Shown here piece by piece: positions 1-64,000 of a DNA stretch of 64,000 nucleotides; positions within the stretch are counted from its first letter, which is position 1, and each line of letters opens with the position of its first letter. Origin of the DNA: an uncultured Gemmatimonadales bacterium (GTDB taxonomy: Bacteria; Gemmatimonadota; Gemmatimonadetes; Gemmatimonadales; GWC2-71-9). The position numbers and the translations under genes were made by a program. The notes beneath the pieces are model-generated. The model ran no database searches, was not told the DNA's origin, and saw only the letters and a list, made by a program, of their open reading frames with translations. The stretch is taken from the NCBI GenBank assembly GCA_963825055.1, contig CAWGSK010000013.1, forward strand, positions 128,001-192,000, read 5' to 3'.

Positions 1-3000
1 AATCCAAAAATGGCCCTGCCCCTTATGATTGTCCTGTACACAACGTTCTCTGTCCATTCTTTATACTCATCTTCACCACGTGTAAGCCTGTTGTAATATG
101 CCGATAGGATTATCCGTTCGCCCGGTGAGAAAATGTAAGGCTCTGGGTCCGAAGCATTCGCCTTCTCTTGTTCCTCCCGTTCTTGCCTACGTTCGGCTTT
201 ATGTTCAGCCCAAGCATCTAGCGCGGCTTCATTGAGATCCGCCCATGTCGTGAGGGCGCCGCCTAGTCTTTCCCCCAACGACCCTTGTCCTGACCCTCCA
301 ATGGTGCCGTCACGATTCATGCAGAACAAATTCCCGCAGTTTGCTGTCCACCCTGATTCATAGTCCATATTCATCCCAGAGGGATCCCTCGCATCCAACA
401 CCTGTCCGCCCACGTAAGAGTAGACGTTGGCACCACCACCATACCCGATCGGATCCTCCTGCACAAACCGGAGCATGTCGGGGCTGTAGTACCGGGCCCG
501 ATGGAAATACCAGCCCGTCTCCGCGTCGTATTCCCGCCCGGTCCACCGGTACCGGAGCCCCGGATCCGTCCCGGACTGGGTTTCCTGGTTTCCATATGGG
601 TCGTAGCTGACGGCGTACTTCCAGGTCCCGTTCCGCTGAGTCAGAGTCCGGACGCTCCCCAGTTTGTCCTGGGCGGTGTAGTAGTGGTTCCCGGCGGCAT
701 CCCGGAGCGCCAGCAGGTCATCGGTGCCCAGGCCCCAGGTGTAGCGCCACCCGATGGTCGAGCCCGCCGAGTCCGTCTCGAAGGCCACGTGGTCTCCGTG
801 GTACACGTACCGCGTATACCCCACCGTCCCCCCCGTCGCGGAGCTGTAGACCCGCTTGGCGATGCGGCGGCCGAGGACGTCGTACCCGTATCGGACGATG
901 AGGGTACCGTTCCGGCGCACACTCCGGAGCCGGTTCAGGGCGTCATAATCGTAGGTTCTGACCTCCACCACGGACGAGTCCTTCGTCAGATTCCCGTCGC
1001 GGTCGTAGGTGAACCAATGCGTGTAGCCACTTGTTTTCCGTTGCAGAAGCCGAGAGGTCACGGTGTGGTAGAATTCAGTCCCTCCTGGGGTTCTGATATT
1101 GCCATTCTTGTCGAAGGAGAAGGTGAGGCTGTCCACCGGGAAATGGCTGCTGTTCTGGTGTTGTACCCAGCTGATGACCCGGCGCCAGCCGTCATACACC
1201 GTGCTGTCCTGCAGGCTGTCCAGCCCGCTCGCATTGTTCCGGCCGGTCCACAGGTTACTCAGCGCCGGCCCCGGCATGGTATCGGGCCCGGTGGGGTCGG
1301 ACGCGCGCTCGTAGCGCCCGAGGGTGTAGCCGGAGATTGTGGTGTGGCGCTCGTCCAGCTCGCCGGTCAGCGCGTAGCTCAGATTGGTGTGCGCGGCCCC
1401 TGACGGCGAGGCAATGCGCACGACCGCCGGCCGGCCCCGGCCATCGAAGGCATAGGAGACCGTATCCGCCCACGGGGTGAGGAGCGAATCCGCCATGCCG
1501 CGGAGAGTCTCATACTTCGTCGTCCAGGTCCCGAGCGCGTCCGTTACGGTGGCCGGGCGCTCCCAGGTATCGTAGGTGTAGCTCGTAGGCCTTGCGATGC
1601 TGCCGCTCTTGGTCGTATCCGTCTTGAGCCGCCCACGCTGGTCGTAGGTCCAGGCTACCGCCCCAAGGACCTTGCCGATCGAGTCCACCTGACTCGCCCA
1701 CCAGATCCTGGTGACCTGATCCAGGGGACCGGTGTACTTCGTCTTCCGGTCGCCCACGGTGGGAATCGTTGTCAGAGTGTCCCGGTTCCGGGAATCGTAC
1801 CAGGTCTCGATGGTGTAGCCTCGGCGAGTGATGGACTTCTTGAGGTTTCCGGCCTTGTCGTAAACCATTGAATCCTTGACAGCCATGGAGTCGGTCCAGG
1901 GTCTACGGCTCAGGAGGCGGCTCAGCCGATCGTACACGTACATCGTCGCCGTTGTGTCGGTCGTGTGGATCGTGAGACGCAGGGAATCACGCCCCGCGCG
2001 GTCCTTGACGAAACCCACATGCTGCACACGAAGCGTGTCGGTAGTCAGCGGCCATGAAGGTGTGTTACACGGTGCCGTGCAGTCGTCCGTGCGCAGACTC
2101 ATGCTGGTGGTCACCTCGTTGGCCGTTGTATAGACCTGTCGGCCCCGGCGCCACTGATACTTGACGGCGGTGCCGGTGGACTTGACCGGAATCTTGCTGT
2201 CATTGGTGGTGTCACGGCCCATGATGTCATACAGGACCTGGCTGACCACTTGGCCGGACTCATCGATGGTCTGCCAGGGGTTTCCCCAGGTCGTCTCGTA
2301 GGTCATGTGGCGGGATTTCGACGACCCCGGAAGACGGACGGAGTCCACCTGGCCGTTCGACTTGTACCAGGTCAGCGTGACGTTGCCCTGCGCATCCTTT
2401 GCATAGATCAGGTTTCCGTTGGCGTCGTAGTCCAGGCTGTCGACCTTGTTCCGATTGTCGATCCGCTTCACGACCCGGTGGTTGCCGTCATAGACCAGGC
2501 TGTCGCCGCGCAGGGTATCCCCCGCGGCCCGGATGATGTACGTCTTCACCACCCGCTTGAATGCATCGTAGGCAGCGTACGTTCGGCTGGAGTCCGCCGT
2601 CTTGCCCTGCGACCAGAGGAGAAAGCCGTCCGCGTCGTACTGGGCCTCGGAAAGTGTGCCGAGGGCATCCCAGCTCTTGAGCGCCTGGGCCCACCGGTTG
2701 ATGAGCGAGCGGGTCCAGTTGCTCTTCGGGTCCTCCATCTCCACGTACACACTGTCCAGCGACCGCAAGGAGCCCCATCCCTGCCGCTCATACGGCATAT
2801 AAGTCACCGTAGGGTTGAGCCAGGTGCCGGTCTCGTCCTGCACCCGTGGCGCCTTGGCCTGGATCGGCCGGCGCTTGAAGGTGGAGTCATAGACAATGGT
2901 CGTGGTGTCCGTGATCACCCCGATCCGGCGGGTCAGGACGACCGTGCCGGTGCCCGGGTAGGTCTGGTACGTGTACTTCGTGGTGAAGGGCCTGGCGGGC

Positions 3001-4676
3001 AGCGAGCTCAATGAATCGTAGGTGAGCTGGTAGGTGGTACCGTTGACCACGACCTTCGTCGCACGGGCGGCCCCGCTGGTCAGCGCGGTGATCGTGGAGA
3101 TCTTACCATTGCCGTCGTAGGCGAACGTAATCGTCTTGTCCTTCGGGTCCTTGAGGACGCTGACCGCGCCGCTGCCGGTATAGGTCACGGTGTCCCGGTT
3201 CCCATTGGCGTCCACCGTGGCAGCCAAGCGGCCTTGGGAGTCGTACTTGACCTTCGCCGTGGACCCACGCGGTCGGAGTTCCCAGCCGTTCGCCGTCTTG
3301 ACGAGGGTGGTAAAGCTGCCGGGGGGCGAGAGATAGAGGCTGTCGCCGTTGCCCCGGAAGATCGTCGCCGTTCCTCCAGACCCCACGAGGATTCTGTCGT
3401 TACCCGCCGCCACGAGCTGGCTGACTCCGCTGGGCCACCAGCCGGAGCCGTACGCCGTGGTCCGGCGGTCTACTAGGACAATCTCCACCGAATCCGCCGA
3501 GATCTTGGTGGTGGCACCCGAGGTCACCCGGGCCTCGACCGTGAGCCACTTCCCGGTGGGACTGCTGAACGTGCTCCCCGAAAAGTCGCCCTGGAGCGTG
3601 GCCCGGCACTTCTTGACCGCCCCGGTCGCACAGGTCGGCGAACTCAGGGTGACCGAATCGAGTCCGGTCACGCCATCCTTCAGAATGAGCTTGATCTGAC
3701 TTGGCGTCCCTGCCGGCCAGGGCAGCTCGAGGTCGACGTTGACCAGCGCGCGCGGGTAGGACGTCCGGGTGGAATAGACGAGGCCGGTGCCCCGGGCACT
3801 GCCCATCGAGAAATACGGAATCGTGCTGAAGCCGGTCGTGACCTCGGCGCCCACTACCCCCACCCCGGGCCCGAAGGACGACGCAAAGCCTCCGTTCACG
3901 GCCTCGAGCGGCATGCCGGTGAAGCCCAGCACGGGAGTCGAATCGTTGACGAGGACCGCCCAGCGCGTGGTTGTCCCGCACGCGTTCTGGGTCGTACAGG
4001 ACCGGAGGCTCAGCAGGCCGGAGTCGCCGACGGCGAGACGATGGATCGAGTCCAGCTCCCACTCGACCACGCCGCGATTCTGCCGGGCGAGCGACGTCAC
4101 CGTATCGCCCTTCCAGGTGAGTACGGTCTTGGTGCTATCGATCGTCGCCCCTGACACCGGTACGATTGTCGCCAGAAAGAGAGGCTGCCGGGTGTGGACG
4201 ACAGCTCGACTGCCGGAGGTCACCACGGGGGAGAGGATGGAGATCGTCGGTGGCGGCAGGAGCGAGACCGAATAGTACCCGGTATCCGTGGCCGCCCCGG
4301 ACGCGATCAGGGACAGTGATCCGGCAAACACGCCGGCACTGAAGGTTACCTCCACGTCGGTGCCGCTTCCGCCTGCCAGATAGACCGAGCTCTGATCCAC
4401 TGAGCATGTCGAGAACTTGAGCGCCTTGCAGGTCAGGGTGAACGTCGTGGCCGCCGTGCCCGTGTTGTTGACCACGAATTCCGCCACGTTTCCGCTCGAG
4501 TTCTGGGCCACGGACATCCCGGTTCCGTCCGGTGTCACGGAGACACCCCAGCACGCCGGGCAGAGCGGGCCAGACCCCCCGCCGGGCAGTCCCGGGTTCT
4601 GGGCGGCGAGGGGAGCGGCGAGCAGGACCAGCAGAAGAACCGGAAGCAGGCGGACGAGGGCACGGCGGGACGCCAT
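1..4676 (-). CDS. RHS/YD-repeat protein with Sec signal peptide, Ig-like N-terminus and variable C-terminal domain (3' end beyond window)
   Basis: Frame open from ATG 4676 to the window edge, with no stop, so missing from the ORF track. Signal-like MASRRALVRLLPVLLLVLLAAPLAAQ, many YD repeats (YDSQGRL, YDANGNL, YDKAGNL), RHS core end RYRWTGREYDAETGWYFHRARYYSPDMLRFVQEDPIGYGGGANVYSYVGG..RDPSG, then a lower-GC tail. Confidence 0.93.
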   Translation of the reverse strand, partial: MASRRALVRLLPVLLLVLLAAPLAAQNPGLPGGGSGPLCPACWGVSVTPDGTGMSVAQNSSGNVAEFVVNNTGTAATTFTLTCKALKFSTCSVDQSSVYLAGGSGTDVEVTFSAGVFAGSLSLIASGAATDTGYYSVSLLPPPTISILSPVVTSGSRAVVHTRQPLFLATIVPVSGATIDSTKTVLTWKGDTVTSLARQNRGVVEWELDSIHRLAVGDSGLLSLRSCTTQNACGTTTRWAVLVNDSTPVLGFTGMPLEAVNGGFASSFGPGVGVVGAEVTTGFSTIPYFSMGSARGTGLVYSTRTSYPRALVNVDLELPWPAGTPSQIKLILKDGVTGLDSVTLSSPTCATGAVKKCRATLQGDFSGSTFSSPTGKWLTVEARVTSGATTKISADSVEIVLVDRRTTAYGSGWWPSGVSQLVAAGNDRILVGSGGTATIFRGNGDSLYLSPPGSFTTLVKTANGWELRPRGSTAKVKYDSQGRLAATVDANGNRDTVTYTGSGAVSVLKDPKDKTITFAYDGNGKISTITALTSGAARATKVVVNGTTYQLTYDSLSSLPARPFTTKYTYQTYPGTGTVVLTRRIGVITDTTTIVYDSTFKRRPIQAKAPRVQDETGTWLNPTVTYMPYERQGWGSLRSLDSVYVEMEDPKSNWTRSLINRWAQALKSWDALGTLSEAQYDADGFLLWSQGKTADSSRTYAAYDAFKRVVKTYIIRAAGDTLRGDSLVYDGNHRVVKRIDNRNKVDSLDYDANGNLIYAKDAQGNVTLTWYKSNGQVDSVRLPGSSKSRHMTYETTWGNPWQTIDESGQVVSQVLYDIMGRDTTNDSKIPVKSTGTAVKYQWRRGRQVYTTANEVTTSMSLRTDDCTAPCNTPSWPLTTDTLRVQHVGFVKDRAGRDSLRLTIHTTDTTATMYVYDRLSRLLSRRPWTDSMAVKDSMVYDKAGNLKKSITRRGYTIETWYDSRNRDTLTTIPTVGDRKTKYTGPLDQVTRIWWASQVDSIGKVLGAVAWTYDQRGRLKTDTTKSGSIARPTSYTYDTWERPATVTDALGTWTTKYETLRGMADSLLTPWADTVSYAFDGRGRPAVVRIASPSGAAHTNLSYALTGELDERHTTISGYTLGRYERASDPTGPDTMPGPALSNLWTGRNNASGLDSLQDSTVYDGWRRVISWVQHQNSSHFPVDSLTFSFDKNGNIRTPGGTEFYHTVTSRLLQRKTSGYTHWFTYDRDGNLTKDSSVVEVRTYDYDALNRLRSVRRNGTLIVRYGYDVLGRRIAKRVYSSATGGTVGYTRYVYHGDHVAFETDSAGSTIGWRYTWGLGTDDLLALRDAAGNHYYTAQDKLGSVRTLTQRNGTWKYAVSYDPYGNQETQSGTDPGLRYRWTGREYDAETGWYFHRARYYSPDMLRFVQEDPIGYGGGANVYSYVGGQVLDARDPSGMNMDYESGWTANCGNLFCMNRDGTIGGSGQGSLGERLGGALTTWADLNEAALDAWAEHKAERRQEREEQEKANASDPEPYIFSPGERIILSAYYNRLTRGEDEYKEWTENVVYRTIIRGRAIFG

Positions 4677-4710
4677 GAGAGGACTCCGGCAGAAGGATGC
4701 CCTCTCCCCA

Positions 4711-4727
4711 TGGCATATGCCGTACCA
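4711..4727 (-). promoter_or_regulatory. Putative sigma54 (-24/-12) promoter of RHS gene 1
   Basis: TGGTACGGCATATGC: GG-N10-GC, close to the TGGCACG-N4-TTGC consensus, about 37 nt upstream of the ATG. Confidence 0.7.
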
Positions 4728-4788
4728 GGTGGGCTTGGAGGCTCAGGCGTTGACTCGCAAGGACTTACGAGGGCGGGATGCTACCTGC

Positions 4789-4839
4789 GTCTCACTGAGG
4801 CGTGAGACAGTCTCACGGAGTCTCAGGGTTCAGTGAGAC
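4789..4839. promoter_or_regulatory. Palindromic upstream activator-like sites (two GTCTCA-N8-TGAGAC)
   Basis: GTCTCAC-TGAGGC-GTGAGAC at 4789-4808 and GTCTCA-GGGTTCAG-TGAGAC at 4820-4839; near-identical inverted copy at 11521-11548. Confidence 0.65.
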
Positions 4840-4841
4840 TG

Positions 4842-4976
4842 GGCGGGCAGGCGGGCAGGCGGACAGGCGGGCAGGCGGGCAGGCGGACAGGCGGGCAGGC
4901 GGACAGGCGGACAGGCGGACAGGCGGACAGGCGGACAGGCGGACAGGCGGACAGGCGGACAGGCGGACAGGCGGAC
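4842..4976. repeat. Tandem octamer repeat GGCGG(A/G)CA, about 17 copies
   Basis: Directly visible. Confidence 0.95.
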
Positions 4977-5145
4977 TCGAAGCTAATGAACAATTGCCAA
5001 GTCAGGATTGTGCGGTCTTAGGCCATATATCGGCCGGATTCGTGCCTGTAGGGGAACACGGGACGTGAGCAACGCGCCCCGACCTCGCTTCGGTTAATAA
5101 ACTCCGGGACGCCGATGACGCCGCCCGCGGTATTCACACGGCCTG

Positions 5146-5353
5146 ATGTCCGACCAGCCGAAGGATCCTGTCCGGATCACCGTCAAGCCGCTCGGCACGA
5201 TCGTCGTGCACGGCGAGGTCCGGGTGGAGGATCGGGAAGGGAACGAGATCCCGTTGCCGGTCGCGAAGAATCCGGGGATGGTGAAGTTCTGTGGGTGCGG
5301 GCGGAGCAGGGAGAAGCCGTTTCTGCGACGGGAGCCACAAGTGCAGCGAGTAG
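5146..5353 (+). CDS. CDGSH iron-sulfur domain protein (one extra T near 5321)
   Basis: FCGCGRSREKPF, then in the shifted frame TGC GAC GGG AGC CAC = CDGSH; TAG at 5351-5353. Confidence 0.85.
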
Positions 5354-5863
5354 CGAATAGCGAGTAGTGCGTCGTACGAGCGGCCGGACGGCCGCCCGAG
5401 AGGTGGCACGGGATCGACGGCTGTCTACCCGATGCTGCGCCTGCCATTTGACGGCGCTCTGGCGGCCCGCAGGCCGCCCGTGAGATGGCCAGGGATCGAG
5501 GGCAACCCCTCCCAATGGGGCATGAGCCAATCGACCGCCTACATGGCGGCCGGACAGTGGCACGTGGGGGTTACCCGGGATTGTTCATTGCTTCAAACGC
5601 AAGGGCTTGCCACACCGAGCCGTCCTCTCGCCGGCGTGCTCCTGCCGGGTGGCGACGATAGGTCGACGTCGCGCTCGCGCTCCGCCTCACGGGTCCTCGG
5701 GCCGGCAGAGACCCTCCGATCCTTCCCTGGCTCAATCGCGGGGGCAAGTCAAAACAAGTGGATTACTTCATCTTTGGTGACTCTCGTGGGCGGAACACCT
5801 GCCGCTAAGGCAATCTCAGGTTCGGCCTGACCCGATATCCTATAAATTCGAACTGGAAAAGGA

Positions 5864-6427
5864 CTACAGTGACAGAAACTTGCGGAGCCAGATCAGCCAG
5901 GCCGGCACACCTAGGATACGCAATTGTCCTAACTCGCGCTCGCGCTTCGGGACGTCTTCCCACCACTCGGTTTCCAACGCGTGTCTTGCTTCGTCTGCGA
6001 GTAATGTAGCGTCAGGCAGTTGTGTAGCAAAGTCGATCTCGGCCCTTACGCAGATTTGTTCAATCCGTCTACGGTTGCGCGGAAGATACCGGATCCCGGC
6101 TCTATAGACTCGAGCATGGGTCGCCTCGTGAACGAGCGTCATGGCCAGACTAGCCAGTGGTGCGGTCAAGATGTGTCTCGCGCTTAGCACACAAGCATCA
6201 AGGAAATGCCAGTAGGATCCTGCACTGCCACCACTAGGCCCGATGATGATTCGATGAAATGCCTTTCGCATCCTGTTGATGCGCCCAGGCTCAGCATCTT
6301 CGATAAAGTCAAGCAGTTCCTCAATTCGTTCGAAAAGCGTTTCCTCCTGCTTGATTTCCGAGAAATTCGCAACATCGAACCTTCCAACTACGCGGACCAC
6401 CGACAGGCGAAATGCCGCTTGTAGCAT
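5864..6427 (-). CDS. HExxH-motif protein directly downstream of RHS gene 2 (candidate immunity protein or metallopeptidase)
   Basis: MTLVHEATH motif with downstream Glu (RAE); lower GC; start taken at ATG 6427, uncertain. Confidence 0.6.
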   Translation of the reverse strand: MLQAAFRLSVVRVVGRFDVANFSEIKQEETLFERIEELLDFIEDAEPGRINRMRKAFHRIIIGPSGGSAGSYWHFLDACVLSARHILTAPLASLAMTLVHEATHARVYRAGIRYLPRNRRRIEQICVRAEIDFATQLPDATLLADEARHALETEWWEDVPKRERELGQLRILGVPAWLIWLRKFLSL

Positions 6428-6488
6428 GAGGGCCTGAATGGTGGATCGAATGGCCCCGGGGTTCAGAGTCAATCGCAATGGCCTGGTC

Positions 6489-9400
6489 TCAGTCCTTCTT
6501 TTGATCTTCATCTGGCTTCGTTTCATCAGGTTTGGGCGGTTTGGCGGGCTCCTCAAACTCAGGTGGATTATCGGAGCCTTTAACGCGATCGGGAACACCT
6601 CCCCCAATCCACCCAGCACCCGCGATAAGAATCCGCCTCAGCCAGTCTCCAGCACTCGCCATCTCAGCAACAAGGCCGTCAGCAACGCGTGTCACACTGC
6701 TAATGTCTCTCGCCGCTCCCACCATTCCACCAACGACCACTCCCGCCGTGCCCCCTACGAGAGCGCCACCACCACCCCCTGCCACGGTTCCCACACCCGG
6801 CACGACGAATGTGCCTCCCGTGGCGCCTATAACAGCTCCACCCAATCCACCTGCGAGTAGGCCCGCTCCAGCCATTGTAAACGTACACGGTATACCATCC
6901 TTCTCAATCGGGCACAGTCCAAAGGGGTCCGTGTTCCTCACCGGGTCGTTACCATTAAACTGGAACAGATTCAGCCCACCTCCGACTCCGATTGGATCCT
7001 CCTGCGTCCATCTGCCCGTCCGGGCATCATAGGCCCGATTCCGGAACAGAGACACGTCCGGAATGTCAACATTGCTGAACCGGTCCGGATCAAAGCTGCT
7101 GGCACCCTTCGTGGCCCCCGCGAAGCGCCACTGAGAAGGCAGAGTACTTCCACCTTCCTCGTCCGCGTTCAGACTGCCGTCACCGTGGCCAGCCGAGAGT
7201 TGACGACCCTGTCCATCCGTCACGACGTACACGGGCTGACCCTGGACGACGTCGCCGGTGCCCCGCAGCACCGCCAGCATCGGGTCATCCAGGCCGGGGC
7301 CGTGGAAGAACCGCCACCGGTTGTTCCCTCCGTAATAGCCAGCCGTCGGATTCGCCCCGTCGAACGTCAGGAACAGTCCTGTCTCGTCACAGGGCAGAAA
7401 CATCTGACCATCAGCGTCGTACCGGCAACCGTCCTCGTTGTCCGTCAGCACGACGCCGCCGTTGTACGACTGGCCTTTCATCATGCCCGTCATGCGCCCG
7501 AGGGCGTCGTAGTAGTACGCTCTCACCAGAGGGATATTCTGCGCAATGAGGGGGCTCGGCAACTCGAATCGACGCGCGCCGGATCCCGTATAGGTATGCG
7601 TAATCGTCGGGCCGGACCAGAGCGAGTCATGATCGCTGGTCAGGCGGTTGGTACCGCTGCCCATGACGAAGACGGTCCAGAGGGTGTGGTTAGCATCCAG
7701 CTTGAAGGCCAGGTTGCCGGCGTCGTCGTAGCGCATCGAATCGACCTGACCGCCCTGCAGCTGCTGGCTGGTCAACATGCCCAGCTGATTGTACCGGTTG
7801 ACCTCGGAGCCGTGACTGCCGGCACACGGGGTATTGCTGTAGGTCGTGGTGCCGGGGCACACGGCTGACGATTGCTGGATGCGGCCAATGAGATCGACCT
7901 TCTCCCGCTCCCAGGTAAACCGGTGTCGATTATCTGTGGCGGAGCTGGTGTTGGTCGCCTGCGCCCACCGCAGCTCGCCTGCTCTCCCATACCGCAATTC
8001 CACGGCCAGGTTGCTTTCGGGATAGCCGACCCGCTTGCGCCTTCCCAGCGTGTCCCAGTCGAAGGCGAACGTTTTCTGGACGTTTCCCGTTCCCGACTTG
8101 TACCAGACGGCCATTGTCGCCAGATCGCCGGCGGCGTCGTAGCCGTAGACCATGGTATCCTTCCCCGCGTAGACCACCTTGCTGATGGCGCCGGTTTCGT
8201 TGTAGGAGTAGGCGATGGAGTCGGAAAACACGGTGTCCTGGAGGATGGTCACCTTCTTGCGTAGTGAGCCGTCCGCATAGTAGCCGCGCCGGATAAGGCT
8301 GTTCCTGTTCCTGGTTTCGATCAGATTGCCGAAACCATCGTAGGTGTACTGAATCGTATCCGCCGGTGAGGTGTAACTACCGAAAGCATCTGAATTCACT
8401 CTGGGCGGGAGAATCGTCTTAGTACGCCGGCCCATCAGGTCGTAGGTGTGGCTCACCGTCAGCGAGTCGCGACTGGCCATCGAGGTCACGAGGCCTGCCT
8501 GGTCCAGGGTAGCCGTCTGGGCACGATTGAATTCGTCCTTCTCGGTGATCGTCAGCCCCCGTGCATCCCGGACGTAGCGGCGCTTGACCCCTCTGGGATC
8601 AGACAGGGAGTCCAGCCCGGTCGCGCCCTGGTAATAATAGGTCTTCAAGGCGTAGTCGCCGTACTTGTGAGGGGTATAGGGGCTGGTCAGATCGGTGCAT
8701 TGGTTATAGCTCGACTGGCAACCGATCATCCGGTTGGATGAATGCGGGTAGCCACTGGGCCAGCTCAGGAAAGCAATGGTGTATCGTCGATGCAGAGTGA
8801 CTCGATTCAGGGCGTCATAGTCCCACTCTTCGCGGTTGGCAAGCGGGTCGTACGCAGCGGTGACCCTGCCGTACAAATCCCGGACATAGGTATTGATCCC
8901 TCCCTGCGGGAGACTGTCGACCTTCAGGTTGCCCATGGCGTCGTAGTAGAAGCGGTGGGCAAGATCCTGATTTACGGTTGTGTTTGTGCTCGCCTTCCAG
9001 GTGGGGACCGCCGAGTTCCGTTACGGTCTTCAACTGGCCCTTGGGGTTCCATGTGGTTTCGCTGTAGACGTAGTCTGTTCGGTAGGCGCGTCCATCGATG
9101 GAGTGATCGAGCAGGCCCATGTTGTTGTACACGTATGTAGTTGCGTTGTAAGAGGCGTCCTGGACCGAAATCGGCAAGAAGACCAGCCCTCGGTGATACT
9201 CGTTCCTGAGTTGCTGTAGGTGTACTGCCTGAGCCGGCTGGGCGACTGAGGCTGTCGTCCAAGCCCGGGCTGAGCACTTGAGTTAACCGGAGCCGGCCAT
9301 AGTCGTCGTACTCCGCCAAATCCACGAGGCCCGTGGCCGTGTGACCATGGTGACCAGGGCAGGGACCGATACTGGCCGCGTTCCACGATAGTCACATTGT

Positions 9401-11364
9401 TATATGCGTCCTTAATGCGCGTCGGCGCCCCCCAGTGGTCCACCCAGAAGGTGGCATCATAGTTTCCGGCACGCGGTCCCTGGATCTTGGTATATCGCGC
9501 TGACGTGTCCGGCGGGTTGATCGCTGTGCCAGCAAAGAGCCCCGCCTGATCCCAAGGAGTGACGTACGTCGACGCGGTGCTCGTCCCGGTCGGACCGAAT
9601 GGAACGTCAAACTTCTCAACACGCAGGCCCTTGAAGTAGTAATAGGTCGATGTGTAGCGCCCCGGTTGGTGCGGGTCGTGAGTCGTCCGTTGGAGTCGTA
9701 GCCGTACCCCGTGGTCACGTTATCGGGGTCAGGCTCACCAGACGCCCGCTGGTTACCGTGGCATCAAGATCCGGGAGGCGGGATCGATGATCTTGTCCAG
9801 CTTGCCGCTGACATAGGTCAGGGCATAGGACGCTCCTGCCCGGAGGGACGGCGATAGCCGTGAGCAACGCGCCGGACCACGTGAACGTCGTCGACTGTCC
9901 AGCCCGGTTCGTGGTCTGCACGTGCTTGCCGGACGAGTTGTATGTGACAACGACCCCGTACTTGAGAGTCCGTTCGTACTGACTGCTCACCAGCCGGATG
10001 GTGTCCCGATACGCGCCAAGGGGAGCCACCCAGGTTGTCGAGTTCACCTGGGAGTAGAGCTTTGACGACCCGTCGCCACCGATCCAGAGGATACCATTGC
10101 CGCCAGCCGGCTGATTCAGGACCAGCTGTTGCGACCCGAACGAGGCTCCATCCCGTTCCGTAGGCGCTAGCCGCTCGATTGACAACGACCAGTTGGCCCG
10201 AGACGATGTCACTGTATGAACTTGCCGAATACTGATTGGTCACCTCAAGGAGGAAGGGATAGACTCCCCAGGAATCCGTCGAAGCGTCATACGTCAGGGT
10301 GATGCGCGGCTTGAACTGCCCGTGGACCAGGCATACGAACCCGCAACCTTTGTAACCCAGGCACCTCCTATCTGAACCTTCAGGTTCGCCAGGAGCGTGC
10401 TGGGAACTGCTTGCCCCGTCGGTTGGGTTACGGTGGCGGTCACGACTGGCTTTGGGATCGCCTGCGCCGACGAGTAGAGCAGTGTCAGGGAGCGATCTCT
10501 TCCCAGGGTCCGGTATGACGGCAATCCCTGCGTCGCAACCAGGTCTCCACAAACGAGTGCCGCTTCGCCCGCACCTGCAACGAGGCACTGGGATCTGTCC
10601 CAGTTGTCGTCGGAATGATTGTAGAGCGCTATGTCGGGGGCCCCTTCGTCGGCAGCGGTGATATTGTATGAGCCCTGGTCGCTGACTGGACCTGTACCGC
10701 TCGCATTGAGGCGCAGGAGTCCACTGGAGGAGCCGACGCTGAATGTGACGCTGACCACCCCGTCATCCGCCGCAGAGAGGTATATGGATCCCGGAGATAC
10801 GGACACGCAGGTCACGCCGAACGCCAGGCACGAGAACGTGTACGTATTTGCATAGGTGCCCGTATTGAGGACATAGAAATTCAAGGTGTGGTTTCCCGAG
10901 TTCTTGGCGTAGGTAACGGGACTGTTGTCCGGCGTGACCCTCACGCCGTATGAACCGCCCCCACCGCCGCCGCCTACTGCGGCCATACCGGACTGTTTGC
11001 TGGCGCCAGTGCCGTCAACAAGATATTGCGCCCGTTTTTCCGTCCTGCCGGCTGTTGCAACGAGCTCCAGCGCTCCAGTGCCTTCCCCAGCCAGGTACTT
11101 CACGCTAATCGTCGTGGCCTCATCTGCGGCCAGGCGCACTCGCGCGCTCGAAGCCAGGGAGCATGACACACCTCCGTAGCCCTCACAGGACAGGTCCACC
11201 CACTGGGACCTTCCGCTGATATTCATGAGGCGGAACTGGACCACGGAATCGGTGACAGCCAGCCTCGCCGGTCCGCTGCCGGGGCGATCAGTCCTCCCGG
11301 AGCTGGCCACCTGGGCCCAGCCGCGGCTCGGGACAAAGAGGATGAGGAGGAGCGGAAACAGCAT
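6489..11364 (-). pseudogene. RHS/YD-repeat protein 2 with signal peptide, two Ig-like domains and Gly-zipper C-terminus; several frameshifts between about 8940 and 10310 (decay or assembly error)
   Basis: Consecutive fragments 11364-10294, 10588-9818, 10212-9715, 9718-8815 and 8936-6489; core RNRAYDARTGRWTQEDPIGVGGGLNLFQFNGNDPVRNTDPFGL. Confidence 0.85.
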
Positions 11365-11416
11365 GCGGACACGAGCGGGACATGACGGACTCCGGGATGA
11401 GAGTAAGCCCCAGTCA

Positions 11417-11433
11417 TTGCATGCAGCGGGCCG
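11417..11433 (-). promoter_or_regulatory. Putative sigma54 promoter of RHS gene 2
   Basis: CGGCCCGCTGCATGCAA: GG-N10-GC; weaker match than the RHS1 site. Confidence 0.5.
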
Positions 11434-11448
11434 TGGCCACTAAACCCG

Positions 11449-12562
11449 TCAACACGTTGAGAGTACGACAGTTAAGCAACCAGCCCCTCGCTCCAGTCTC
11501 AGTTCAGTCCCTCCAGATCTGTGAGATTGTCTCACGCCACAGTGAGACGGGGCCTTTGCGGGGTTCCGCTCAAGCGACACTCCACAGATCTTCAGGCGCC
11601 GGTAGAGGGTGGCCCGGCTGATCCCCAGCCGGTGGGCGGCCGCAACCCCGTCGCCTTCCGCTGCGGAAATAGCGTCCTGCAGCCGGCGGCGTTCCTCCCG
11701 CAGATGTCGAAGCGTCGAATCGATCGCTCCAGGTCCGGACGCCTGGTAGCCAAGCTGGATGGCCTCAGCCATGGCCCACCGCGAGATGATCGGATTCCGT
11801 TCGATGATCAAGGCCCTTTCAGTGGCCCAGCGCAGCTCGCGAACATTGCCGGGCCAGTCGTAGTCCTGGAGTAATGGTTCGACATCGGCGTTGACCTCTC
11901 TTCCCTTGACGAGAGGCAAACCATCGAGCCAGCGACATCAGATCGACTTTCTTCTCTCGCAGTGGCGGCAATGTGATCGTCACGCCGGCCACGCGCTCAA
12001 GCAAGTCCCTCCGGACCAGGTCCAGCGTGCTGTCGGGCAACGCGGCCGATACGAACCTCACCTCGATCCCCCTGGGAGCAACCTCCCCCACTCGCCGTAC
12101 CTGACCGGTTTCGAGCGCGCGAAGCAGCTTCGCCTGGCCCTCCGGAGAGAGTCCACCCAACTCATCCAGAAACAGGGTCCCACCGTGGCAGCCCTCCATC
12201 AGTCCAACCTTGTCGGCGCCGGCGCCGGTGAATGCGCCTCGACGGAATCCGAACATCTCCGCTTCGAAGAGGGATGCTGGAATTGCCGCGCAATTGACTG
12301 GCACAAGCGGCCCTCGGCGATCACTGAGTGTGTGCAATGCTGCGGCAAACAATTCCTTTCCTGTGCCGGTCTCACCAACAACCAGGACACTGAGCAAAGA
12401 CGAAGCGAAACGAGCCGCCACCTGCTTCGCTGCCGCAATTCTCTCCGAATCTCCCACGATGGCATCCAGTGACGAACAACTCGAATTCATCCGGGCATAC
12501 CTCGTCTGTGGTGAGGAACGTGGCGGTGGCGCACAACGCGGCTCTACTGCGCCGTCGGTCAA
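11449..12562 (-). CDS. Sigma54-dependent activator (AAA+ and Fis HTH, no sensor domain), frameshift near 11915
   Basis: GETGTGKEL Walker A, GAFTGA, LFLDE Walker B; then WPGNVREL and LGISRATLYRRL in the second frame; start may be ATG 12490. Confidence 0.9.
11521..11548. promoter_or_regulatory. Palindromic activator-like site shared with the RHS1 upstream region
   Basis: GTGAGATTGTCTCACGCCACAGTGAGAC, 26/28 identical to the reverse complement of 4789-4816. Confidence 0.65.
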
Positions 12563-14019
12563 GCAGAATCCGGTCGGACGGCTTCAGGAAAGGACGCTCC
12601 AATGCGCGGCGCGGTCACCGCGTCTGCATCTTCATCGGTCCTGAGTATCCTCGGCGTGATAAAGAGGTACAGCTCGGTCTCGCTGCTCCGCCGGCTGGCG
12701 CTCCCGAACAACCCTCCGATGATCGGGATGCCGGACAGGATCGGAATGCCGGACTGGTTCCGGTCACGCTGCTCATCCCTGAGCCCGCCGATCACGATGG
12801 TCTGGCTGTCCCGGACCAGAAGCTGTGTCGTGGCCTCGCGGGTGGAGATGATCGGCGCGTCGAACTGGGTCTCGGAGGTCGCGGCGTTGATTTCCTGCTG
12901 GAGGGCCAGCGAGACGTAGCCGTCCTGGTTGATGGTGGGCCGGACGGTCAGCTTGGTCCCGACGTCCTTGTACTGGACGACCTGGTCCCGGGAGGGCGTG
13001 TCGGTTGGAAGGGACCGACTCACCTGCACGAACGGCCGCTGGGATCCGACCAGCAGTCGGGCTTCGGTGTTGTTGGAGGCAAGAATCACCGGCCGGCTGA
13101 TGATCTGGACCTCCCCCCGGCTCTGCGCCATCCGGAGCGTCGCGTCAATGTCGGCCTTGCCGATACTCATGAGGCGGATGACCAGGTCGCCCAGACCCCC
13201 CCCCGTGAGCCGGGCATCCACGGTGCCGCCATCCAGTGACTGTTTCGGCAGGAAGAGGTCGGCGCCGAGGGAGAAATTCCGGTCCCGGCGCGCTTCCACA
13301 ATGAGAATCTCGATCAGGACCTGGAGCGGCCGGACATCGAGATGATTCACCGCCTCGTCAATGACCTGGTAGTCCTCCTCGCCGGCACGGATGAGGAGTG
13401 AGTTCGTGAGTTCATCGGGCACGACGGTGACCGCTCCGCGCAGCATCGAAACCTCGCTCCCCACGACGGCCTGAGGGGTACTCCCGCCTTGCGGGGCCAC
13501 CTGGTTCCGCCGCAGTTCGTCGGCCAGGGTTCCGTTGGAGAGCCCACCCGAGCCCGCGAACGCCCCGCTGCCGCCGAAGAGCAGGTTGACGGTGGCGGCC
13601 ACGTCCGCCGCCCGGGCATGCTTGAGACGGATGACGAAGAGCCTGGGCGGCCCCGCAGCCGATGCTCCGGCGGCTGCCGTTGCCGGCACGGCGATGGGTG
13701 CGATCCGGTAGAACGCCGAGTCGTCTTCAAAGGAGAGCCCGTTCGCTTCCACCACACCGCGCAGCAATACCGCCACCTCTTCCCGGCTCACGGGACCGGG
13801 CGGCTCCAGGGTCACCCGGACCTGGGGGAGATTTGCGGTCACCACGGTCTTCGGCAGATAGGGCGACAGCGCGCTGATGGCCGCCCGCAACTCGGTATCC
13901 ACCAGCCGGATGACCACGCTGTCTCCGGCCGGAACCACGGCCGGTCCCTGCTGGCCCTGGACCTGGCTGGCCAGAACCGCCAGCGTGATCACGATGAGAA
14001 CAGCGTTCCGGAATCTCAT
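12559..14019 (-). CDS. gspD: Type II secretion secretin (short GspD-like)
   Basis: Signal peptide, IRLKHARAADVA, PDELTNSLLIR, QVLIEILIVE, IVIGGL, SGIPILSGIPIIGGLF, TELYLFITPRIL. Confidence 0.9.
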   Translation of the reverse strand: MRFRNAVLIVITLAVLASQVQGQQGPAVVPAGDSVVIRLVDTELRAAISALSPYLPKTVVTANLPQVRVTLEPPGPVSREEVAVLLRGVVEANGLSFEDDSAFYRIAPIAVPATAAAGASAAGPPRLFVIRLKHARAADVAATVNLLFGGSGAFAGSGGLSNGTLADELRRNQVAPQGGSTPQAVVGSEVSMLRGAVTVVPDELTNSLLIRAGEEDYQVIDEAVNHLDVRPLQVLIEILIVEARRDRNFSLGADLFLPKQSLDGGTVDARLTGGGLGDLVIRLMSIGKADIDATLRMAQSRGEVQIISRPVILASNNTEARLLVGSQRPFVQVSRSLPTDTPSRDQVVQYKDVGTKLTVRPTINQDGYVSLALQQEINAATSETQFDAPIISTREATTQLLVRDSQTIVIGGLRDEQRDRNQSGIPILSGIPIIGGLFGSASRRSSETELYLFITPRILRTDEDADAVTAPRIGASFPEAVRPDSA

Positions 14020-14495
14020 GGCCATGGCGTCCTCACGGGCAGTGACCACGTCGTGTCCGGGCCCTGCAGGGTTACCGAAGAGGGGGTGATTCGTGCGATC
14101 CTGATGCCACCCAGGGTATCGCCGGAATGTGCCAGGACGGCGCCCGCGCTCCCCGGCACGCCTTCAATGACGGCACTCGGCCGGTGCCCCCAGACGATCC
14201 CCGTGACCAAGAGCACCGGAAGTTCCTTCGGAGCGGTCGCGGGCTCGTCCGTCTGCTGAACAACCGAAAACGCCCTGGGAGCCGGCGCACGGTTCTGCCG
14301 GAACAGATCGTGCGCGACGACGTACGCCGCCAGAGAATCCAGTGGGGCAGATTCGACAGCGACGACCGGGTATTCGGGCTCAGAGACCGCCGGGAGGTCG
14401 GCATGGACAGGTCGGAGCAGGAAGACCCCGACCGGCAGTGCCGCGAGGCCAAGCAGCCCGAGAACTCGACGGCCGATCGTGCGAACGGATGCCAT
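14016..14495 (-). CDS. GspC/PilP-like T2SS accessory protein
   Basis: Single TM, DLFRQNR, LLVTGIVWG..AVIE..GDTLGGIRIARITPSSVTL; stop overlaps the gspD start. Confidence 0.6.
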   Translation of the reverse strand: MASVRTIGRRVLGLLGLAALPVGVFLLRPVHADLPAVSEPEYPVVAVESAPLDSLAAYVVAHDLFRQNRAPAPRAFSVVQQTDEPATAPKELPVLLVTGIVWGHRPSAVIEGVPGSAGAVLAHSGDTLGGIRIARITPSSVTLQGPDTTWSLPVRTPWP

Positions 14496-14496
14496 C

Positions 14497-15105
14497 TCAG
14501 ATCCCGTCCGCAGGGCTCGACCGGGCGGCTCCCGGAATCTGCCGCTCCAGGTACCAGCCGAGGACAATGAAATCCGCATTCAGAAGCTCTGACCCCTCGT
14601 CCGCCTGGGCGGCGGCGACGTGCAGGCTATCCAGACGGAGTACGGGGCCCGCGGCCAGGTGCTGAAGCGTGGACACAATGCCGCCGAGATCTCCTTCGAG
14701 CGTCACCCTGACGCCGGCTCGGCGGAGCCACCCCGCACGCGCGGAATCCTGAACAGGCTTGATGGCAGAGATCCGGACACTGCCGGTTCCGGCACTCAGG
14801 GTCACCCTGCTTGTCAGGTCATCGGCCGCATCTGTGCTCGTCGTACCGGAGAGCAGGTCCGGCGCAAGCCCCACGACCGCGTCCTGAAGTTTTGTACCAC
14901 CACGCACCAGCCGCTGGCCATACTCCACCTCTCCCCGGTCCCGGGAGAGTTCGAACGCCAGCTCGTGCAGTCGGGCTTCCGCCGTCGAAACGACGTTCAA
15001 CAGCGTCGGGAGGCCCCTGAGGGCCACCCAGGCGGCGAGCACCACGGCCGCGCCCGCCAGTACCGCGCGACGGTTGCGCCCCGGTGGCAGGTGCAGGCCG
15101 CTCAT
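14497..15105 (-). CDS. gspM: GspM/PilO-like T2SS protein
   Basis: N-terminal TM, coiled coil, VRVTLEGDLGGIVSTLQHL; operon position. Confidence 0.65.
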   Translation of the reverse strand: MSGLHLPPGRNRRAVLAGAAVVLAAWVALRGLPTLLNVVSTAEARLHELAFELSRDRGEVEYGQRLVRGGTKLQDAVVGLAPDLLSGTTSTDAADDLTSRVTLSAGTGSVRISAIKPVQDSARAGWLRRAGVRVTLEGDLGGIVSTLQHLAAGPVLRLDSLHVAAAQADEGSELLNADFIVLGWYLERQIPGAARSSPADGI

Positions 15106-16079
15106 CGAACAACCTTGAACGAGAGTTCGAAAGGCACCGGCCCCGGCACCGCGCCGTCCTGCGGGAGAAGCTTCATGACGATATCCGAGAACAGCGAATC
15201 ACTTCGCATCGCCGCCTGGACCGCCCCGGGCCGGATCGTCTCACCGCGAATGGTCACGGACTGCCCGGCGAGATCGAGGCTCGTCGCCCAGGTAGACCCG
15301 GGGAGTGCCTGAGTGACCGCTGCGAGCGTCTGAACGACCATCGCACGATCACGCCTGTCCTTCCCGACGGCAACAACCATCGCCCGGGCCATTCCCGCTT
15401 CCCGTCGAGCAGCGAGAATGGCCTCAACCGGCGCCCGCAGCGCCTCCCGTTCCGTAATCAGGGACCGTCTGATGATGGCTACGCGTCCGGCGTAGAGACC
15501 TCCCAGGACAAGCCATGGGACCACTGCTGCCATGACCAGCCTTCGGTGGGACATGGCGCTCCGGGCCGTCTCGCGATTCAGGGCAAACGAAAGGCCGCGA
15601 TATTGGGGCGGGCTCTCCGGCCGAAGGACTGCCAGTACGCAACCGGCACGGCGGACGGACTCGACCAGGCACTCGGCCAGCGGGGCTTCTACGGCGGCCG
15701 ACAGGACGGTCTGCTCGCTACCGGTAGACTTCACGCGGGCACAGCTCGTGAGGAGCGGAGTTCCGTTCTGCCGAAAAAAGCGGGAGGCCTGCAGCTGAAC
15801 CATTCGCTGGAGCCGGGCCGGGCTTACCGGAGGCACGTCGCTCAGCACGCGGATCTGAATGAAGGCCCGATCCAGTCGGATTTCGACCTGACGAGGCCGC
15901 TTCGGACAAGCCGGAGATGCCAGAAGAGCCTCCAGCGCACCCGGCAGGTTCTCACGTGCTCCGAAATCAACCTCGGCCTCCCAGGAATGGCCGGTTTTCC
16001 GGCGGTGAAGCCATGGGCTCCCCGGGAGAGTTGCCCGTACCCGGCCCTCGAATACTTGCACCTGGATCCGGCGGGTCAT
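15102..16079 (-). CDS. GspL/PilN-like T2SS protein
   Basis: Cytoplasmic domain, TM, LAAVTQALPGSTWATSLDLAGQSVTIRG; ATGA overlaps on both sides. Confidence 0.65.
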   Translation of the reverse strand: MTRRIQVQVFEGRVRATLPGSPWLHRRKTGHSWEAEVDFGARENLPGALEALLASPACPKRPRQVEIRLDRAFIQIRVLSDVPPVSPARLQRMVQLQASRFFRQNGTPLLTSCARVKSTGSEQTVLSAAVEAPLAECLVESVRRAGCVLAVLRPESPPQYRGLSFALNRETARSAMSHRRLVMAAVVPWLVLGGLYAGRVAIIRRSLITEREALRAPVEAILAARREAGMARAMVVAVGKDRRDRAMVVQTLAAVTQALPGSTWATSLDLAGQSVTIRGETIRPGAVQAAMRSDSLFSDIVMKLLPQDGAVPGPVPFELSFKVVR

Positions 16080-16927
16080 GGGCACTGTCTCCGCACCACC
16101 GCCAGCCGCTCATGGAGAGGGACAAGGGTGATCAGGCACTGCGAGCGAATGGCGTAGCCCGACACACCCCCCGTCACCTCCGCCTGGATGATCCGGGACT
16201 GGAAGATCAGCCTGCGACTGAGTTCCGCATACTGCGTTGCGATGGTCCGCTGGTTCCGGGGAGCCAGTTGGGACATCAGTTCGTCAAGATTCCTGATCGG
16301 ACGGCCTCTCTGCCGGCGGTGCAGGAGAAGGGCCGTGGCGGCAGGCGGGAGGCCTGAGGTCGCCTCCAGGGCCCCCGCAGAAGCGGAATTCACGTTCAGG
16401 ACGGTGGCATCCACCGTGACTTTCGGGAGGATCGTGGCCAGGACGGTGTCGTCGAACCCGCGGACAAGACCCAGTTCGTCGGGAGATGCGAGGGGGCCAT
16501 TGCGGGGGCCGACGCGCCCCCTGGCCCGGTACCAGGCCAATTCTGCGCCCGCCGCTCGAGCCGAGTCATCCGGATCTCTCCAGTCCATCAAGGCCGCAGC
16601 CATCGTATCTGACCCGAACAGTTTTCGGAGGCTGGCGGAATCGGCGGTGTTGATATTGACCCGTCCCTCCGGATCCCATACGGACACATGGCACCATGTC
16701 CCATGCCCCAGCTGGACGGTATCCATCTCCACCATCGTAGAGTCCGTATACCGGGAATTCAGGATGGCAATGCAGGCCTCTCGGGCCCAGCCCGCCCGTT
16801 GGAGAAGGATTCGATTTCGGCCGGCTCCAATATCGGTCCTGGCCATTGCCAGGATTACGGCCGCTGCACTGCCGAGCGCGACGATGAGCCAGAGCACCGC
16901 AAGAAGCGCGAACCCGCGCCGGTTCAT
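16076..16927 (-). CDS. gspK: Minor pseudopilin GspK
   Basis: Prepilin leader MNRRG|FALLAVLWLIVAL, GRVNINTA, ALMDWRDPDD, DELGLVRGF, LNVNSAS. Confidence 0.88.
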   Translation of the reverse strand: MNRRGFALLAVLWLIVALGSAAAVILAMARTDIGAGRNRILLQRAGWAREACIAILNSRYTDSTMVEMDTVQLGHGTWCHVSVWDPEGRVNINTADSASLRKLFGSDTMAAALMDWRDPDDSARAAGAELAWYRARGRVGPRNGPLASPDELGLVRGFDDTVLATILPKVTVDATVLNVNSASAGALEATSGLPPAATALLLHRRQRGRPIRNLDELMSQLAPRNQRTIATQYAELSRRLIFQSRIIQAEVTGGVSGYAIRSQCLITLVPLHERLAVVRRQCP

Positions 16928-16965
16928 CCACGGCCCCCGATCAGCAGAAGCGTCGTGTCCACTTC
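16924..16965 (-). pseudogene. Probable 3' remnant of the gene preceding gspK (GspJ-like)
   Basis: EVDTTLLLIGGRG*, whose TGA overlaps the gspK ATG like the other operon junctions. Confidence 0.4.
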
Positions 16966-16969
16966 CAGG

Positions 16970-17119
16970 GTAACCCTCACAGAACTCGCCAGCTTCTGCC
17001 AAGAGCCGTAGGATGGCACCCTTGATTGGCCCTGGTGACCCGGGACGTTGCACGGATGGACATCCCTCGGTGAGGCACCGGAGGACGAAGGCGCGGGTGG
17101 CAATCGAGAGCTTGTTCAT
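16970..17119 (-). pseudogene. N-terminal fragment of an IS1-like DDE transposase
   Basis: MNKLSIATRAFVLRCLTEG/MSIRATSRVT/GAILRLLAEAGEFCEGY read across frameshifts; HTH pattern recalled from IS1-family transposases; ends before any DDE domain. Confidence 0.6.
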
Positions 17120-17173
17120 ATCGGTTGTATGCAGTACAATTGACACTCGGTCGCCTGTCAACGGGGGCATACA

Positions 17174-17444
17174 ATGGAGTTCAAGGAAGCGACTGACCGG
17201 CTGTTTGACCGGGTGGACCATCGCGACCTCGCCGAGAACTCCTCTGGGGGTCTCGGTGGCCTCGATCCGGCAAGCCCGGCTACGTCCACAGGCCGAGGCC
17301 CACCGCTCCCCACCGCAAGAGTGGGAGATTGCGGTGATCCGGGTTGCAGAGGAGCGGGTTGCCCACTATCGGCAGCTCGTCACCGCGATTCGTGAATCGT
17401 TGGCAACCGGCGGGGACACTGCGGGAGGGAGCGATGGCGACTGA
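17174..17444 (+). CDS. Small HTH-like protein divergent from the transposase (frameshift near 17237)
   Basis: MEFKEATDRLFDRVDHRDLAE/LGVSVASIRQARLRPQAEAHRSPP. Confidence 0.55.
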
Positions 17445-19143
17445 CGTGATGGACTCACCACAGTCGAGCTTGGGGAAGCTCCTGCGGGGGCCATCTGCTC
17501 CAGGTGCCCCCTTACCAGCGCGACTACCGGTGGACAATCGATAAGGTCTCGCAGCTCTTCGATGACCTCGACGCGGCCTTCAACCGAAATGATGATCGGT
17601 ACTTCCTCGGGCTCATGGTCTTCATGCGGACGGAGACGCCGACTGGTCTAGAGGTTCTGGACGGGCAGCAGCGGCTCACGACGGCCTTCTTGTTCCTCGC
17701 CGCTTGCCGCAATTGGCTTGACCAGTCGGATGCCTTCAAAGCCGACGCGGAGAAGATCAACGTCGAGTTCATGGGCGAGCGCCGATTCGGCGAGAAGATC
17801 GTCTCTCCCCGTATCGTCCTCAATTCGGCCAACAATCAGGCGTTCAAGTCGTTTGTCGTTGAACGCCGGCCCCTGAAAGACGTTGAGCGAGAACTCGGGA
17901 AGATGCGAAAGCATGACCGGAGTCGCCGACTCCTTGAAGCCGCCCTCTACTGCCATAAGCGGATTGCAGAAATGGCCGAGAAGCGGGGCCGGGACGAGTG
18001 CGCCGCCCGACTCTCTCAACTCATCAACTTTCTAAACGAGCGCGCCCCTGTTGTCAGGCTAACCGTACCAGATGAGGGAACCGCGTTCACAATCTTCGAG
18101 ACGTTGAACGATCGCGGGATGGATCTCTCCCCGCTTGACCTGGTCAAGAACCACCTGTTCCGCTGCACCAACAAGGGGAGCGTTGCGCAGCGAACCTTCA
18201 AACCCGCTGGGGCCAGATGATGGGCGATCTTTAGCACAGCGCCCCAGATCAGTTCTTGAAAACTTTCTGGACTTCACGGCACGGCCGCGTGCAGACCCAT
18301 GCCCTGTTCAATGCGTTCACAAAGAGCTACAACAACCATGCCCAATGCGTAGACGTGTCGGTTGACCTCTTGTCCGCGTCGGAATATTATGCGGCGATGT
18401 CGCACCCGGACGATTCAACGTGGTCGTCCTATGGGGATGGCGCGGGGAAGTAATTCGATCCCTGGACATTTTTGGGGCCAAACAGACTCACCCAATCGTG
18501 ATGTCTGCACTCGAACGGTTTACTGAGTCCGAGATGGAACGCCTCCTGCGCCTTCTGGAGGTCGTGATCGTCCGCTACCAGTTCGTCGGTGGCGGGCGGA
18601 CTGGTGCGCTCGAAATCGGAATGCGCCAAGGTCGCACAAGGGATATGGGACCGGAAGGTGAAGGATGCGGCCGCCGCGTTCGCGCAACTCAAGGCCGTCT
18701 ACCCCAGCGATGAACAGTTCAAGGACCGACTCAGGGACTTCCGCAAAGCAACATCGACCAAGACGGTCTACATCTTCCACGCGCTGGAACGAGAGGCAGA
18801 GCGGCAGGCGACTGACAAGCCTGTCGCGGGTAGCAAGCTGGACACTGACGTGACAGTCGAACACATCCTGCCACAGAGGCCCGGGGAGGAGTGGCCCCCT
18901 GAACTGGCAGACGACGAAGACGACCTGACCAGCTGGATTGGAAACCTCTGCCTGCTCCGAAAGGGAGCTAACAGGAAGCTTGGGAGGGCAGCTTTTGCGG
19001 AGAAGCGGGCGCTCTATGCGGAGAGTGGTCTCCGACTAACCCGCGAAATCGCCAGTGAATATCAGGTATGGGACAAGGACGCGATTATTCGGCGGCAGAA
19101 TTATCTGGCTGAGCTGGGAGTGCTGGCTTGGCGGTTTCAGTAG
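17434..19143 (+). pseudogene. GmrSD-family (DUF262 + DUF1524 HNH) modification-dependent restriction protein, multiple frameshifts
   Basis: PPYQRDY, LDGQQRLTT, IFETLNDRG, EHILPQ, IGNLCLL..N spread over several frames. Confidence 0.85.
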
Positions 19144-19276
19144 CCCGTGGGGTCTGATGCTCCGGTGGGGTGGTGCCGGACTTGCCGAACAGGCGCTGTG
19201 CGAGGACGAAAGCGGCCCGGTTGGGGTCTGATGAGGGCCGGGGCCGTTTGGTCTCGTCCTTTTCTTCTGGCTTCAT
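19085..19276 (-). CDS. Small hypothetical protein near the IS-like end
   Basis: RBS-like AGGAGG before the ATG; KRPRPSSDPNRAAF; 3' end overlaps the GmrSD gene. Confidence 0.35.
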   Translation of the reverse strand: MKPEEKDETKRPRPSSDPNRAAFVLAQRLFGKSGTTPPEHQTPRATETAKPALPAQPDNSAAE

Positions 19277-20588
19277 TCGCCCTCCTTTGCCCGACTCCAG
19301 GACTCCTCATTCGAACAGAGACGGAACCAAGGTTCACTACCCAGCGCCGCTGGTTAGCAGCCAGGAAATCGATTATCTTTATAAAAGGTCATCAGGGTTC
19401 CTCATGTTGCTGGTGGCCAAGTCGAGGCTGGTCCCCTCGCAACGTAGTGGCTGTTTCCTCGGCCTCCGGTGCTCTCCGCTGGGGGTCGCGTTTGTTTGGG
19501 GGGCCCGCCTATCCTCGGTTCAATCCACCGGGTCGCCGAGGCGCAGCCCAGAACTCCTGCTGCGGGACAGCATGCAGGGGGTCGAGTTGAGCCCGTGCCC
19601 AGAATAATCTCTGGCCGATGTCCCCGGGCAGCGTCTGGTCCCAGCAACGTATTACCTCTCCTCTATGTACCCAGATGGACACATGGACAGACAGCGGAGC
19701 GATACGGTGGCTGAGGCAACCGCCGAGCGCACCGACCCGCTAGCTGTCCGAACTGTGCATGCAACTCGAGATTCATCCCTCCATCTGGCCTCTCTGGTCA
19801 CCACAATACCCTCCAACGACTTACGTTGGACAGATCCGCAGACAGATGGACAGACGCCCAGGCACACTTGGTTCTGAGGTCAGGGAAAGTGCGGCGCCGA
19901 ATGGGGCCACAACGCGCGCGCGTGACAACCCACAGGACCTGACGGGTGAAAACCAATGGCTTCGCAGTTCGCGGGGCCCGGAGCTCGCCGACTGCATGAC
20001 CCAATCTTGTGTGCGGAGATGGGGAAACCGGGGCCTAAGGGGAGTCGGTCTCACCACCTAGGTGTTCGAGGTGCGCGTGGTGCGCGCCCGGCGAGCCGAG
20101 GAAGACGCAGCAACCGGCTGCAGGTATCCCCCAATGCCCCGCCGGGGGTCCGTTTTCATTTTCAGGACGAACGCCGGGACGAAACGGTCGATGTGCCGTC
20201 GCTCCTTGGCTTTCGCCCTCCCCGGATCGAACCCGGAGATATGTGCTTAGGTTGATCCTTTGCGCAACGGCAGTGTGCGTAGCAACTAGGAGGCTCCGCG
20301 ACGGTCACAGACTGGTCCGCGCGACCGGCCTACCGGCGCCGACAATGCGTCGATAGTACTCGCGCCGAGCCATTCAAGGCCTGCACCGTCGCTGTAGCGT
20401 GCGGTCAATCGCAGGCTTTCACCCCACCAGCCCGGCGCAACCGAGCCTGTCTGCGCCTGCGCCGCGCCGTAGCACCCCGCGAGCTGGCGACATCCCGCTG
20501 CAGGCCGAATTCGTGATGAAGACTATACTCACCGAACACCCCTGCCCCCCTGACCGCACAGGTCGAAGGGTCCAGCTGTCCTACCTAT

Positions 20589-21732
20589 CTAGCGGCGGAT
20601 GGTCTTCAGCGGAATCGCGACCGAACCTGGCGATCGGTCGGCGAGACGGGCGACCGCCGTGCCAAGGTCGCCTTCGCTCGTGATGCTGTACCGAGTGAAG
20701 ATTTTGCGCGTCTTGTGCCCCATGAGCTGCATGGCCCAGTGCTCCGGCACTCCCGCGGCGGTCAGATTTCGTGCAGCTGTATGGCGGAAGGAGTGAAAGG
20801 TTCGATCACGATCGAGCCGCACACCGGCGCGTTTGCACGCTCCGATCCACGCTTCCCGGAAGTCCCCTATTGGCCTCCCGTCGCGATGGAAAACATGCTG
20901 CGGAATCGAACCCACCCTCCGTGCGACATCGTCAGCGTAGGTTCTCTGAGCCAGAATTGCTTTGGCGAGCGGCAGGAGTTCTCCAAAAGGGAAGACTCGT
21001 CCGTCATCTGTCTTGCTAGTCGTACCTGCTGTGGTCGAGGTCGGCGCGATGCGCATCACGCCCCCTTCGAGGTCAACCTGGGACCACTTGAGGTCTAGGA
21101 GCTCGCTCTTACGCCACCCCGTGTAATAGGCAGCGACTACAAGATTCTTGAGCGGAGGAGCGATTTCCGCCACATAAATCTGCAGCTCCTCGTATGTGAA
21201 CCACCCTGTCCGGGCGTTCCGCACCGGGATGTGTGGGAAGCTGGGACAAGAGGGAAGAAGCTCTTGCTTTACGGCGAGGTTGAAGGCCCTCCGGAGGACA
21301 GCAAGCTCGTACCGAACGGTCGGCGGGCTTCGCATCCTTACGCCGCTCGACCGCATAGATTCCCAGGAGCCGGGGCTTGATGTCAATTGCACGCATGCCT
21401 CCGAAGCGCTCGGCAAGGTTGCCAAAGGCAATGCTGACGCGCCCCGCACTGCGACGCCCTGCAAGTCGGTAGCTGGTCAGCAGGATTTCTCTAAGATCGT
21501 CCAGCACGACTCGACCCGCCTCTGCCCCCACAAACCTGCCCACTGCATGCTCCCCGAGGCGCTGCTTAAGCAGCTTCACTGCATCAGACCGGTTCCTGGA
21601 TTTCGAGGACTCCCGGTACCGTGTCCCGTTCACCCAATAGCAAATCCACCAGGTCTGCAGTTTCCGACCAGGGCGCTGTGGATCATTGGGCTGGTAGATA
21701 GATCCCGTGCCGCGGGCTCGGCCCTTCGCCAT
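20589..21732 (-). CDS. Tyrosine recombinase / phage-type integrase (frameshift near 21322)
   Basis: Arm-binding RGTGSIYQ..WWICYWVNGTRYRESS; catalytic TGWRKSEL, HSFRH, LMGH, RY; AGGAGG RBS. Confidence 0.92.
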
Positions 21733-21899
21733 GTCTCGCCTCCTCCTGATAGGGGACGAGGCCTATGGCGGCAAAATCCACGCCGTGGCCATCAGCTCGC
21801 AGCCTGCGCCGGGAACCGCCACAGTTCCGCCACAGTTCCGGGGCGAGGCGGTGGCGGACCGGAAGTAACCAGGCGTGCTAAGTCGTTGGGATAAAAGAA

Positions 21900-21982
21900 T
21901 GCCCGAGGCGAGAGTCGAACTCGCATGGGGTTGCCCCCGGTGGATTTTGAGTCCACTGCGTCTGCCATTCCGCCACTCGGGC
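21900..21982 (-). tRNA. tRNA-Leu (CAA)
   Basis: GCCCGAG/CTCGGGC acceptor stem, GGCGGAATGGCAGACGC D-arm, GTGGA-CTCAAAA-TCCAC anticodon arm, long variable arm, GTTCGAC T-loop; CCA not encoded. Confidence 0.97.
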
Positions 21983-22123
21983 CCGGCGGAAAGGTGGGGG
22001 AAGGGGGGTCGGGGGGCAAGGAGGTGGACAGGCGGACGGCAGGGCGGGGCCGTTCACCTTTCACCGTTTACCGTTCACGCCGTTGCCTATGGGCCAACCC
22101 GGTGCCCCATTAGTTTTCATCGC

Positions 22124-22675
22124 ATGACCACCACCCGCCCCTTCCACCCCTGGCACGACCTCCCCACTGGCCCCAATCCACCCGACGTCGTCACCGCGGT
22201 GATCGAGATCCCGGCAAACGAGCGCAACAAGTACGAGCTCGACAAGGACCTCGGGGTCTACCGGCTGGACCGGCTGCTCCACAGCGCCATGCACTACCCC
22301 GGCAACTACGGTTTCCTGCCGCGCACCCTGGCCGAGGACGGCGACCCGATCGACGTGCTGGTCCTCATGAAGGAGCCGGTGTTCACCGGCTGCCTGGTGG
22401 ATGTCCGGCCGATCGGGGTCTTTCACCTCGTCGATCTGGGAGCACCCGACGAGAAGATACTGGCCGTGCCGGTATCGGACCCTTACTTCCGCGACACCAA
22501 CGAACTCACCGACATTCCGAAGCACACGCTCCGCGAGATCGAGCACTTCTTCCAGGTGTACAAGGACCTCGAAGGCACCCGGACCGAGACTGGCGGCTTT
22601 GATGACGCCGCGGCGGCCCGGGAGGATATCGTCCGCGCCCGCCGGATCTACGAGGAGCGGGGCCGGCCCTCGTGA
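22124..22675 (+). CDS. ppa: Inorganic pyrophosphatase
   Basis: VIEIP, KYE, YPGNYGFLPRTLAEDGDPIDVLV, DEKILAV, HFFQVYKDLE. Confidence 0.95.
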   Translation: MTTTRPFHPWHDLPTGPNPPDVVTAVIEIPANERNKYELDKDLGVYRLDRLLHSAMHYPGNYGFLPRTLAEDGDPIDVLVLMKEPVFTGCLVDVRPIGVFHLVDLGAPDEKILAVPVSDPYFRDTNELTDIPKHTLREIEHFFQVYKDLEGTRTETGGFDDAAAAREDIVRARRIYEERGRPS

Positions 22676-24969
22676 GGAAGTTCCGGAGGCGGGTGGCCAT
22701 GGTCACGGCCACCGTCGTCATCCTGTGCGGATGTGGTGACCGGAAGGACGGCGCCGCCCAGCAGGGCGACACCGTCGATCGCGGTCCCGACCCGGCCCTG
22801 AACGCCGCCCGCGAGGCGCTGGACGACGGGCTCTCCTGGACCGCCAGCCTCCGCATCGCGCCAGTCCTGGCCGATACCGCCCGCCGCACACCCGAAGCCG
22901 AGATCATTGCCGCCCGGGCCGCAGCGGGCTGGGGCGGCTGGGACCGCGTACGGGACCTGCTGCAGGGCAGGCCATGGCTGGACACCCTGTTCGACGGCCG
23001 CGGTCGCGAGCTCCTGGCCCGGGCCGCTCTCCGCCGTCGCGAATTCGGCGCGGCCGTCCCCGAGGCGCGTTCCGCTCTCCGGGCATCCCGGACCCGGGAA
23101 GACAGCGCGGTCCGCACGGTGCTCCTGGCCCGCGCGTTCGACGGGAACGAACAGCCCGACAGCGCGCGCGCGCTCTACCTCGCCTCCGCGGAGTTGTTCC
23201 CTTCCATCGCGGACTGGCTGGTCCTCCGGGCGATGGTGCTGGAGCCCGACAGCGCCCGGCGGGCAGACCGCTACGGTTCGATCGCCATCGCGCCGGCGGT
23301 CGATCATGTCGCACTCACCGAGGCGCGCGCCACGCTCCGCGCCGGGGACACGACCGGCGCCATCCGCGCCCAGCGCGCCCTCGGCCGCTACACCCGGGTC
23401 GCCGAGCTCCAGCTTGCCCGCGCGCGCAACCGGGCAGACTCGGCCGCCATACGCGACAGCATGATGGACCGGATCGGGCGGGCCAGCCGCCCCCCGGACG
23501 GAATGATCGACCTGCTCACGCGGGTGTTCGGGAAGCTCCCGGCGAAGGATGAGCTCACCATCGCGCGCACCGCCGCGGCCTGGGGGCCTGCCGACCGCGC
23601 CATCTCCGGGTTCGCGCGAGCCTTCGAGGGCGGCCAGGGCACCTCGCGTGACCGCTGGCTGTACGGCAACGTCCTGGCACGGATCGGCCGCTATGACGAT
23701 GCCGCCGCGCAGTACGGGCGGGTGACCGGCGAGCTCGCCCCGGACGCCGCCTATCTCCGGGCCCGGTCCATCCTCCGCGCGGGGAATCTCTCCTCCTCGC
23801 GAACCGAGCTCCGGAATCTTCTCCGGCGCTACCCGGACGATGCCGCCGCCGTGATCGCCCGGGTGCTCCTGGCCGACCTGGCGATCGACGAGGGCCGGGA
23901 TGACGACGCGCGCGAAACCCTGCTGGCTACCGGCCGCACCGCGCCCCGGGTGAACCTCACGCCGAGCGCGCTCTTCAGCGCGGCAATCATCGCCTACGCG
24001 CACGGAGAGGTGAAGACGGCTGCGACGGAGTTCGACAGCATCGTCGCCCGGTATCCCGACAGCGACGCCGCGCTGAGCGCGCGGTACTGGGCGGGGCGCG
24101 CGTGGGAGCGGGCAGGCGACAGTGCCCGCGCGCGGGAACGCTGGCGCGACGTCCTGAAGCGCTATCCCTACACCTACTACGCAACGCGTAGCGGTCGCCG
24201 CCTCGGCGTGCCGCTCACGATCCCGGCCGGCACCACCACGGTCGAGAAATTCGAGGACATCACCGCCGCGATGGCACGGTCGGAGACGCTCGACTCACTC
24301 GGCCTGGAGGATGAGTCCCTGCTCGAGCTGGACGACCTCGGCCGGCGGTCCGGCGAGTCCACGGAACGGCTGCTCGCCACCGCCACCGCGTTCAGCGCCC
24401 ACGACCACGCCGCCCGTGCCCTCCAGCTCGCGACCCGCGCCCTGGGCCGCGGGGCCGCGACCGACACCGTGACCTACCGGCTGCTCTTCCCCGTCCTGGA
24501 AGTGGAGGGCCTGCTCCGCCTCGCCCGCGAGCACGGCGCGGACCCGGCACTCGTCGCGGGGCTCATCCGCCAGGAGAGCACCTTCAACCCGCGCGCGACC
24601 TCCGGCGCCGGCGCCCGTGGCCTGATGCAGGTAATGCCGCAGGTCGGGGAGCAGATGGCCCGCTCGCTGCACTACCCCGTGTGGGATCCCGTCCTGCTCT
24701 ACCAGCCGAGCGTGAGCCTCCAGATGGGCATCCAGCACCTGTCGGAGCTGCAGGCCGACTACCCGGACCTCCCCCACGTCCTCGCCGCGTACAACGCGGG
24801 GCGAAGCCGGGTGGAACGCTGGGAGAACCGCCATGGCGTCGGGGACGACCCGGAGTTGTTCACGGAGCGGATCCCGTTCCGGGAGACCCGGGACTATGTG
24901 AGGCTGGTGATACGCAATATGGAGATTTACCGGGCGCTGTACGGGTGGGGGAAAAGCGGTGAACGGTGA
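22672..24969 (+). CDS. Slt70-like lytic transglycosylase with TPR repeats
   Basis: Lipoprotein-like N-terminus, IRQESTF, GARGLMQ, AAYNAG, ETRDYV. Confidence 0.92.
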   Translation: MRKFRRRVAMVTATVVILCGCGDRKDGAAQQGDTVDRGPDPALNAAREALDDGLSWTASLRIAPVLADTARRTPEAEIIAARAAAGWGGWDRVRDLLQGRPWLDTLFDGRGRELLARAALRRREFGAAVPEARSALRASRTREDSAVRTVLLARAFDGNEQPDSARALYLASAELFPSIADWLVLRAMVLEPDSARRADRYGSIAIAPAVDHVALTEARATLRAGDTTGAIRAQRALGRYTRVAELQLARARNRADSAAIRDSMMDRIGRASRPPDGMIDLLTRVFGKLPAKDELTIARTAAAWGPADRAISGFARAFEGGQGTSRDRWLYGNVLARIGRYDDAAAQYGRVTGELAPDAAYLRARSILRAGNLSSSRTELRNLLRRYPDDAAAVIARVLLADLAIDEGRDDDARETLLATGRTAPRVNLTPSALFSAAIIAYAHGEVKTAATEFDSIVARYPDSDAALSARYWAGRAWERAGDSARARERWRDVLKRYPYTYYATRSGRRLGVPLTIPAGTTTVEKFEDITAAMARSETLDSLGLEDESLLELDDLGRRSGESTERLLATATAFSAHDHAARALQLATRALGRGAATDTVTYRLLFPVLEVEGLLRLAREHGADPALVAGLIRQESTFNPRATSGAGARGLMQVMPQVGEQMARSLHYPVWDPVLLYQPSVSLQMGIQHLSELQADYPDLPHVLAAYNAGRSRVERWENRHGVGDDPELFTERIPFRETRDYVRLVIRNMEIYRALYGWGKSGER

Positions 24970-25125
24970 ACGGTGAACGGTGAACGGTGAACGGTGAACG
25001 GTGAACGGTGAACGGTGAACGGTGAACGGTGAACGGTGAACGGTGAACCAGGAGGGAGTGGCCGCCTGCCAGCACCGGGTCAAGCCCTGAAATCCTGCTT
25101 ACCGTTCACCGTTTACCGTTCACGC
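24958..25125. repeat. (GGTGAAC)x13 plus inverted copies at 25099-25123
   Basis: Directly visible between convergent genes; the inverted block recurs at 22061-22080. Confidence 0.95.
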
Positions 25126-25710
25126 TGTTTCATCTCTCAGGCTCACCGGCTTTCCGAGAATCTCCTTCCATACCACCGCGTCTCTGAGCTGCTGGATATG
25201 GTCCGGCACGCCAGTGCCGGCGACCACCTTCTTCTGGCGGATCCGGGCGTCGAAGGCGGCGTGGTCCGCCCGGGTGCGGGGACGGTTCCGCTCCTCGGCC
25301 TCGCGGATGCGGCGCTGGACGAGCGCGTTGGCCTCGTCGTCGTAATCGACGACGTTGCCCGTGGGGGCGGGACGGTCCGGCCGCACGTAAGGCGCGCGCT
25401 GGATCTCCAGCGACTCCCGCTCCTCCACTTCCTCGGCGCCGGGGAGCGGGTATGCGGCCTCCCGGCCCGACGGCCCCCGCGCCGCCTGCTGCTTCACGCC
25501 TTCCATCGCCTTGAGCAGTTCCTGGAGGCGGGCACCTTCGGCCTGCGTCCCCGTCGTGCGGACGTGGTCGGCGAGAACGTCGGGGTACCACGTATTCCCC
25601 TTCGACGACGGCCGGGCCGGCGTGCCGCGCTTCCCCTTCTGCGCCTTGCTGACGATGCTCAGCACGGCATAGACGATCGCGAGGAAGATGAGGCCGCTGA
25701 AGCCTTCCAC
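25120..25710 (-). CDS. Hypothetical membrane-anchored protein of the nfeD-floA operon
   Basis: N-terminal TM; C-terminal [18 protein letters not shown]. Confidence 0.75.
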
Positions 25711-25713
25711 AGC

Positions 25714-26722
25714 TCAGCTCCCGGTCGGGGGCGGCGGCGGCGGGTTCCCTTCCCCGGCGATCGCCTTCCGCATGGTGGTGTCGGCCTCGATGTTCCGGTA
25801 GCGCTGATAGTCCATGACCCCCAGGTGCCCGCTCCGGAACGCGTCCGCCATGGCGAGCGGAATCTGCGCTTCCGCCGCGATGAGCTTGGCCCGCTGGCTC
25901 TGGGTCTCGCGCCCGGAACTCCTGCTCCATCGCCACTGCGAGCGCGCGGCGCTCCTCGGCCTTGGCCTGCGCGATCCGCTTGTCCGCCTCGGCCTGGTCG
26001 GTCTGCAGCTCGGCGCCGATGTTCTTGCCCACGTCCACGTCGGCGATGTCGATCGACAGGATCTCGAACGCGGTGCCGGCGTCGAGCCCCTTCGCCAGGA
26101 CGGTCTTCGAGATGCTGTCAGGGTTCTCCAGCACCGCCTTGTGGTTGGCCGCCGAGCCGATCGTGCTCACGATCCCCTCGCCGACCCGGGCCAGGATCGT
26201 CTCCTCGCCCGCCCCGCCCACCAGGCGGTTGATGTTGGCCCGTACGGTTACCCGCGCAAGGGCCAGCAGCTGGATGCCGTCCTTGGCCATCGCCGCCACC
26301 TTGGGCGTGGTGATCACCTTCGGGTTGACACTCACCTGCACCGCCTCGAACACGTCCCGGCCGGCCAGGTCGATCGCCGCGGCCTGCTTGAAGCCGAGCG
26401 GGATGCCGGCCTTGTCGGCGCTGATGAGCGCGCGCACCACCCGCTCGACGTTCCCGCCGGCGAGGTAGTGGGCTTCGAGGTCGTTGATGCTGAGCTCGAG
26501 CCCGGCCTTGTAGGCGTTGATCAGCGGGTTGACGATGTTGCTCGGGTTGACCTTGCGGAAGCGCATGCCGAACAGCGTGCGGAACTTGACCCGGACACCG
26601 GAGGCGAGCGCGGTGACCCAGAGTCCGATCGGGATGAACCTGAAGAAGAACACCAGCAACAGGAACCCGAGAAAGATCAGGACCACGAGCAGGCCCGGAC
26701 CGAGCTGGGAGAAATCGTCCAC
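25714..26722 (-). CDS. floA: Flotillin-like protein FloA/YqfA (frameshift near 25909)
   Basis: [55 protein letters not shown]. Confidence 0.92.
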
Positions 26723-26749
26723 GTTACGCTCCGGAAAAAGGAATGGGCT

Positions 26750-28057
26750 TCAGAGGCCGCGTACCACGTGCCGGTACCCTTCCGCGCGGAGGATCCGCAC
26801 GTGGCTGCCGGCCTTGATGAAATCGCCTTCGGTGACTGCATCGATGCGTTCGTCGCCCACCGCTACGGTGCCTGACGGGCGGAGGTCCGTCACTGCCACG
26901 CCCTCCACACCCACCAGTTCGCCGCGCGCGAGGGCGGAGACGTAGCCATCGCTCCCGGTCAGCGCCTCGTGCAGGAAGAGCCCGCGGAGGCGGGAGCTGC
27001 CGGGGAGATGGCGGAGCCAGGCGTACGCCACCGCCGCCACGATGACCAGGCTGGCGGCCACGACCGCGAGTGCCTGCACGATGTCGCCTCCAGTCGGAAG
27101 GGCCCCGAGCATCGCGAGCACGAACGACGCGCCGATCAGCACGATGCCGAGGATGCCGGCGATACCGAAACCGGGGATCACGAACACCTCCAGCGCCAGC
27201 GCGATCACGCCGAGCATGAGCAGGATCACCTCTTCCCAGCCGGCGAGGCCCAGGAGCAGATGGCTCCCGAAGAAGAGGCCGAGGGAGAGCAGCCCCACCA
27301 CCGCGCCAAGGCCGAACGCGCCGGCCTTGATCTCGAAGATCAGGCCGATCATCCCGAGGGACAGGAGCAGCGGGGCGACGACGGGGTTCGTGAGGAAGCG
27401 GACCACGAGCTCGGCCCAGTTGAGGTCGATCGCGGTGACGGCGGCACCCGGCAACCCGATGGCCGCGAGCAGCGCCGGCTGGTCCTCCGCGATCCCGTCG
27501 GCGTACTTCGCGGACAGCGCCTCCGTCGTGCTCAGGGTCAGGAGCCTGCCGGAGGGGGCCAGCGGGATGTCCACGCTCTCGTCCACCATGGCCTCGGCCA
27601 CTGTCGGGTCGAGCGCACGGGCCTCCGCCAGCGCGCGGAACTCCCCGCGCATGGCGGACACGTACTTCTCGGGTGCCTTCACGCCCTGTCCGTTGACCGG
27701 TGTCGCCGCGCCAAAGACCGCGCCCGATGTCATGTAGACCTTGTCGGCCGAAAGGGCTATCAGTGCGCCGGCGCTGTACGCGCGCGGATGGATCCAGGCG
27801 TACACCGGGACAGTCGTGGCGCGCACGGCATCCACGATGCGCTCAGCCGCGTCCACCCGGCCGCCGGGCGTATTGATGTCCAGCACCACCGCGGCAGCGC
27901 CGGCCTCGTCAGCTTTCCGGAGCGCACGGGCGACGTACGGTGCCAGCCCGTTCTCGATCGTGCCCGAGATGTCCACGCGATAGACCACCGGCTGCTGCGC
28001 CCCGAGGGGCACGGCGGCCAGCAGCGTCGCGAAGGTGAGCAGGAACACCCGCCGCAT
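26750..28057 (-). CDS. NfeD family membrane-bound ClpP-class protease
   Basis: INTPGGRVD, AYSAGALIAL, TM region, TDLRPSG OB-fold. Confidence 0.92.
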   Translation of the reverse strand: MRRVFLLTFATLLAAVPLGAQQPVVYRVDISGTIENGLAPYVARALRKADEAGAAAVVLDINTPGGRVDAAERIVDAVRATTVPVYAWIHPRAYSAGALIALSADKVYMTSGAVFGAATPVNGQGVKAPEKYVSAMRGEFRALAEARALDPTVAEAMVDESVDIPLAPSGRLLTLSTTEALSAKYADGIAEDQPALLAAIGLPGAAVTAIDLNWAELVVRFLTNPVVAPLLLSLGMIGLIFEIKAGAFGLGAVVGLLSLGLFFGSHLLLGLAGWEEVILLMLGVIALALEVFVIPGFGIAGILGIVLIGASFVLAMLGALPTGGDIVQALAVVAASLVIVAAVAYAWLRHLPGSSRLRGLFLHEALTGSDGYVSALARGELVGVEGVAVTDLRPSGTVAVGDERIDAVTEGDFIKAGSHVRILRAEGYRHVVRGL

Positions 28058-28306
28058 GCGGCACTCCGGAGTGTGAGGGATGGCTATGGGAAGTTAACGG
28101 CTGGCGGTGGGGGGGACTAGAGTACCACCCGGCGGCCATTCGGACGACGGAATTCCGCACTGCGAACCACGGAGGACACGGAAGACGCGCCTGTGGCAGC
28201 TGGGCCCCGGCAGGCGTCCCCTCTTGCGACGTTTCCTCCCGCCGGCATACTGGTCACTGCAAGCCACTCGCCGTGCGTAACGGGACACCATGAGGGGAAC
28301 CTGCGA

Positions 28307-29074
28307 ATGAGAACCTGCCATTTCTTTCCCGGGGCTTTGGCCCTGGCCCTGTGCGCCGCCTGCGGTGACAGCGTCTCGCCTACCCCGGCCACCCACCTCC
28401 TGGTGCGCGTGGAGGTCATCGACTCGCTCGGGAGCCCCGTCCGGGGAGTCTGGGTCGACTGGTCCCTTGGTCCCGACGTACCACCGCCCACCGGCACCTT
28501 CGACCCCGCTGCCCGTACGGACGTGAACGGAGAGTTCACGGTCGACGCCGGGACATTTGAGACCCGTACCCTCGACAGTCTCAGGGTCGGCATCCTCCCG
28601 CCCGGGTGTGATCAGCCCGTGCAGGACTCCCTGCTGACCGGCGTTTCCCTGTCGGCCGGCGACGACACCGTCGTCGTCAGGATGGTCTCGGACGGAGTCG
28701 TTCCACCCGCCACCACCACACCCGGCGTCGTCTGTTCAAATGTCGTCGATCCGGTGGGAGGTCCCTGGCAGCGGCTTGGGCTCAGGATCGACTCCGTCGT
28801 CGGGAGCCAGTTCTACGGGCGATGGGTCCTGGTGTTTCAGTATACGCGAGGGTCGGACTACGGCGCGTTCGTCGGCGGCTACGGGCCGACGTTCGTCACC
28901 CTGCATCTCGTTCATGACGCGCCATGGGGCACGTGTACCGGCCTCGACCTGGCCGCGCCGATACTGCAGGACGGTACCTGGGGAACTGCGACGATCACCC
29001 ACCCGCAGGGCTGCCTGGAAGGCACACAGTACTTCGATTTCACTGAGGGCCAGTTCTCCTCTACCTGGCCCTGA
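28307..29074 (+). CDS. Hypothetical lipoprotein
   Basis: LALCAAC lipobox-like signal; Cys-containing beta-rich body. Confidence 0.6.
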   Translation: MRTCHFFPGALALALCAACGDSVSPTPATHLLVRVEVIDSLGSPVRGVWVDWSLGPDVPPPTGTFDPAARTDVNGEFTVDAGTFETRTLDSLRVGILPPGCDQPVQDSLLTGVSLSAGDDTVVVRMVSDGVVPPATTTPGVVCSNVVDPVGGPWQRLGLRIDSVVGSQFYGRWVLVFQYTRGSDYGAFVGGYGPTFVTLHLVHDAPWGTCTGLDLAAPILQDGTWGTATITHPQGCLEGTQYFDFTEGQFSSTWP

Positions 29075-29228
29075 CTGGCAACACCCGTCGGCTTCGGAAC
29101 AGGAACAATGCGCGGAGGCCAATTGGTAAAGCGAACCACGGAGGCCGGCCCCTTGTAACCCGCCCTGCTCAGCGGTATGGATTCCCTGGACCTCTCGACC
29201 TCCGGCCACCTCGACCCCACGACCCCGC

Positions 29229-31013
29229 GTGCTCGACTACCTCTACCTGGCCGCCGTCCTGGCGATGGCGATCTGGCTCTTCTGGACCCGACGGATCCGG
29301 CCGGACATGACCGCGGTCATGGTCATGCTGCTTCTGGTGGTGCCCTGGCCGCACCCGGGCGGGTGGCGCGCCGTCCTCCCGCCCGAGAAGGGATTTGCGG
29401 GATTTGGCAGCGCCGCGGTGCTCATGATCGCGGGGATGTTCATCCTGGGGCGGTCCCTGGTCCGGACGGGCGCGGCAGAGGCGATCGGGCTCCGGATTCT
29501 CCGGGCCGTCTCCGGGCACGAGTGGCTGCTCCAGCTCGCCGTGCTGGTCCTGGCGACCTTCGCGTCGATGTTCATCAACGACACGACGGTCGTCCTGATC
29601 CTCCTGCCGCTCATCGCGGGCATCTGCCGCGAAAAGAATCTCTCCCCGTCGCGCTACCTCCTCTTCGCGGCGTATGGTTCGCTCCTCGGCGGGCAGTGGA
29701 CCCTGATCGGCACCCGCAGCAACATCCTGATCAGCGACTTCCTCAGAAACCACACCGGCCACGGTATCGGGTTCTTCGCCTTCACCCCGCTTGCGGCCGC
29801 CGTGTTCGCAGGGTCAGCGGTGTTCCTCATGCTCGTGGGCCGGCATCTCCTTCCGGATCACCGCCCTTCCCTCCCCCACGACCTGATGAAGGAGTTCCTG
29901 ACCGAAGTGGACGTACCGGAGGAATCCGGCGCCATCGGTCAGCGGCCGGGCGCGGTGGACGCCCTCACCGCCGAGGGGGTAGCTGTCGTGGCCCACCTGC
30001 GGGACGGCCGGCCGGTGCCCGACTGGAGCCTCCTCGCCGCCGGGGACGTCCTCCTGGTGCGCGGGACGGTGGAAAACATCGGCGGGCTTATCAAGTCGTC
30101 GGATTTCCGCGTGGTGGAGGAATCGACGCTGGACGATACCGCCCTCGAGAGCGTGGACCTGGTCACCGTCGAGGCCGTGGTCCCGGTCAATTCGCCCTTC
30201 GTGGGGCTGACGCTCGAACGGGCCTCGCGTCGGGGTCGGTTCGGGATCCCGGTGGTCGGCCTCGCGCGACACGGGCACCCGGTCGGGACCCGGATCATGG
30301 ACAGCGTGCTGGAGGGAGGCGATTCGATCCTGCTGCTCGGGTCCGCGGCCGACGTGGCGCTGCTCCGGGAGCGGCCCGGGCTCCTGGTCCTCCAGGACCG
30401 GGACTTCCCCGCCCTTGGGCGGCGGAAAGCGTGGACGACGGCCGCGCTCCTGGCCGGCGTGGTGGCCCTCGCGGTAAGCGGTCTCCTGGCGCCCAGCATT
30501 TCCATACCGATTGCCGCGATGCTCGCGATTCTCCTGGGCAGTATTACTTGGCGGGGCGCGTACGAGTCGATCGACTGGCCGACCCTCGTCACACTGGGCG
30601 CCATGATCTCGTTCGGCACCGCCCTCGAGGAGTCCGGCGCCGCCACCGCCATCGCCGACCTCGCCGTGCGGTACGTCTCGGGTGGCGGCGCGGTGATCCT
30701 GCTGGCGGGGCTCCTGCTCGTCGCGATTCTGTTCACCCAGGTCATCGAGAACGCCGCGGTGGCGATCATCATGGCCCCGATCGCATGGCAGGTAGCGCAG
30801 GCCACCGGTCTCAACCCGCGCCCCGTCATGGTGGCGCTCGCGGTCTGCATCTCGGCGGGTTTCAGTACTCCCGTGGCACACGAGAGCACCATTCTGGTAC
30901 TCGGCCCCGGTCAGTACGAGTTCCGGCACTACCTGCTGATCGGCGGCGCGCTGACTGTGATCACCTGGGTGACGGTCACGCTGCTGACGCCGGTGCTGCT
31001 GGGGCTGAGGTAG
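29229..31013 (+). CDS. SLC13/CitMHS permease with TrkA-C domains
   Basis: SMFINDT, TLIGTRSNI, two RCK-C-like domains, FSTPVAH..GPGQYEF. Confidence 0.9.
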   Translation: MLDYLYLAAVLAMAIWLFWTRRIRPDMTAVMVMLLLVVPWPHPGGWRAVLPPEKGFAGFGSAAVLMIAGMFILGRSLVRTGAAEAIGLRILRAVSGHEWLLQLAVLVLATFASMFINDTTVVLILLPLIAGICREKNLSPSRYLLFAAYGSLLGGQWTLIGTRSNILISDFLRNHTGHGIGFFAFTPLAAAVFAGSAVFLMLVGRHLLPDHRPSLPHDLMKEFLTEVDVPEESGAIGQRPGAVDALTAEGVAVVAHLRDGRPVPDWSLLAAGDVLLVRGTVENIGGLIKSSDFRVVEESTLDDTALESVDLVTVEAVVPVNSPFVGLTLERASRRGRFGIPVVGLARHGHPVGTRIMDSVLEGGDSILLLGSAADVALLRERPGLLVLQDRDFPALGRRKAWTTAALLAGVVALAVSGLLAPSISIPIAAMLAILLGSITWRGAYESIDWPTLVTLGAMISFGTALEESGAATAIADLAVRYVSGGGAVILLAGLLLVAILFTQVIENAAVAIIMAPIAWQVAQATGLNPRPVMVALAVCISAGFSTPVAHESTILVLGPGQYEFRHYLLIGGALTVITWVTVTLLTPVLLGLR

Positions 31014-31015
31014 CG

Positions 31016-31233
31016 GCGGACAGGGCGGACAGGGCGGACGGGCGGACGGGCGGACGGGCGGACGGAACGTAACGACTCAACCACTCAACGACTCAACGCT
31101 TGTACTTATCGACCTTGCCGCCTATTGATTCGCCTCGACCTCTCGACCTCTCGACCTCTCGACCTCTCGACCTCCGACCTCTCGACCTCTCGATCCCCGA
31201 TACCCAATCCCCGATCCCCGATCCCCGATCCCC
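31016..31233. repeat. Composite block of short tandem repeats (GGCGGAC(A)G, TCAACGAC, CTCGACCT, ATCCCCG)
   Basis: Directly visible. Confidence 0.9.
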
Positions 31234-31243
31234 GGCCCCTCCC

Positions 31244-31735
31244 ATGCCAGACAAAACCCGACTCCTCGCCGAATTCGATCAGGAAATGAAGTACACCCGC
31301 AAGGTCCTCGAGCGCGTGCCCGAGGGCAAAGGCGAGTGGAAACCCCATCCCAAGTCCTTCTCCCTGGGCCACCTCGCCCAGCTCGTCTCCTGGATGCCCG
31401 GCTGGATCGGCCAGGCGCTCAGGAACACCTCGCTGGACCTGGCCAAGGCCGGCGGGTACTCCCAGGAGCTGCCCGCCACCCTGCTCGCCGGCTTCGAGAA
31501 GGGCGCGAAGGAATCACGCGAGGCCATCGAGCAGGCAATGGACGACGACTGGGAATCCACCTGGTCCCTCACGAAGGGGGATACCACCTTCATGAGCATG
31601 CCAAGGATCGACGTCGTCCGGATGCACCTCAACCACCTGGTCCACCACCGGGCCCAGCTCGGCGTGTACCTGCGGCTGCTGGACGTACCGGTGCCGGCGA
31701 TGTACGGCCCGTCAGCGGACGAAGGCTGGACCTGA
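31244..31735 (+). CDS. DinB family protein
   Basis: WKPHPKSFSLGHLAQ, NHLVHHRAQLGVYLRLLDVPVPAMYGPSADE. Confidence 0.9.
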   Translation: MPDKTRLLAEFDQEMKYTRKVLERVPEGKGEWKPHPKSFSLGHLAQLVSWMPGWIGQALRNTSLDLAKAGGYSQELPATLLAGFEKGAKESREAIEQAMDDDWESTWSLTKGDTTFMSMPRIDVVRMHLNHLVHHRAQLGVYLRLLDVPVPAMYGPSADEGWT

Positions 31736-31822
31736 GCAACGCTCCCGCGCGTGTGCGTGTCCGACAGAGTTGGGACGTTCTGACCCTGACGGCAACCCAC
31801 CCTTCGCGCACGGGAGTCGACC

Positions 31823-32533
31823 ATGACGGCACGCGCACGCGCCGGCGGCATCTACCTGGCGGCCAATGCCCTCCTCACCCTCGTCATCCTCACGTCGGCG
31901 TTCCTGGGCAGGCGGCGGGAACGGTTCGAGGAAATTGATGTCGAGCGGATCAATATCGTCGAGAAGAACGGCCAGCTCCGGATGGTCATCGCCAACCGCG
32001 AGCGGACCCCAGGCCCCGTCGAGCGCGGCGTGGCCTTCGGTTATCCGGCCGGTCAACGTCTGGGCATGATCTTCTACAATGATGAGGGCACCGAGAACGG
32101 AGGTCTCACGTACTACGGGAGCACGAAGGAAGCTCACGCCTCCGCCTACGCCGGCCTCACCTTCGACCAGTACGACCGGGACCAGACCATCGCGCTACAG
32201 TACGTGGAGGATGGTGGCCGGCGGCGCTCCGGTCTCGCCATCCAGGACTATTCGACCACCACCACCAACCGGAAATGGGCCGAGCGCTACGACGAGATCC
32301 AGGCGATGACTGACTCCGCCGCGAAACGCGAGGCGATGGCGAGGTGGCGGAAGGACGGCGGTCGACTCCGGCTCTTCACCGGCCGCCAATTCGACGGGGC
32401 CGCGGTCGTGGCCCTCGCCGACGGGAATGGACGCACCCGGATCCGGCTCAAGGTGGATTCCCTGGGCACCGCAGCTATCGAGTTCCTGGACGACAGTGGC
32501 CACGTGACCCGGACGATCGGGCCGGGCGACTAG
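31823..32533 (+). CDS. Conserved hypothetical exported or membrane protein
   Basis: FEEIDVERINIVEKNG, MIFYNDEGTENGGL, FDQYDRDQ; typical codon usage and RBS. Confidence 0.7.
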   Translation: MTARARAGGIYLAANALLTLVILTSAFLGRRRERFEEIDVERINIVEKNGQLRMVIANRERTPGPVERGVAFGYPAGQRLGMIFYNDEGTENGGLTYYGSTKEAHASAYAGLTFDQYDRDQTIALQYVEDGGRRRSGLAIQDYSTTTTNRKWAERYDEIQAMTDSAAKREAMARWRKDGGRLRLFTGRQFDGAAVVALADGNGRTRIRLKVDSLGTAAIEFLDDSGHVTRTIGPGD

Positions 32534-32790
32534 GCGGACAGGGCGGACAGGGCGGACAGGGCGGTCAGGGCGGTCAGGGCGGTCAGGGCGGTCAGGGCGG
32601 TCAGGGCGGTCAGGGCGGTCAGGGCGGTCAGGGCGGCGCGAAGCTAAAGTGTCGGATCATATTACACAAACCATGTGTTTGGAATGACTTGCTGAACACA
32701 TATCATGTGAATTATTCGGTCTCGCGTGGACAACTCGCCCCACCCGTCTCGTCCGCCCTGTCCATCGCGTCCGTCCTGTCCGTCCTGTCC
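32533..32790. repeat. Nonamer GGCGG(A/T)CAG, about 11 copies, with degenerate inverted copies at 32751-32790
   Basis: Directly visible; AT-rich spacer between the arms. Confidence 0.9.
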
Positions 32791-32873
32791 TGTCGATCCT
32801 CCCCTCCCCCGTTCGTCGTCTTCCTGAAAGCATGGTTTCCGCAACCGTCACCCGCACCGTCGAGGATCGTCGT

Positions 32874-33347
32874 ATGCCCGATATCACTCCCTTCCTCTGG
32901 TACAACACCGAGGCCGAGGAAGCGGCGAACCACTACGTCTCCATCTTCCCCAATTCGAAGATCCTCAACATCAGCCGCTACCCGGAGGGCTCGCCGGCAC
33001 CGGCCGGCAGCGTCATGGTGGTCGCGTTCGAGCTGGACGGGAAGAAGTTCCTGGCGCTGAACGGCGGGCCGCATTTCACGCTCGATGAGGCCGTCTCCTT
33101 CGTGATCGACTGCAAGGACCAGAAGGAAGTGGACCACTACTGGTCGAAGCTCACGGCGGATGGCGGCGAGGAATCCATGTGCGGCTGGCTCAAGGACAAA
33201 TTCGGCCTGTCCTGGCAGGTGACGCCCAGGGCACTCGGAAAGCTCATGAGCGACCCCGATCCGGCGAAGGCGAAACGGGTGATGGAGGCCATGCTTAAGA
33301 TGAAGAAGATAGACATCGCGGGGCTGGAAGCCGCACACAGGGGATGA
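32874..33347 (+). CDS. VOC/PhnB-like (3-dmu-9_3-mt) family protein
   Basis: ITPFLWY, ALNGGPHF, CGWLKDKFGLSWQV. Confidence 0.92.
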   Translation: MPDITPFLWYNTEAEEAANHYVSIFPNSKILNISRYPEGSPAPAGSVMVVAFELDGKKFLALNGGPHFTLDEAVSFVIDCKDQKEVDHYWSKLTADGGEESMCGWLKDKFGLSWQVTPRALGKLMSDPDPAKAKRVMEAMLKMKKIDIAGLEAAHRG

Positions 33348-33526
33348 ACGGAGAGATCTCTCAGACCTCCGTTGCGTCACTTCAGTGATAGACCGGCCGA
33401 GTCGCGACTCTCAGTCGCGAAAAGGGGGCGGACGGGGCGGTTGCTAATTACTACCATGTGAGGGTCATGATTCACGCGCTCCAAGGGCGGGACTGACTCC
33501 GGTGAGCGCTGGAGTGCTTTTCCGTC

Positions 33527-34000
33527 TCATGGCCTCCGCCCAGGCCCAGCCCCCTCCCTCGCGGCCTGAATCCGTTCCATCAACCTTTCCCTGAGCACCA
33601 GGAACTGCGCCCGCTGCACCGCCGTCAGGTAGTCCATCTCCCGCACCTCATCCCGGAACGACGTGGCGTACGCCACCTTCTCGTTCAATAGCTCGTCCAG
33701 CAGGCTCTCCACGCTGTCCGCATTGGCTGCGACGCCGGGGCGGAGCTGGCCGGCCAGTGCCTGCTTCAGCTCCCGCTCGCGCATCACGAGCTGGCGGCGC
33801 TGAACGGCATTGCTTCGAAGCGTCTCGCGAAGCTTCATCGCCTGCTGGTCGGTCAGGCCGAGCTGCTCCCGCACGGTCGCGCCGAAACGGGTCTCGATGG
33901 CCTGGCGGAGGCGCTCTTCCCGCTGCATGTCGTTGTCCTGGGCAATGGCCGGGACGGCCACGAGCAGGAGCAGGGCCGACAGGATCAGTCCACGCATCAT
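33527..34000 (-). CDS. Spy/CpxP-like periplasmic helical protein
   Basis: Signal peptide, LGLTDQQ and LTAVQ motifs; follows ECF sigma and anti-sigma genes. Confidence 0.7.
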   Translation of the reverse strand: MMRGLILSALLLLVAVPAIAQDNDMQREERLRQAIETRFGATVREQLGLTDQQAMKLRETLRSNAVQRRQLVMRERELKQALAGQLRPGVAANADSVESLLDELLNEKVAYATSFRDEVREMDYLTAVQRAQFLVLRERLMERIQAAREGAGPGRRP

Positions 34001-34509
34001 CCCTCCAGGGAGCGGAGGACCCGCTCCAGTTCACCGGTCGAAAGGTCGTCCAGACGGGCATCGGGGCCCGGCGTGATGGTCGAGAGCGGCGCGTCGATTC
34101 CCTCAAAGACCTGCTCCAGCTGTCCCGCGCTCAGGCTGTCCAGCACCGGCAGCCGGATCACCAGCTCGTCTGCCGCGTCCGGGGCCGCGGTGGTGTTGAC
34201 GAGGGCCGTCGGCCAGACGAAGAGCGCCAGGACGGCCGCCGCCGCGATCAGCGCAACCGGCGCCCAGCGGCGCGCACTCGCCGGCCGGTCCACCGGGGTC
34301 CGCAACCGCTCCAGGGCCCCCGCCGCGATCCGGTCGATATTCAGTGCCCGCTCGACGCCCCGGCCGAGGGCGGCGGTCGCGCGGACGAGGTCCAGCTCCT
34401 CCCGGCACAGATCGCACGTCGCCAGGTGGCGGGACTCGTCCGCGGTCCACGCCGCCTTCCCCGCCGCCACATCCGGCATCCGCTCCGAGAGCTGTTCGCA
34501 TCGCGTCAT
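33997..34509 (-). CDS. Zinc-finger (HxxxCxxC) anti-sigma factor
   Basis: HLATCDLC, single TM. Confidence 0.8.
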   Translation of the reverse strand: MTRCEQLSERMPDVAAGKAAWTADESRHLATCDLCREELDLVRATAALGRGVERALNIDRIAAGALERLRTPVDRPASARRWAPVALIAAAAVLALFVWPTALVNTTAAPDAADELVIRLPVLDSLSAGQLEQVFEGIDAPLSTITPGPDARLDDLSTGELERVLRSLEG

Positions 34510-35105
34510 CGTACCGACTCCTTCAACCGCTTCACCGCATGGTGGTAGTGCACCCGCGCCGCACCCGGCGTCGTCCCGAGCGCCGCGGCGACGTCGCCGT
34601 ATTCCGCCCCAGTCTGGACCCGCATCAGGAACACTTCCCGCTGGAGCCTGGGCAGCTTCCCGATGGCCTCCCGGAGCCGCTCGCCTGCCTCGTCCGCGGC
34701 CAGGTGGGTCTCCGGATCCCGCCCGTCCGGGATGTCCCGGTCCTCCAGCGAGAGAAACGTCCGCCCCTTCCTTCTCCGGTACTGGTCCCGCATCACGTTG
34801 CCCGCAATGGTGAAGAGCCAGCTCCGGAACGACGCCTCACCCCGCCAGGAATCGAGTCTCCGGAAAGCCCGGAAGAAGGCCTCCTGGACCAGGTCCTCCA
34901 CCTCCGAGCGCACGGCGCCCGCGCTGTAGAGGAAGCGGCCCACCCCCGGCGCGTGCCGGTGAACCAGCAGCGTGGCGGCCCGCTCGTCCCCTTCGCGATA
35001 TGCCGAAACCAGATCGGCATCAGCGGGGCCATCCTGCCGGGTCAGCGCTTCCATGCCGAGGGTAGGACGCCCCTTACCGGCAGACGTTAAGTGGTTGACC
35101 GGCAA
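34506..35105 (-). CDS. ECF sigma-70 factor
   Basis: EDLVQEAFFRAF, FRSWLFTIAGN, region 4 LPRLQREVF; start may be ATG 35054. Confidence 0.92.
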   Translation of the reverse strand: MPVNHLTSAGKGRPTLGMEALTRQDGPADADLVSAYREGDERAATLLVHRHAPGVGRFLYSAGAVRSEVEDLVQEAFFRAFRRLDSWRGEASFRSWLFTIAGNVMRDQYRRRKGRTFLSLEDRDIPDGRDPETHLAADEAGERLREAIGKLPRLQREVFLMRVQTGAEYGDVAAALGTTPGAARVHYHHAVKRLKESVR

Positions 35106-35143
35106 GCCCCGGGGCGGGTACCTTCCGTGCGAACGAACGTTCG
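35095..35143 (+). promoter_or_regulatory. Sigma70-like promoter followed by palindromic operator CGAACGAACGTTCG
   Basis: TTGACC-N18-TACCTT; palindrome at 35130-35143 just before the TetR ATG. Confidence 0.6.
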
Positions 35144-35151
35144 GACGGACT

Positions 35152-35757
35152 ATGAAGCCCTATGATGAACGCCTCCAGCAGCTGCTCGATACCGCCGCCG
35201 TGACCTTCGCGGAGCGGGGCTTTCATGGTACCTCCATGCGGGACCTGTCCCGGGCGAGCAAACTCAGCCTGGCGGGGCTCTATCATTATGTGCACAGCAA
35301 GACGGAGCTGCTGTTCCTGATCCAGGACCGCTGCTTCGCCGAGGTCATCGCCGGGGCCCGGGAGGCCCTGGCCGGCGTGACGGATCCCGAGGAGCGGCTC
35401 CGGACATTCATCCGGCACCACGTGGGCTTCTTCGCGGCGCACATGGACGAGATGAAGGTGCTCGCGCACGAGGAAGACGAACTCTCGGGCACGATGCGGG
35501 AGACAGTGCGGCAGCGCAAGCGGGAATACGTCGCCCTGCTGTTTGACCTGCTGGACGCGGCGGGCGGCGGCGCGGGCCACCGGCAGGTGGCGGCCTACGC
35601 CCTCTTCGGCATGATGAACTGGATCTACACGTGGTACAATCCCGGCGGTGCCCTGCCCCCGGCGCGGCTCGCCTCGGACATGGCGGATCTCTTCCTGAAC
35701 GGTTACCTGACACCCACCCACGCGGCCACCCCCATGGCCGCATCGCACGGAGGTTGA
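35152..35757 (+). CDS. TetR-family regulator (PaaR/KstR2-like)
   Basis: FAERGFHGTSMRDL..LYHYVHSKTELL; GMMNWIYTWYNP. Confidence 0.92.
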   Translation: MKPYDERLQQLLDTAAVTFAERGFHGTSMRDLSRASKLSLAGLYHYVHSKTELLFLIQDRCFAEVIAGAREALAGVTDPEERLRTFIRHHVGFFAAHMDEMKVLAHEEDELSGTMRETVRQRKREYVALLFDLLDAAGGGAGHRQVAAYALFGMMNWIYTWYNPGGALPPARLASDMADLFLNGYLTPTHAATPMAASHGG

Positions 35758-35762
35758 ACATC

Positions 35763-36593
35763 GTGGCTACAACGGTTACTCCCCGGCCCGGCGCGCCGGC
35801 CCCCACGGACCAGGTGCTGGTCGATTACGAAGTGAAGGACGGCCTCGCGATCATCTCGCTGAACGACCCGCCGGCCAATACCTACACCTACGAGATGATG
35901 CGGCAGCTCGACGCCGCCGTCCTGGACGCCCGGATGGCCGATGATGCGCACGTGATCATCATCCGCGGCGCGGGCGAGAAGTTCTTCTCCGCCGGGGCGA
36001 ACATCAGCATGCTGAACAGCGTGACCCCGCGCTTCAAGTACTACTTCTGCCTCCATGCCAACGAGACGCTGAACCGGCTCGAGCACACGCCGAAGCTCAC
36101 CATCGCGGCGCTTAACGGGCACTGCGTGGGCGGCGGCCTCGAGATCGCCATGGCGTGCGACATGCGCCTCGCCAAGCGGGACGGCGGCAAGATCGGCCTC
36201 CCCGAGGTGAACCTGGGCGTGCTGCCCGGCACCGGCGGCACCCAGCGGCTCTGCCGGCTGGTCGGCAACTCGAAGGCGATCGAGCTCATGACCACGGGTG
36301 AGACGTACTCCTTCGAGCGCGCCGAGGAGCTGGGCATCGTGAACAAGGTCTACGACAACGACAGCTTCTGGGAGAACGTCGTGATGTTCGCGAAGCAGTT
36401 CACCCCGCCGCACAAGGCGGCCAGGGCCGTTGGCGCCATCAAGCGCGCGGTGCAGTCGGGCAGCCAGGTGCCGTTCGAGAGCGGCCTGGCCATCGAGCGG
36501 GAACTGCAGCAGCAGCTCTTCCAGAGCGAGGACGCGAAGGAAGGGATCTCGGCGTACGTGGACAAGCGCATGGCCGAGTTCAAGAACCGCTGA
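35763..36593 (+). CDS. Enoyl-CoA hydratase/isomerase
   Basis: FFSAGANI, GGGLEIAMACD, LPEVNLGVLPGTGGTQRL. Confidence 0.92.
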   Translation: MATTVTPRPGAPAPTDQVLVDYEVKDGLAIISLNDPPANTYTYEMMRQLDAAVLDARMADDAHVIIIRGAGEKFFSAGANISMLNSVTPRFKYYFCLHANETLNRLEHTPKLTIAALNGHCVGGGLEIAMACDMRLAKRDGGKIGLPEVNLGVLPGTGGTQRLCRLVGNSKAIELMTTGETYSFERAEELGIVNKVYDNDSFWENVVMFAKQFTPPHKAARAVGAIKRAVQSGSQVPFESGLAIERELQQQLFQSEDAKEGISAYVDKRMAEFKNR

Positions 36594-38027
36594 TGCACAC
36601 CGATCTCTTCATCGGCAACGAGTACGTGGCGGCGGCGGGTCACGGGCGGTTCGACGTGATCAACCCCGCCACGGAGGACGTGCTGGCGGACGTGGCGCTC
36701 GGCGACGTGGCGGACGTGGACAACGCGGTCCGCCGGGCCCGGGCCTGCTTCATCTCCGACGAGTGGCAGGGGATGAGCACCCCGGAAGCGCGGGATGATC
36801 CTGGCCCGCGCGGCCGACCTGCTCCGGGAGCGGCGGGATGACTTCGCCGCCCTGGAAACGCGGCAGAACGGGAAGCCGCTGTTCGAGGCGATGATCGACA
36901 CGAACATGGCGACCGAGGTGCTCCGCTACTATGCGGGCTGGGCCGACAAGATCACCGGTGACACGCTCCCGATGGACCGGGGCACCTTCGCGTACACGCT
37001 CCGCGAGCCGGTCGGTGTGGTAGGCGCCATCGTGCCGTGGAACTTCCCGCTGAATCTCGCCATGTGGAAAGTGGCCCCCGCCCTGGCGGCGGGCTGCACC
37101 GTGATCCTGAAGCCCGCGACCGAGACACCGCTGACCGCCCTGCTCCTGGGCGAGGTGATGCGGGACGCCGGGCTCCCGGCCGGCGCCTTCAACGTGGTGC
37201 CCGGACACGGGAAGACCGCGGGTATGGCGCTGGTCCGACACCCGGACGTGGACAAGATCGCCTTCACCGGCTCGACGCCGGTCGGGCAGATGATCATGAA
37301 GGAAGCGGCCGACACGGTGAAGCGGGTGACGCTGGAACTCGGCGGCAAGAGCCCGAACGTGGTCTTCGCCGACGCCGACCTCGGCGCCGCCGTCCGGGGC
37401 GCGCAGTCGGGAATCTTCTACGGCAAGGGCGAGGTCTGCGCCGCGGGCAGCCGGCTCCTGGTGGAGCGCTCGGTAAAGGACCAGTTCGTGGAACAGCTCG
37501 CCGCGCGCGCGGCGAAACTCACGCCGGGCGACCCGTTCGACAAGGGCACCCGCATGGGCGCTATCGTCTCGAAGAAGCAGCAGGAGACGGTCCTGGGCTA
37601 CATCGCGAAGGGGAAGCAGGAAGGCGCAGAGGTGGTGGCCGGCGGCAACGCCGTCCAGGTGAACGGCAAGGGCTACTACGTGGAGGCGACGGTCTTCGAC
37701 GGCGTCACGCCGGACATGACAATCGCGCAGGAGGAAATCTTCGGCCCGGTGCTCGCCGTCCTCCCCTTCGATGACATGGAGGAGGCGGTCCACCTCGCCA
37801 ACCACTCGATGTACGGGCTGGCCGCCGGCGTCTGGACCCGCGACGTGAGCAAGGCGCACCAGATGGCCCGCGCCATCAAGGCCGGCACCGTCTGGGTCAA
37901 CACGTACAACATGTACGACGCGGCCGCCCCGTTCGGCGGCTACAAGCAGTCCGGCTTCGGCCGGGACCTGGGCCGCGAGGCGCTGGACAACTACACCGAA
38001 ACCAAGACCGTGTGGGTGGGCCTCTGA
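36593..38027 (+). CDS. Aldehyde dehydrogenase (extra C near 36782)
   Basis: [35 protein letters not shown]. Confidence 0.92.
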
Positions 38028-39238
38028 TGGGGGCCGGCGAGCCCGTCATCACGGCTGCCCTCCGGACGCCGGTCGCGCGGGCCGGGGGCGGCCTGGCCGA
38101 GGTGCGGCCGGACGACCTGGCGGCAACCGTCGTCAAGGCCGTGGTCCGCCGGGCGAACCTCAAGCCCGAAGACATTGACGACGTGATCCTGGGCTGCGCC
38201 AACGGGGCCGGCGAGGACAACCGGAACGTGGCCCGGATGGCCGTGCTGCTGGCGGGCCTGCCGATCGAGGTGCCCGGCATGACGGTGAACCGGCTCTGCG
38301 GCAGCGGGCTCCAGGCGGTGGCGAGTGCGGCCCAGGCGATCAGGGCCGGCGAAGGCACCGTCTTCGTCGGCGGCGGGGTCGAGAGCATGACCCGCGCCCC
38401 CTACGTGATGCTCAAGACTGACTCGGCGTGGGACCGGCGCCCGCCCGAGGTGGCGGACACCACGGTGGGCTGGCGCTTCGTGAATCCCCGCATGCGGGCG
38501 GACTGGACGATCTCGCTTGGCGCGACCGCCGAGAAGGTCGCCGGGCAGTATGGCATCACGCGCGAGGAGCAGGATGCCTTCGCGCTCGAGAGCCAGGCGC
38601 GGGCGCAGAATGCCCTGGACGCCTGCGTCTTCGGGGACGAGGTCGTCCCGGTGGAGCTGCCGATGAAGGGCGGCGAGATCCGCTGCTTCAGCACCGACGA
38701 GCACCCGCGGGCGGGGCTCACGCCCGAGAAGCTCGGGAAGCTCAAGCCGGCGTTCGTGAAGGACGGCACCGTCACGGCGGCCAATTCCTCCGGCATCAAC
38801 GACGGCGCCGCCGCGCTCTCGGTGCTTGACGCCGCCTCGGCAAAGTCCTGCGGCGTGGAACCGCTCGCGCGTATCATCACAACGGCGGTGGCGGGCGTGG
38901 ATCCGGCCTGCATGGGACTCGGCCCGATCCCGGCCACCAGGAAGGCGCTGGAGCGCGCCGGCCTCACGATCGACCAGATCGACCTGGTCGAGCTGAACGA
39001 GGCGTTTGCGGCCCAGTCCATTGCCTGCATCCGCGAGCTCGGGCTCGACCCGTCGAAGGTGAATGTGTACGGCGGCGCCATCGCCCTCGGTCATCCGCTC
39101 GGCGCCTCGGGCGCCCGCATCCTGACCACGCTGGTCCACGCGCTCCGCCGGCGGGGCGGGCGCTACGGCCTCGCCACGATGTGCATCGGGGTGGGCCAGG
39201 GGATCGCGATGGTCGTCGAAAACACCGCCGCCGGCTGA
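38027..39238 (+). CDS. Thiolase (PcaF/PaaJ-like 3-oxoadipyl-CoA thiolase)
   Basis: [39 protein letters not shown]. Confidence 0.92.
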
Positions 39239-39246
39239 GGCGCCGC

Positions 39247-40047
39247 ATGGGTGACTTCCAGTTTGTCGAGCTGATCGTCGAGCACGGGGTCGGGACCCTG
39301 GCACTCAACCGCCCTGAGCGCATGAACGCGTTCGATGACGTGATGCGCCAGGAAATGGTCGAGGCCGCGAGCCGGCTGGTGCGTGACGACGCGGTTCGCG
39401 CCATCGTGGTAACCGGACGCGGGAAAGCCTTCTGCGCCGGGGCCGACGTCAAGTACATGGCCACAGCGGTGAAGGAGCATGACTGGAACGGCGCGATGGG
39501 CCTCGTCAACTCGGGCGCCGAGCTGGTCACCCTGCTCCGGCGCGCGCCGAAGCCGGTCCTCGCGAGCCTGAATGGCGTCGCGGCGGGCGGCGGGGCCAAC
39601 CTCGCCCTCGCCTGCGACCTCCGGATTGCCTCGGACGAGGCGGGCATCGGCCAGGTGTTTCACCGGATCGGGCTGCACCCCGACATGGGCGGAACGTATT
39701 TCCTCCCGCGCCTGGTGGGCCCGAGCCGGGCGCTGGAGCTGATCTGGTCGGCGGAGGTGCTGCCCGCGGACCACTGCCTGCGGCTCGGCCTGGTGAACAG
39801 GGTGGTGCCGCACGATGACCTGGCGCGGGAAACCGCGGCCTGGGCCGCGCGGCTCGCCGCCCTGCCGCCCATCGCGGCGGGGCTCGCCAAGGCGGCGGTC
39901 TACGAGTCCGGCGGCGGCGAGGATGCCCTGGCAGAGGCACTGGCCCGTGAGTCGGCCAGCCAGCGGACCTGTTTCGAGAGCGAAGACGCAGTCGAGGGCC
40001 TTCAGGCCTTCTTCGAGAAGCGGACACCCCATTTTCACGGGCGGTAG
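39247..40047 (+). CDS. Enoyl-CoA hydratase/isomerase (PaaG-like)
   Basis: FCAGAD, GGGANLALACD, IGLHPDMGG. Confidence 0.88.
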   Translation: MGDFQFVELIVEHGVGTLALNRPERMNAFDDVMRQEMVEAASRLVRDDAVRAIVVTGRGKAFCAGADVKYMATAVKEHDWNGAMGLVNSGAELVTLLRRAPKPVLASLNGVAAGGGANLALACDLRIASDEAGIGQVFHRIGLHPDMGGTYFLPRLVGPSRALELIWSAEVLPADHCLRLGLVNRVVPHDDLARETAAWAARLAALPPIAAGLAKAAVYESGGGEDALAEALARESASQRTCFESEDAVEGLQAFFEKRTPHFHGR

Positions 40048-40062
40048 AGAGGAGAATTCAGG

Positions 40063-41190
40063 ATGCGGAAGCTCGGCAATTTTGATGACTGGATTGATTA
40101 CTTCCGGTACTGGCAGGAGTCCATCGGCCTCCCGGTGAAGGAGTTTGAGTCCCGGCTGCCCCAGGGGTTCGCGTTTATCGACAAGTTCTCCGACCCCGAA
40201 GCGGAGGCCATCGAGTTCGGCCACTACAAGGGCAACCGGAAGTGGCCCACGATCATGCACATTCCCGACCAGCGGATCCGGGACGCGTGCCTGAACCTGA
40301 TCGTGTATCAGGGCGACACCGAGTTCGCCTCGGTGGAACAGCAGAAACGGCTGCTCACCAACCCGCCGAGCGACTATGACCTCTTCGCGCTCGTCCGCGT
40401 GATGAGCGAGGAGATGCGGCACGGGTGGCAGATGTCCTACCTGCTCTGCCGCCACTTCGGTGACGAGGGCCGCCGCGAGGCCGCCAAGCTGCTCGAGCGC
40501 CGCGCGGAGGAGGGCGACCGGCTCCTCGGCTCGTTCAACGAGATCGTGGAGAACTGGCTCGACTTCTACACCTACACCCAGTTCATCGACCGCGACGGCA
40601 AGTTCCAGCTGAAGATGCTCTCGACCTCCGCGTTCGAGCCGCTCGCCCTCAGCATGGGCCCGATGCTCAAGGAGGAGAGCTTTCACCTGGGCACCGGCAA
40701 CAACGGACTGCTCCGGATCGTGAAAGCCGGCCGGATCCCGCCGGAGATCATCCAGCGGTACTTCAACAAGTGGGTGCCGACGGCGTTCGACCTCTTCGGC
40801 ACGGACAACTCCTCCAGCGCCCACTGGGCCTACGTCTGGGGCCTCAAGGGCCGGTTCAACGAACGGGAGACCGAGGAGCCGGCGGACGTGGCGCACCTGA
40901 ACGAAGCGAGCCGCGAGCTGTATCACCAGGAGGTGGACCGCCTCGTGAAGCGGCTCAACATGCAGATCCCGGAGAAGGAACGGCACCTGTTCGTGCCCGA
41001 CCTCCGCTTCAACCGGAAGATCGGCACGTACGCACGCAAGTGCTACACGGTCCACGGCGAGGAAGTGAGCCCGGACCAGTACCCGGCCTACCTCAGCACT
41101 GTGACCCCGACGGACGAGGACCGCGAGTTCATCCGGAACGTCACCAAGGACGGAGACTGGATCGAAGCGCGGAAGATGGAATCTGCCTGA
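40063..41190 (+). CDS. BoxB-like di-iron aromatic-CoA epoxidase (PaaA/PaaC superfamily)
   Basis: QGDTEFASVEQQ, EEMRH, DRDGKFQL, EESFH: two ExxH iron motifs in a BoxB-like context. Confidence 0.85.
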   Translation: MRKLGNFDDWIDYFRYWQESIGLPVKEFESRLPQGFAFIDKFSDPEAEAIEFGHYKGNRKWPTIMHIPDQRIRDACLNLIVYQGDTEFASVEQQKRLLTNPPSDYDLFALVRVMSEEMRHGWQMSYLLCRHFGDEGRREAAKLLERRAEEGDRLLGSFNEIVENWLDFYTYTQFIDRDGKFQLKMLSTSAFEPLALSMGPMLKEESFHLGTGNNGLLRIVKAGRIPPEIIQRYFNKWVPTAFDLFGTDNSSSAHWAYVWGLKGRFNERETEEPADVAHLNEASRELYHQEVDRLVKRLNMQIPEKERHLFVPDLRFNRKIGTYARKCYTVHGEEVSPDQYPAYLSTVTPTDEDREFIRNVTKDGDWIEARKMESA

Positions 41191-41893
41191 AGTACGCACC
41201 GGCCCCTCGGTCATCGCGCACCGCGGGGCCTCCGCCCAGGAATACGAGAACTCGCGCGCGGCATTCCGGCGCGCGGTGGAGTTGGGCGCGGACGGGGTCG
41301 AACTCGACGTGCACACCACGGCCGACGGGGTGGTGGTCGTGCACCATGACCCGGACCTCCCGGGCCTGGGTCCGATCGCACGGCTGGCATTCCCTGCCCT
41401 GATGGAAGCACGCCTGCCCAACGGGGAGCCCGTGCCCACGCTGGCCGAGGCGCTGGAGATCCTCCAGGGGCTCGACGTGTACGTGGAAGTCAAGCGCCTC
41501 CTGCCCGAACGGGATGCGCTGCTGCTCGCGGTGCTGGACGCCGGCCCCGAGCCGGCACGCTACGCCGTTCACAGCTTCGACCACCACCTCATCCGGCGGC
41601 TGTCACGGCTTCGCCCCGGCCTGTCCCTCGGCATCCTCCTCTCGGCGAGAACCCTGTGGCCCGAGCGGATGATGGACGAGGCAGGCGCGTCCACCCTCTG
41701 GCAGCAGCAGGAGGGCATCGACGCCGGGCTGGTCGAGCGGGTACACGACGGCGGGGGGAAGGTGATCGCCTGGACGGTGAACACCGAGGCCGATGGCGCG
41801 CGCCTGGCGGCGCTTCGCGTCGACGGCCTCTGCGGCAACTACATTGACCGGCTCCGGGCCGTTGCCCCGGGGAGCCCAGGGGTACAGGCATGA
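41183..41893 (+). CDS. Glycerophosphodiester phosphodiesterase family protein (start unresolved)
   Basis: VIAHRGAS..EN..AF, ELDVH, HHD, WTVN; no canonical start upstream of the HRG motif. Confidence 0.85.
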   Translation: MPEVRTGPSVIAHRGASAQEYENSRAAFRRAVELGADGVELDVHTTADGVVVVHHDPDLPGLGPIARLAFPALMEARLPNGEPVPTLAEALEILQGLDVYVEVKRLLPERDALLLAVLDAGPEPARYAVHSFDHHLIRRLSRLRPGLSLGILLSARTLWPERMMDEAGASTLWQQQEGIDAGLVERVHDGGGKVIAWTVNTEADGARLAALRVDGLCGNYIDRLRAVAPGSPGVQA

Positions 41894-42753
41894 CGACTGA
41901 GACGAAGCGGGTGGCCGTGATCGGCGCCGGAACCATGGGGGCCGGGATCGCCCAGGCGGCCGCGACCGCAGGCTGGAAGACGGCGCTGGCCGACGTGGAC
42001 GAGGACACCCTGACCCAGGGCCTCGACCGGATCATCCTGACGCTCGACGGGGCCGTCGAGCGGGGGAAGATGACCCCTGACGAGCGCTCGGCGATCCGGA
42101 ACCGGATTCACGGCGATACGCTCGAGGCGGCCTGTCGCGATGCCGACCTGGTCATCGAGGCTGTCGTGGAGGACGCCGCGGTCAAGGCCGACGTGCTCAA
42201 GCGGGCGGCCGCGGTGGCGGCGGACAACGCACTCCTGGCCACCAACACCTCCTCGCTCTCGGTGGGCGATATCGCCGCCGGCCTCCCCCGCCCCGGCCGC
42301 TTTCTGGGGCTTCACTTCTTCAACCCGGTGCACCTGATGCGCCTGGTGGAGATCGTGGTGCATCCGGGCACGGATGCGGCGGCGCGGGCAGAGGCGCTGG
42401 ACATCGTGAAGGCGATGGGCAAGGAACCGATCGTGGTGAACGACACCCCCGGGTTCGCCTCCAGCCGCCTCGGTGTGGTCCTGGGCCTCGAGGCGATGCG
42501 CATGCTGGAACAGGGCGTCGCCTCCGCCGCGGACATCGACCGCGCCATGGCCCTGGGCTACAACCACCCGATGGGCCCGCTGCGCCTGACCGACCTCGTG
42601 GGACTCGACGTCCGTCTCAAGATCGCCGAGCACCTGCACGCGACCCTGGGCGGAGATCAGTTTGCCCCGCCCGACATTCTCCGCCGCCTGGTGGCCGAAG
42701 GGAAGCTCGGCCGCAAGACGGGACACGGCTTCTACGACTGGAAAGGCGCATGA
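41890..42753 (+). CDS. 3-hydroxyacyl-CoA dehydrogenase
   Basis: GAGTMGAG, TNTSSL, HFFNPV, HPMGPL..DLVGLD. Confidence 0.93.
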   Translation: MTTETKRVAVIGAGTMGAGIAQAAATAGWKTALADVDEDTLTQGLDRIILTLDGAVERGKMTPDERSAIRNRIHGDTLEAACRDADLVIEAVVEDAAVKADVLKRAAAVAADNALLATNTSSLSVGDIAAGLPRPGRFLGLHFFNPVHLMRLVEIVVHPGTDAAARAEALDIVKAMGKEPIVVNDTPGFASSRLGVVLGLEAMRMLEQGVASAADIDRAMALGYNHPMGPLRLTDLVGLDVRLKIAEHLHATLGGDQFAPPDILRRLVAEGKLGRKTGHGFYDWKGA

Positions 42754-43532
42754 GCGAACCCGAACTGATCCTGACCGAGGTGCACGGCGCCGTCGCCGTG
42801 GTGACCATCAACCGTCCCGAGAAGCGGAACGCGCTGAGCAGCCCCCTCCGTGCGCAGCTCATGGGCGCCCTCAACGGCCTCCGCGGCAATGACGAGGTGC
42901 GGGTGGTGGTGATCACCGGCTCCGGCGACAAGGCCTTCGTGGCGGGCGCCGACATCGGCGAGTTCGAGGGGCGGACCCCGGTCGACCAGTTCCGCGTCAT
43001 GAAGGAGCCGACCATCTTCGAGGCGGTCGAGACGTTCCCGAAGCCCGTCATCGCGATGATCAACGGTTTTGCGCTGGGTGGAGGCTGCGAGCTCGCCATG
43101 GCGTGCGACATCCGCGTCGCGGCCGACAGCGCCCGCCTGGGCCAGCCCGAGGTGAACCTCGGCATCATCCCGGGGGGCGGCGGCACCCAGCGCCTCCCGC
43201 GCCTCGTCGGCCTCGGCCAGGCCTTCCGCCTCCTGTTCACCGGCGACCTGATCGACGCCACCGAGGCGGCCCGCATCGGGCTGGTGGACATGGTCGTACC
43301 CGCCGCCGAACTGCGGGAGCGCACCATGGAACTGGCGGCGAACATCGCCACCAAGAGCCCCGTCGCCCTGCAGCTGGTCAAGGAGGCCGTCCGCGCCTCC
43401 ACCCGGACATCGCTCGACGAGGGCCTGCGGCAGGAAACCACGCTCTTCGGCATCGCCTTCGCCAGCGAGGACAAGGCGGAGGGAGTGAAGGCCTTTCTCG
43501 AAAAGCGCAGGCCGGAGTTCAAGAACCGCTAG
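42750..43532 (+). CDS. Enoyl-CoA hydratase (crotonase)
   Basis: AFVAGADI, GGGCELAMACD, QPEVNLGIIPGGGGTQRL. Confidence 0.93.
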   Translation: MSEPELILTEVHGAVAVVTINRPEKRNALSSPLRAQLMGALNGLRGNDEVRVVVITGSGDKAFVAGADIGEFEGRTPVDQFRVMKEPTIFEAVETFPKPVIAMINGFALGGGCELAMACDIRVAADSARLGQPEVNLGIIPGGGGTQRLPRLVGLGQAFRLLFTGDLIDATEAARIGLVDMVVPAAELRERTMELAANIATKSPVALQLVKEAVRASTRTSLDEGLRQETTLFGIAFASEDKAEGVKAFLEKRRPEFKNR

Positions 43533-43666
43533 GCGGTAAGCGGTGAGCGGTAAGCGGTAAGCGGGAACTGCCCCGCATTTCGAGATGGCTGCATGCCAGG
43601 CAGGTCCCGCTCACTGCTCACCGCTTACCGCTTACGCTGTTCCCATTATCGCTCACCACTTACGCT
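43533..43666. repeat. Heptamer GCGGT(A/G)A array with inverted copies
   Basis: 43533-43563 versus 43608-43637 and 43651-43666. Confidence 0.85.
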
Positions 43667-43681
43667 GTTCCCAGGAGTACC

Positions 43682-44539
43682 ATGTCCGCTCCCATAACAG
43701 ACATCCACATTCACATCCAGCCCTGGCGGCAGCTCAAGCCTGCGGTCATGGACGTGATGCGGAAGGGCAAGGAGGACCACTGGGAGCGGCTGATCGAGCT
43801 CATGGAGGACCCCGCGGCCCTGCTCGAGGTGATGGATGCGGGCGGGATCGACCGGGTCGGGCTCATCAACTACCCGAGTCCGGACCTGATGGGCTTTGAC
43901 AACTCCACCAACCAGTTCGCGGCGAACTATGCGACACACGACCCGGAGCGGCTGCTGCCGTTCGGCGGCGTGCATCCACGCTACACGAAGGACCCCGAGG
44001 GCGATGTCGACCGGCTGATCGGCATGGGGATCCGCTGCCTCAAGATCCATCCTCCGCACCAGCTCTTCCCCGCCAACGCCTACACCGAGGGGCTCGAGGC
44101 CCTGGGGCGGATCTACCGGCGCTGCGAGGAACGCGGCCTTCCGGTGATGATTCACACCGGAACGAGCGTCTTCCCCGGCGCGCGCTCCAAGTGGGGGAAT
44201 CCGCTCGAGCTGGACGACGTGGCGATCGACTTTCCGGACCTGCGTATCCTGATGGCCCACGGCGGACGGCCATTCTGGATGGACCAGGCGTTCTTCGTCC
44301 TCAGGCGGCACCGGAACGTGTACCTCGAACTTTCCGGTATTCCGCCCGCCCGGCTCCTGGACTACTTTCCCCGACTCGCCGAGCTGGCCGGGAAGACCCT
44401 GTGGGGCACCGACTGGCCCAGCCCCGGTGTCCGGGACCTCCGGCAGAACCTGGACCAGTTCCTCGCCCTGCCACTCGACCCTGCCGTACAGCAACGCATC
44501 ATCTCCGGCAACGCCCTGGCGGTCTTCCCGCCGGCCTGA
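43682..44539 (+). CDS. Amidohydrolase_2 family metallohydrolase
   Basis: DIHIH, KIHP, IHTG, AHGG, GTDWP. Confidence 0.9.
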   Translation: MSAPITDIHIHIQPWRQLKPAVMDVMRKGKEDHWERLIELMEDPAALLEVMDAGGIDRVGLINYPSPDLMGFDNSTNQFAANYATHDPERLLPFGGVHPRYTKDPEGDVDRLIGMGIRCLKIHPPHQLFPANAYTEGLEALGRIYRRCEERGLPVMIHTGTSVFPGARSKWGNPLELDDVAIDFPDLRILMAHGGRPFWMDQAFFVLRRHRNVYLELSGIPPARLLDYFPRLAELAGKTLWGTDWPSPGVRDLRQNLDQFLALPLDPAVQQRIISGNALAVFPPA

Positions 44540-44564
44540 CGGCCCACGAGCCCTGGAGCGCTTC

Positions 44565-45958
<1,394 letters not shown>

Positions 45959-45962
<4 letters not shown>

Positions 45963-47203
45963 AATACACCCTGCACTTCCTCCTGGCCGGTGTCCTGGCC
46001 GGCACGCCCGCCGCCGCCCAGACTGTCGCCATCACCGGCGGCACCGTCTATCCGGTGAGCGGCCCGAAGATGGACAACGCCACGGTGCTGATTCGTGACG
46101 GGAAGATCGTGGCCGTGGGTCCGGACGTGACCGTCCCCGCGGGCGCCACCCGGATCGACGCCACCGGCAAGTGGGTTACGCCGGGCTTCTTCCATGGGAA
46201 GACGACCGAGGGACTGTCGGTGGTGGGCTCGGTCGGCGAAACCAATGAGCAGTCCATGGAGGGCGACATCAACGCGTCGTTCAACGTGGCGGACGGGATC
46301 AATCCACGGGCGGTGACCATCCCCATCGACCGCCTCGAGGGCCTCACGACGGTGGTGAGCATGCCCTCGGGTCGCTTCATCCAGGGCCAGGCGGCCGTGA
46401 TCGACATGGACGGCGCGACGATCGGTGACCTCCTGGTGCGCTCCCCCGCCGGGATGGCGGTGGATCTCACGTCGGGCAGCAAGGGTGCGGTCGGTGGCAC
46501 CCGTGCCGGGCTGGTCGAACGGCTGCGGCAGCTGCTGGACGATGCGAAGGAGTACGCCCGGCGCCGTGACGATTACCGCCGGAACCAGATCCAGGAACTC
46601 TCCGCCACCGCCGCGGACCTCGAGGCCCTGCAGCCGGTGCTCGCCGGCCGGGAGCCCCTCCTCGTGACCGCGAACCGCGAGAGCGACATCCGCGCGGCCC
46701 TCGGCATCGCGAAGAGCTACAACCTCAAGATGGTGATCCTGGGAGGGCAGGAGGCGTGGACGGCGACCGATGCCCTGAAGACGGCCAACGTTCCCGTCGG
46801 CATCAACACGCTGATCAACACGCCTGACTTCGATGCGCTTGGCGCCCGGCTCGACAATGTCACGCTGGTGGCCGAAGCGGGCGCCCCGTATTTCATCATC
46901 GAGGGCGAAACCGGCGGGCCCCGGAACCTGCGCTACGCCGCGGGTGAGGCGGTGCGGAATGGACTCAGCTGGGAGCAGGCCCTCGCCGCCATCACCCTGA
47001 TGCCGGCCCGCGCATACGGCCTGGACGACCAGTACGGCTCCCTGGAACCGGGGAAGGTCGCCAATGTGGTCGTGTGGAGTGGGGACCCGCTCGACTTCCC
47101 GGCCGAGGCCGAGCACGTGCTGATCCGCGGGAAGGACATGCCGCACGAGAACCGGCAGACGGAACTGCGGGAACGGTACCGGGAGCTGCCGCCGAGCTAC
47201 TAG
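45959..47203 (+). CDS. Amidohydrolase-fold partner protein (metal ligands degenerate)
   Basis: Signal peptide, PGFFHGKT in place of DxHxH, GSLEPGKVANVVVWSGDP. Confidence 0.85.
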
Positions 47204-47344
47204 TGAGTAGTGAGTAGTGAGTAGTGCTTGGCTGTGGGGTCCTGCTCGGGCGTTCGGGCCATCTTGGGATGTGGGCTACCACGCGCCAGAACCACGCCTC
47301 CAAGCACTACTCACTACTCACTACTCACTACTCACTTCTCACTC
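47201..47344. repeat. (TAGTGAG)n and inverted (CTCACTA)n arrays between convergent genes
   Basis: 47201-47225 versus 47305-47344. Confidence 0.9.
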
Positions 47345-47747
47345 AGGCCGGCTCGCCTTCCCCTGCCGCGTCCGGGTCGCTCGAGGTCGCCTGGGTGGAC
47401 TCGTCGAGGTCGGGATGGCGGTCCTCGCCCGGCTTCTGCTCCTCCCCTTCCTCTTCCGACTCCACCGTCTCGACCTCGGCATTTATCGCGCCCATCTGCC
47501 GCTCGGTCTTGCGGATGGCCGCCTCCACCTCGTCCATGCGAAGGAGCAGGCCCTCGATCCGCTCGCCGGGCACCTCGCCACCGCGCTCCCGCTTGTGGTA
47601 GAGCCGGCCCAGGTCCATGGCGGTGGTGTCCCGCTTGCGGCGGAGGCGTAGCAGCTCGATCTGCAGCCGTCCCTCGTCGAGGGCGCTCTGTGCCCTGCGG
47701 CCGAAGGTCTCGAGTTCCTGGTTCAGGCGGGAAATGAGGGAGGACAT
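47343..47747 (-). CDS. Hypothetical coiled-coil protein
   Basis: Clean ORF with GAGG RBS and acidic tail. Confidence 0.7.
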   Translation of the reverse strand: MSSLISRLNQELETFGRRAQSALDEGRLQIELLRLRRKRDTTAMDLGRLYHKRERGGEVPGERIEGLLLRMDEVEAAIRKTERQMGAINAEVETVESEEEGEEQKPGEDRHPDLDESTQATSSDPDAAGEGEPA

Positions 47748-47868
47748 GGGGGCCTCGGGGTGAGCGTTAGTCGTTGAGTCGTTGAGTCGTTGAGTCGTTG
47801 GGCCTTACGATGGCGCGCCGGGAGATGTTTCAACCTGCACCGCCAAGCGCATTATCCACAAGTTAACC

Positions 47869-47897
47869 AAAGAAAAGGGGCGCCTGAAAGGCGCCCC
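47869..47897 (-). terminator. Intrinsic terminator after rpmA
   Basis: GGGGCGCC-TTTCA-GGCGCCCC followed by TTTTCTTT on the minus strand. Confidence 0.85.
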
Positions 47898-47921
47898 GTC
47901 ACACTGTGGAAACTCGCGGCG

Positions 47922-48191
47922 TCAGGCGCTCGCGGCGACCTCGGGATAGACCGAGACCTGCTTCCGCTTCTTGTCCTTATGCTCGAACTTCACCACGCCG
48001 TCGACCAGCGCGAAGAGCGTATCGTCGTGCGAGCGGGACACGTTGGTGCCCGGGTGGAACTTCGTGCCGCGCTGCTTGACCAGGATCATCCCGGCCCGCA
48101 CCTGCTCGCCGCCGAACTTCTTCACGCCGAGGTATTTCGGATTGCTGGTCCGACCGTTGCGGCTGCTGCCGACGCCCTTTTTATGTGCCAT
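47922..48191 (-). CDS. rpmA: 50S ribosomal protein L27
   Basis: [24 protein letters not shown]. Confidence 0.98.
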
Positions 48192-48195
48192 GCCG

Positions 48196-48510
48196 TTACC
48201 CGACCTTCACGTCAGTGATGCGGACCTCGGTGAACTTCTGCCGATGTCCGGTCTTGCGGCGATAGTTCTTCCGCCGCTTGAACTTGAAGACGTAGATCTT
48301 CTTTTCCTTGCCCTCGCCCAGGACCTCGGCCTCGACCGACGCGCCGGCCACGAAGGGGGCGCCCGCGTTGATCGCATCGCCATCCGACGACAGGAGGACT
48401 TCGTCGAAGGTCACGGTCTCGCCGGGTTCGGCGTCCATCCGGGGAATCCGGAGGACATCGCCCTTGCTGGCCTTGAACTGCTTCCCAAGTGCCTTGAAAA
48501 TCGCGTACAT
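48196..48510 (-). CDS. rplU: 50S ribosomal protein L21
   Basis: [28 protein letters not shown]. Confidence 0.98.
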
Positions 48511-48556
48511 GAGTCAATCCTGACGGTGGTCTGACTGGTCCGGAAACAAGCCCGTA

Positions 48557-48586
48557 AGTATAGTGGCAGGGCCGGGTTCGGGGCAA
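48557..48586 (-). promoter_or_regulatory. Sigma70-like promoter of rplU-rpmA
   Basis: TTGCCC-N18-TATACT. Confidence 0.6.
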
Positions 48587-48750
48587 GGGGGAGGGGAGGA
48601 GGCAACAGGCAACAGGGAACAGGGCTCCACGGCGGCCCGGAGTCCCTCTTCCCTCCTTCCCCATTCCCTCTTCCCTGTCAGTTCCCTACCTTCCGTCCAT
48701 CCACCGGAAAATGCGCCCGCCCCGCTCCGAACCCCCACTGGAGACCCGGC

Positions 48751-49206
48751 ATGATCAGTTTCCGTATCAATGGCAAGCGGGTGGAGGGCACCTCCTCCCC
48801 CGATACACCACTCCTCTGGGTCATCCGTGACGAGCTGGGCCTCCCCGGTACCAAATTCGGGTGCGGGATCGGCCAGTGCGGCGCCTGCACGGTCCATCTG
48901 GACGGGGAGGCGGTGCGCTCGTGCCAGACGCCCCTCTCGGCGGTGGCCGGGAAGTCCGTGACCACCATCGAGGGGCTCTCGCGCAACGGCGACCATCCGG
49001 TCCAGCGGGCGTGGGTGGCGGAGCAGGTCCCGCAGTGCGGCTACTGCCAGAGTGGGCAGATCATGTCCGCAGCGGCGCTGCTCCAGGGGAACCAGACGCC
49101 GACCGACGATGAGATCGACACCGCGATGGAGGGGAACATCTGCCGCTGCGGGACTTACCAGCGCATCCGGAAAGCCGTGCACCGCGCGGCGGGAGGTGGC
49201 CGATGA
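48751..49206 (+). CDS. (2Fe-2S) subunit, IorA-like
   Basis: [24 protein letters not shown]. Confidence 0.94.
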
Positions 49207-51352
49207 CCGCCAGCGGACTGAGCCGCCGGGACTTCGTCCGGGCCGGTGTGGCCACCGGGGCCGGGCTCACGATTGCCGTCCACCTCTCGGGCTGCGCGCC
49301 GCGCGGCAAGGAGAGCACCGCCGCGAAGCCCCGTTCCATCCCAACGCCTGGGTGCGGGTCGGCACGGACGGCATCGTCACACTCGTGGTGGACCGGTCGG
49401 AGATGGGACAGGGGGTAACCACGGCCCTGCCCCAGATCCTGGCCGAGGAGCTCGACGCGGACTGGAAGATGGTTCGGTTCGTCCAGGGACCCGCCGGCAA
49501 GGAGTACGTGAACCCTGCCTTCGGGATGCAGGGCACCGGTGGCAGCACCAGCGTGCGGGCCGCGCTGCAACCCCTGCGCGAGGCCGGCGCCCGGGCCCGC
49601 GCCATGCTGGTGGCCGCGGCCGCGCAGGAGTGGGGCATCGAGCCCTCGGCATGCCAGACCGCGAACGGCGAGGTGATCGAGGCAAACGGCCGGCGGCGGC
49701 GCTCCTACGGCGACCTGGCCCAGGCCGCGTCGGCGCTCCCGGTGCCGGAGGAAGTGACCCTCAAGGACCCGGCAGACTTCAAGCTGATCGGGAAGCCCGT
49801 TCCCCGGCTCGACATCGCCGACAAGGTGACGGGCCGGGCCGGGTTCGGAATTGACGCGACTGCCCCGGGCATGCTGGTGGCGGTGCTGGCACGCTGCCCG
49901 GCGTTCAGCGGCACGAACACGGGCTATGACGAGGCCGCGGCGAAGGCGGTGCCCGGTGTGAAGCACGTCGTGAAGCTCGATTCAGGGATTGCGGTGGTGG
50001 CGGACGGGTACTGGAATGCGAAAAAGGGGTGCGACGCCCTGAAGGCCACGTGGGACCGCGGCGCGATGGCGGGGGTCAGCAGCGAATCCCTCCGGCAGCA
50101 GTTCGTCTCCCTCGCCTCGAAGAAGGGCGTGGTGGCGCGCAACGACGGCGATGCCGACCGGGCACTCCGGCGCGCCGCGAAGCGGGTGGAGGCCGAGTAC
50201 GAAGTGCCGTACCTCGCGCATGCCACCATGGAGCCGATGAACTGTGCGGCCTGGGTCCAGGCCGACCGCTGCACGGTCTGGGCGCCCACCCAGTTCCAGT
50301 GGGGGCCGGGCAGCGGTGTGCAGGGCGTCGCCGCGCAGATCGCGGGCGTGCCCCAGGACGCGGTGGACGTCCAGACGACGTACCTGGGTGGCGGGTTCGG
50401 CCGCCGCTTCGAGCTGGACTTCGTGGTGGAAGCGGTGCAGCTCTCGAAGGCCGTCGGCGCGCCGGTCAAGGTGATCTGGCCGCGCGAGGACGACGTGGGA
50501 CATGATTTCTACCGTCCCGCCACGTACAACCGCCTCGCGGCAGGGCTGGACGCCGCGGGCACGCCGGTCGCCCTGACGCACCACATCGTGGGCCCGTCGA
50601 TCATGACCCGGTTCGAGGCGGCGTTCGGCCCGCTTCCGAACGGGCTGGACGCCAGCTCGGTCGAGGGCTCGGCCAACATGGGCTACGGCATCCCGAACCT
50701 GCGGGTGGACTGGGTCCGGGCCGACGTGGGCGTCCCCGTCGGCTTCTGGCGCTCCGTGGGCAATTCCCAGAACGGGTTCATCGTGGAGGGCTTCATCGAT
50801 GAGCTGGCCCACGCGGCCGGCCAGGACCCCTTCGAGTTCCGCCGGCGCCTCCTGGCCAACGCGCCGCGCCACCGCGGCGTGCTGGAACTGGCCGCGGAGA
50901 GGTCGGGGTGGGGCTCCGCCCTGCCCGCCGGCCACGCGCGGGGCATCGCCGTCGTGGAATCCTTCGGGAGCTACGTGGCGGAAGTGGCGGAGGTCTCGGT
51001 CGAGAACGGGAAAGTCCGGGTGCACAAGGTCACCTGCGCCATCGACTGCGGCGTGCACGTGAACCCTGACATCATCGCGGCCCAGATGGAGAGCGCCATT
51101 GTCTTCGGCCTCACCGCCGCACTCTATGGCGAGGTCACCATCGAGGACGGCGGGGCGAAGCAGAGCAACTTCCACGACTACCAGATGCTCAGGATCAACG
51201 AGATGCCGGTCGTCGAGGTGCATATCGTGCCGAGCACCGAGGGACCGGGCGGGGTCGGCGAGCCCGGCACCCCGCCGATCGCCCCGGCCGTGGTGAACGC
51301 GATCTACGCGGCGACGGGGACCCGGGTGCGGAAGCTGCCGATAAGGCTCTAG
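49203..51352 (+). CDS. Molybdopterin-binding subunit, IorB-like, Tat-exported (frameshift near 49328)
   Basis: SRRDF Tat motif, [31 protein letters not shown]. Confidence 0.92.
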
Positions 51353-51354
51353 AG

Positions 51355-51513
51355 GCGGTAAGTGGCAAGTGGCAAGTGGAGTCTCCACTCGCTACTTGCC
51401 ACTTGCTGGTTAAACAACCGGATCGGCAGTCGGCAGTCGGCAGTCGCGGTGGTACTCACCGCCCAGGCACCAGTCAGTAATCACTAGTCACTAGTCACCA
51501 GTCACTAGTCACT
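51355..51513. repeat. Mixed heptamer arrays (GTGGCAA with inverted copy, TCGGCAG, CACTAGT) between convergent genes
   Basis: Directly visible. Confidence 0.85.
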
Positions 51514-51518
51514 CCCCG

Positions 51519-53255
51519 TCAGGCCACCGCATACAGCTCCGTTACATCCCTCCCCGCCGGCCGGCTCATGAGCCGGAACTCATCCAGCCGCATCATCGGG
51601 TCGTCCCGGAGCTCCAGGTCCAGTCCGGTCTGGCGGATCAGGCCCTGCATGAGCCGGGGCTCCTCTTCCAGCAGGTAGAGCGCGACCTCCGGGTGCAGCC
51701 GGATCGCGAGCTGGCGTTCGCGGCGCTCGAGCCCGGCCCGGGCCAGCGAACGCTCCAGCCGGCGCGCCACGACCTCCGGCCGGAACACCCGACCGCTGCC
51801 CGAGCAGGTCGGGCACTCAATGGTCATGGAGTGCCAGAGCGAGGCGCGAACCCGCTGCCGGGTCATCTCGATCAGCCCCAGTTCGCTCACCGCGAACGCC
51901 TTGGTGCGGGCACGGTCCCGGGCGAGGTAGGTGCGGAGTTCCTGGAGCACTCGTTCCCGGTTCCCGCGCGATTCCATGTCAATGAAGTCGCATACGATGA
52001 TGCCGCCGATGTCCCGCAGGCGGATCTGGCGGGCAATCTCGCGCGCCGCCTCGACGTTGGTGCGGAGGATGGTCTTCTCCGGATCCTTCTTGCCGGTGTA
52101 GCGGCCGGTGTTCACGTCGATGGAGACCAGGGCTTCCGTCGGCTGGATCACGAGCGACCCGCCCGTGGGCAGTTCGCAGCGCGCCTTGAAGAGGTCGCGG
52201 ATCTCGCTTTCGATATCGAACTTCTCGAAGAGCGGCGTGGACCCCTCGTACAGGTGCACGCGGTCCAGCAGCTCGGGATCCACCTGCTCGAGGTATTGCC
52301 TGATCTCGCCGTTGACCGCCGTGTTGTCGACGTGCAGCGCATCCACCTTGGCGCTGAACACGTCGCGAATGAGGCCGCGGATCAGGCTGGTCTCCCGGTG
52401 CACCAGGGCCGGGGGCCGGACGAAGCGCTCCTTCTTGGTGACCTTCCGCCACGTGGTGAGGAGGGAGTCGATTTCCCGCTTGAAGTGGGCGTCGGTGACG
52501 CCCTCCGCGACCGTCCGCACGATGACACCGCCGCTGTTCTTCGGCAGCATCCCCGAGACCATCTCCCGGAGCTTTGCCCGCTGTTCCCGGCTCTCGATCT
52601 TCCGGCTCACGCCCACGCGCGACGCCCCGGGCATGTAGACCAGGAAACGCCCGGCCAGCGAGATCTGCGCGGTGACCCGGCAGCCCTTGGTGCTGATCGG
52701 CTCCTTGGTGACCTGGACGAGGAGGGTCTGCCCCTTCTTCAGGACATCCTGGATGTTGGGAGGCTGGCGGCGGGAGCCGTTCTGCCGGGATGGCTGGGGT
52801 GTCGGCGGTGGCTCGGGGTCGGGTTCGGCCTTCGCGGACCCGGCGGGGGCGTCATTTCCTGACTTGCCGCGCCGGCGGCGGCGGCTCCGCCGACCACCGC
52901 GCGAGCGGCCCCCACCACTCCCACCGGCGTCACCATCGGCCGGAGCCTGTCCGCCGGGTTCGCTGTCGCCCTCACCCGGCACGTCGGCGCTGTCGCTTTC
53001 CTCCAGCCCGTTCTCGTCGTCCTCCTCAGGCTCGAGGAGGTCGGAGGCGTGCAGGAAAGCACTCTTTTCCAGACCGATGTCAACGAATGCGGCCTGAATC
53101 CCCGGGATGACGGCTTCGACCTTGCCCTTGTAGATGTTGCCGACGATACGCCGGCTGTCCGGGCGGTCCACCAGCAGTTCGACCAGACGGTCGTCTTCCA
53201 GGATAGCCACGCGCGTCTCGCGCGGGCCCCCGTTGATGAGAATCTCGCGCTTCAA
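51519..53255 (-). CDS. Ribonuclease E/G family with Arg-rich insertion in the S1 region
   Basis: TTG start MKREILIN, GIQAAFVDIG, IDVNTG, LRDIGGIIVCDFIDM, CPTCSGSG. Confidence 0.93.
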   Translation of the reverse strand: MKREILINGGPRETRVAILEDDRLVELLVDRPDSRRIVGNIYKGKVEAVIPGIQAAFVDIGLEKSAFLHASDLLEPEEDDENGLEESDSADVPGEGDSEPGGQAPADGDAGGSGGGRSRGGRRSRRRRRGKSGNDAPAGSAKAEPDPEPPPTPQPSRQNGSRRQPPNIQDVLKKGQTLLVQVTKEPISTKGCRVTAQISLAGRFLVYMPGASRVGVSRKIESREQRAKLREMVSGMLPKNSGGVIVRTVAEGVTDAHFKREIDSLLTTWRKVTKKERFVRPPALVHRETSLIRGLIRDVFSAKVDALHVDNTAVNGEIRQYLEQVDPELLDRVHLYEGSTPLFEKFDIESEIRDLFKARCELPTGGSLVIQPTEALVSIDVNTGRYTGKKDPEKTILRTNVEAAREIARQIRLRDIGGIIVCDFIDMESRGNRERVLQELRTYLARDRARTKAFAVSELGLIEMTRQRVRASLWHSMTIECPTCSGSGRVFRPEVVARRLERSLARAGLERRERQLAIRLHPEVALYLLEEEPRLMQGLIRQTGLDLELRDDPMMRLDEFRLMSRPAGRDVTELYAVA

Positions 53256-53730
53256 GTTGATTGTCCCCGGCCGGGGGTCCGTCACCGGCCCTGTAGTAGT
53301 TCAGCCGGCGCCCCGCGGGACCATCCCCGGGGAGCGGCTGTATCCGATGAGCCACGTCACGACCCACCGGCCGTCCGGCCGGTGCGCAACGCGCTGATAT
53401 CCCGGAGGCCCGCCGCACCCGGGCGGCGGGCGTCGCTGCTGCAAACCTTCGCACCGTGGAACGCCGCCGTCCGGACAGGACCGGCGCGTCTGCCACCGCG
53501 CGCTGTGTATCAGGGGGTACGGCCGACCGGCCGCAGAGGAGCATCCCGATGGCCCCCACCAGCCGGTGCGCGAAGAAGCGCACCGAGGTGAAGGATGACA
53601 TGGATAGGGCCCGAGCCGGGATCATGGCTCTAAAAGTATGGGAAGTATGACGTTAGGGCAATACGCGAGGTGGGCGGGCCGGCGGTCGGGTGTGGGACGT
53701 CGAGGAGTGACCTGTACGCTGCGACCTCCC

Positions 53731-54386
53731 TCAGGCCCGTCGCCCGAGACTCAGCCGCCACCCGCTGGACAGCGCGGGATGGCTTGCAACTCGCCGCACG
53801 TCATAGCGATCCGAGCCACGGTCGATCCGGATTCGCCACGCCTCGGCGAGGCTGATGCCGACCTGGTCCACCGTCTCCCGCTCGAAGGGCAGGCCGGCGG
53901 CGGCCTGGCCCGGCTCCAGGACACGGCAATACCAGCCGGTCCGGCCGTTGGCCTCGATCTGCTGGATGAGGTCAGGGATTTTCAGCCAGCCGGCGAGGTT
54001 GCGGCAGGGTTGCCGGGGCTGCGTGACCTGCAGGAGGGCGCTTCCCCACCGGAAGGTGTCGCCGATGTGGACCACGTCCTCATCGAGCTGGGAGACGAGC
54101 AGGTTCTCGCCGAAGCTCCCCGGCGCGATCACCCGGCTCCACTCCGCGGCCCACGCGGAGAGATGGGCGGCCGGGTAGACGAACACGGCGCGCTCGGCGC
54201 CGCCGTGTTGGCTCAGGTTGGACTGCTCATCACCCGCGATGCCCAGCACCCCGACCAGCACCTGGCCACGGACGGGCTCCTTGAGCATCGCGGTGCGGAT
54301 CCGGCGACCGTCGATCTCACGCTCGGCGACCCGGCCGATCTGGAGGCCGAGCACCATGGGACGGAGACGATGCAGCGGTATCACCA

Positions 54387-54387
<1 letters not shown>
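53731..54387 (-). CDS. MOSC domain protein (YiiM-like)
   Basis: HGGAERAV, GSFGENL, QPRQPC, TGWYCRVLEPG. Confidence 0.9.
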
Positions 54388-55604
<1,217 letters not shown>

Positions 55605-55723
55605 GATCTCGGGGATTGGGGGTGCAACCAGCCATCTCCTACAGCACCGTGAAGATACACGGTTTCCCGGGTCGGGCCAAACCGCCTATCTTGCGCGGCA
55701 GGGGTCCTCCACCGGAGTTTTTC

Positions 55724-56899
55724 ATGCCTCGTCACGGCATTGCAGCGCGATCCTCCATCCGCTCCCGCCTCGCCCTCGGCCTGGCGGTCTCGCTCGCCGC
55801 CTGCGGCAGCGAGTCCGGCCCGTCCATGCCCCCCGAACTGGCCCTCGTGCCGGTCGACAGCATGTACGATTTCTCCGTGTTCGCCACCTCGCCACCAGGG
55901 GACACCCACCGGCAATTCATCCTCGAGCGCGGCGGCCGGATCGTCCTCCGGAAGGATGGCATCCGGCAGGACTCGGCGTTCCTGAACCTCTCCAGCCTGA
56001 CCGGGCAGGGCCACGAATACGGCGTGCTGGGCCTCGCCTTCCACCCCGCTTACGCTTCGAATCGGCGCTTCTTCGTCTATTACATCGACAACAATGCCGA
56101 CGCCCGCCTTGTCGAGTTCCAGGCCGACCCGGACTTCGACCATGCGAGCCCGATGATCGTCCACAGCCTGCTCACCCAGGCGGTGGATTCCGACGCGGTC
56201 CACTACGGCGGCACCATCGCCTTCGGGCCCGACGGGTATCTCTACGTCGGCATGGGCGACGGCACGACAGGCGGCACGCCAAGCTCGCCGGCCCAGGACA
56301 GCACCAGCATCCTCGGCAAGATGCTGCGACTCGACGTGAACGGCGGCACACCCTACGCCGTCCCACCCGACAACCCGTTTGTGGGGCGGCCCGGCTGGCG
56401 GGATGAGATCTACATGCTCGGTCTCCGGAATCCGTATCGGTGGAGTTTCGACCGGGCGAACGGCGACCTGTACCTGGGCATCGTCGGCGAGGACAACTGG
56501 GAGAGCGTGGCCTGGGTGCCCCGCCAGGCCCAGCCCGGCGCCAACCTCGGCTGGCCGATTGTCGAGGGCTCGCACTGCTACCGTCCGGCCACGGGCTGCA
56601 GTACGGCTGGCCTCACCCTGCCGGTGGTGGAATATCCCCATTCGGAGGGATGCTCCGTCACCGGTGGCTACGTCTACCGCGGCAGCACGATCCCCAGCCT
56701 CCGCGGCACGTATTTCTACGGCGACTTCTGCGGCGGCTTTGTGCGGAGCTTCCGCATCAGCGGCGGCACCGCGGTGGACCGGATGACCTACCCCGGGTTC
56801 GTCCAGGGCGACAACATCGTCGGGTTCGGTGAGGACGCCGCGGGCGAGATCTATGTGGTGTTCGCCAGCGGGAAGATCTGGAAGATCGTGGCCCAGTGA
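55724..56899 (+). CDS. PQQ-dependent glucose/sorbosone dehydrogenase family lipoprotein
   Basis: LAAC lipobox, LGLAFHP, HYGGTIAFGPDGYLY, GLRNPYR. Confidence 0.9.
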   Translation: MPRHGIAARSSIRSRLALGLAVSLAACGSESGPSMPPELALVPVDSMYDFSVFATSPPGDTHRQFILERGGRIVLRKDGIRQDSAFLNLSSLTGQGHEYGVLGLAFHPAYASNRRFFVYYIDNNADARLVEFQADPDFDHASPMIVHSLLTQAVDSDAVHYGGTIAFGPDGYLYVGMGDGTTGGTPSSPAQDSTSILGKMLRLDVNGGTPYAVPPDNPFVGRPGWRDEIYMLGLRNPYRWSFDRANGDLYLGIVGEDNWESVAWVPRQAQPGANLGWPIVEGSHCYRPATGCSTAGLTLPVVEYPHSEGCSVTGGYVYRGSTIPSLRGTYFYGDFCGGFVRSFRISGGTAVDRMTYPGFVQGDNIVGFGEDAAGEIYVVFASGKIWKIVAQ

Positions 56900-56941
56900 T
56901 CGCGGATATCGTGTCGAACCCTGCAGCCGGACGAGTGCCCC

Positions 56942-57328
56942 ATGAGTGACGCTGATCGCCTTCGCCAGCACCCCGCTGACCGGCTCGCCTCCGCGGTGCA
57001 GGTGGTCGACCTCCCCGCCACGGCCGCGCGGCTGCGCGACGAGGCCCATGCCCCCGTCGGGGGCCACCGCCAGATTGCTGTCGTCCGTGATGATGGTCTG
57101 ACCGTCATCCTCTTCCTCTTCGAGGCGGGGGGCCAGCTGAAGGAACACCGCGCCGAGGGATCGGTGACCATTCAGGTGCTGCAGGGCACGCTCGTGGTGG
57201 GAGCCGGGGCGGAGCAACACGAACTGGGGGAGGGGCGGATGCTTGCCCTGGCACCGGGCACCATGCACTCCGTCCAGGCCAGGGTCGCGGCCACCATGCT
57301 GCTGACGGTCTCCCGGCCGCGCGACTGA
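56942..57328 (+). CDS. Cupin domain protein
   Basis: LKEHRAEG..IQVLQG..HSVQA. Confidence 0.85.
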   Translation: MSDADRLRQHPADRLASAVQVVDLPATAARLRDEAHAPVGGHRQIAVVRDDGLTVILFLFEAGGQLKEHRAEGSVTIQVLQGTLVVGAGAEQHELGEGRMLALAPGTMHSVQARVAATMLLTVSRPRD

Positions 57329-57359
57329 CCGGCGCCTGAAGCGCGAGGCGGCCGGACAT

Positions 57360-57389
57360 GAAAGAGGCGGCCCACCGGCCGCCTCTTTC
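57360..57389. terminator. Hairpin between convergent genes, probable bidirectional terminator
   Basis: GAAAGAGGCGGCC-CACC-GGCCGCCTCTTTC, perfect 13-bp stem. Confidence 0.75.
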
Positions 57390-57451
57390 CTCTCCAGAAC
57401 CTGAGCCCGCCGGGATTGCCCGGCGGCCCGGTCAGGCGCGTGTCGCGGGAC

Positions 57452-57946
57452 CTACTGCGTCGGCGGCGCGAGGTTGCCGCACGCCACCACCGTCTCCGGG
57501 TTGGCCAGGGAGGCCTTGATGACGACGAAGTAGTCTCCCGTCTTCGGCGTCTCCATCGCGACAGTCGTGGTGGCATTCCCGTGGCCGTCGGAATCAATGT
57601 TCAGCACCTTGTACGTCTCGCCGGTTCCGAAGACACCGTTGTCCTTGCCGACACCGCACTGCCCATAATGCGCCGACCATGGATGCACGCCGCCCGGCGT
57701 GGCGTTGGCCAGGTTGATCGTGATACTGGTGCTGCCGTCCGGGAGCGGCGCCATCGATGCGGAGCCGTTCATCTGGACCGCGCCGGCCAGACTCGCGGGG
57801 CTGGCCAGATTCGCATGCCAGCGGCTGTTGAGCGACGGGTCCTGCGTCGTAACCTCGACGGCCGGATCACTGTGGAATGGGTTACACGCGAGCGACGCCA
57901 GCGTGAGAAACGATAAGGCAACCGTCATGATCCGTGGAGCCGACAT
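57452..57946 (-). CDS. Hypothetical lipoprotein, Cu/Zn SOD-like or CHRD-like fold
   Basis: SLAC lipobox, GVHPWSAHYGQCG, VVACGNL; GGAGG RBS. Confidence 0.6.
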   Translation of the reverse strand: MSAPRIMTVALSFLTLASLACNPFHSDPAVEVTTQDPSLNSRWHANLASPASLAGAVQMNGSASMAPLPDGSTSITINLANATPGGVHPWSAHYGQCGVGKDNGVFGTGETYKVLNIDSDGHGNATTTVAMETPKTGDYFVVIKASLANPETVVACGNLAPPTQ

Positions 57947-58169
57947 ACAACCTCCGATGAGAAACCTGCATTGCTGTACCACCACACCCTCCGTCCTTCC
58001 CGTCATGACTCGCTGGCGGGGGCGTCGTCATTCACGAAACCCGGCCGGTGTTGACGCCTCCGGGACCGGGAGGGTTCATGCTCCTGAACGCTACCGACAT
58101 GGCAGGCTGAGGGGTATCGCTCGTGGGGTGGATGGCGGCTCGTCCGGAAGGACGAGCTCCGGTGGCTCG

Positions 58170-58469
58170 CTACTGGCGCTCGCGTATTTCGGACTGCGTT
58201 ACCCTGGCGGCATTGTATGGCAGACCCAGCTCGTATCCCGGCGCCGTGACGACTACGCGGTCGTCCGCTCCAGCGGCCGGTTCGAACCTGGGTTCGGTGT
58301 CCGTGAACCAGCGGATGGCCTGTTCGACGACGGGGCGGTCGGAGGCGGATATCACCGCCAGGACCGGCGCTTTCCAGTTCCGGGGGTTCCGTACCCGGTC
58401 GAAGGCCTCGGCCAGCTGAGCCAGCGTGTAGCCGGTCGCAGTCTTCGGATTGAACTCATAAGATCTCAT
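58170..58469 (-). CDS. Hypothetical protein
   Basis: GGGAG RBS; AFDRVRNPRNWKAP..AIRWFT..APGY. Confidence 0.6.
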   Translation of the reverse strand: MRSYEFNPKTATGYTLAQLAEAFDRVRNPRNWKAPVLAVISASDRPVVEQAIRWFTDTEPRFEPAAGADDRVVVTAPGYELGLPYNAARVTQSEIRERQ

Positions 58470-58780
58470 TGGCTCCCTGCCCTGCAAACGTATCGCGGCC
58501 CCTCCTCCTCTCCCCGACTCCGAAACCTCGCCCGGCACCCCTCAGGATCGGGACCGGGCAGGGTTGCGGCATTCGCTTCGCTCCGACTGCCCCGCACTCC
58601 GCACACCCACTGAAGGCGACACACCCTGCCGGAAACCGCGGTGGCTCCGGCGAGGTGGTAGTCAGGGGGCCGGCGGTTGAGGGCCGTCCTCCGTGATTGG
58701 AGTGCAGGGTTCAAATGTCGCTGTGCCCCGAGCGGAGGACAATCGGTCTAGGGATGGATTTGTGATGTAGATCGGAAGGA

Positions 58781-59482
58781 CTACGGTGCCGGCGGCTCCG
58801 CGCTGCGAGGCCGGGACTTGCTCCGGCTGTGGCTGAAGGCGGCCACCTCGAGCCGGCTGTGCAGCGCGAGCTTTTCCAGCACGTTGTGCACATGGCTCTT
58901 CACGGTGTGAACCGCGATGTGCAGGCGAGTGGCGATATCCTTGTTGCTCAGCCCCTCGCCGAGGAGATCCACCACCTGGCGCTCCCGGCTGGTCAGCCGG
59001 ACCGACTCCATCACACGGGCCCGGCTTCCCTTCACATTCTGTACGATCTGCGAGAAGAGGGAATTCGTCAGCTCGGCCGGCAGCACCTCCGCGCCACCCG
59101 CGACCTCCCGGATGGTCCTGATGAACTCCTCGAAGGAAGCATCCTTCATGACAAAACCGGACGCCCCCGCGCGCACGAAGTCGGCCACGTCATCCTGCGC
59201 CGGGAGGAGGCCCATTACGATCACCCTCGCGGCCGGCACCTCGGAATGGACCGTGGCTGTCAGGCTCAGGCTGTCGTGGTTCTCGAGCCCGAAGTCGACG
59301 AGGACGATGTCCGGCTTCGCCACCCGCACCTTATCGAGGGCCTCCTCGACGTCGGCGGAGGCAGCCAGGATCTTGAACCCCGGCTGCCGCTTGATCATGG
59401 ACGCAAGCCCCTCACGCATGAGCCGGTTGTCATCGATGAGCACCAGGGCGATGGAGCCCTGGTCGGAATCGTCCGGCGGCAC
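58781..59482 (-). CDS. NarL/LuxR family response regulator (orphan)
   Basis: LIDDN, IVLVD receiver; LTSRERQV..GLSNKDIA..TVKSHVHNVLEKL. Confidence 0.92.
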   Translation of the reverse strand: MPPDDSDQGSIALVLIDDNRLMREGLASMIKRQPGFKILAASADVEEALDKVRVAKPDIVLVDFGLENHDSLSLTATVHSEVPAARVIVMGLLPAQDDVADFVRAGASGFVMKDASFEEFIRTIREVAGGAEVLPAELTNSLFSQIVQNVKGSRARVMESVRLTSRERQVVDLLGEGLSNKDIATRLHIAVHTVKSHVHNVLEKLALHSRLEVAAFSHSRSKSRPRSAEPPAP

Positions 59483-59661
59483 GGGGGCGGCGGGCCCCGG
59501 GCGCGTTCGGGTCTTTGCGCTGATGTCTCGCCTCGGGTCGAAGTCTGAGCGGAAGTCTGAGCGGGCGGTCGCTATTGCCTCATACTAAGGATATACTCCA
59601 ACGCTATATACCGCCAGACTCCATTGCGGGGTCGAGCAGATTGCAACCGGAAAGGCCTCCA

Positions 59662-59868
59662 ATGGTGGTGCTCCAGGTTCACGAAATAATGAAGGCGCGG
59701 AATATCACCGCCTATGCCCTGGGCAAGGGTGCACGAATCAGCTATCCCACCGCATGGCGCCTCTCCCGCAAGGGAGGAGAGTTCCGCCGGCTGAACGCTG
59801 ACACATTGAACGCCCTGTGTGAATTCTTTGAGGTCCAGCCCGGAGCACTGCTCCGGTGGGTGCCATGA
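59662..59868 (+). CDS. Cro/C1-type HTH regulator
   Basis: ITAYALGKGARISYPTAWRL..TLNALCEFFEVQPGALL. Confidence 0.8.
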   Translation: MVVLQVHEIMKARNITAYALGKGARISYPTAWRLSRKGGEFRRLNADTLNALCEFFEVQPGALLRWVP

Positions 59869-59904
59869 CCACCTGAGACCGGCTGGGCCGGAAAGATCAC
59901 GCGT

Positions 59905-61059
59905 TTACCTGGCGGGCGGAACCGGCGGGGTGATCGCGTGCTGCCGCAGGAGCGTCCGCAGGCTGTCGAGCGGCAGCGGGCCGGCAGTCCCGCGCGGGCC
60001 GGTGACGGCCGTCGCCTGCAGAAGGGAGTTGTAGATCGCCTCCTCGGTGGCCTCGATAGCGGCCTCGAACAGCCCACTCATTGCGTCGTTGTCCACCTCC
60101 GCCGCCGCCGCGGGACGGGACGGGTCTCCGGGATGGCGCCGGACGCCTTCGGCCGTGGAAAAGGCGATCACGTAATCACCCGAGCCGTTCGACCCGGAAG
60201 CCCCCGTCCGGGCCAGTCCCATGATGGCGCGCGCCGCCACCCGCCGGAGGTTCCGGTCCAGCAGCGGCGCGTCCGTCGCGACCACCATCATGATGGAGCC
60301 GTCGCCCTTCTGTTCCTCGCCCTCCACCAGCGAGCGGAACGCGTACTGGCCCAGCGCCTTCCCGACAGGCACGCCCTGCATCTGGAGCACGCCTCCGTAG
60401 TTGGTCTGCACGAGCACGCCGACCGTCCAGCCGCCGATACGCGCCGGCAGCACGCGCGACGCCGTGCCGATGCCGCCCTTCCAGCCGAACGCCACCGTGC
60501 CCCGCCCGGCGCCGACACTGCCTTCCTGCACCGGGCCACCGCTGGCCGATTCCAGCGCCCGGCGCACGTCCGCGGGCGCGATGGGCCGTGAACGGATATC
60601 GTTCAGGAGGCCATCGTTCGTTTCCCCCACAACGGGATTGATCGAACGAACTTCCTCCATGCCCGGCCGCTCCAGCATCCACGCGACCATCGCATCCGCC
60701 GCGCGCCAGACGCAGAGGGTACAGGTCAGCAGGATGGGCGTCTCGAGTTCACCGAGCTCCCCCACCTGCGTGACCCCGAGGAGTTTTCCGAAACCATTGC
60801 CGACGAACATGGCGGCGGGCACGCGGTCGAGAAACGGGTTACCGCCGTGCGGAAAGACAGCGGTGACCCCGGTGTGTACCGAATCGCCGGCATCCACCGT
60901 CACCTGGCCGACCCGGACGCCGGCCACGTCGGTGATGGCGTTGAGCGGGCCCGGCTGGAAGACCCCGGGAGCGAGGCCAAGATCGCGGGCCCGGGGCCGG
61001 GCTTCCTGGGCAGCGAGAAGGCCCGGCAGGAACAGGAGGAGCAGGACAGGTCGGTTCAT
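59905..61059 (-). CDS. DmpA-like aminopeptidase (P1/S58 family)
   Basis: GPLNAITDVAGVRVG, PVVGETNDG, KGGIGTAS, GDG|SI autocleavage site. Confidence 0.92.
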   Translation of the reverse strand: MNRPVLLLLFLPGLLAAQEARPRARDLGLAPGVFQPGPLNAITDVAGVRVGQVTVDAGDSVHTGVTAVFPHGGNPFLDRVPAAMFVGNGFGKLLGVTQVGELGELETPILLTCTLCVWRAADAMVAWMLERPGMEEVRSINPVVGETNDGLLNDIRSRPIAPADVRRALESASGGPVQEGSVGAGRGTVAFGWKGGIGTASRVLPARIGGWTVGVLVQTNYGGVLQMQGVPVGKALGQYAFRSLVEGEEQKGDGSIMMVVATDAPLLDRNLRRVAARAIMGLARTGASGSNGSGDYVIAFSTAEGVRRHPGDPSRPAAAAEVDNDAMSGLFEAAIEATEEAIYNSLLQATAVTGPRGTAGPLPLDSLRTLLRQHAITPPVPPAR

Positions 61060-62903
61060 GGCGACGTCGTGTCGGCTCGCGCCGGGGAGGAATCGATGGG
61101 GATGGTGTCCCGGGGCGGCATGCGTCCGAAATCCTGGGGCATGATCGTCAGGTCCAGCATTCCGGTCCGCGGATCGATCTGGGGCGAGACGTCCTCGAAC
61201 ACCTTTGAGCGCATCGAGCCCCGTGTTTCGTTGACACGGATGCGGTTGCGATCCTGGTACACATAATATCCGAGGGGTTTCCGCACGGCCGTTGGCGGGA
61301 CCAGGCAATAGCACCCCTCCTGCCCGGATTGGGCGTTGATGCTCACCCGGATCGGGACCGTGCTCGAGTTCGTGATGACGGGTGCGAAATACCGGACGTC
61401 GGTCCCGTAGGCATCCACCTCGCGGCGAACCTCACGGCGGATAACCTCGTTGAGCGTGGGCGCCGACACCCGGATGTTCCCCACCAGCTCCTCGCCCATC
61501 GGTGAGCGGGTCTCGTTCACCGGCGGCTCCATCTTCCAGCTCAACAGCAGGCCATTGGATGGCAGGGCCTGGGACCAGGTCCCGCCGGCAGCCACCGTGA
61601 ATACGTAGCCGGCATCGGTCTCCACCGTGATGGGCAGGACGAGTTTGTTGGTCAGGTAGAACGTGGGCCTGGCCAGCAGGAAGAAGCCCGCGGCGCTGAT
61701 CATTACGGCAAGGAACAGCACCCAGAGCAACAGTTGGTACGGCCGCCAGGTACGCACGTTCCGGAAGTCGGTCGCGCGCCGGCGCGGCGCCATGAGGTTG
61801 GGGTCGGTGGCCCGCCGGCCGCTGCTGGTTCTCCCGCCGCGCGCCGGCGCGGCGGTCACGGGTGTCGGGATAATGGCCGTCGGGTCGTCGTGCCGGATCC
61901 AGCGCCGCCCGTCGGTGGGAGACTCTCCCGTGACGGTGGTGTCGGGGCCGAGGTCCACGGCCATTTCCGCCGCACTCTGGTAGCGGTCGTCGGGCCGCTT
62001 GGCCATCGCGTGCATGATGACCCCCGAGAGCCACGGGGGGACCGCAGCATTGGCCTCATGGGCGGAGGGGACCGGGTCGTTGATGTGCCGTCCGATGACC
62101 TCCTGCGATGTCTCACCCTGATAGGGCGGCGCCCCCGTCACCATCTGGTAAAGCATCGCCCCTATCGCGTAGAGATCGGCGCGGTGATCAACGTTGTGCT
62201 GTCCCAGCGCCTGCTCGGGGCTCATGTACGTGGGCGTGCCAACCACGAACCCGGAACCGGTCGTGCCCGGCCCGTCATCCATCTGCCGCACGATCCCGAA
62301 ATCGACCAGGAGCGGACGGCCGGTTCCCTTCTCCACCAGGATGTTGTCGGGCTTGATGTCCCGGTGGATCATCCCGCGGTCGTGGGCGTGATGCAGCGCG
62401 CCCAGAATGGGCTGGATGATCTGGACGGCCGTTTCGGGTTCGATCGGGCCCTGCTCACTCAATATCTCGCCGACGCTCCGGCCCTCCACGAACGGCATGG
62501 CGTAATACACCAGGCCATCGCTGTCGCCGACAAAGTGGATCGGGAGGATGTTCGGATGACTCAGGCGGGCCAGCGCCCGCGCCTCGGCTTCGAAGCGATG
62601 CAGCATCCCCTCGGTCCAGGCGAGGTCCGGCCGCAGGACCTTGACCGCCAGGCGACGGTGCAGCCGGCTGTCCTTCACTTCATAGACCTCGGCAAAACCG
62701 CCCCGGCCGAGCAAGTCCAGCAGCTCGAATTCCGGGCCAAGGGCGCGACTCAGGCGCTCGCGTACCTGGGGATCGGACGCATCGCGGCTTGTCATGGCCT
62801 GACCAGGAACCACGGGCTGGGGGGTCGGGTTGCTGCAATGGCTGCAGAGACCGTCATTGGCGGTAAGCTCCGCACGGCAGAACTGACAAAGAAGCTGGCT
62901 CAC
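61056..62903 (-). CDS. Hanks-type Ser/Thr protein kinase with N-terminal zinc ribbon and TM
   Basis: CxxC..CxxC, LGRGGFA, AVK, HRDIKPDN, DFG, GTPTYMSPEQ. Confidence 0.95.
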   Translation of the reverse strand: MSQLLCQFCRAELTANDGLCSHCSNPTPQPVVPGQAMTSRDASDPQVRERLSRALGPEFELLDLLGRGGFAEVYEVKDSRLHRRLAVKVLRPDLAWTEGMLHRFEAEARALARLSHPNILPIHFVGDSDGLVYYAMPFVEGRSVGEILSEQGPIEPETAVQIIQPILGALHHAHDRGMIHRDIKPDNILVEKGTGRPLLVDFGIVRQMDDGPGTTGSGFVVGTPTYMSPEQALGQHNVDHRADLYAIGAMLYQMVTGAPPYQGETSQEVIGRHINDPVPSAHEANAAVPPWLSGVIMHAMAKRPDDRYQSAAEMAVDLGPDTTVTGESPTDGRRWIRHDDPTAIIPTPVTAAPARGGRTSSGRRATDPNLMAPRRRATDFRNVRTWRPYQLLLWVLFLAVMISAAGFFLLARPTFYLTNKLVLPITVETDAGYVFTVAAGGTWSQALPSNGLLLSWKMEPPVNETRSPMGEELVGNIRVSAPTLNEVIRREVRREVDAYGTDVRYFAPVITNSSTVPIRVSINAQSGQEGCYCLVPPTAVRKPLGYYVYQDRNRIRVNETRGSMRSKVFEDVSPQIDPRTGMLDLTIMPQDFGRMPPRDTIPIDSSPARADTTSP

Positions 62904-62963
62904 ATTCCCGGGGAAAAGAAGGGGTCGGGCGACTCCAGTCAGCGGACCACCGGAGACATGCCT

Positions 62964-64000
62964 CTAATCTACCTCCGGAGGCCGGGGTCGCCAGAGCCGG
63001 GGCTGGTCGCAACGGTCGCAACCGCTGCATTGCCGGGGAGTTTCACCAAACCATCCCAGCAGGCGCCTGCGCCGGCACCCCAGGGCCCGGGCATACCGCT
63101 CCATGGCCCGGAGCCGGGCCCGGGCCGCGGCCCGCCGGTGTTCCACCCGCTTCCAGGCCCGGGAGTCATTCAGGTCCGGCACCTCCCGGCGAAGCCGTTC
63201 TGCCGACTCGAGGACACCGGCGGGAACCGAGGCGGCCGGCGTACGGCCATCCCGGATCCGGGCCAGCAGGGCGCGCGAGGGCCACGTGACGGACTGCTGG
63301 CGACGGTGGAGGTCCCCATCGCGCCGGTGATGCAGAAGAATGCATGTGGAAGGAGCGCCATCGCGGCCGGCTCGGCCCGCCTCCTGGTAATAGGACTCGA
63401 GCGACGGCGGCATTGACCAGTGCACCACCACGCGCACGTCCGGCTTGTCGATCCCCATGCCGAATGCACTGGTGGCCACGACGATGTCGCATCCGTCCCC
63501 GAGAAAACGCTCCAGCACCTGGGCTCGCAGCTGCGGGTCCAGCCCGGCGTGATAGGGCTCCGTCCGAAACCCGCGACACCGCAGCCGCCAGGTCAGTGCC
63601 TCCACCAGCCGCCGGGTGGGCGCGTAGACGATCGCGGTTCCGTCGGCGACGGCCAGCGCCGCGTCGAAGGCGAGCGCGCGCCCGTGGTCGTCCCGGACCC
63701 GGGAAACCCGGAAGCAGAGATTCGGGCGGTCGAACGAGCCGATGTGCCGGTCTGGCGCGACGAGCCCGAGGGACGCGACGATGTCCTCACGCACGGCGGG
63801 GGTGGCGCTGCCGGTGAGCGCCAGCACCGGCGGGCGCCCGAGCCGGACCCGGGCCGCGCGGATCCGACGGTAGTTCGGCCGGAAATCGTGCCCCCATTCG
63901 GAGATGCAGTGCGCCTCGTCCACCGCCAGCAGCGCGGGCCTGAAGCCACGGTCCCTGAGCCGGGGCGCGAGGCCGACCAGCCGCTCCGGGCTCAGGTACA
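62964..64000 (-). CDS. recQ: RecQ family ATP-dependent DNA helicase (5' end beyond window)
   Basis: SPERL, VDEAHCISEWGHDFRP, TGSAT, AFGMGIDKPDVR, QEAGRAGRDG, zinc-binding Cys cluster. Confidence 0.92.
   Translation of the reverse strand, partial: YLSPERLVGLAPRLRDRGFRPALLAVDEAHCISEWGHDFRPNYRRIRAARVRLGRPPVLALTGSATPAVREDIVASLGLVAPDRHIGSFDRPNLCFRVSRVRDDHGRALAFDAALAVADGTAIVYAPTRRLVEALTWRLRCRGFRTEPYHAGLDPQLRAQVLERFLGDGCDIVVATSAFGMGIDKPDVRVVVHWSMPPSLESYYQEAGRAGRDGAPSTCILLHHRRDGDLHRRQQSVTWPSRALLARIRDGRTPAASVPAGVLESAERLRREVPDLNDSRAWKRVEHRRAAARARLRAMERYARALGCRRRRLLGWFGETPRQCSGCDRCDQPRLWRPRPPEVD

Follow-up and report, generated by a model that had tools for sequence, protein, structure and literature searches.

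A truncated, tRNA-Leu-integrated copy of a Gemmatimonadota gene module linking type II secretion, a sigma-54 activator and RHS proteins

How RHS toxins that carry signal peptides cross the outer membrane of diderm bacteria is an open problem. The question is raised by a 64,000-nucleotide stretch of DNA from an uncultured Gemmatimonadales bacterium (the window), in which gspK, L, M, C and D stand beside a sigma-54 activator and two RHS genes (Table 1). All the genes that a preliminary description had placed here were found in place and on the minus strand. As it had also stated, stop and start codons mostly overlap; we find overlaps at J/K, K/L, L/M, C/D and D/activator and a 1-nt gap at M/C. 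We read the locus, with a probability of roughly 70%, as a truncated copy, integrated in a tRNA-Leu gene, of a conserved module made up of a gspE-to-gspD operon, a sensor-less sigma-54 activator and a signal-peptide RHS gene; intact modules would export polymorphic antibacterial RHS toxins by a dedicated type II secretion system (T2SS). Gene order and linkage, the att repeat and its empty site, promoter-like sites, tip diversity and the rarity of T6SS in module genomes are the observed part of this reading. From them we infer export through the module secretin.

Table 1. Features of the island within the window.
Feature	Position	Strand	Remarks
RHS2	1..4676	-	intact, 1640 aa; last 246 nt beyond the window's left edge; TIGR03696
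Sigma-54 -24/-12 site, RHS2	4712..4728	-	score 14.6, p 0.01 versus shuffles
IHF-like site (YAA-N4-TTG), RHS2 promoter	4757..4767	-	
Five TGAGAC/GTCTCA repeats	4790..4841	.	predicted activator enhancer
HExxH protein	5864..6511	-	215 aa; predicted RHS1-tip immunity protein; start overlaps RHS1 3' end
RHS1	6489..11364	-	several frameshifts between about 10300 and 9013 in the assembly
Sigma-54 -24/-12 site, RHS1	11418..11434	-	score 10.2, p 0.04
IHF-like site, RHS1 promoter	11449..11459	-	
Four TGAGA/TCTCA repeats	11497..11550	.	predicted enhancer, immediately past the HTH-coding end of the activator gene
Sensor-less sigma-54 activator	11449..12562	-	frameshifted once near 11900; start codon overlaps the stop of gspD
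gspD, short secretin	12559..14049	-	PF00263 and PF03958; modelled N0, one KH-like N domain and secretin
gspC-like gene	14016..14495	-	no library match; module GspC profile E 5e-33
gspM	14497..15105	-	NF040576
gspL	15102..16085	-	weak PilN match; matched by module GspL profile
gspK, minor pseudopilin	16076..16927	-	NF037980; start 16927
gspJ remnant	16924..16965	-	last 13 codons and stop; marks loss of gspE-G-F-H-I and most of gspJ
Short degraded ORF	16966..17121	-	at deletion junction
gmrSD-type restriction gene	17504..19143	+	in pieces; passenger
Tyrosine integrase	20589..21732	-	PF00589; one frameshift near 21322
58-bp att core	21899..21956	.	exact second copy at G000:C13:126562-126619
tRNA-Leu(CAA)	21900..21982	-	integration target

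Linkage of the gsp operon to RHS genes

The module recurs in dozens of Gemmatimonadota in the order gspE-G-F-H-I-J-K-L-M-C-D, sensor-less sigma-54 activator, signal-peptide RHS gene and downstream gene, where we named gspE to gspJ by the pilin motifs and the ATPase similarity seen within our own clusters. Of 60 genome loci with 3 kb or more of downstream flank, 55 have an RHS gene beside this GspD, as do 40 of 43 held-out metagenome loci with enough flank; these counts include kin and are not independent. The RHS gene is co-oriented within 5 kb in 42 and 38 of these loci, and the activator is the next gene after gspD in 52 of the 60 and 42 of the 43. Given enough upstream flank, the full set E-F-G-J-K-L-M-C is present in 43/48 genome loci and 14/14 held-out loci. 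The first set was scored with profiles derived from its own loci, and the held-out loci with these same earlier profiles. Among control loci, RHS is near one of seven D-E-order T2SS loci of Gemmatimonadota and none of four PilQ loci. An RHS core was found in all 17 module genomes of a 120-genome sample and in 21 of the other 103. The co-occurrence of gsp and RHS genes on which the preliminary description had staked its proposal is thus far beyond chance.

The tie is not exclusive. Among 30 loci with long sequence on either side, four carry the secretin but no RHS; in one genome (G102) the operon is present and RHS genes lie only at other places. The RHS family also matches 8 of 103 module-less genomes at E<=1e-40. 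No full-length gspG or gspK was found in five RHS-bearing genomes examined (four of those eight, plus G056). One of the five, G118, is 97% complete in three contigs and encodes 42 RHS cores, with activator-RHS pairs that have promoters. A quick tree gave the module secretins a support of 0 for monophyly.

These genomes bear on an alternative that we consider unlikely, in which the functional unit is the activator with RHS, the RHS proteins leave by Sec and another route (the type IV pilus secretin PilQ, vesicles or lysis), and the gsp operon mainly secretes other proteins or is dispensable. Same-family signal-peptide RHS, some with activator, enhancer and -24/-12 site, do occur in genomes whose sole secretin is PilQ-like; the window combines an intact RHS2 with a truncated T2SS, and its assembly has PilB/PilT/PilC-like genes. 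However, the activator is joined to the end of the gsp operon by a stop/start overlap, no other recurring cargo family appears among 79 loci, and the four PilQ loci are without RHS. The T2SS-less RHS genomes may moreover be remnants or assembly gaps, as many RHS cores of G118 lie near its contig ends.

RHS cargo and its known relatives

Both window proteins are RHS proteins by their YD repeats and RHS-associated core (PF05593, TIGR03696, TIGR01643). RHS2 consists of a signal peptide, Ig-like domain(s), a plug-like domain, the YD shell and a C-terminal tip of 205 aa with no Pfam match. It retains DPxG with the first P of PxxxxDPxG missing, and its N-terminus gave no usable match in the Atlas. 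RHS1 has a hydrophobic N-terminus, which as assembled is without a charged n-region, the canonical PxxxxDPxG and a glycine-rich amphipathic tip of 142 aa. By Pfam, neither tip belongs to a known toxin or hydrolase family.

Across the module loci, RHS proteins range from about 1400 to 2800 aa with a varying number of N-terminal Ig-like repeats. Sec-type signal peptides, which had been claimed for the two window RHS, were recovered among these proteins with a crude but controlled test, a home-made heuristic positive for 63 of 75 full-length RHS, 0/79 GspE, 0/81 GspF and, as 20% false positives, 30/152 activators. The Tat consensus occurs in 0 of 52 RHS N-termini, and Tat export was rejected. The cargo is as polymorphic as had been proposed, with 87 distinct tips falling in 69 clusters. 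Ten of 86 tips have a Pfam match, including nuclease, deaminase and peptidoglycan-peptidase families, and 76 have no Pfam family; nine of the 86 relatives' tips belong to known toxin or hydrolase families. By a simple scan, 79 of the 87 tips are closely followed by a small ORF. Orphan cassette arrays (G010, G036) hold up to 11 cassettes.

In the window, the gene behind the RHS1 tip encodes the HExxH protein, for which one close homologue and otherwise only unnamed Atlas clusters were found. Its complex model with the RHS1 tip scored 0.68 against 0.00 for the best of three controls, with run agreement of at least 37% and a partner pLDDT of at least 48; the mark for such pair models is reached by 116 of 157 solved pairs and 2 of 215 mismatched pairs. 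The model suggests that the HExxH protein is the partner, and the predicted immunity protein, of the RHS1 tip.

These proteins could instead be exported by the T2SS but held at the surface, as Ig-domain adhesins, in kin recognition or in contact-only action, rather than released as antibacterial toxins. Consistent with this, the Ig-like repeats vary in number, most tips are without a known family, and the closest folds to the model of the RHS2 N-half are Teneurin-2 and Ig adhesion proteins, at low TM-scores. The nuclease, deaminase and wall-peptidase tips, the orphan tip arrays and the tightly coupled small downstream genes are marks of polymorphic toxins, and neither a lipobox nor an anchor was noticed among the RHS N-termini inspected. 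Surface retention is improbable in our view, and antibacterial toxins remain the preferred reading.

Like the window's RHS, the T6SS Rhs effectors (PDB 7q97, 8h8a, Tse5, Tse15, Tre23) have a YD shell and a core that closes with DPxG ahead of a variable tip. Unlike them, the module RHS have a signal peptide and Ig-like domains in place of a PAAR/VgrG region, and the absence of T6SS and Tc domains noted earlier holds, with no PAAR, VgrG or Tc match in either window RHS. The sheath gene vipB is absent from 16 of 17 module genomes, and neither VipB nor PAAR was found in the window's own assembly; eight of the 120 genomes of the whole sample have a T6SS.

The prior record on outer-membrane crossing includes a 2012 survey by Zhang et al. 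(PMC3482391), whose 'T2SS/Sec-dependent' polymorphic toxins have a signal peptide, RHS repeats, a variable C-terminal toxin and an immunity gene. In the part of that survey available to us, the class is a default export path with no neighbourhood signature ('-' in its Table 1), in contrast to the fixed neighbourhood of the module. It also includes one XpsD mutant study: Bcn-A of Xanthomonas perforans, an RHS bacteriocin of about 1400 aa with a downstream immunity gene and activity in the supernatant, loses that activity in an xpsD (gspD) mutant (PMC7259588). Bcn-A resembles the module in its RHS toxin with a downstream gene and in the use of a T2SS secretin, tested for Bcn-A and proposed for the module; with this precedent the T2SS route for RHS export is not new. 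However, xpsD lies outside the five ORFs of the Bcn-A locus, for which the available text describes no linked gsp operon or activator, whereas in the module RHS adjoins a sigma-54 activator and a whole gsp operon whose short secretin is distinct. XRhs F VIII of Xanthomonas and RRhs F II of Ralstonia are gspG-linked Rhs predicted to use T2SS, not T6SS (bioRxiv 10.1101/2025.05.08.652813). The linkage that text reports, over a span of 5 kb/3 kb, is to gspG, without a full operon or regulator; its supplementary synteny figures S16 and S18 may show more.

Bacterial Teneurin-like proteins, in a 2026 paper (PMC13018210), have signal peptides, N-terminal adhesion domains, a shell-enclosed polymorphic tip and an immunity gene. 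As far as its available text goes, no obvious delivery machinery was found for them, whereas the module RHS have a linked one. RHS2 departs from their superfold (FN-plug, NHL propeller, YD-shell): despite Teneurin-2 as best fold match, the model of residues 27-560 contains no NHL propeller and has plug-like similarity only. The preliminary description knew of no experimental account of such an arrangement. For T2SS dependence of an RHS toxin this gives way to the single test with Bcn-A; a dedicated, self-regulated T2SS-RHS module was not found in the published literature, so far as the texts available extend.

The island and the truncated operon

The 23-kb island sits in the tRNA-Leu gene between perfect 58-bp repeats of the tRNA 3' end, extending 1.4 kb beyond the window's left edge to the second att repeat. 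Its GC content is 0.62 versus 0.68, and the empty site is present on a sister-strain contig of the same assembly (G000:C28). The att repeat, the tyrosine integrase and the empty site identify a tRNA-targeting integrative element, and this copy is the mobile insertion it had been taken for. As a general trait of the module, the neighbouring tRNA and integrase had to be given up: within 10 kb, a tRNA occurs at 3/79 genome and 0/80 held-out metagenome loci, and an integrase-like match at 0/79 and 1/80. In another check, a tRNA was found in 5 of 39 stretches. No full-length GspD relative appeared among the 666 records matched in a plasmid collection.

The GspD of the island is the only secretin in its assembly. 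Its PF00263 match and its best PDB matches, which are GspD, place it among T2SS secretins, with TIGR02517 below cut-off; the model has N0 and one KH-like domain in place of the canonical periplasmic N0-N1-N2-N3.

Upstream of gspK, the loss of gspE-J already suspected was borne out, with gspE-I and most of gspJ gone and the gspJ tail abutting unrelated sequence directly. GspE, GspF and the pseudopilins G-H-I-J are absent from the locus and were not found elsewhere in the 87% complete assembly. The degraded ORF at the junction presumably resembles an IS transposase N-terminus; a search for its IS identity gave no match. The gspE-D operon promoter is missing as well. With ATPase, platform, major pseudopilin and operon promoter lost, this copy is probably incapable of secretion, and the RHS genes it carries are probably silent. 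Frameshifts in the assembly affect RHS1, the activator, the integrase and the gmrSD gene, and some are probably assembly errors. Reads are missing over about 10300-11450 and minimal across the gspJ junction, which makes both the deletion and the activator frameshift provisional.

That the copy is still active, with K-L-M-C-D completed in trans by a type IV pilus ATPase, platform and pilins or with gspE-J missed in the incomplete assembly, is very improbable: the reading frames of gspK-D and RHS2 are open, rpoN is present and several of the frameshifts elsewhere are probably assembly artefacts, but the gspJ tail is joined straight to foreign sequence, no -24/-12 site precedes gspK (score 0.5), and the best GspE-profile matches in the assembly reach 516 and 467 bits, whereas module GspE proteins score 682-851.

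Sigma-54 promoters and the proposed delivery route

HrpR/HrpS and PspF are sensor-less sigma-54 activators, AAA+ plus HTH, that control a secretion-related regulon. The window's activator is likewise a sensor-less enhancer-binding protein, with a PF00158 AAA+ domain containing GAFTGA, a C-terminal Fis-type HTH (HTH_8, helix S-R-A-T) and no receiver domain; its homologues have about 300-340 aa. A search of the genome sample with it at E<=1e-50 matched only the query. Control of RHS by the module's own activator, as the preliminary description had proposed, is consistent with the matching sigma-54 promoter motifs before both RHS genes. The assembly has just two repeat clusters of the kind that precedes RHS2, and only the one before RHS2 comes with a strong -24/-12 site. 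At p<=0.065 the -24/-12 motif is present in 29/38 RHS spacers (leave-one-out) and 29/33 held-out spacers, and an IHF-like site in 18/38 and 18/33 versus 2% in shuffles. The motif also precedes gspE in 28 of 60 operon-first cases.

Upstream and downstream activators form separate clades (96% each), apart from six host activators. Unlike HrpR/HrpS and PspF, the two clades appear to act serially on two promoters, and across module loci each type of recognition helix goes with its own type of neighbouring repeat: S-x-A with TGAGA, H-R-x-T with YGCGA, G-R-T with GTGAAC and A/R-R-S with GGAAT. Corrected for phylogeny, this helix/enhancer code is not significant, with only two independent pairs on supported branches. 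One enhancer shared by the gspE and RHS promoters of a locus was rejected; own-locus similarity ranked 2-26 of 29 (9 loci).

In an intact module, the upstream activator, present in part of the loci, would fire the sigma-54 promoter before gspE. The downstream activator, as the operon's last gene product, would bind the repeats that directly follow its gene and, together with IHF, activate the RHS promoter, so that the machine would be in place before its cargo is made. Sec would carry the RHS precursor across the inner membrane; in the periplasm the shell would fold with the tip inside, the protein would exit by way of the short secretin, and the gene behind each tip would confer immunity.

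We put forward a wider proposal tentatively, at somewhat less than even odds. Gemmatimonadota would have a stand-alone toxin-delivery system, a T2SS lineage with a two-domain-short secretin devoted to RHS cocoons. It would be run by a two-step sigma-54 cascade of polymorphic DNA specificity, in which helix and repeats, as neighbours on the DNA, change together, insulating modules, and one activator switches on scattered RHS genes sharing its repeat, as with RHS1 and RHS2 here.

Because the complete operon is linked and has promoters of its own, the export question becomes directly testable with one operon, one activator and one cargo. The module also hints at a system of antagonism in a soil phylum that is abundant but little studied and in which T6SS is rare. 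The tips without a Pfam family are a resource, and the sensor-less activators with matched enhancers could serve as orthogonal switches. If the wider proposal is true, the module would be the phylum's main T6SS-independent weapon and hold a natural code for enhancer-binding-protein specificity.

Gene content of the tRNA-Leu island

Every gene of the set that the preliminary description placed beside an integrase and a tRNA was located on the minus strand: gspK, L and M, a gspC-like gene, gspD, a sigma-54 activator lacking a receiver domain, RHS1, the HExxH gene (the predicted immunity gene behind RHS1) and RHS2. A tyrosine integrase and tRNA-Leu(CAA) are also present on this strand. The gsp series was said to have mostly overlapping stop and start codons, and these were seen at K/L, L/M and C/D, as well as at J/K and D/activator. 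RHS2 is a 1640-aa open frame ending 246 nt beyond the window's left edge. Secretin relatives of the window gspD are nearly all from Gemmatimonadota, the nearest from an uncultured Gemmatimonadales bacterium, and on this basis the host is assigned to that group.

The window spans positions 128001-192000 of contig C13 in the source assembly (G000), which is 87% complete and 6% contaminated. One of its contigs, C28, is 87-94% identical to both island flanks, and there the tRNA directly joins the left flank; C28 is the empty island site of a sister strain. Because of this empty site, the exact 58-bp repeat and an island GC content of 0.62 vs 0.68, the island is a real insertion. The assembly is rich in sister-strain contigs that match larger ones at 85-99% identity (C28 vs C13; C21, C24-27 and C31-33 vs C9 and C12). 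An octamer tandem repeat common in G000 sits between the small-gene stretch separating the two RHS units and the RHS2 enhancer.

Coordinates of features in the window, its contig C13 and two related loci
Feature	Position	Remark
att repeat	C13:126562-126619	exact copy of the tRNA 3' end; with the tRNA copy bounds about 23.4 kb
ORF behind RHS2	G000:C13:127088-127735	215 aa, left of window, no Pfam match; may encode immunity to the RHS2 tip
Small gene and terminator-like stretch	window 5087-5343	separates the two RHS units; second copy on C20 at 86% identity
Flotillin-like core gene	window 25130-26722	frame lost near its end
Single-base X1 differences	window 9839, 9013, 18618, 21322	homology or frames shift with sign matching the X1 difference
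Further one-base X1 difference	window 12192	within open frame
Second gspD-activator unit, locus L001	L001:18981-21257	behind RHS gene
Second gspD-activator unit, locus L192	L192:9968	behind RHS gene

Conservation of the module in Gemmatimonadota

A GspD search returned 79 loci, and clustering their called genes into 13 large families gave the order gspE-G-F-H-I-J-K-L-M-C-D, activator, RHS. Of the 48 loci with at least 8.5 kb upstream, 43 contain all of E, F, G, J, K, L, M and C. Where the downstream flank is 3 kb or longer (60 loci), the activator is next to gspD in 52, a co-oriented RHS gene lies within 5 kb in 42, and RHS occurs anywhere in the locus in 55; it is absent from 4 of 30 loci with long flanks on both sides. 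Since the profiles were built from the same loci they scored, 80 metagenome loci were used as a held-out set. There, 43 loci with 3 kb downstream had an activator (42), a co-oriented RHS gene (38) or any RHS gene (40), and the full gsp operon was found in 14/14. The expected co-occurrence of RHS and gsp genes elsewhere thus holds in both sets; linkage to a tRNA or an integrase within 10 kb is not general in either.

Two kinds of locus served as controls. Another T2SS type of Gemmatimonadota, in which gspE follows gspD (D-E), has an adjacent activator at 0/7 loci and RHS nearby at 1/7, and PilQ-like loci have RHS within about 8 kb in 0/4. A quick tree separates the D-E type (support 90) and PilQ (100) from the module secretins, for whose monophyly the support is 0. 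The AlphaFold model of the window secretin (mean pLDDT 78) has N0, a single KH-like domain and the secretin barrel; N1/N2 are missing. Two loci with a second gspD-activator unit suggest that the D-activator-RHS end has been duplicated or recombined. Two contigs labelled Gammaproteobacteria and Polyangiaceae (L029, L042) carry module secretins that are nested among Gemmatimonadota rows, by transfer or mis-binning. At L167, L168 and L171 a run of genes with hydrophobic N-termini replaces RHS after gspD-activator, a possible alternative cargo.

We also surveyed 120 genomes of the phylum, each at least 90% complete. A secretin is encoded in 117, an RHS core in 38 and T6SS VipB in 8. GspD matched at E<1e-95 in 18, of which G001 was rejected for its D-E type T2SS, leaving 17 module genomes. 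All 17 encode RHS vs 21 of the 103 others. In 13 of the 17 it lies within about 15 kb on the same contig, in three the contig ends first, and in one (G102) it occurs elsewhere only. VipB is found in 1/17. The RHS2 N-half profile (E<=1e-40) matched 15/17 module genomes vs 8/103 others, in a partly circular comparison. These eight module-less genomes are the main counter-evidence to a dedicated module. They would suit export of RHS by another route with the gsp operon as a fellow traveller, which we consider unlikely. No full-length gspG or gspK was found in four of the eight (G118, G042, G091 and G086), nor in another genome, G056; G118 nonetheless carries signal-peptide RHS genes with an activator, repeats and -24/-12 sites. 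G118 (loci L120-L122, L139) has 42 RHS cores, activator-RHS pairs, RHS genes with two enhancer types and one PilQ-like secretin. Neither gspG nor a T6SS sheath was found in G118, where many RHS cores are close to contig ends.

Proposed RHS cargo and its predicted control

Predicted signal peptides on RHS proteins were supported by a home-made test, positive for 63/75 full-length RHS, 0/79 GspE and 0/81 GspF, though also for 30/152 activators; with a single automatically chosen start it was positive for 31/52 RHS. The Tat consensus was found in none of 52 RHS N-termini. At many loci, the window included, glutamine is frequent at +1 of the predicted RHS cleavage (A-x-A then Q), as it is in several further exported proteins encoded there. 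The phylum also has a distinct RHS class, represented by a 2533-aa protein without a signal peptide (L124, G099:C1), whose N-terminus we take to resemble SpvB/TcdB. The RHS2 N-half model combines an Ig-like sandwich with a second domain of low confidence, a plug-like domain and the first part of the YD shell. Its best match is Teneurin-2, at a low TM-score; it shows neither a propeller nor PAAR.

The 87 distinct C-terminal tips fall into 69 clusters, in line with the polymorphic cargo proposed. Ten of 86 relatives' tips have a Pfam match (NucA/NucB, Ntox21, Tox-REase-7, deaminase, DUF4329, M23 twice, M15, eCIS_core and a weak DUF2076); the window's RHS1 and RHS2 tips have none. Orphan arrays of up to 11 cassettes stand beside the operon in G010 and G036. 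As fetched, these tip-immunity arrays (L097-L100 on G010:C2, L093-L094 on G036:C2) have 5, 11 and 7 cassettes and adjoin complete modules. Two modules are present in G010, where the array lies behind gspD or ahead of gspE. HExxH homologues were found behind RHS genes in other loci. The modelled HExxH protein contacts RHS1 tip residues 90-111, away from its HExxH motif, with a score of 0.68 vs 0.00 for the best of three controls; the mark for this score is reached by 116/157 solved and 2/215 mismatched pairs. Runs share at least 37% of contacts, with partner pLDDT at least 48. The model supports, but does not prove, an immunity pair. A surface adhesin or recognition role for the RHS proteins is less likely still than export by another route.

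Refinement from the sigma-54 consensus on 38 activator-RHS spacers gave a GG-CAC-N6-TGC motif, which is present in 29 of them (leave-one-out p<=0.065) and in 29/33 held-out. An IHF-like site lies within 60 nt upstream in 18/38 (vs 2% in shuffles) and 18/33 held-out. In the window the -24/-12 motif, IHF-like site and TGAGA repeats precede both RHS genes, consistent with the suggested pairing of activator and RHS. Only two such TGAGA clusters occur in G000, and of these just the one before RHS2 has a strong promoter; rpoN was found in this assembly. Of 60 operon-first cases (counting duplicates), 28 also have the -24/-12 motif ahead of gspE. The 21 activator rows from upstream of gspE and the 70 from downstream of gspD fall into two distinct clades (96%), with 6 host activators outside both, and within one locus the repeats before gspE are unlike those before RHS.

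The enhancer repeat appears to track the activator's recognition helix. Under two rules drawn from the first set, S-x-A goes with TGAGA (8/9 first set, 4/4 held-out) and H-x-[AS]-T with YGCGA (7/8 and 11/11). Derived from the held-out set itself are G-R-T with GTGAAC (3/3, plus 3 rows with a helix label misread by the pattern) and A/R-R-S with GGAAT (4/4); one first-set G-R-T activator is an exception with a different repeat. Along the AAA+ tree these labels switch 11 times; the pairing is not significant there because only 2 independent pairs fall on supported branches.

The window copy and the proposed export route

The feature in the window is real, and the reported loss of gspE-J is borne out by the sequence as assembled: the last 13 gspJ codons survive upstream of gspK, fused to unrelated sequence, and no module-type gspE, F or G was found in the 87% complete G000. 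The best ATPase matches there score as pilus ATPases, and a motif scan found no -24/-12 site before the window gspK. Without ATPase, platform, major pseudopilin and operon promoter, the copy is therefore probably secretion-dead, and activity by complementation in trans is very improbable. The window gspD is the only secretin found in G000. As assembled, frameshifts are present in RHS1, the activator, the integrase and a gmrSD passenger. Contigs of X1, a run used to check them, are in several cases identical to the window and differ by single bases at the positions tabulated; the flotillin-like gene (presumably floA), on the same contig as the island, has a one-base difference vs a sister contig. 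Part of the damage is thus probably assembly error, a conclusion limited by the X1 difference within an open frame, by X1 depth <5 and by X1 possibly being the source sample (5/17 differences are not listed). The activator break and the gspE-J deletion are confirmed neither way.

A T2SS route for an RHS toxin has precedent and hence is not new. One paper places the RHS bacteriocin Bcn-A in the supernatant, with activity lost in an xpsD mutant (PMC7259588), and another predicts gspG-linked Rhs families of Xanthomonas and Ralstonia as T2SS cargo (bioRxiv 10.1101/2025.05.08.652813). Two further papers describe a Sec/T2SS toxin class lacking signature neighbours (PMC3482391) and Teneurin-like toxins without obvious delivery machinery (PMC13018210). 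A literature search that covered few subscription papers found no paper describing RHS cargo together with a full gsp operon and sensor-less sigma-54 activators, nor an account of such a system in Gemmatimonadota. The dedicated, self-regulated, phylum-wide module and its helix/enhancer pairing appear undescribed.

T2SS moves folded proteins of >100 kDa. The observed linkage, motifs and diversity suggest, with a probability of about 0.7, that the intact module serves as a T2SS devoted to RHS polymorphic toxins and controlled by a two-step sigma-54 cascade. This cascade would set the order of transcription, and the RHS proteins would cross the inner membrane via Sec, fold in the periplasm, pass the secretin and then kill.
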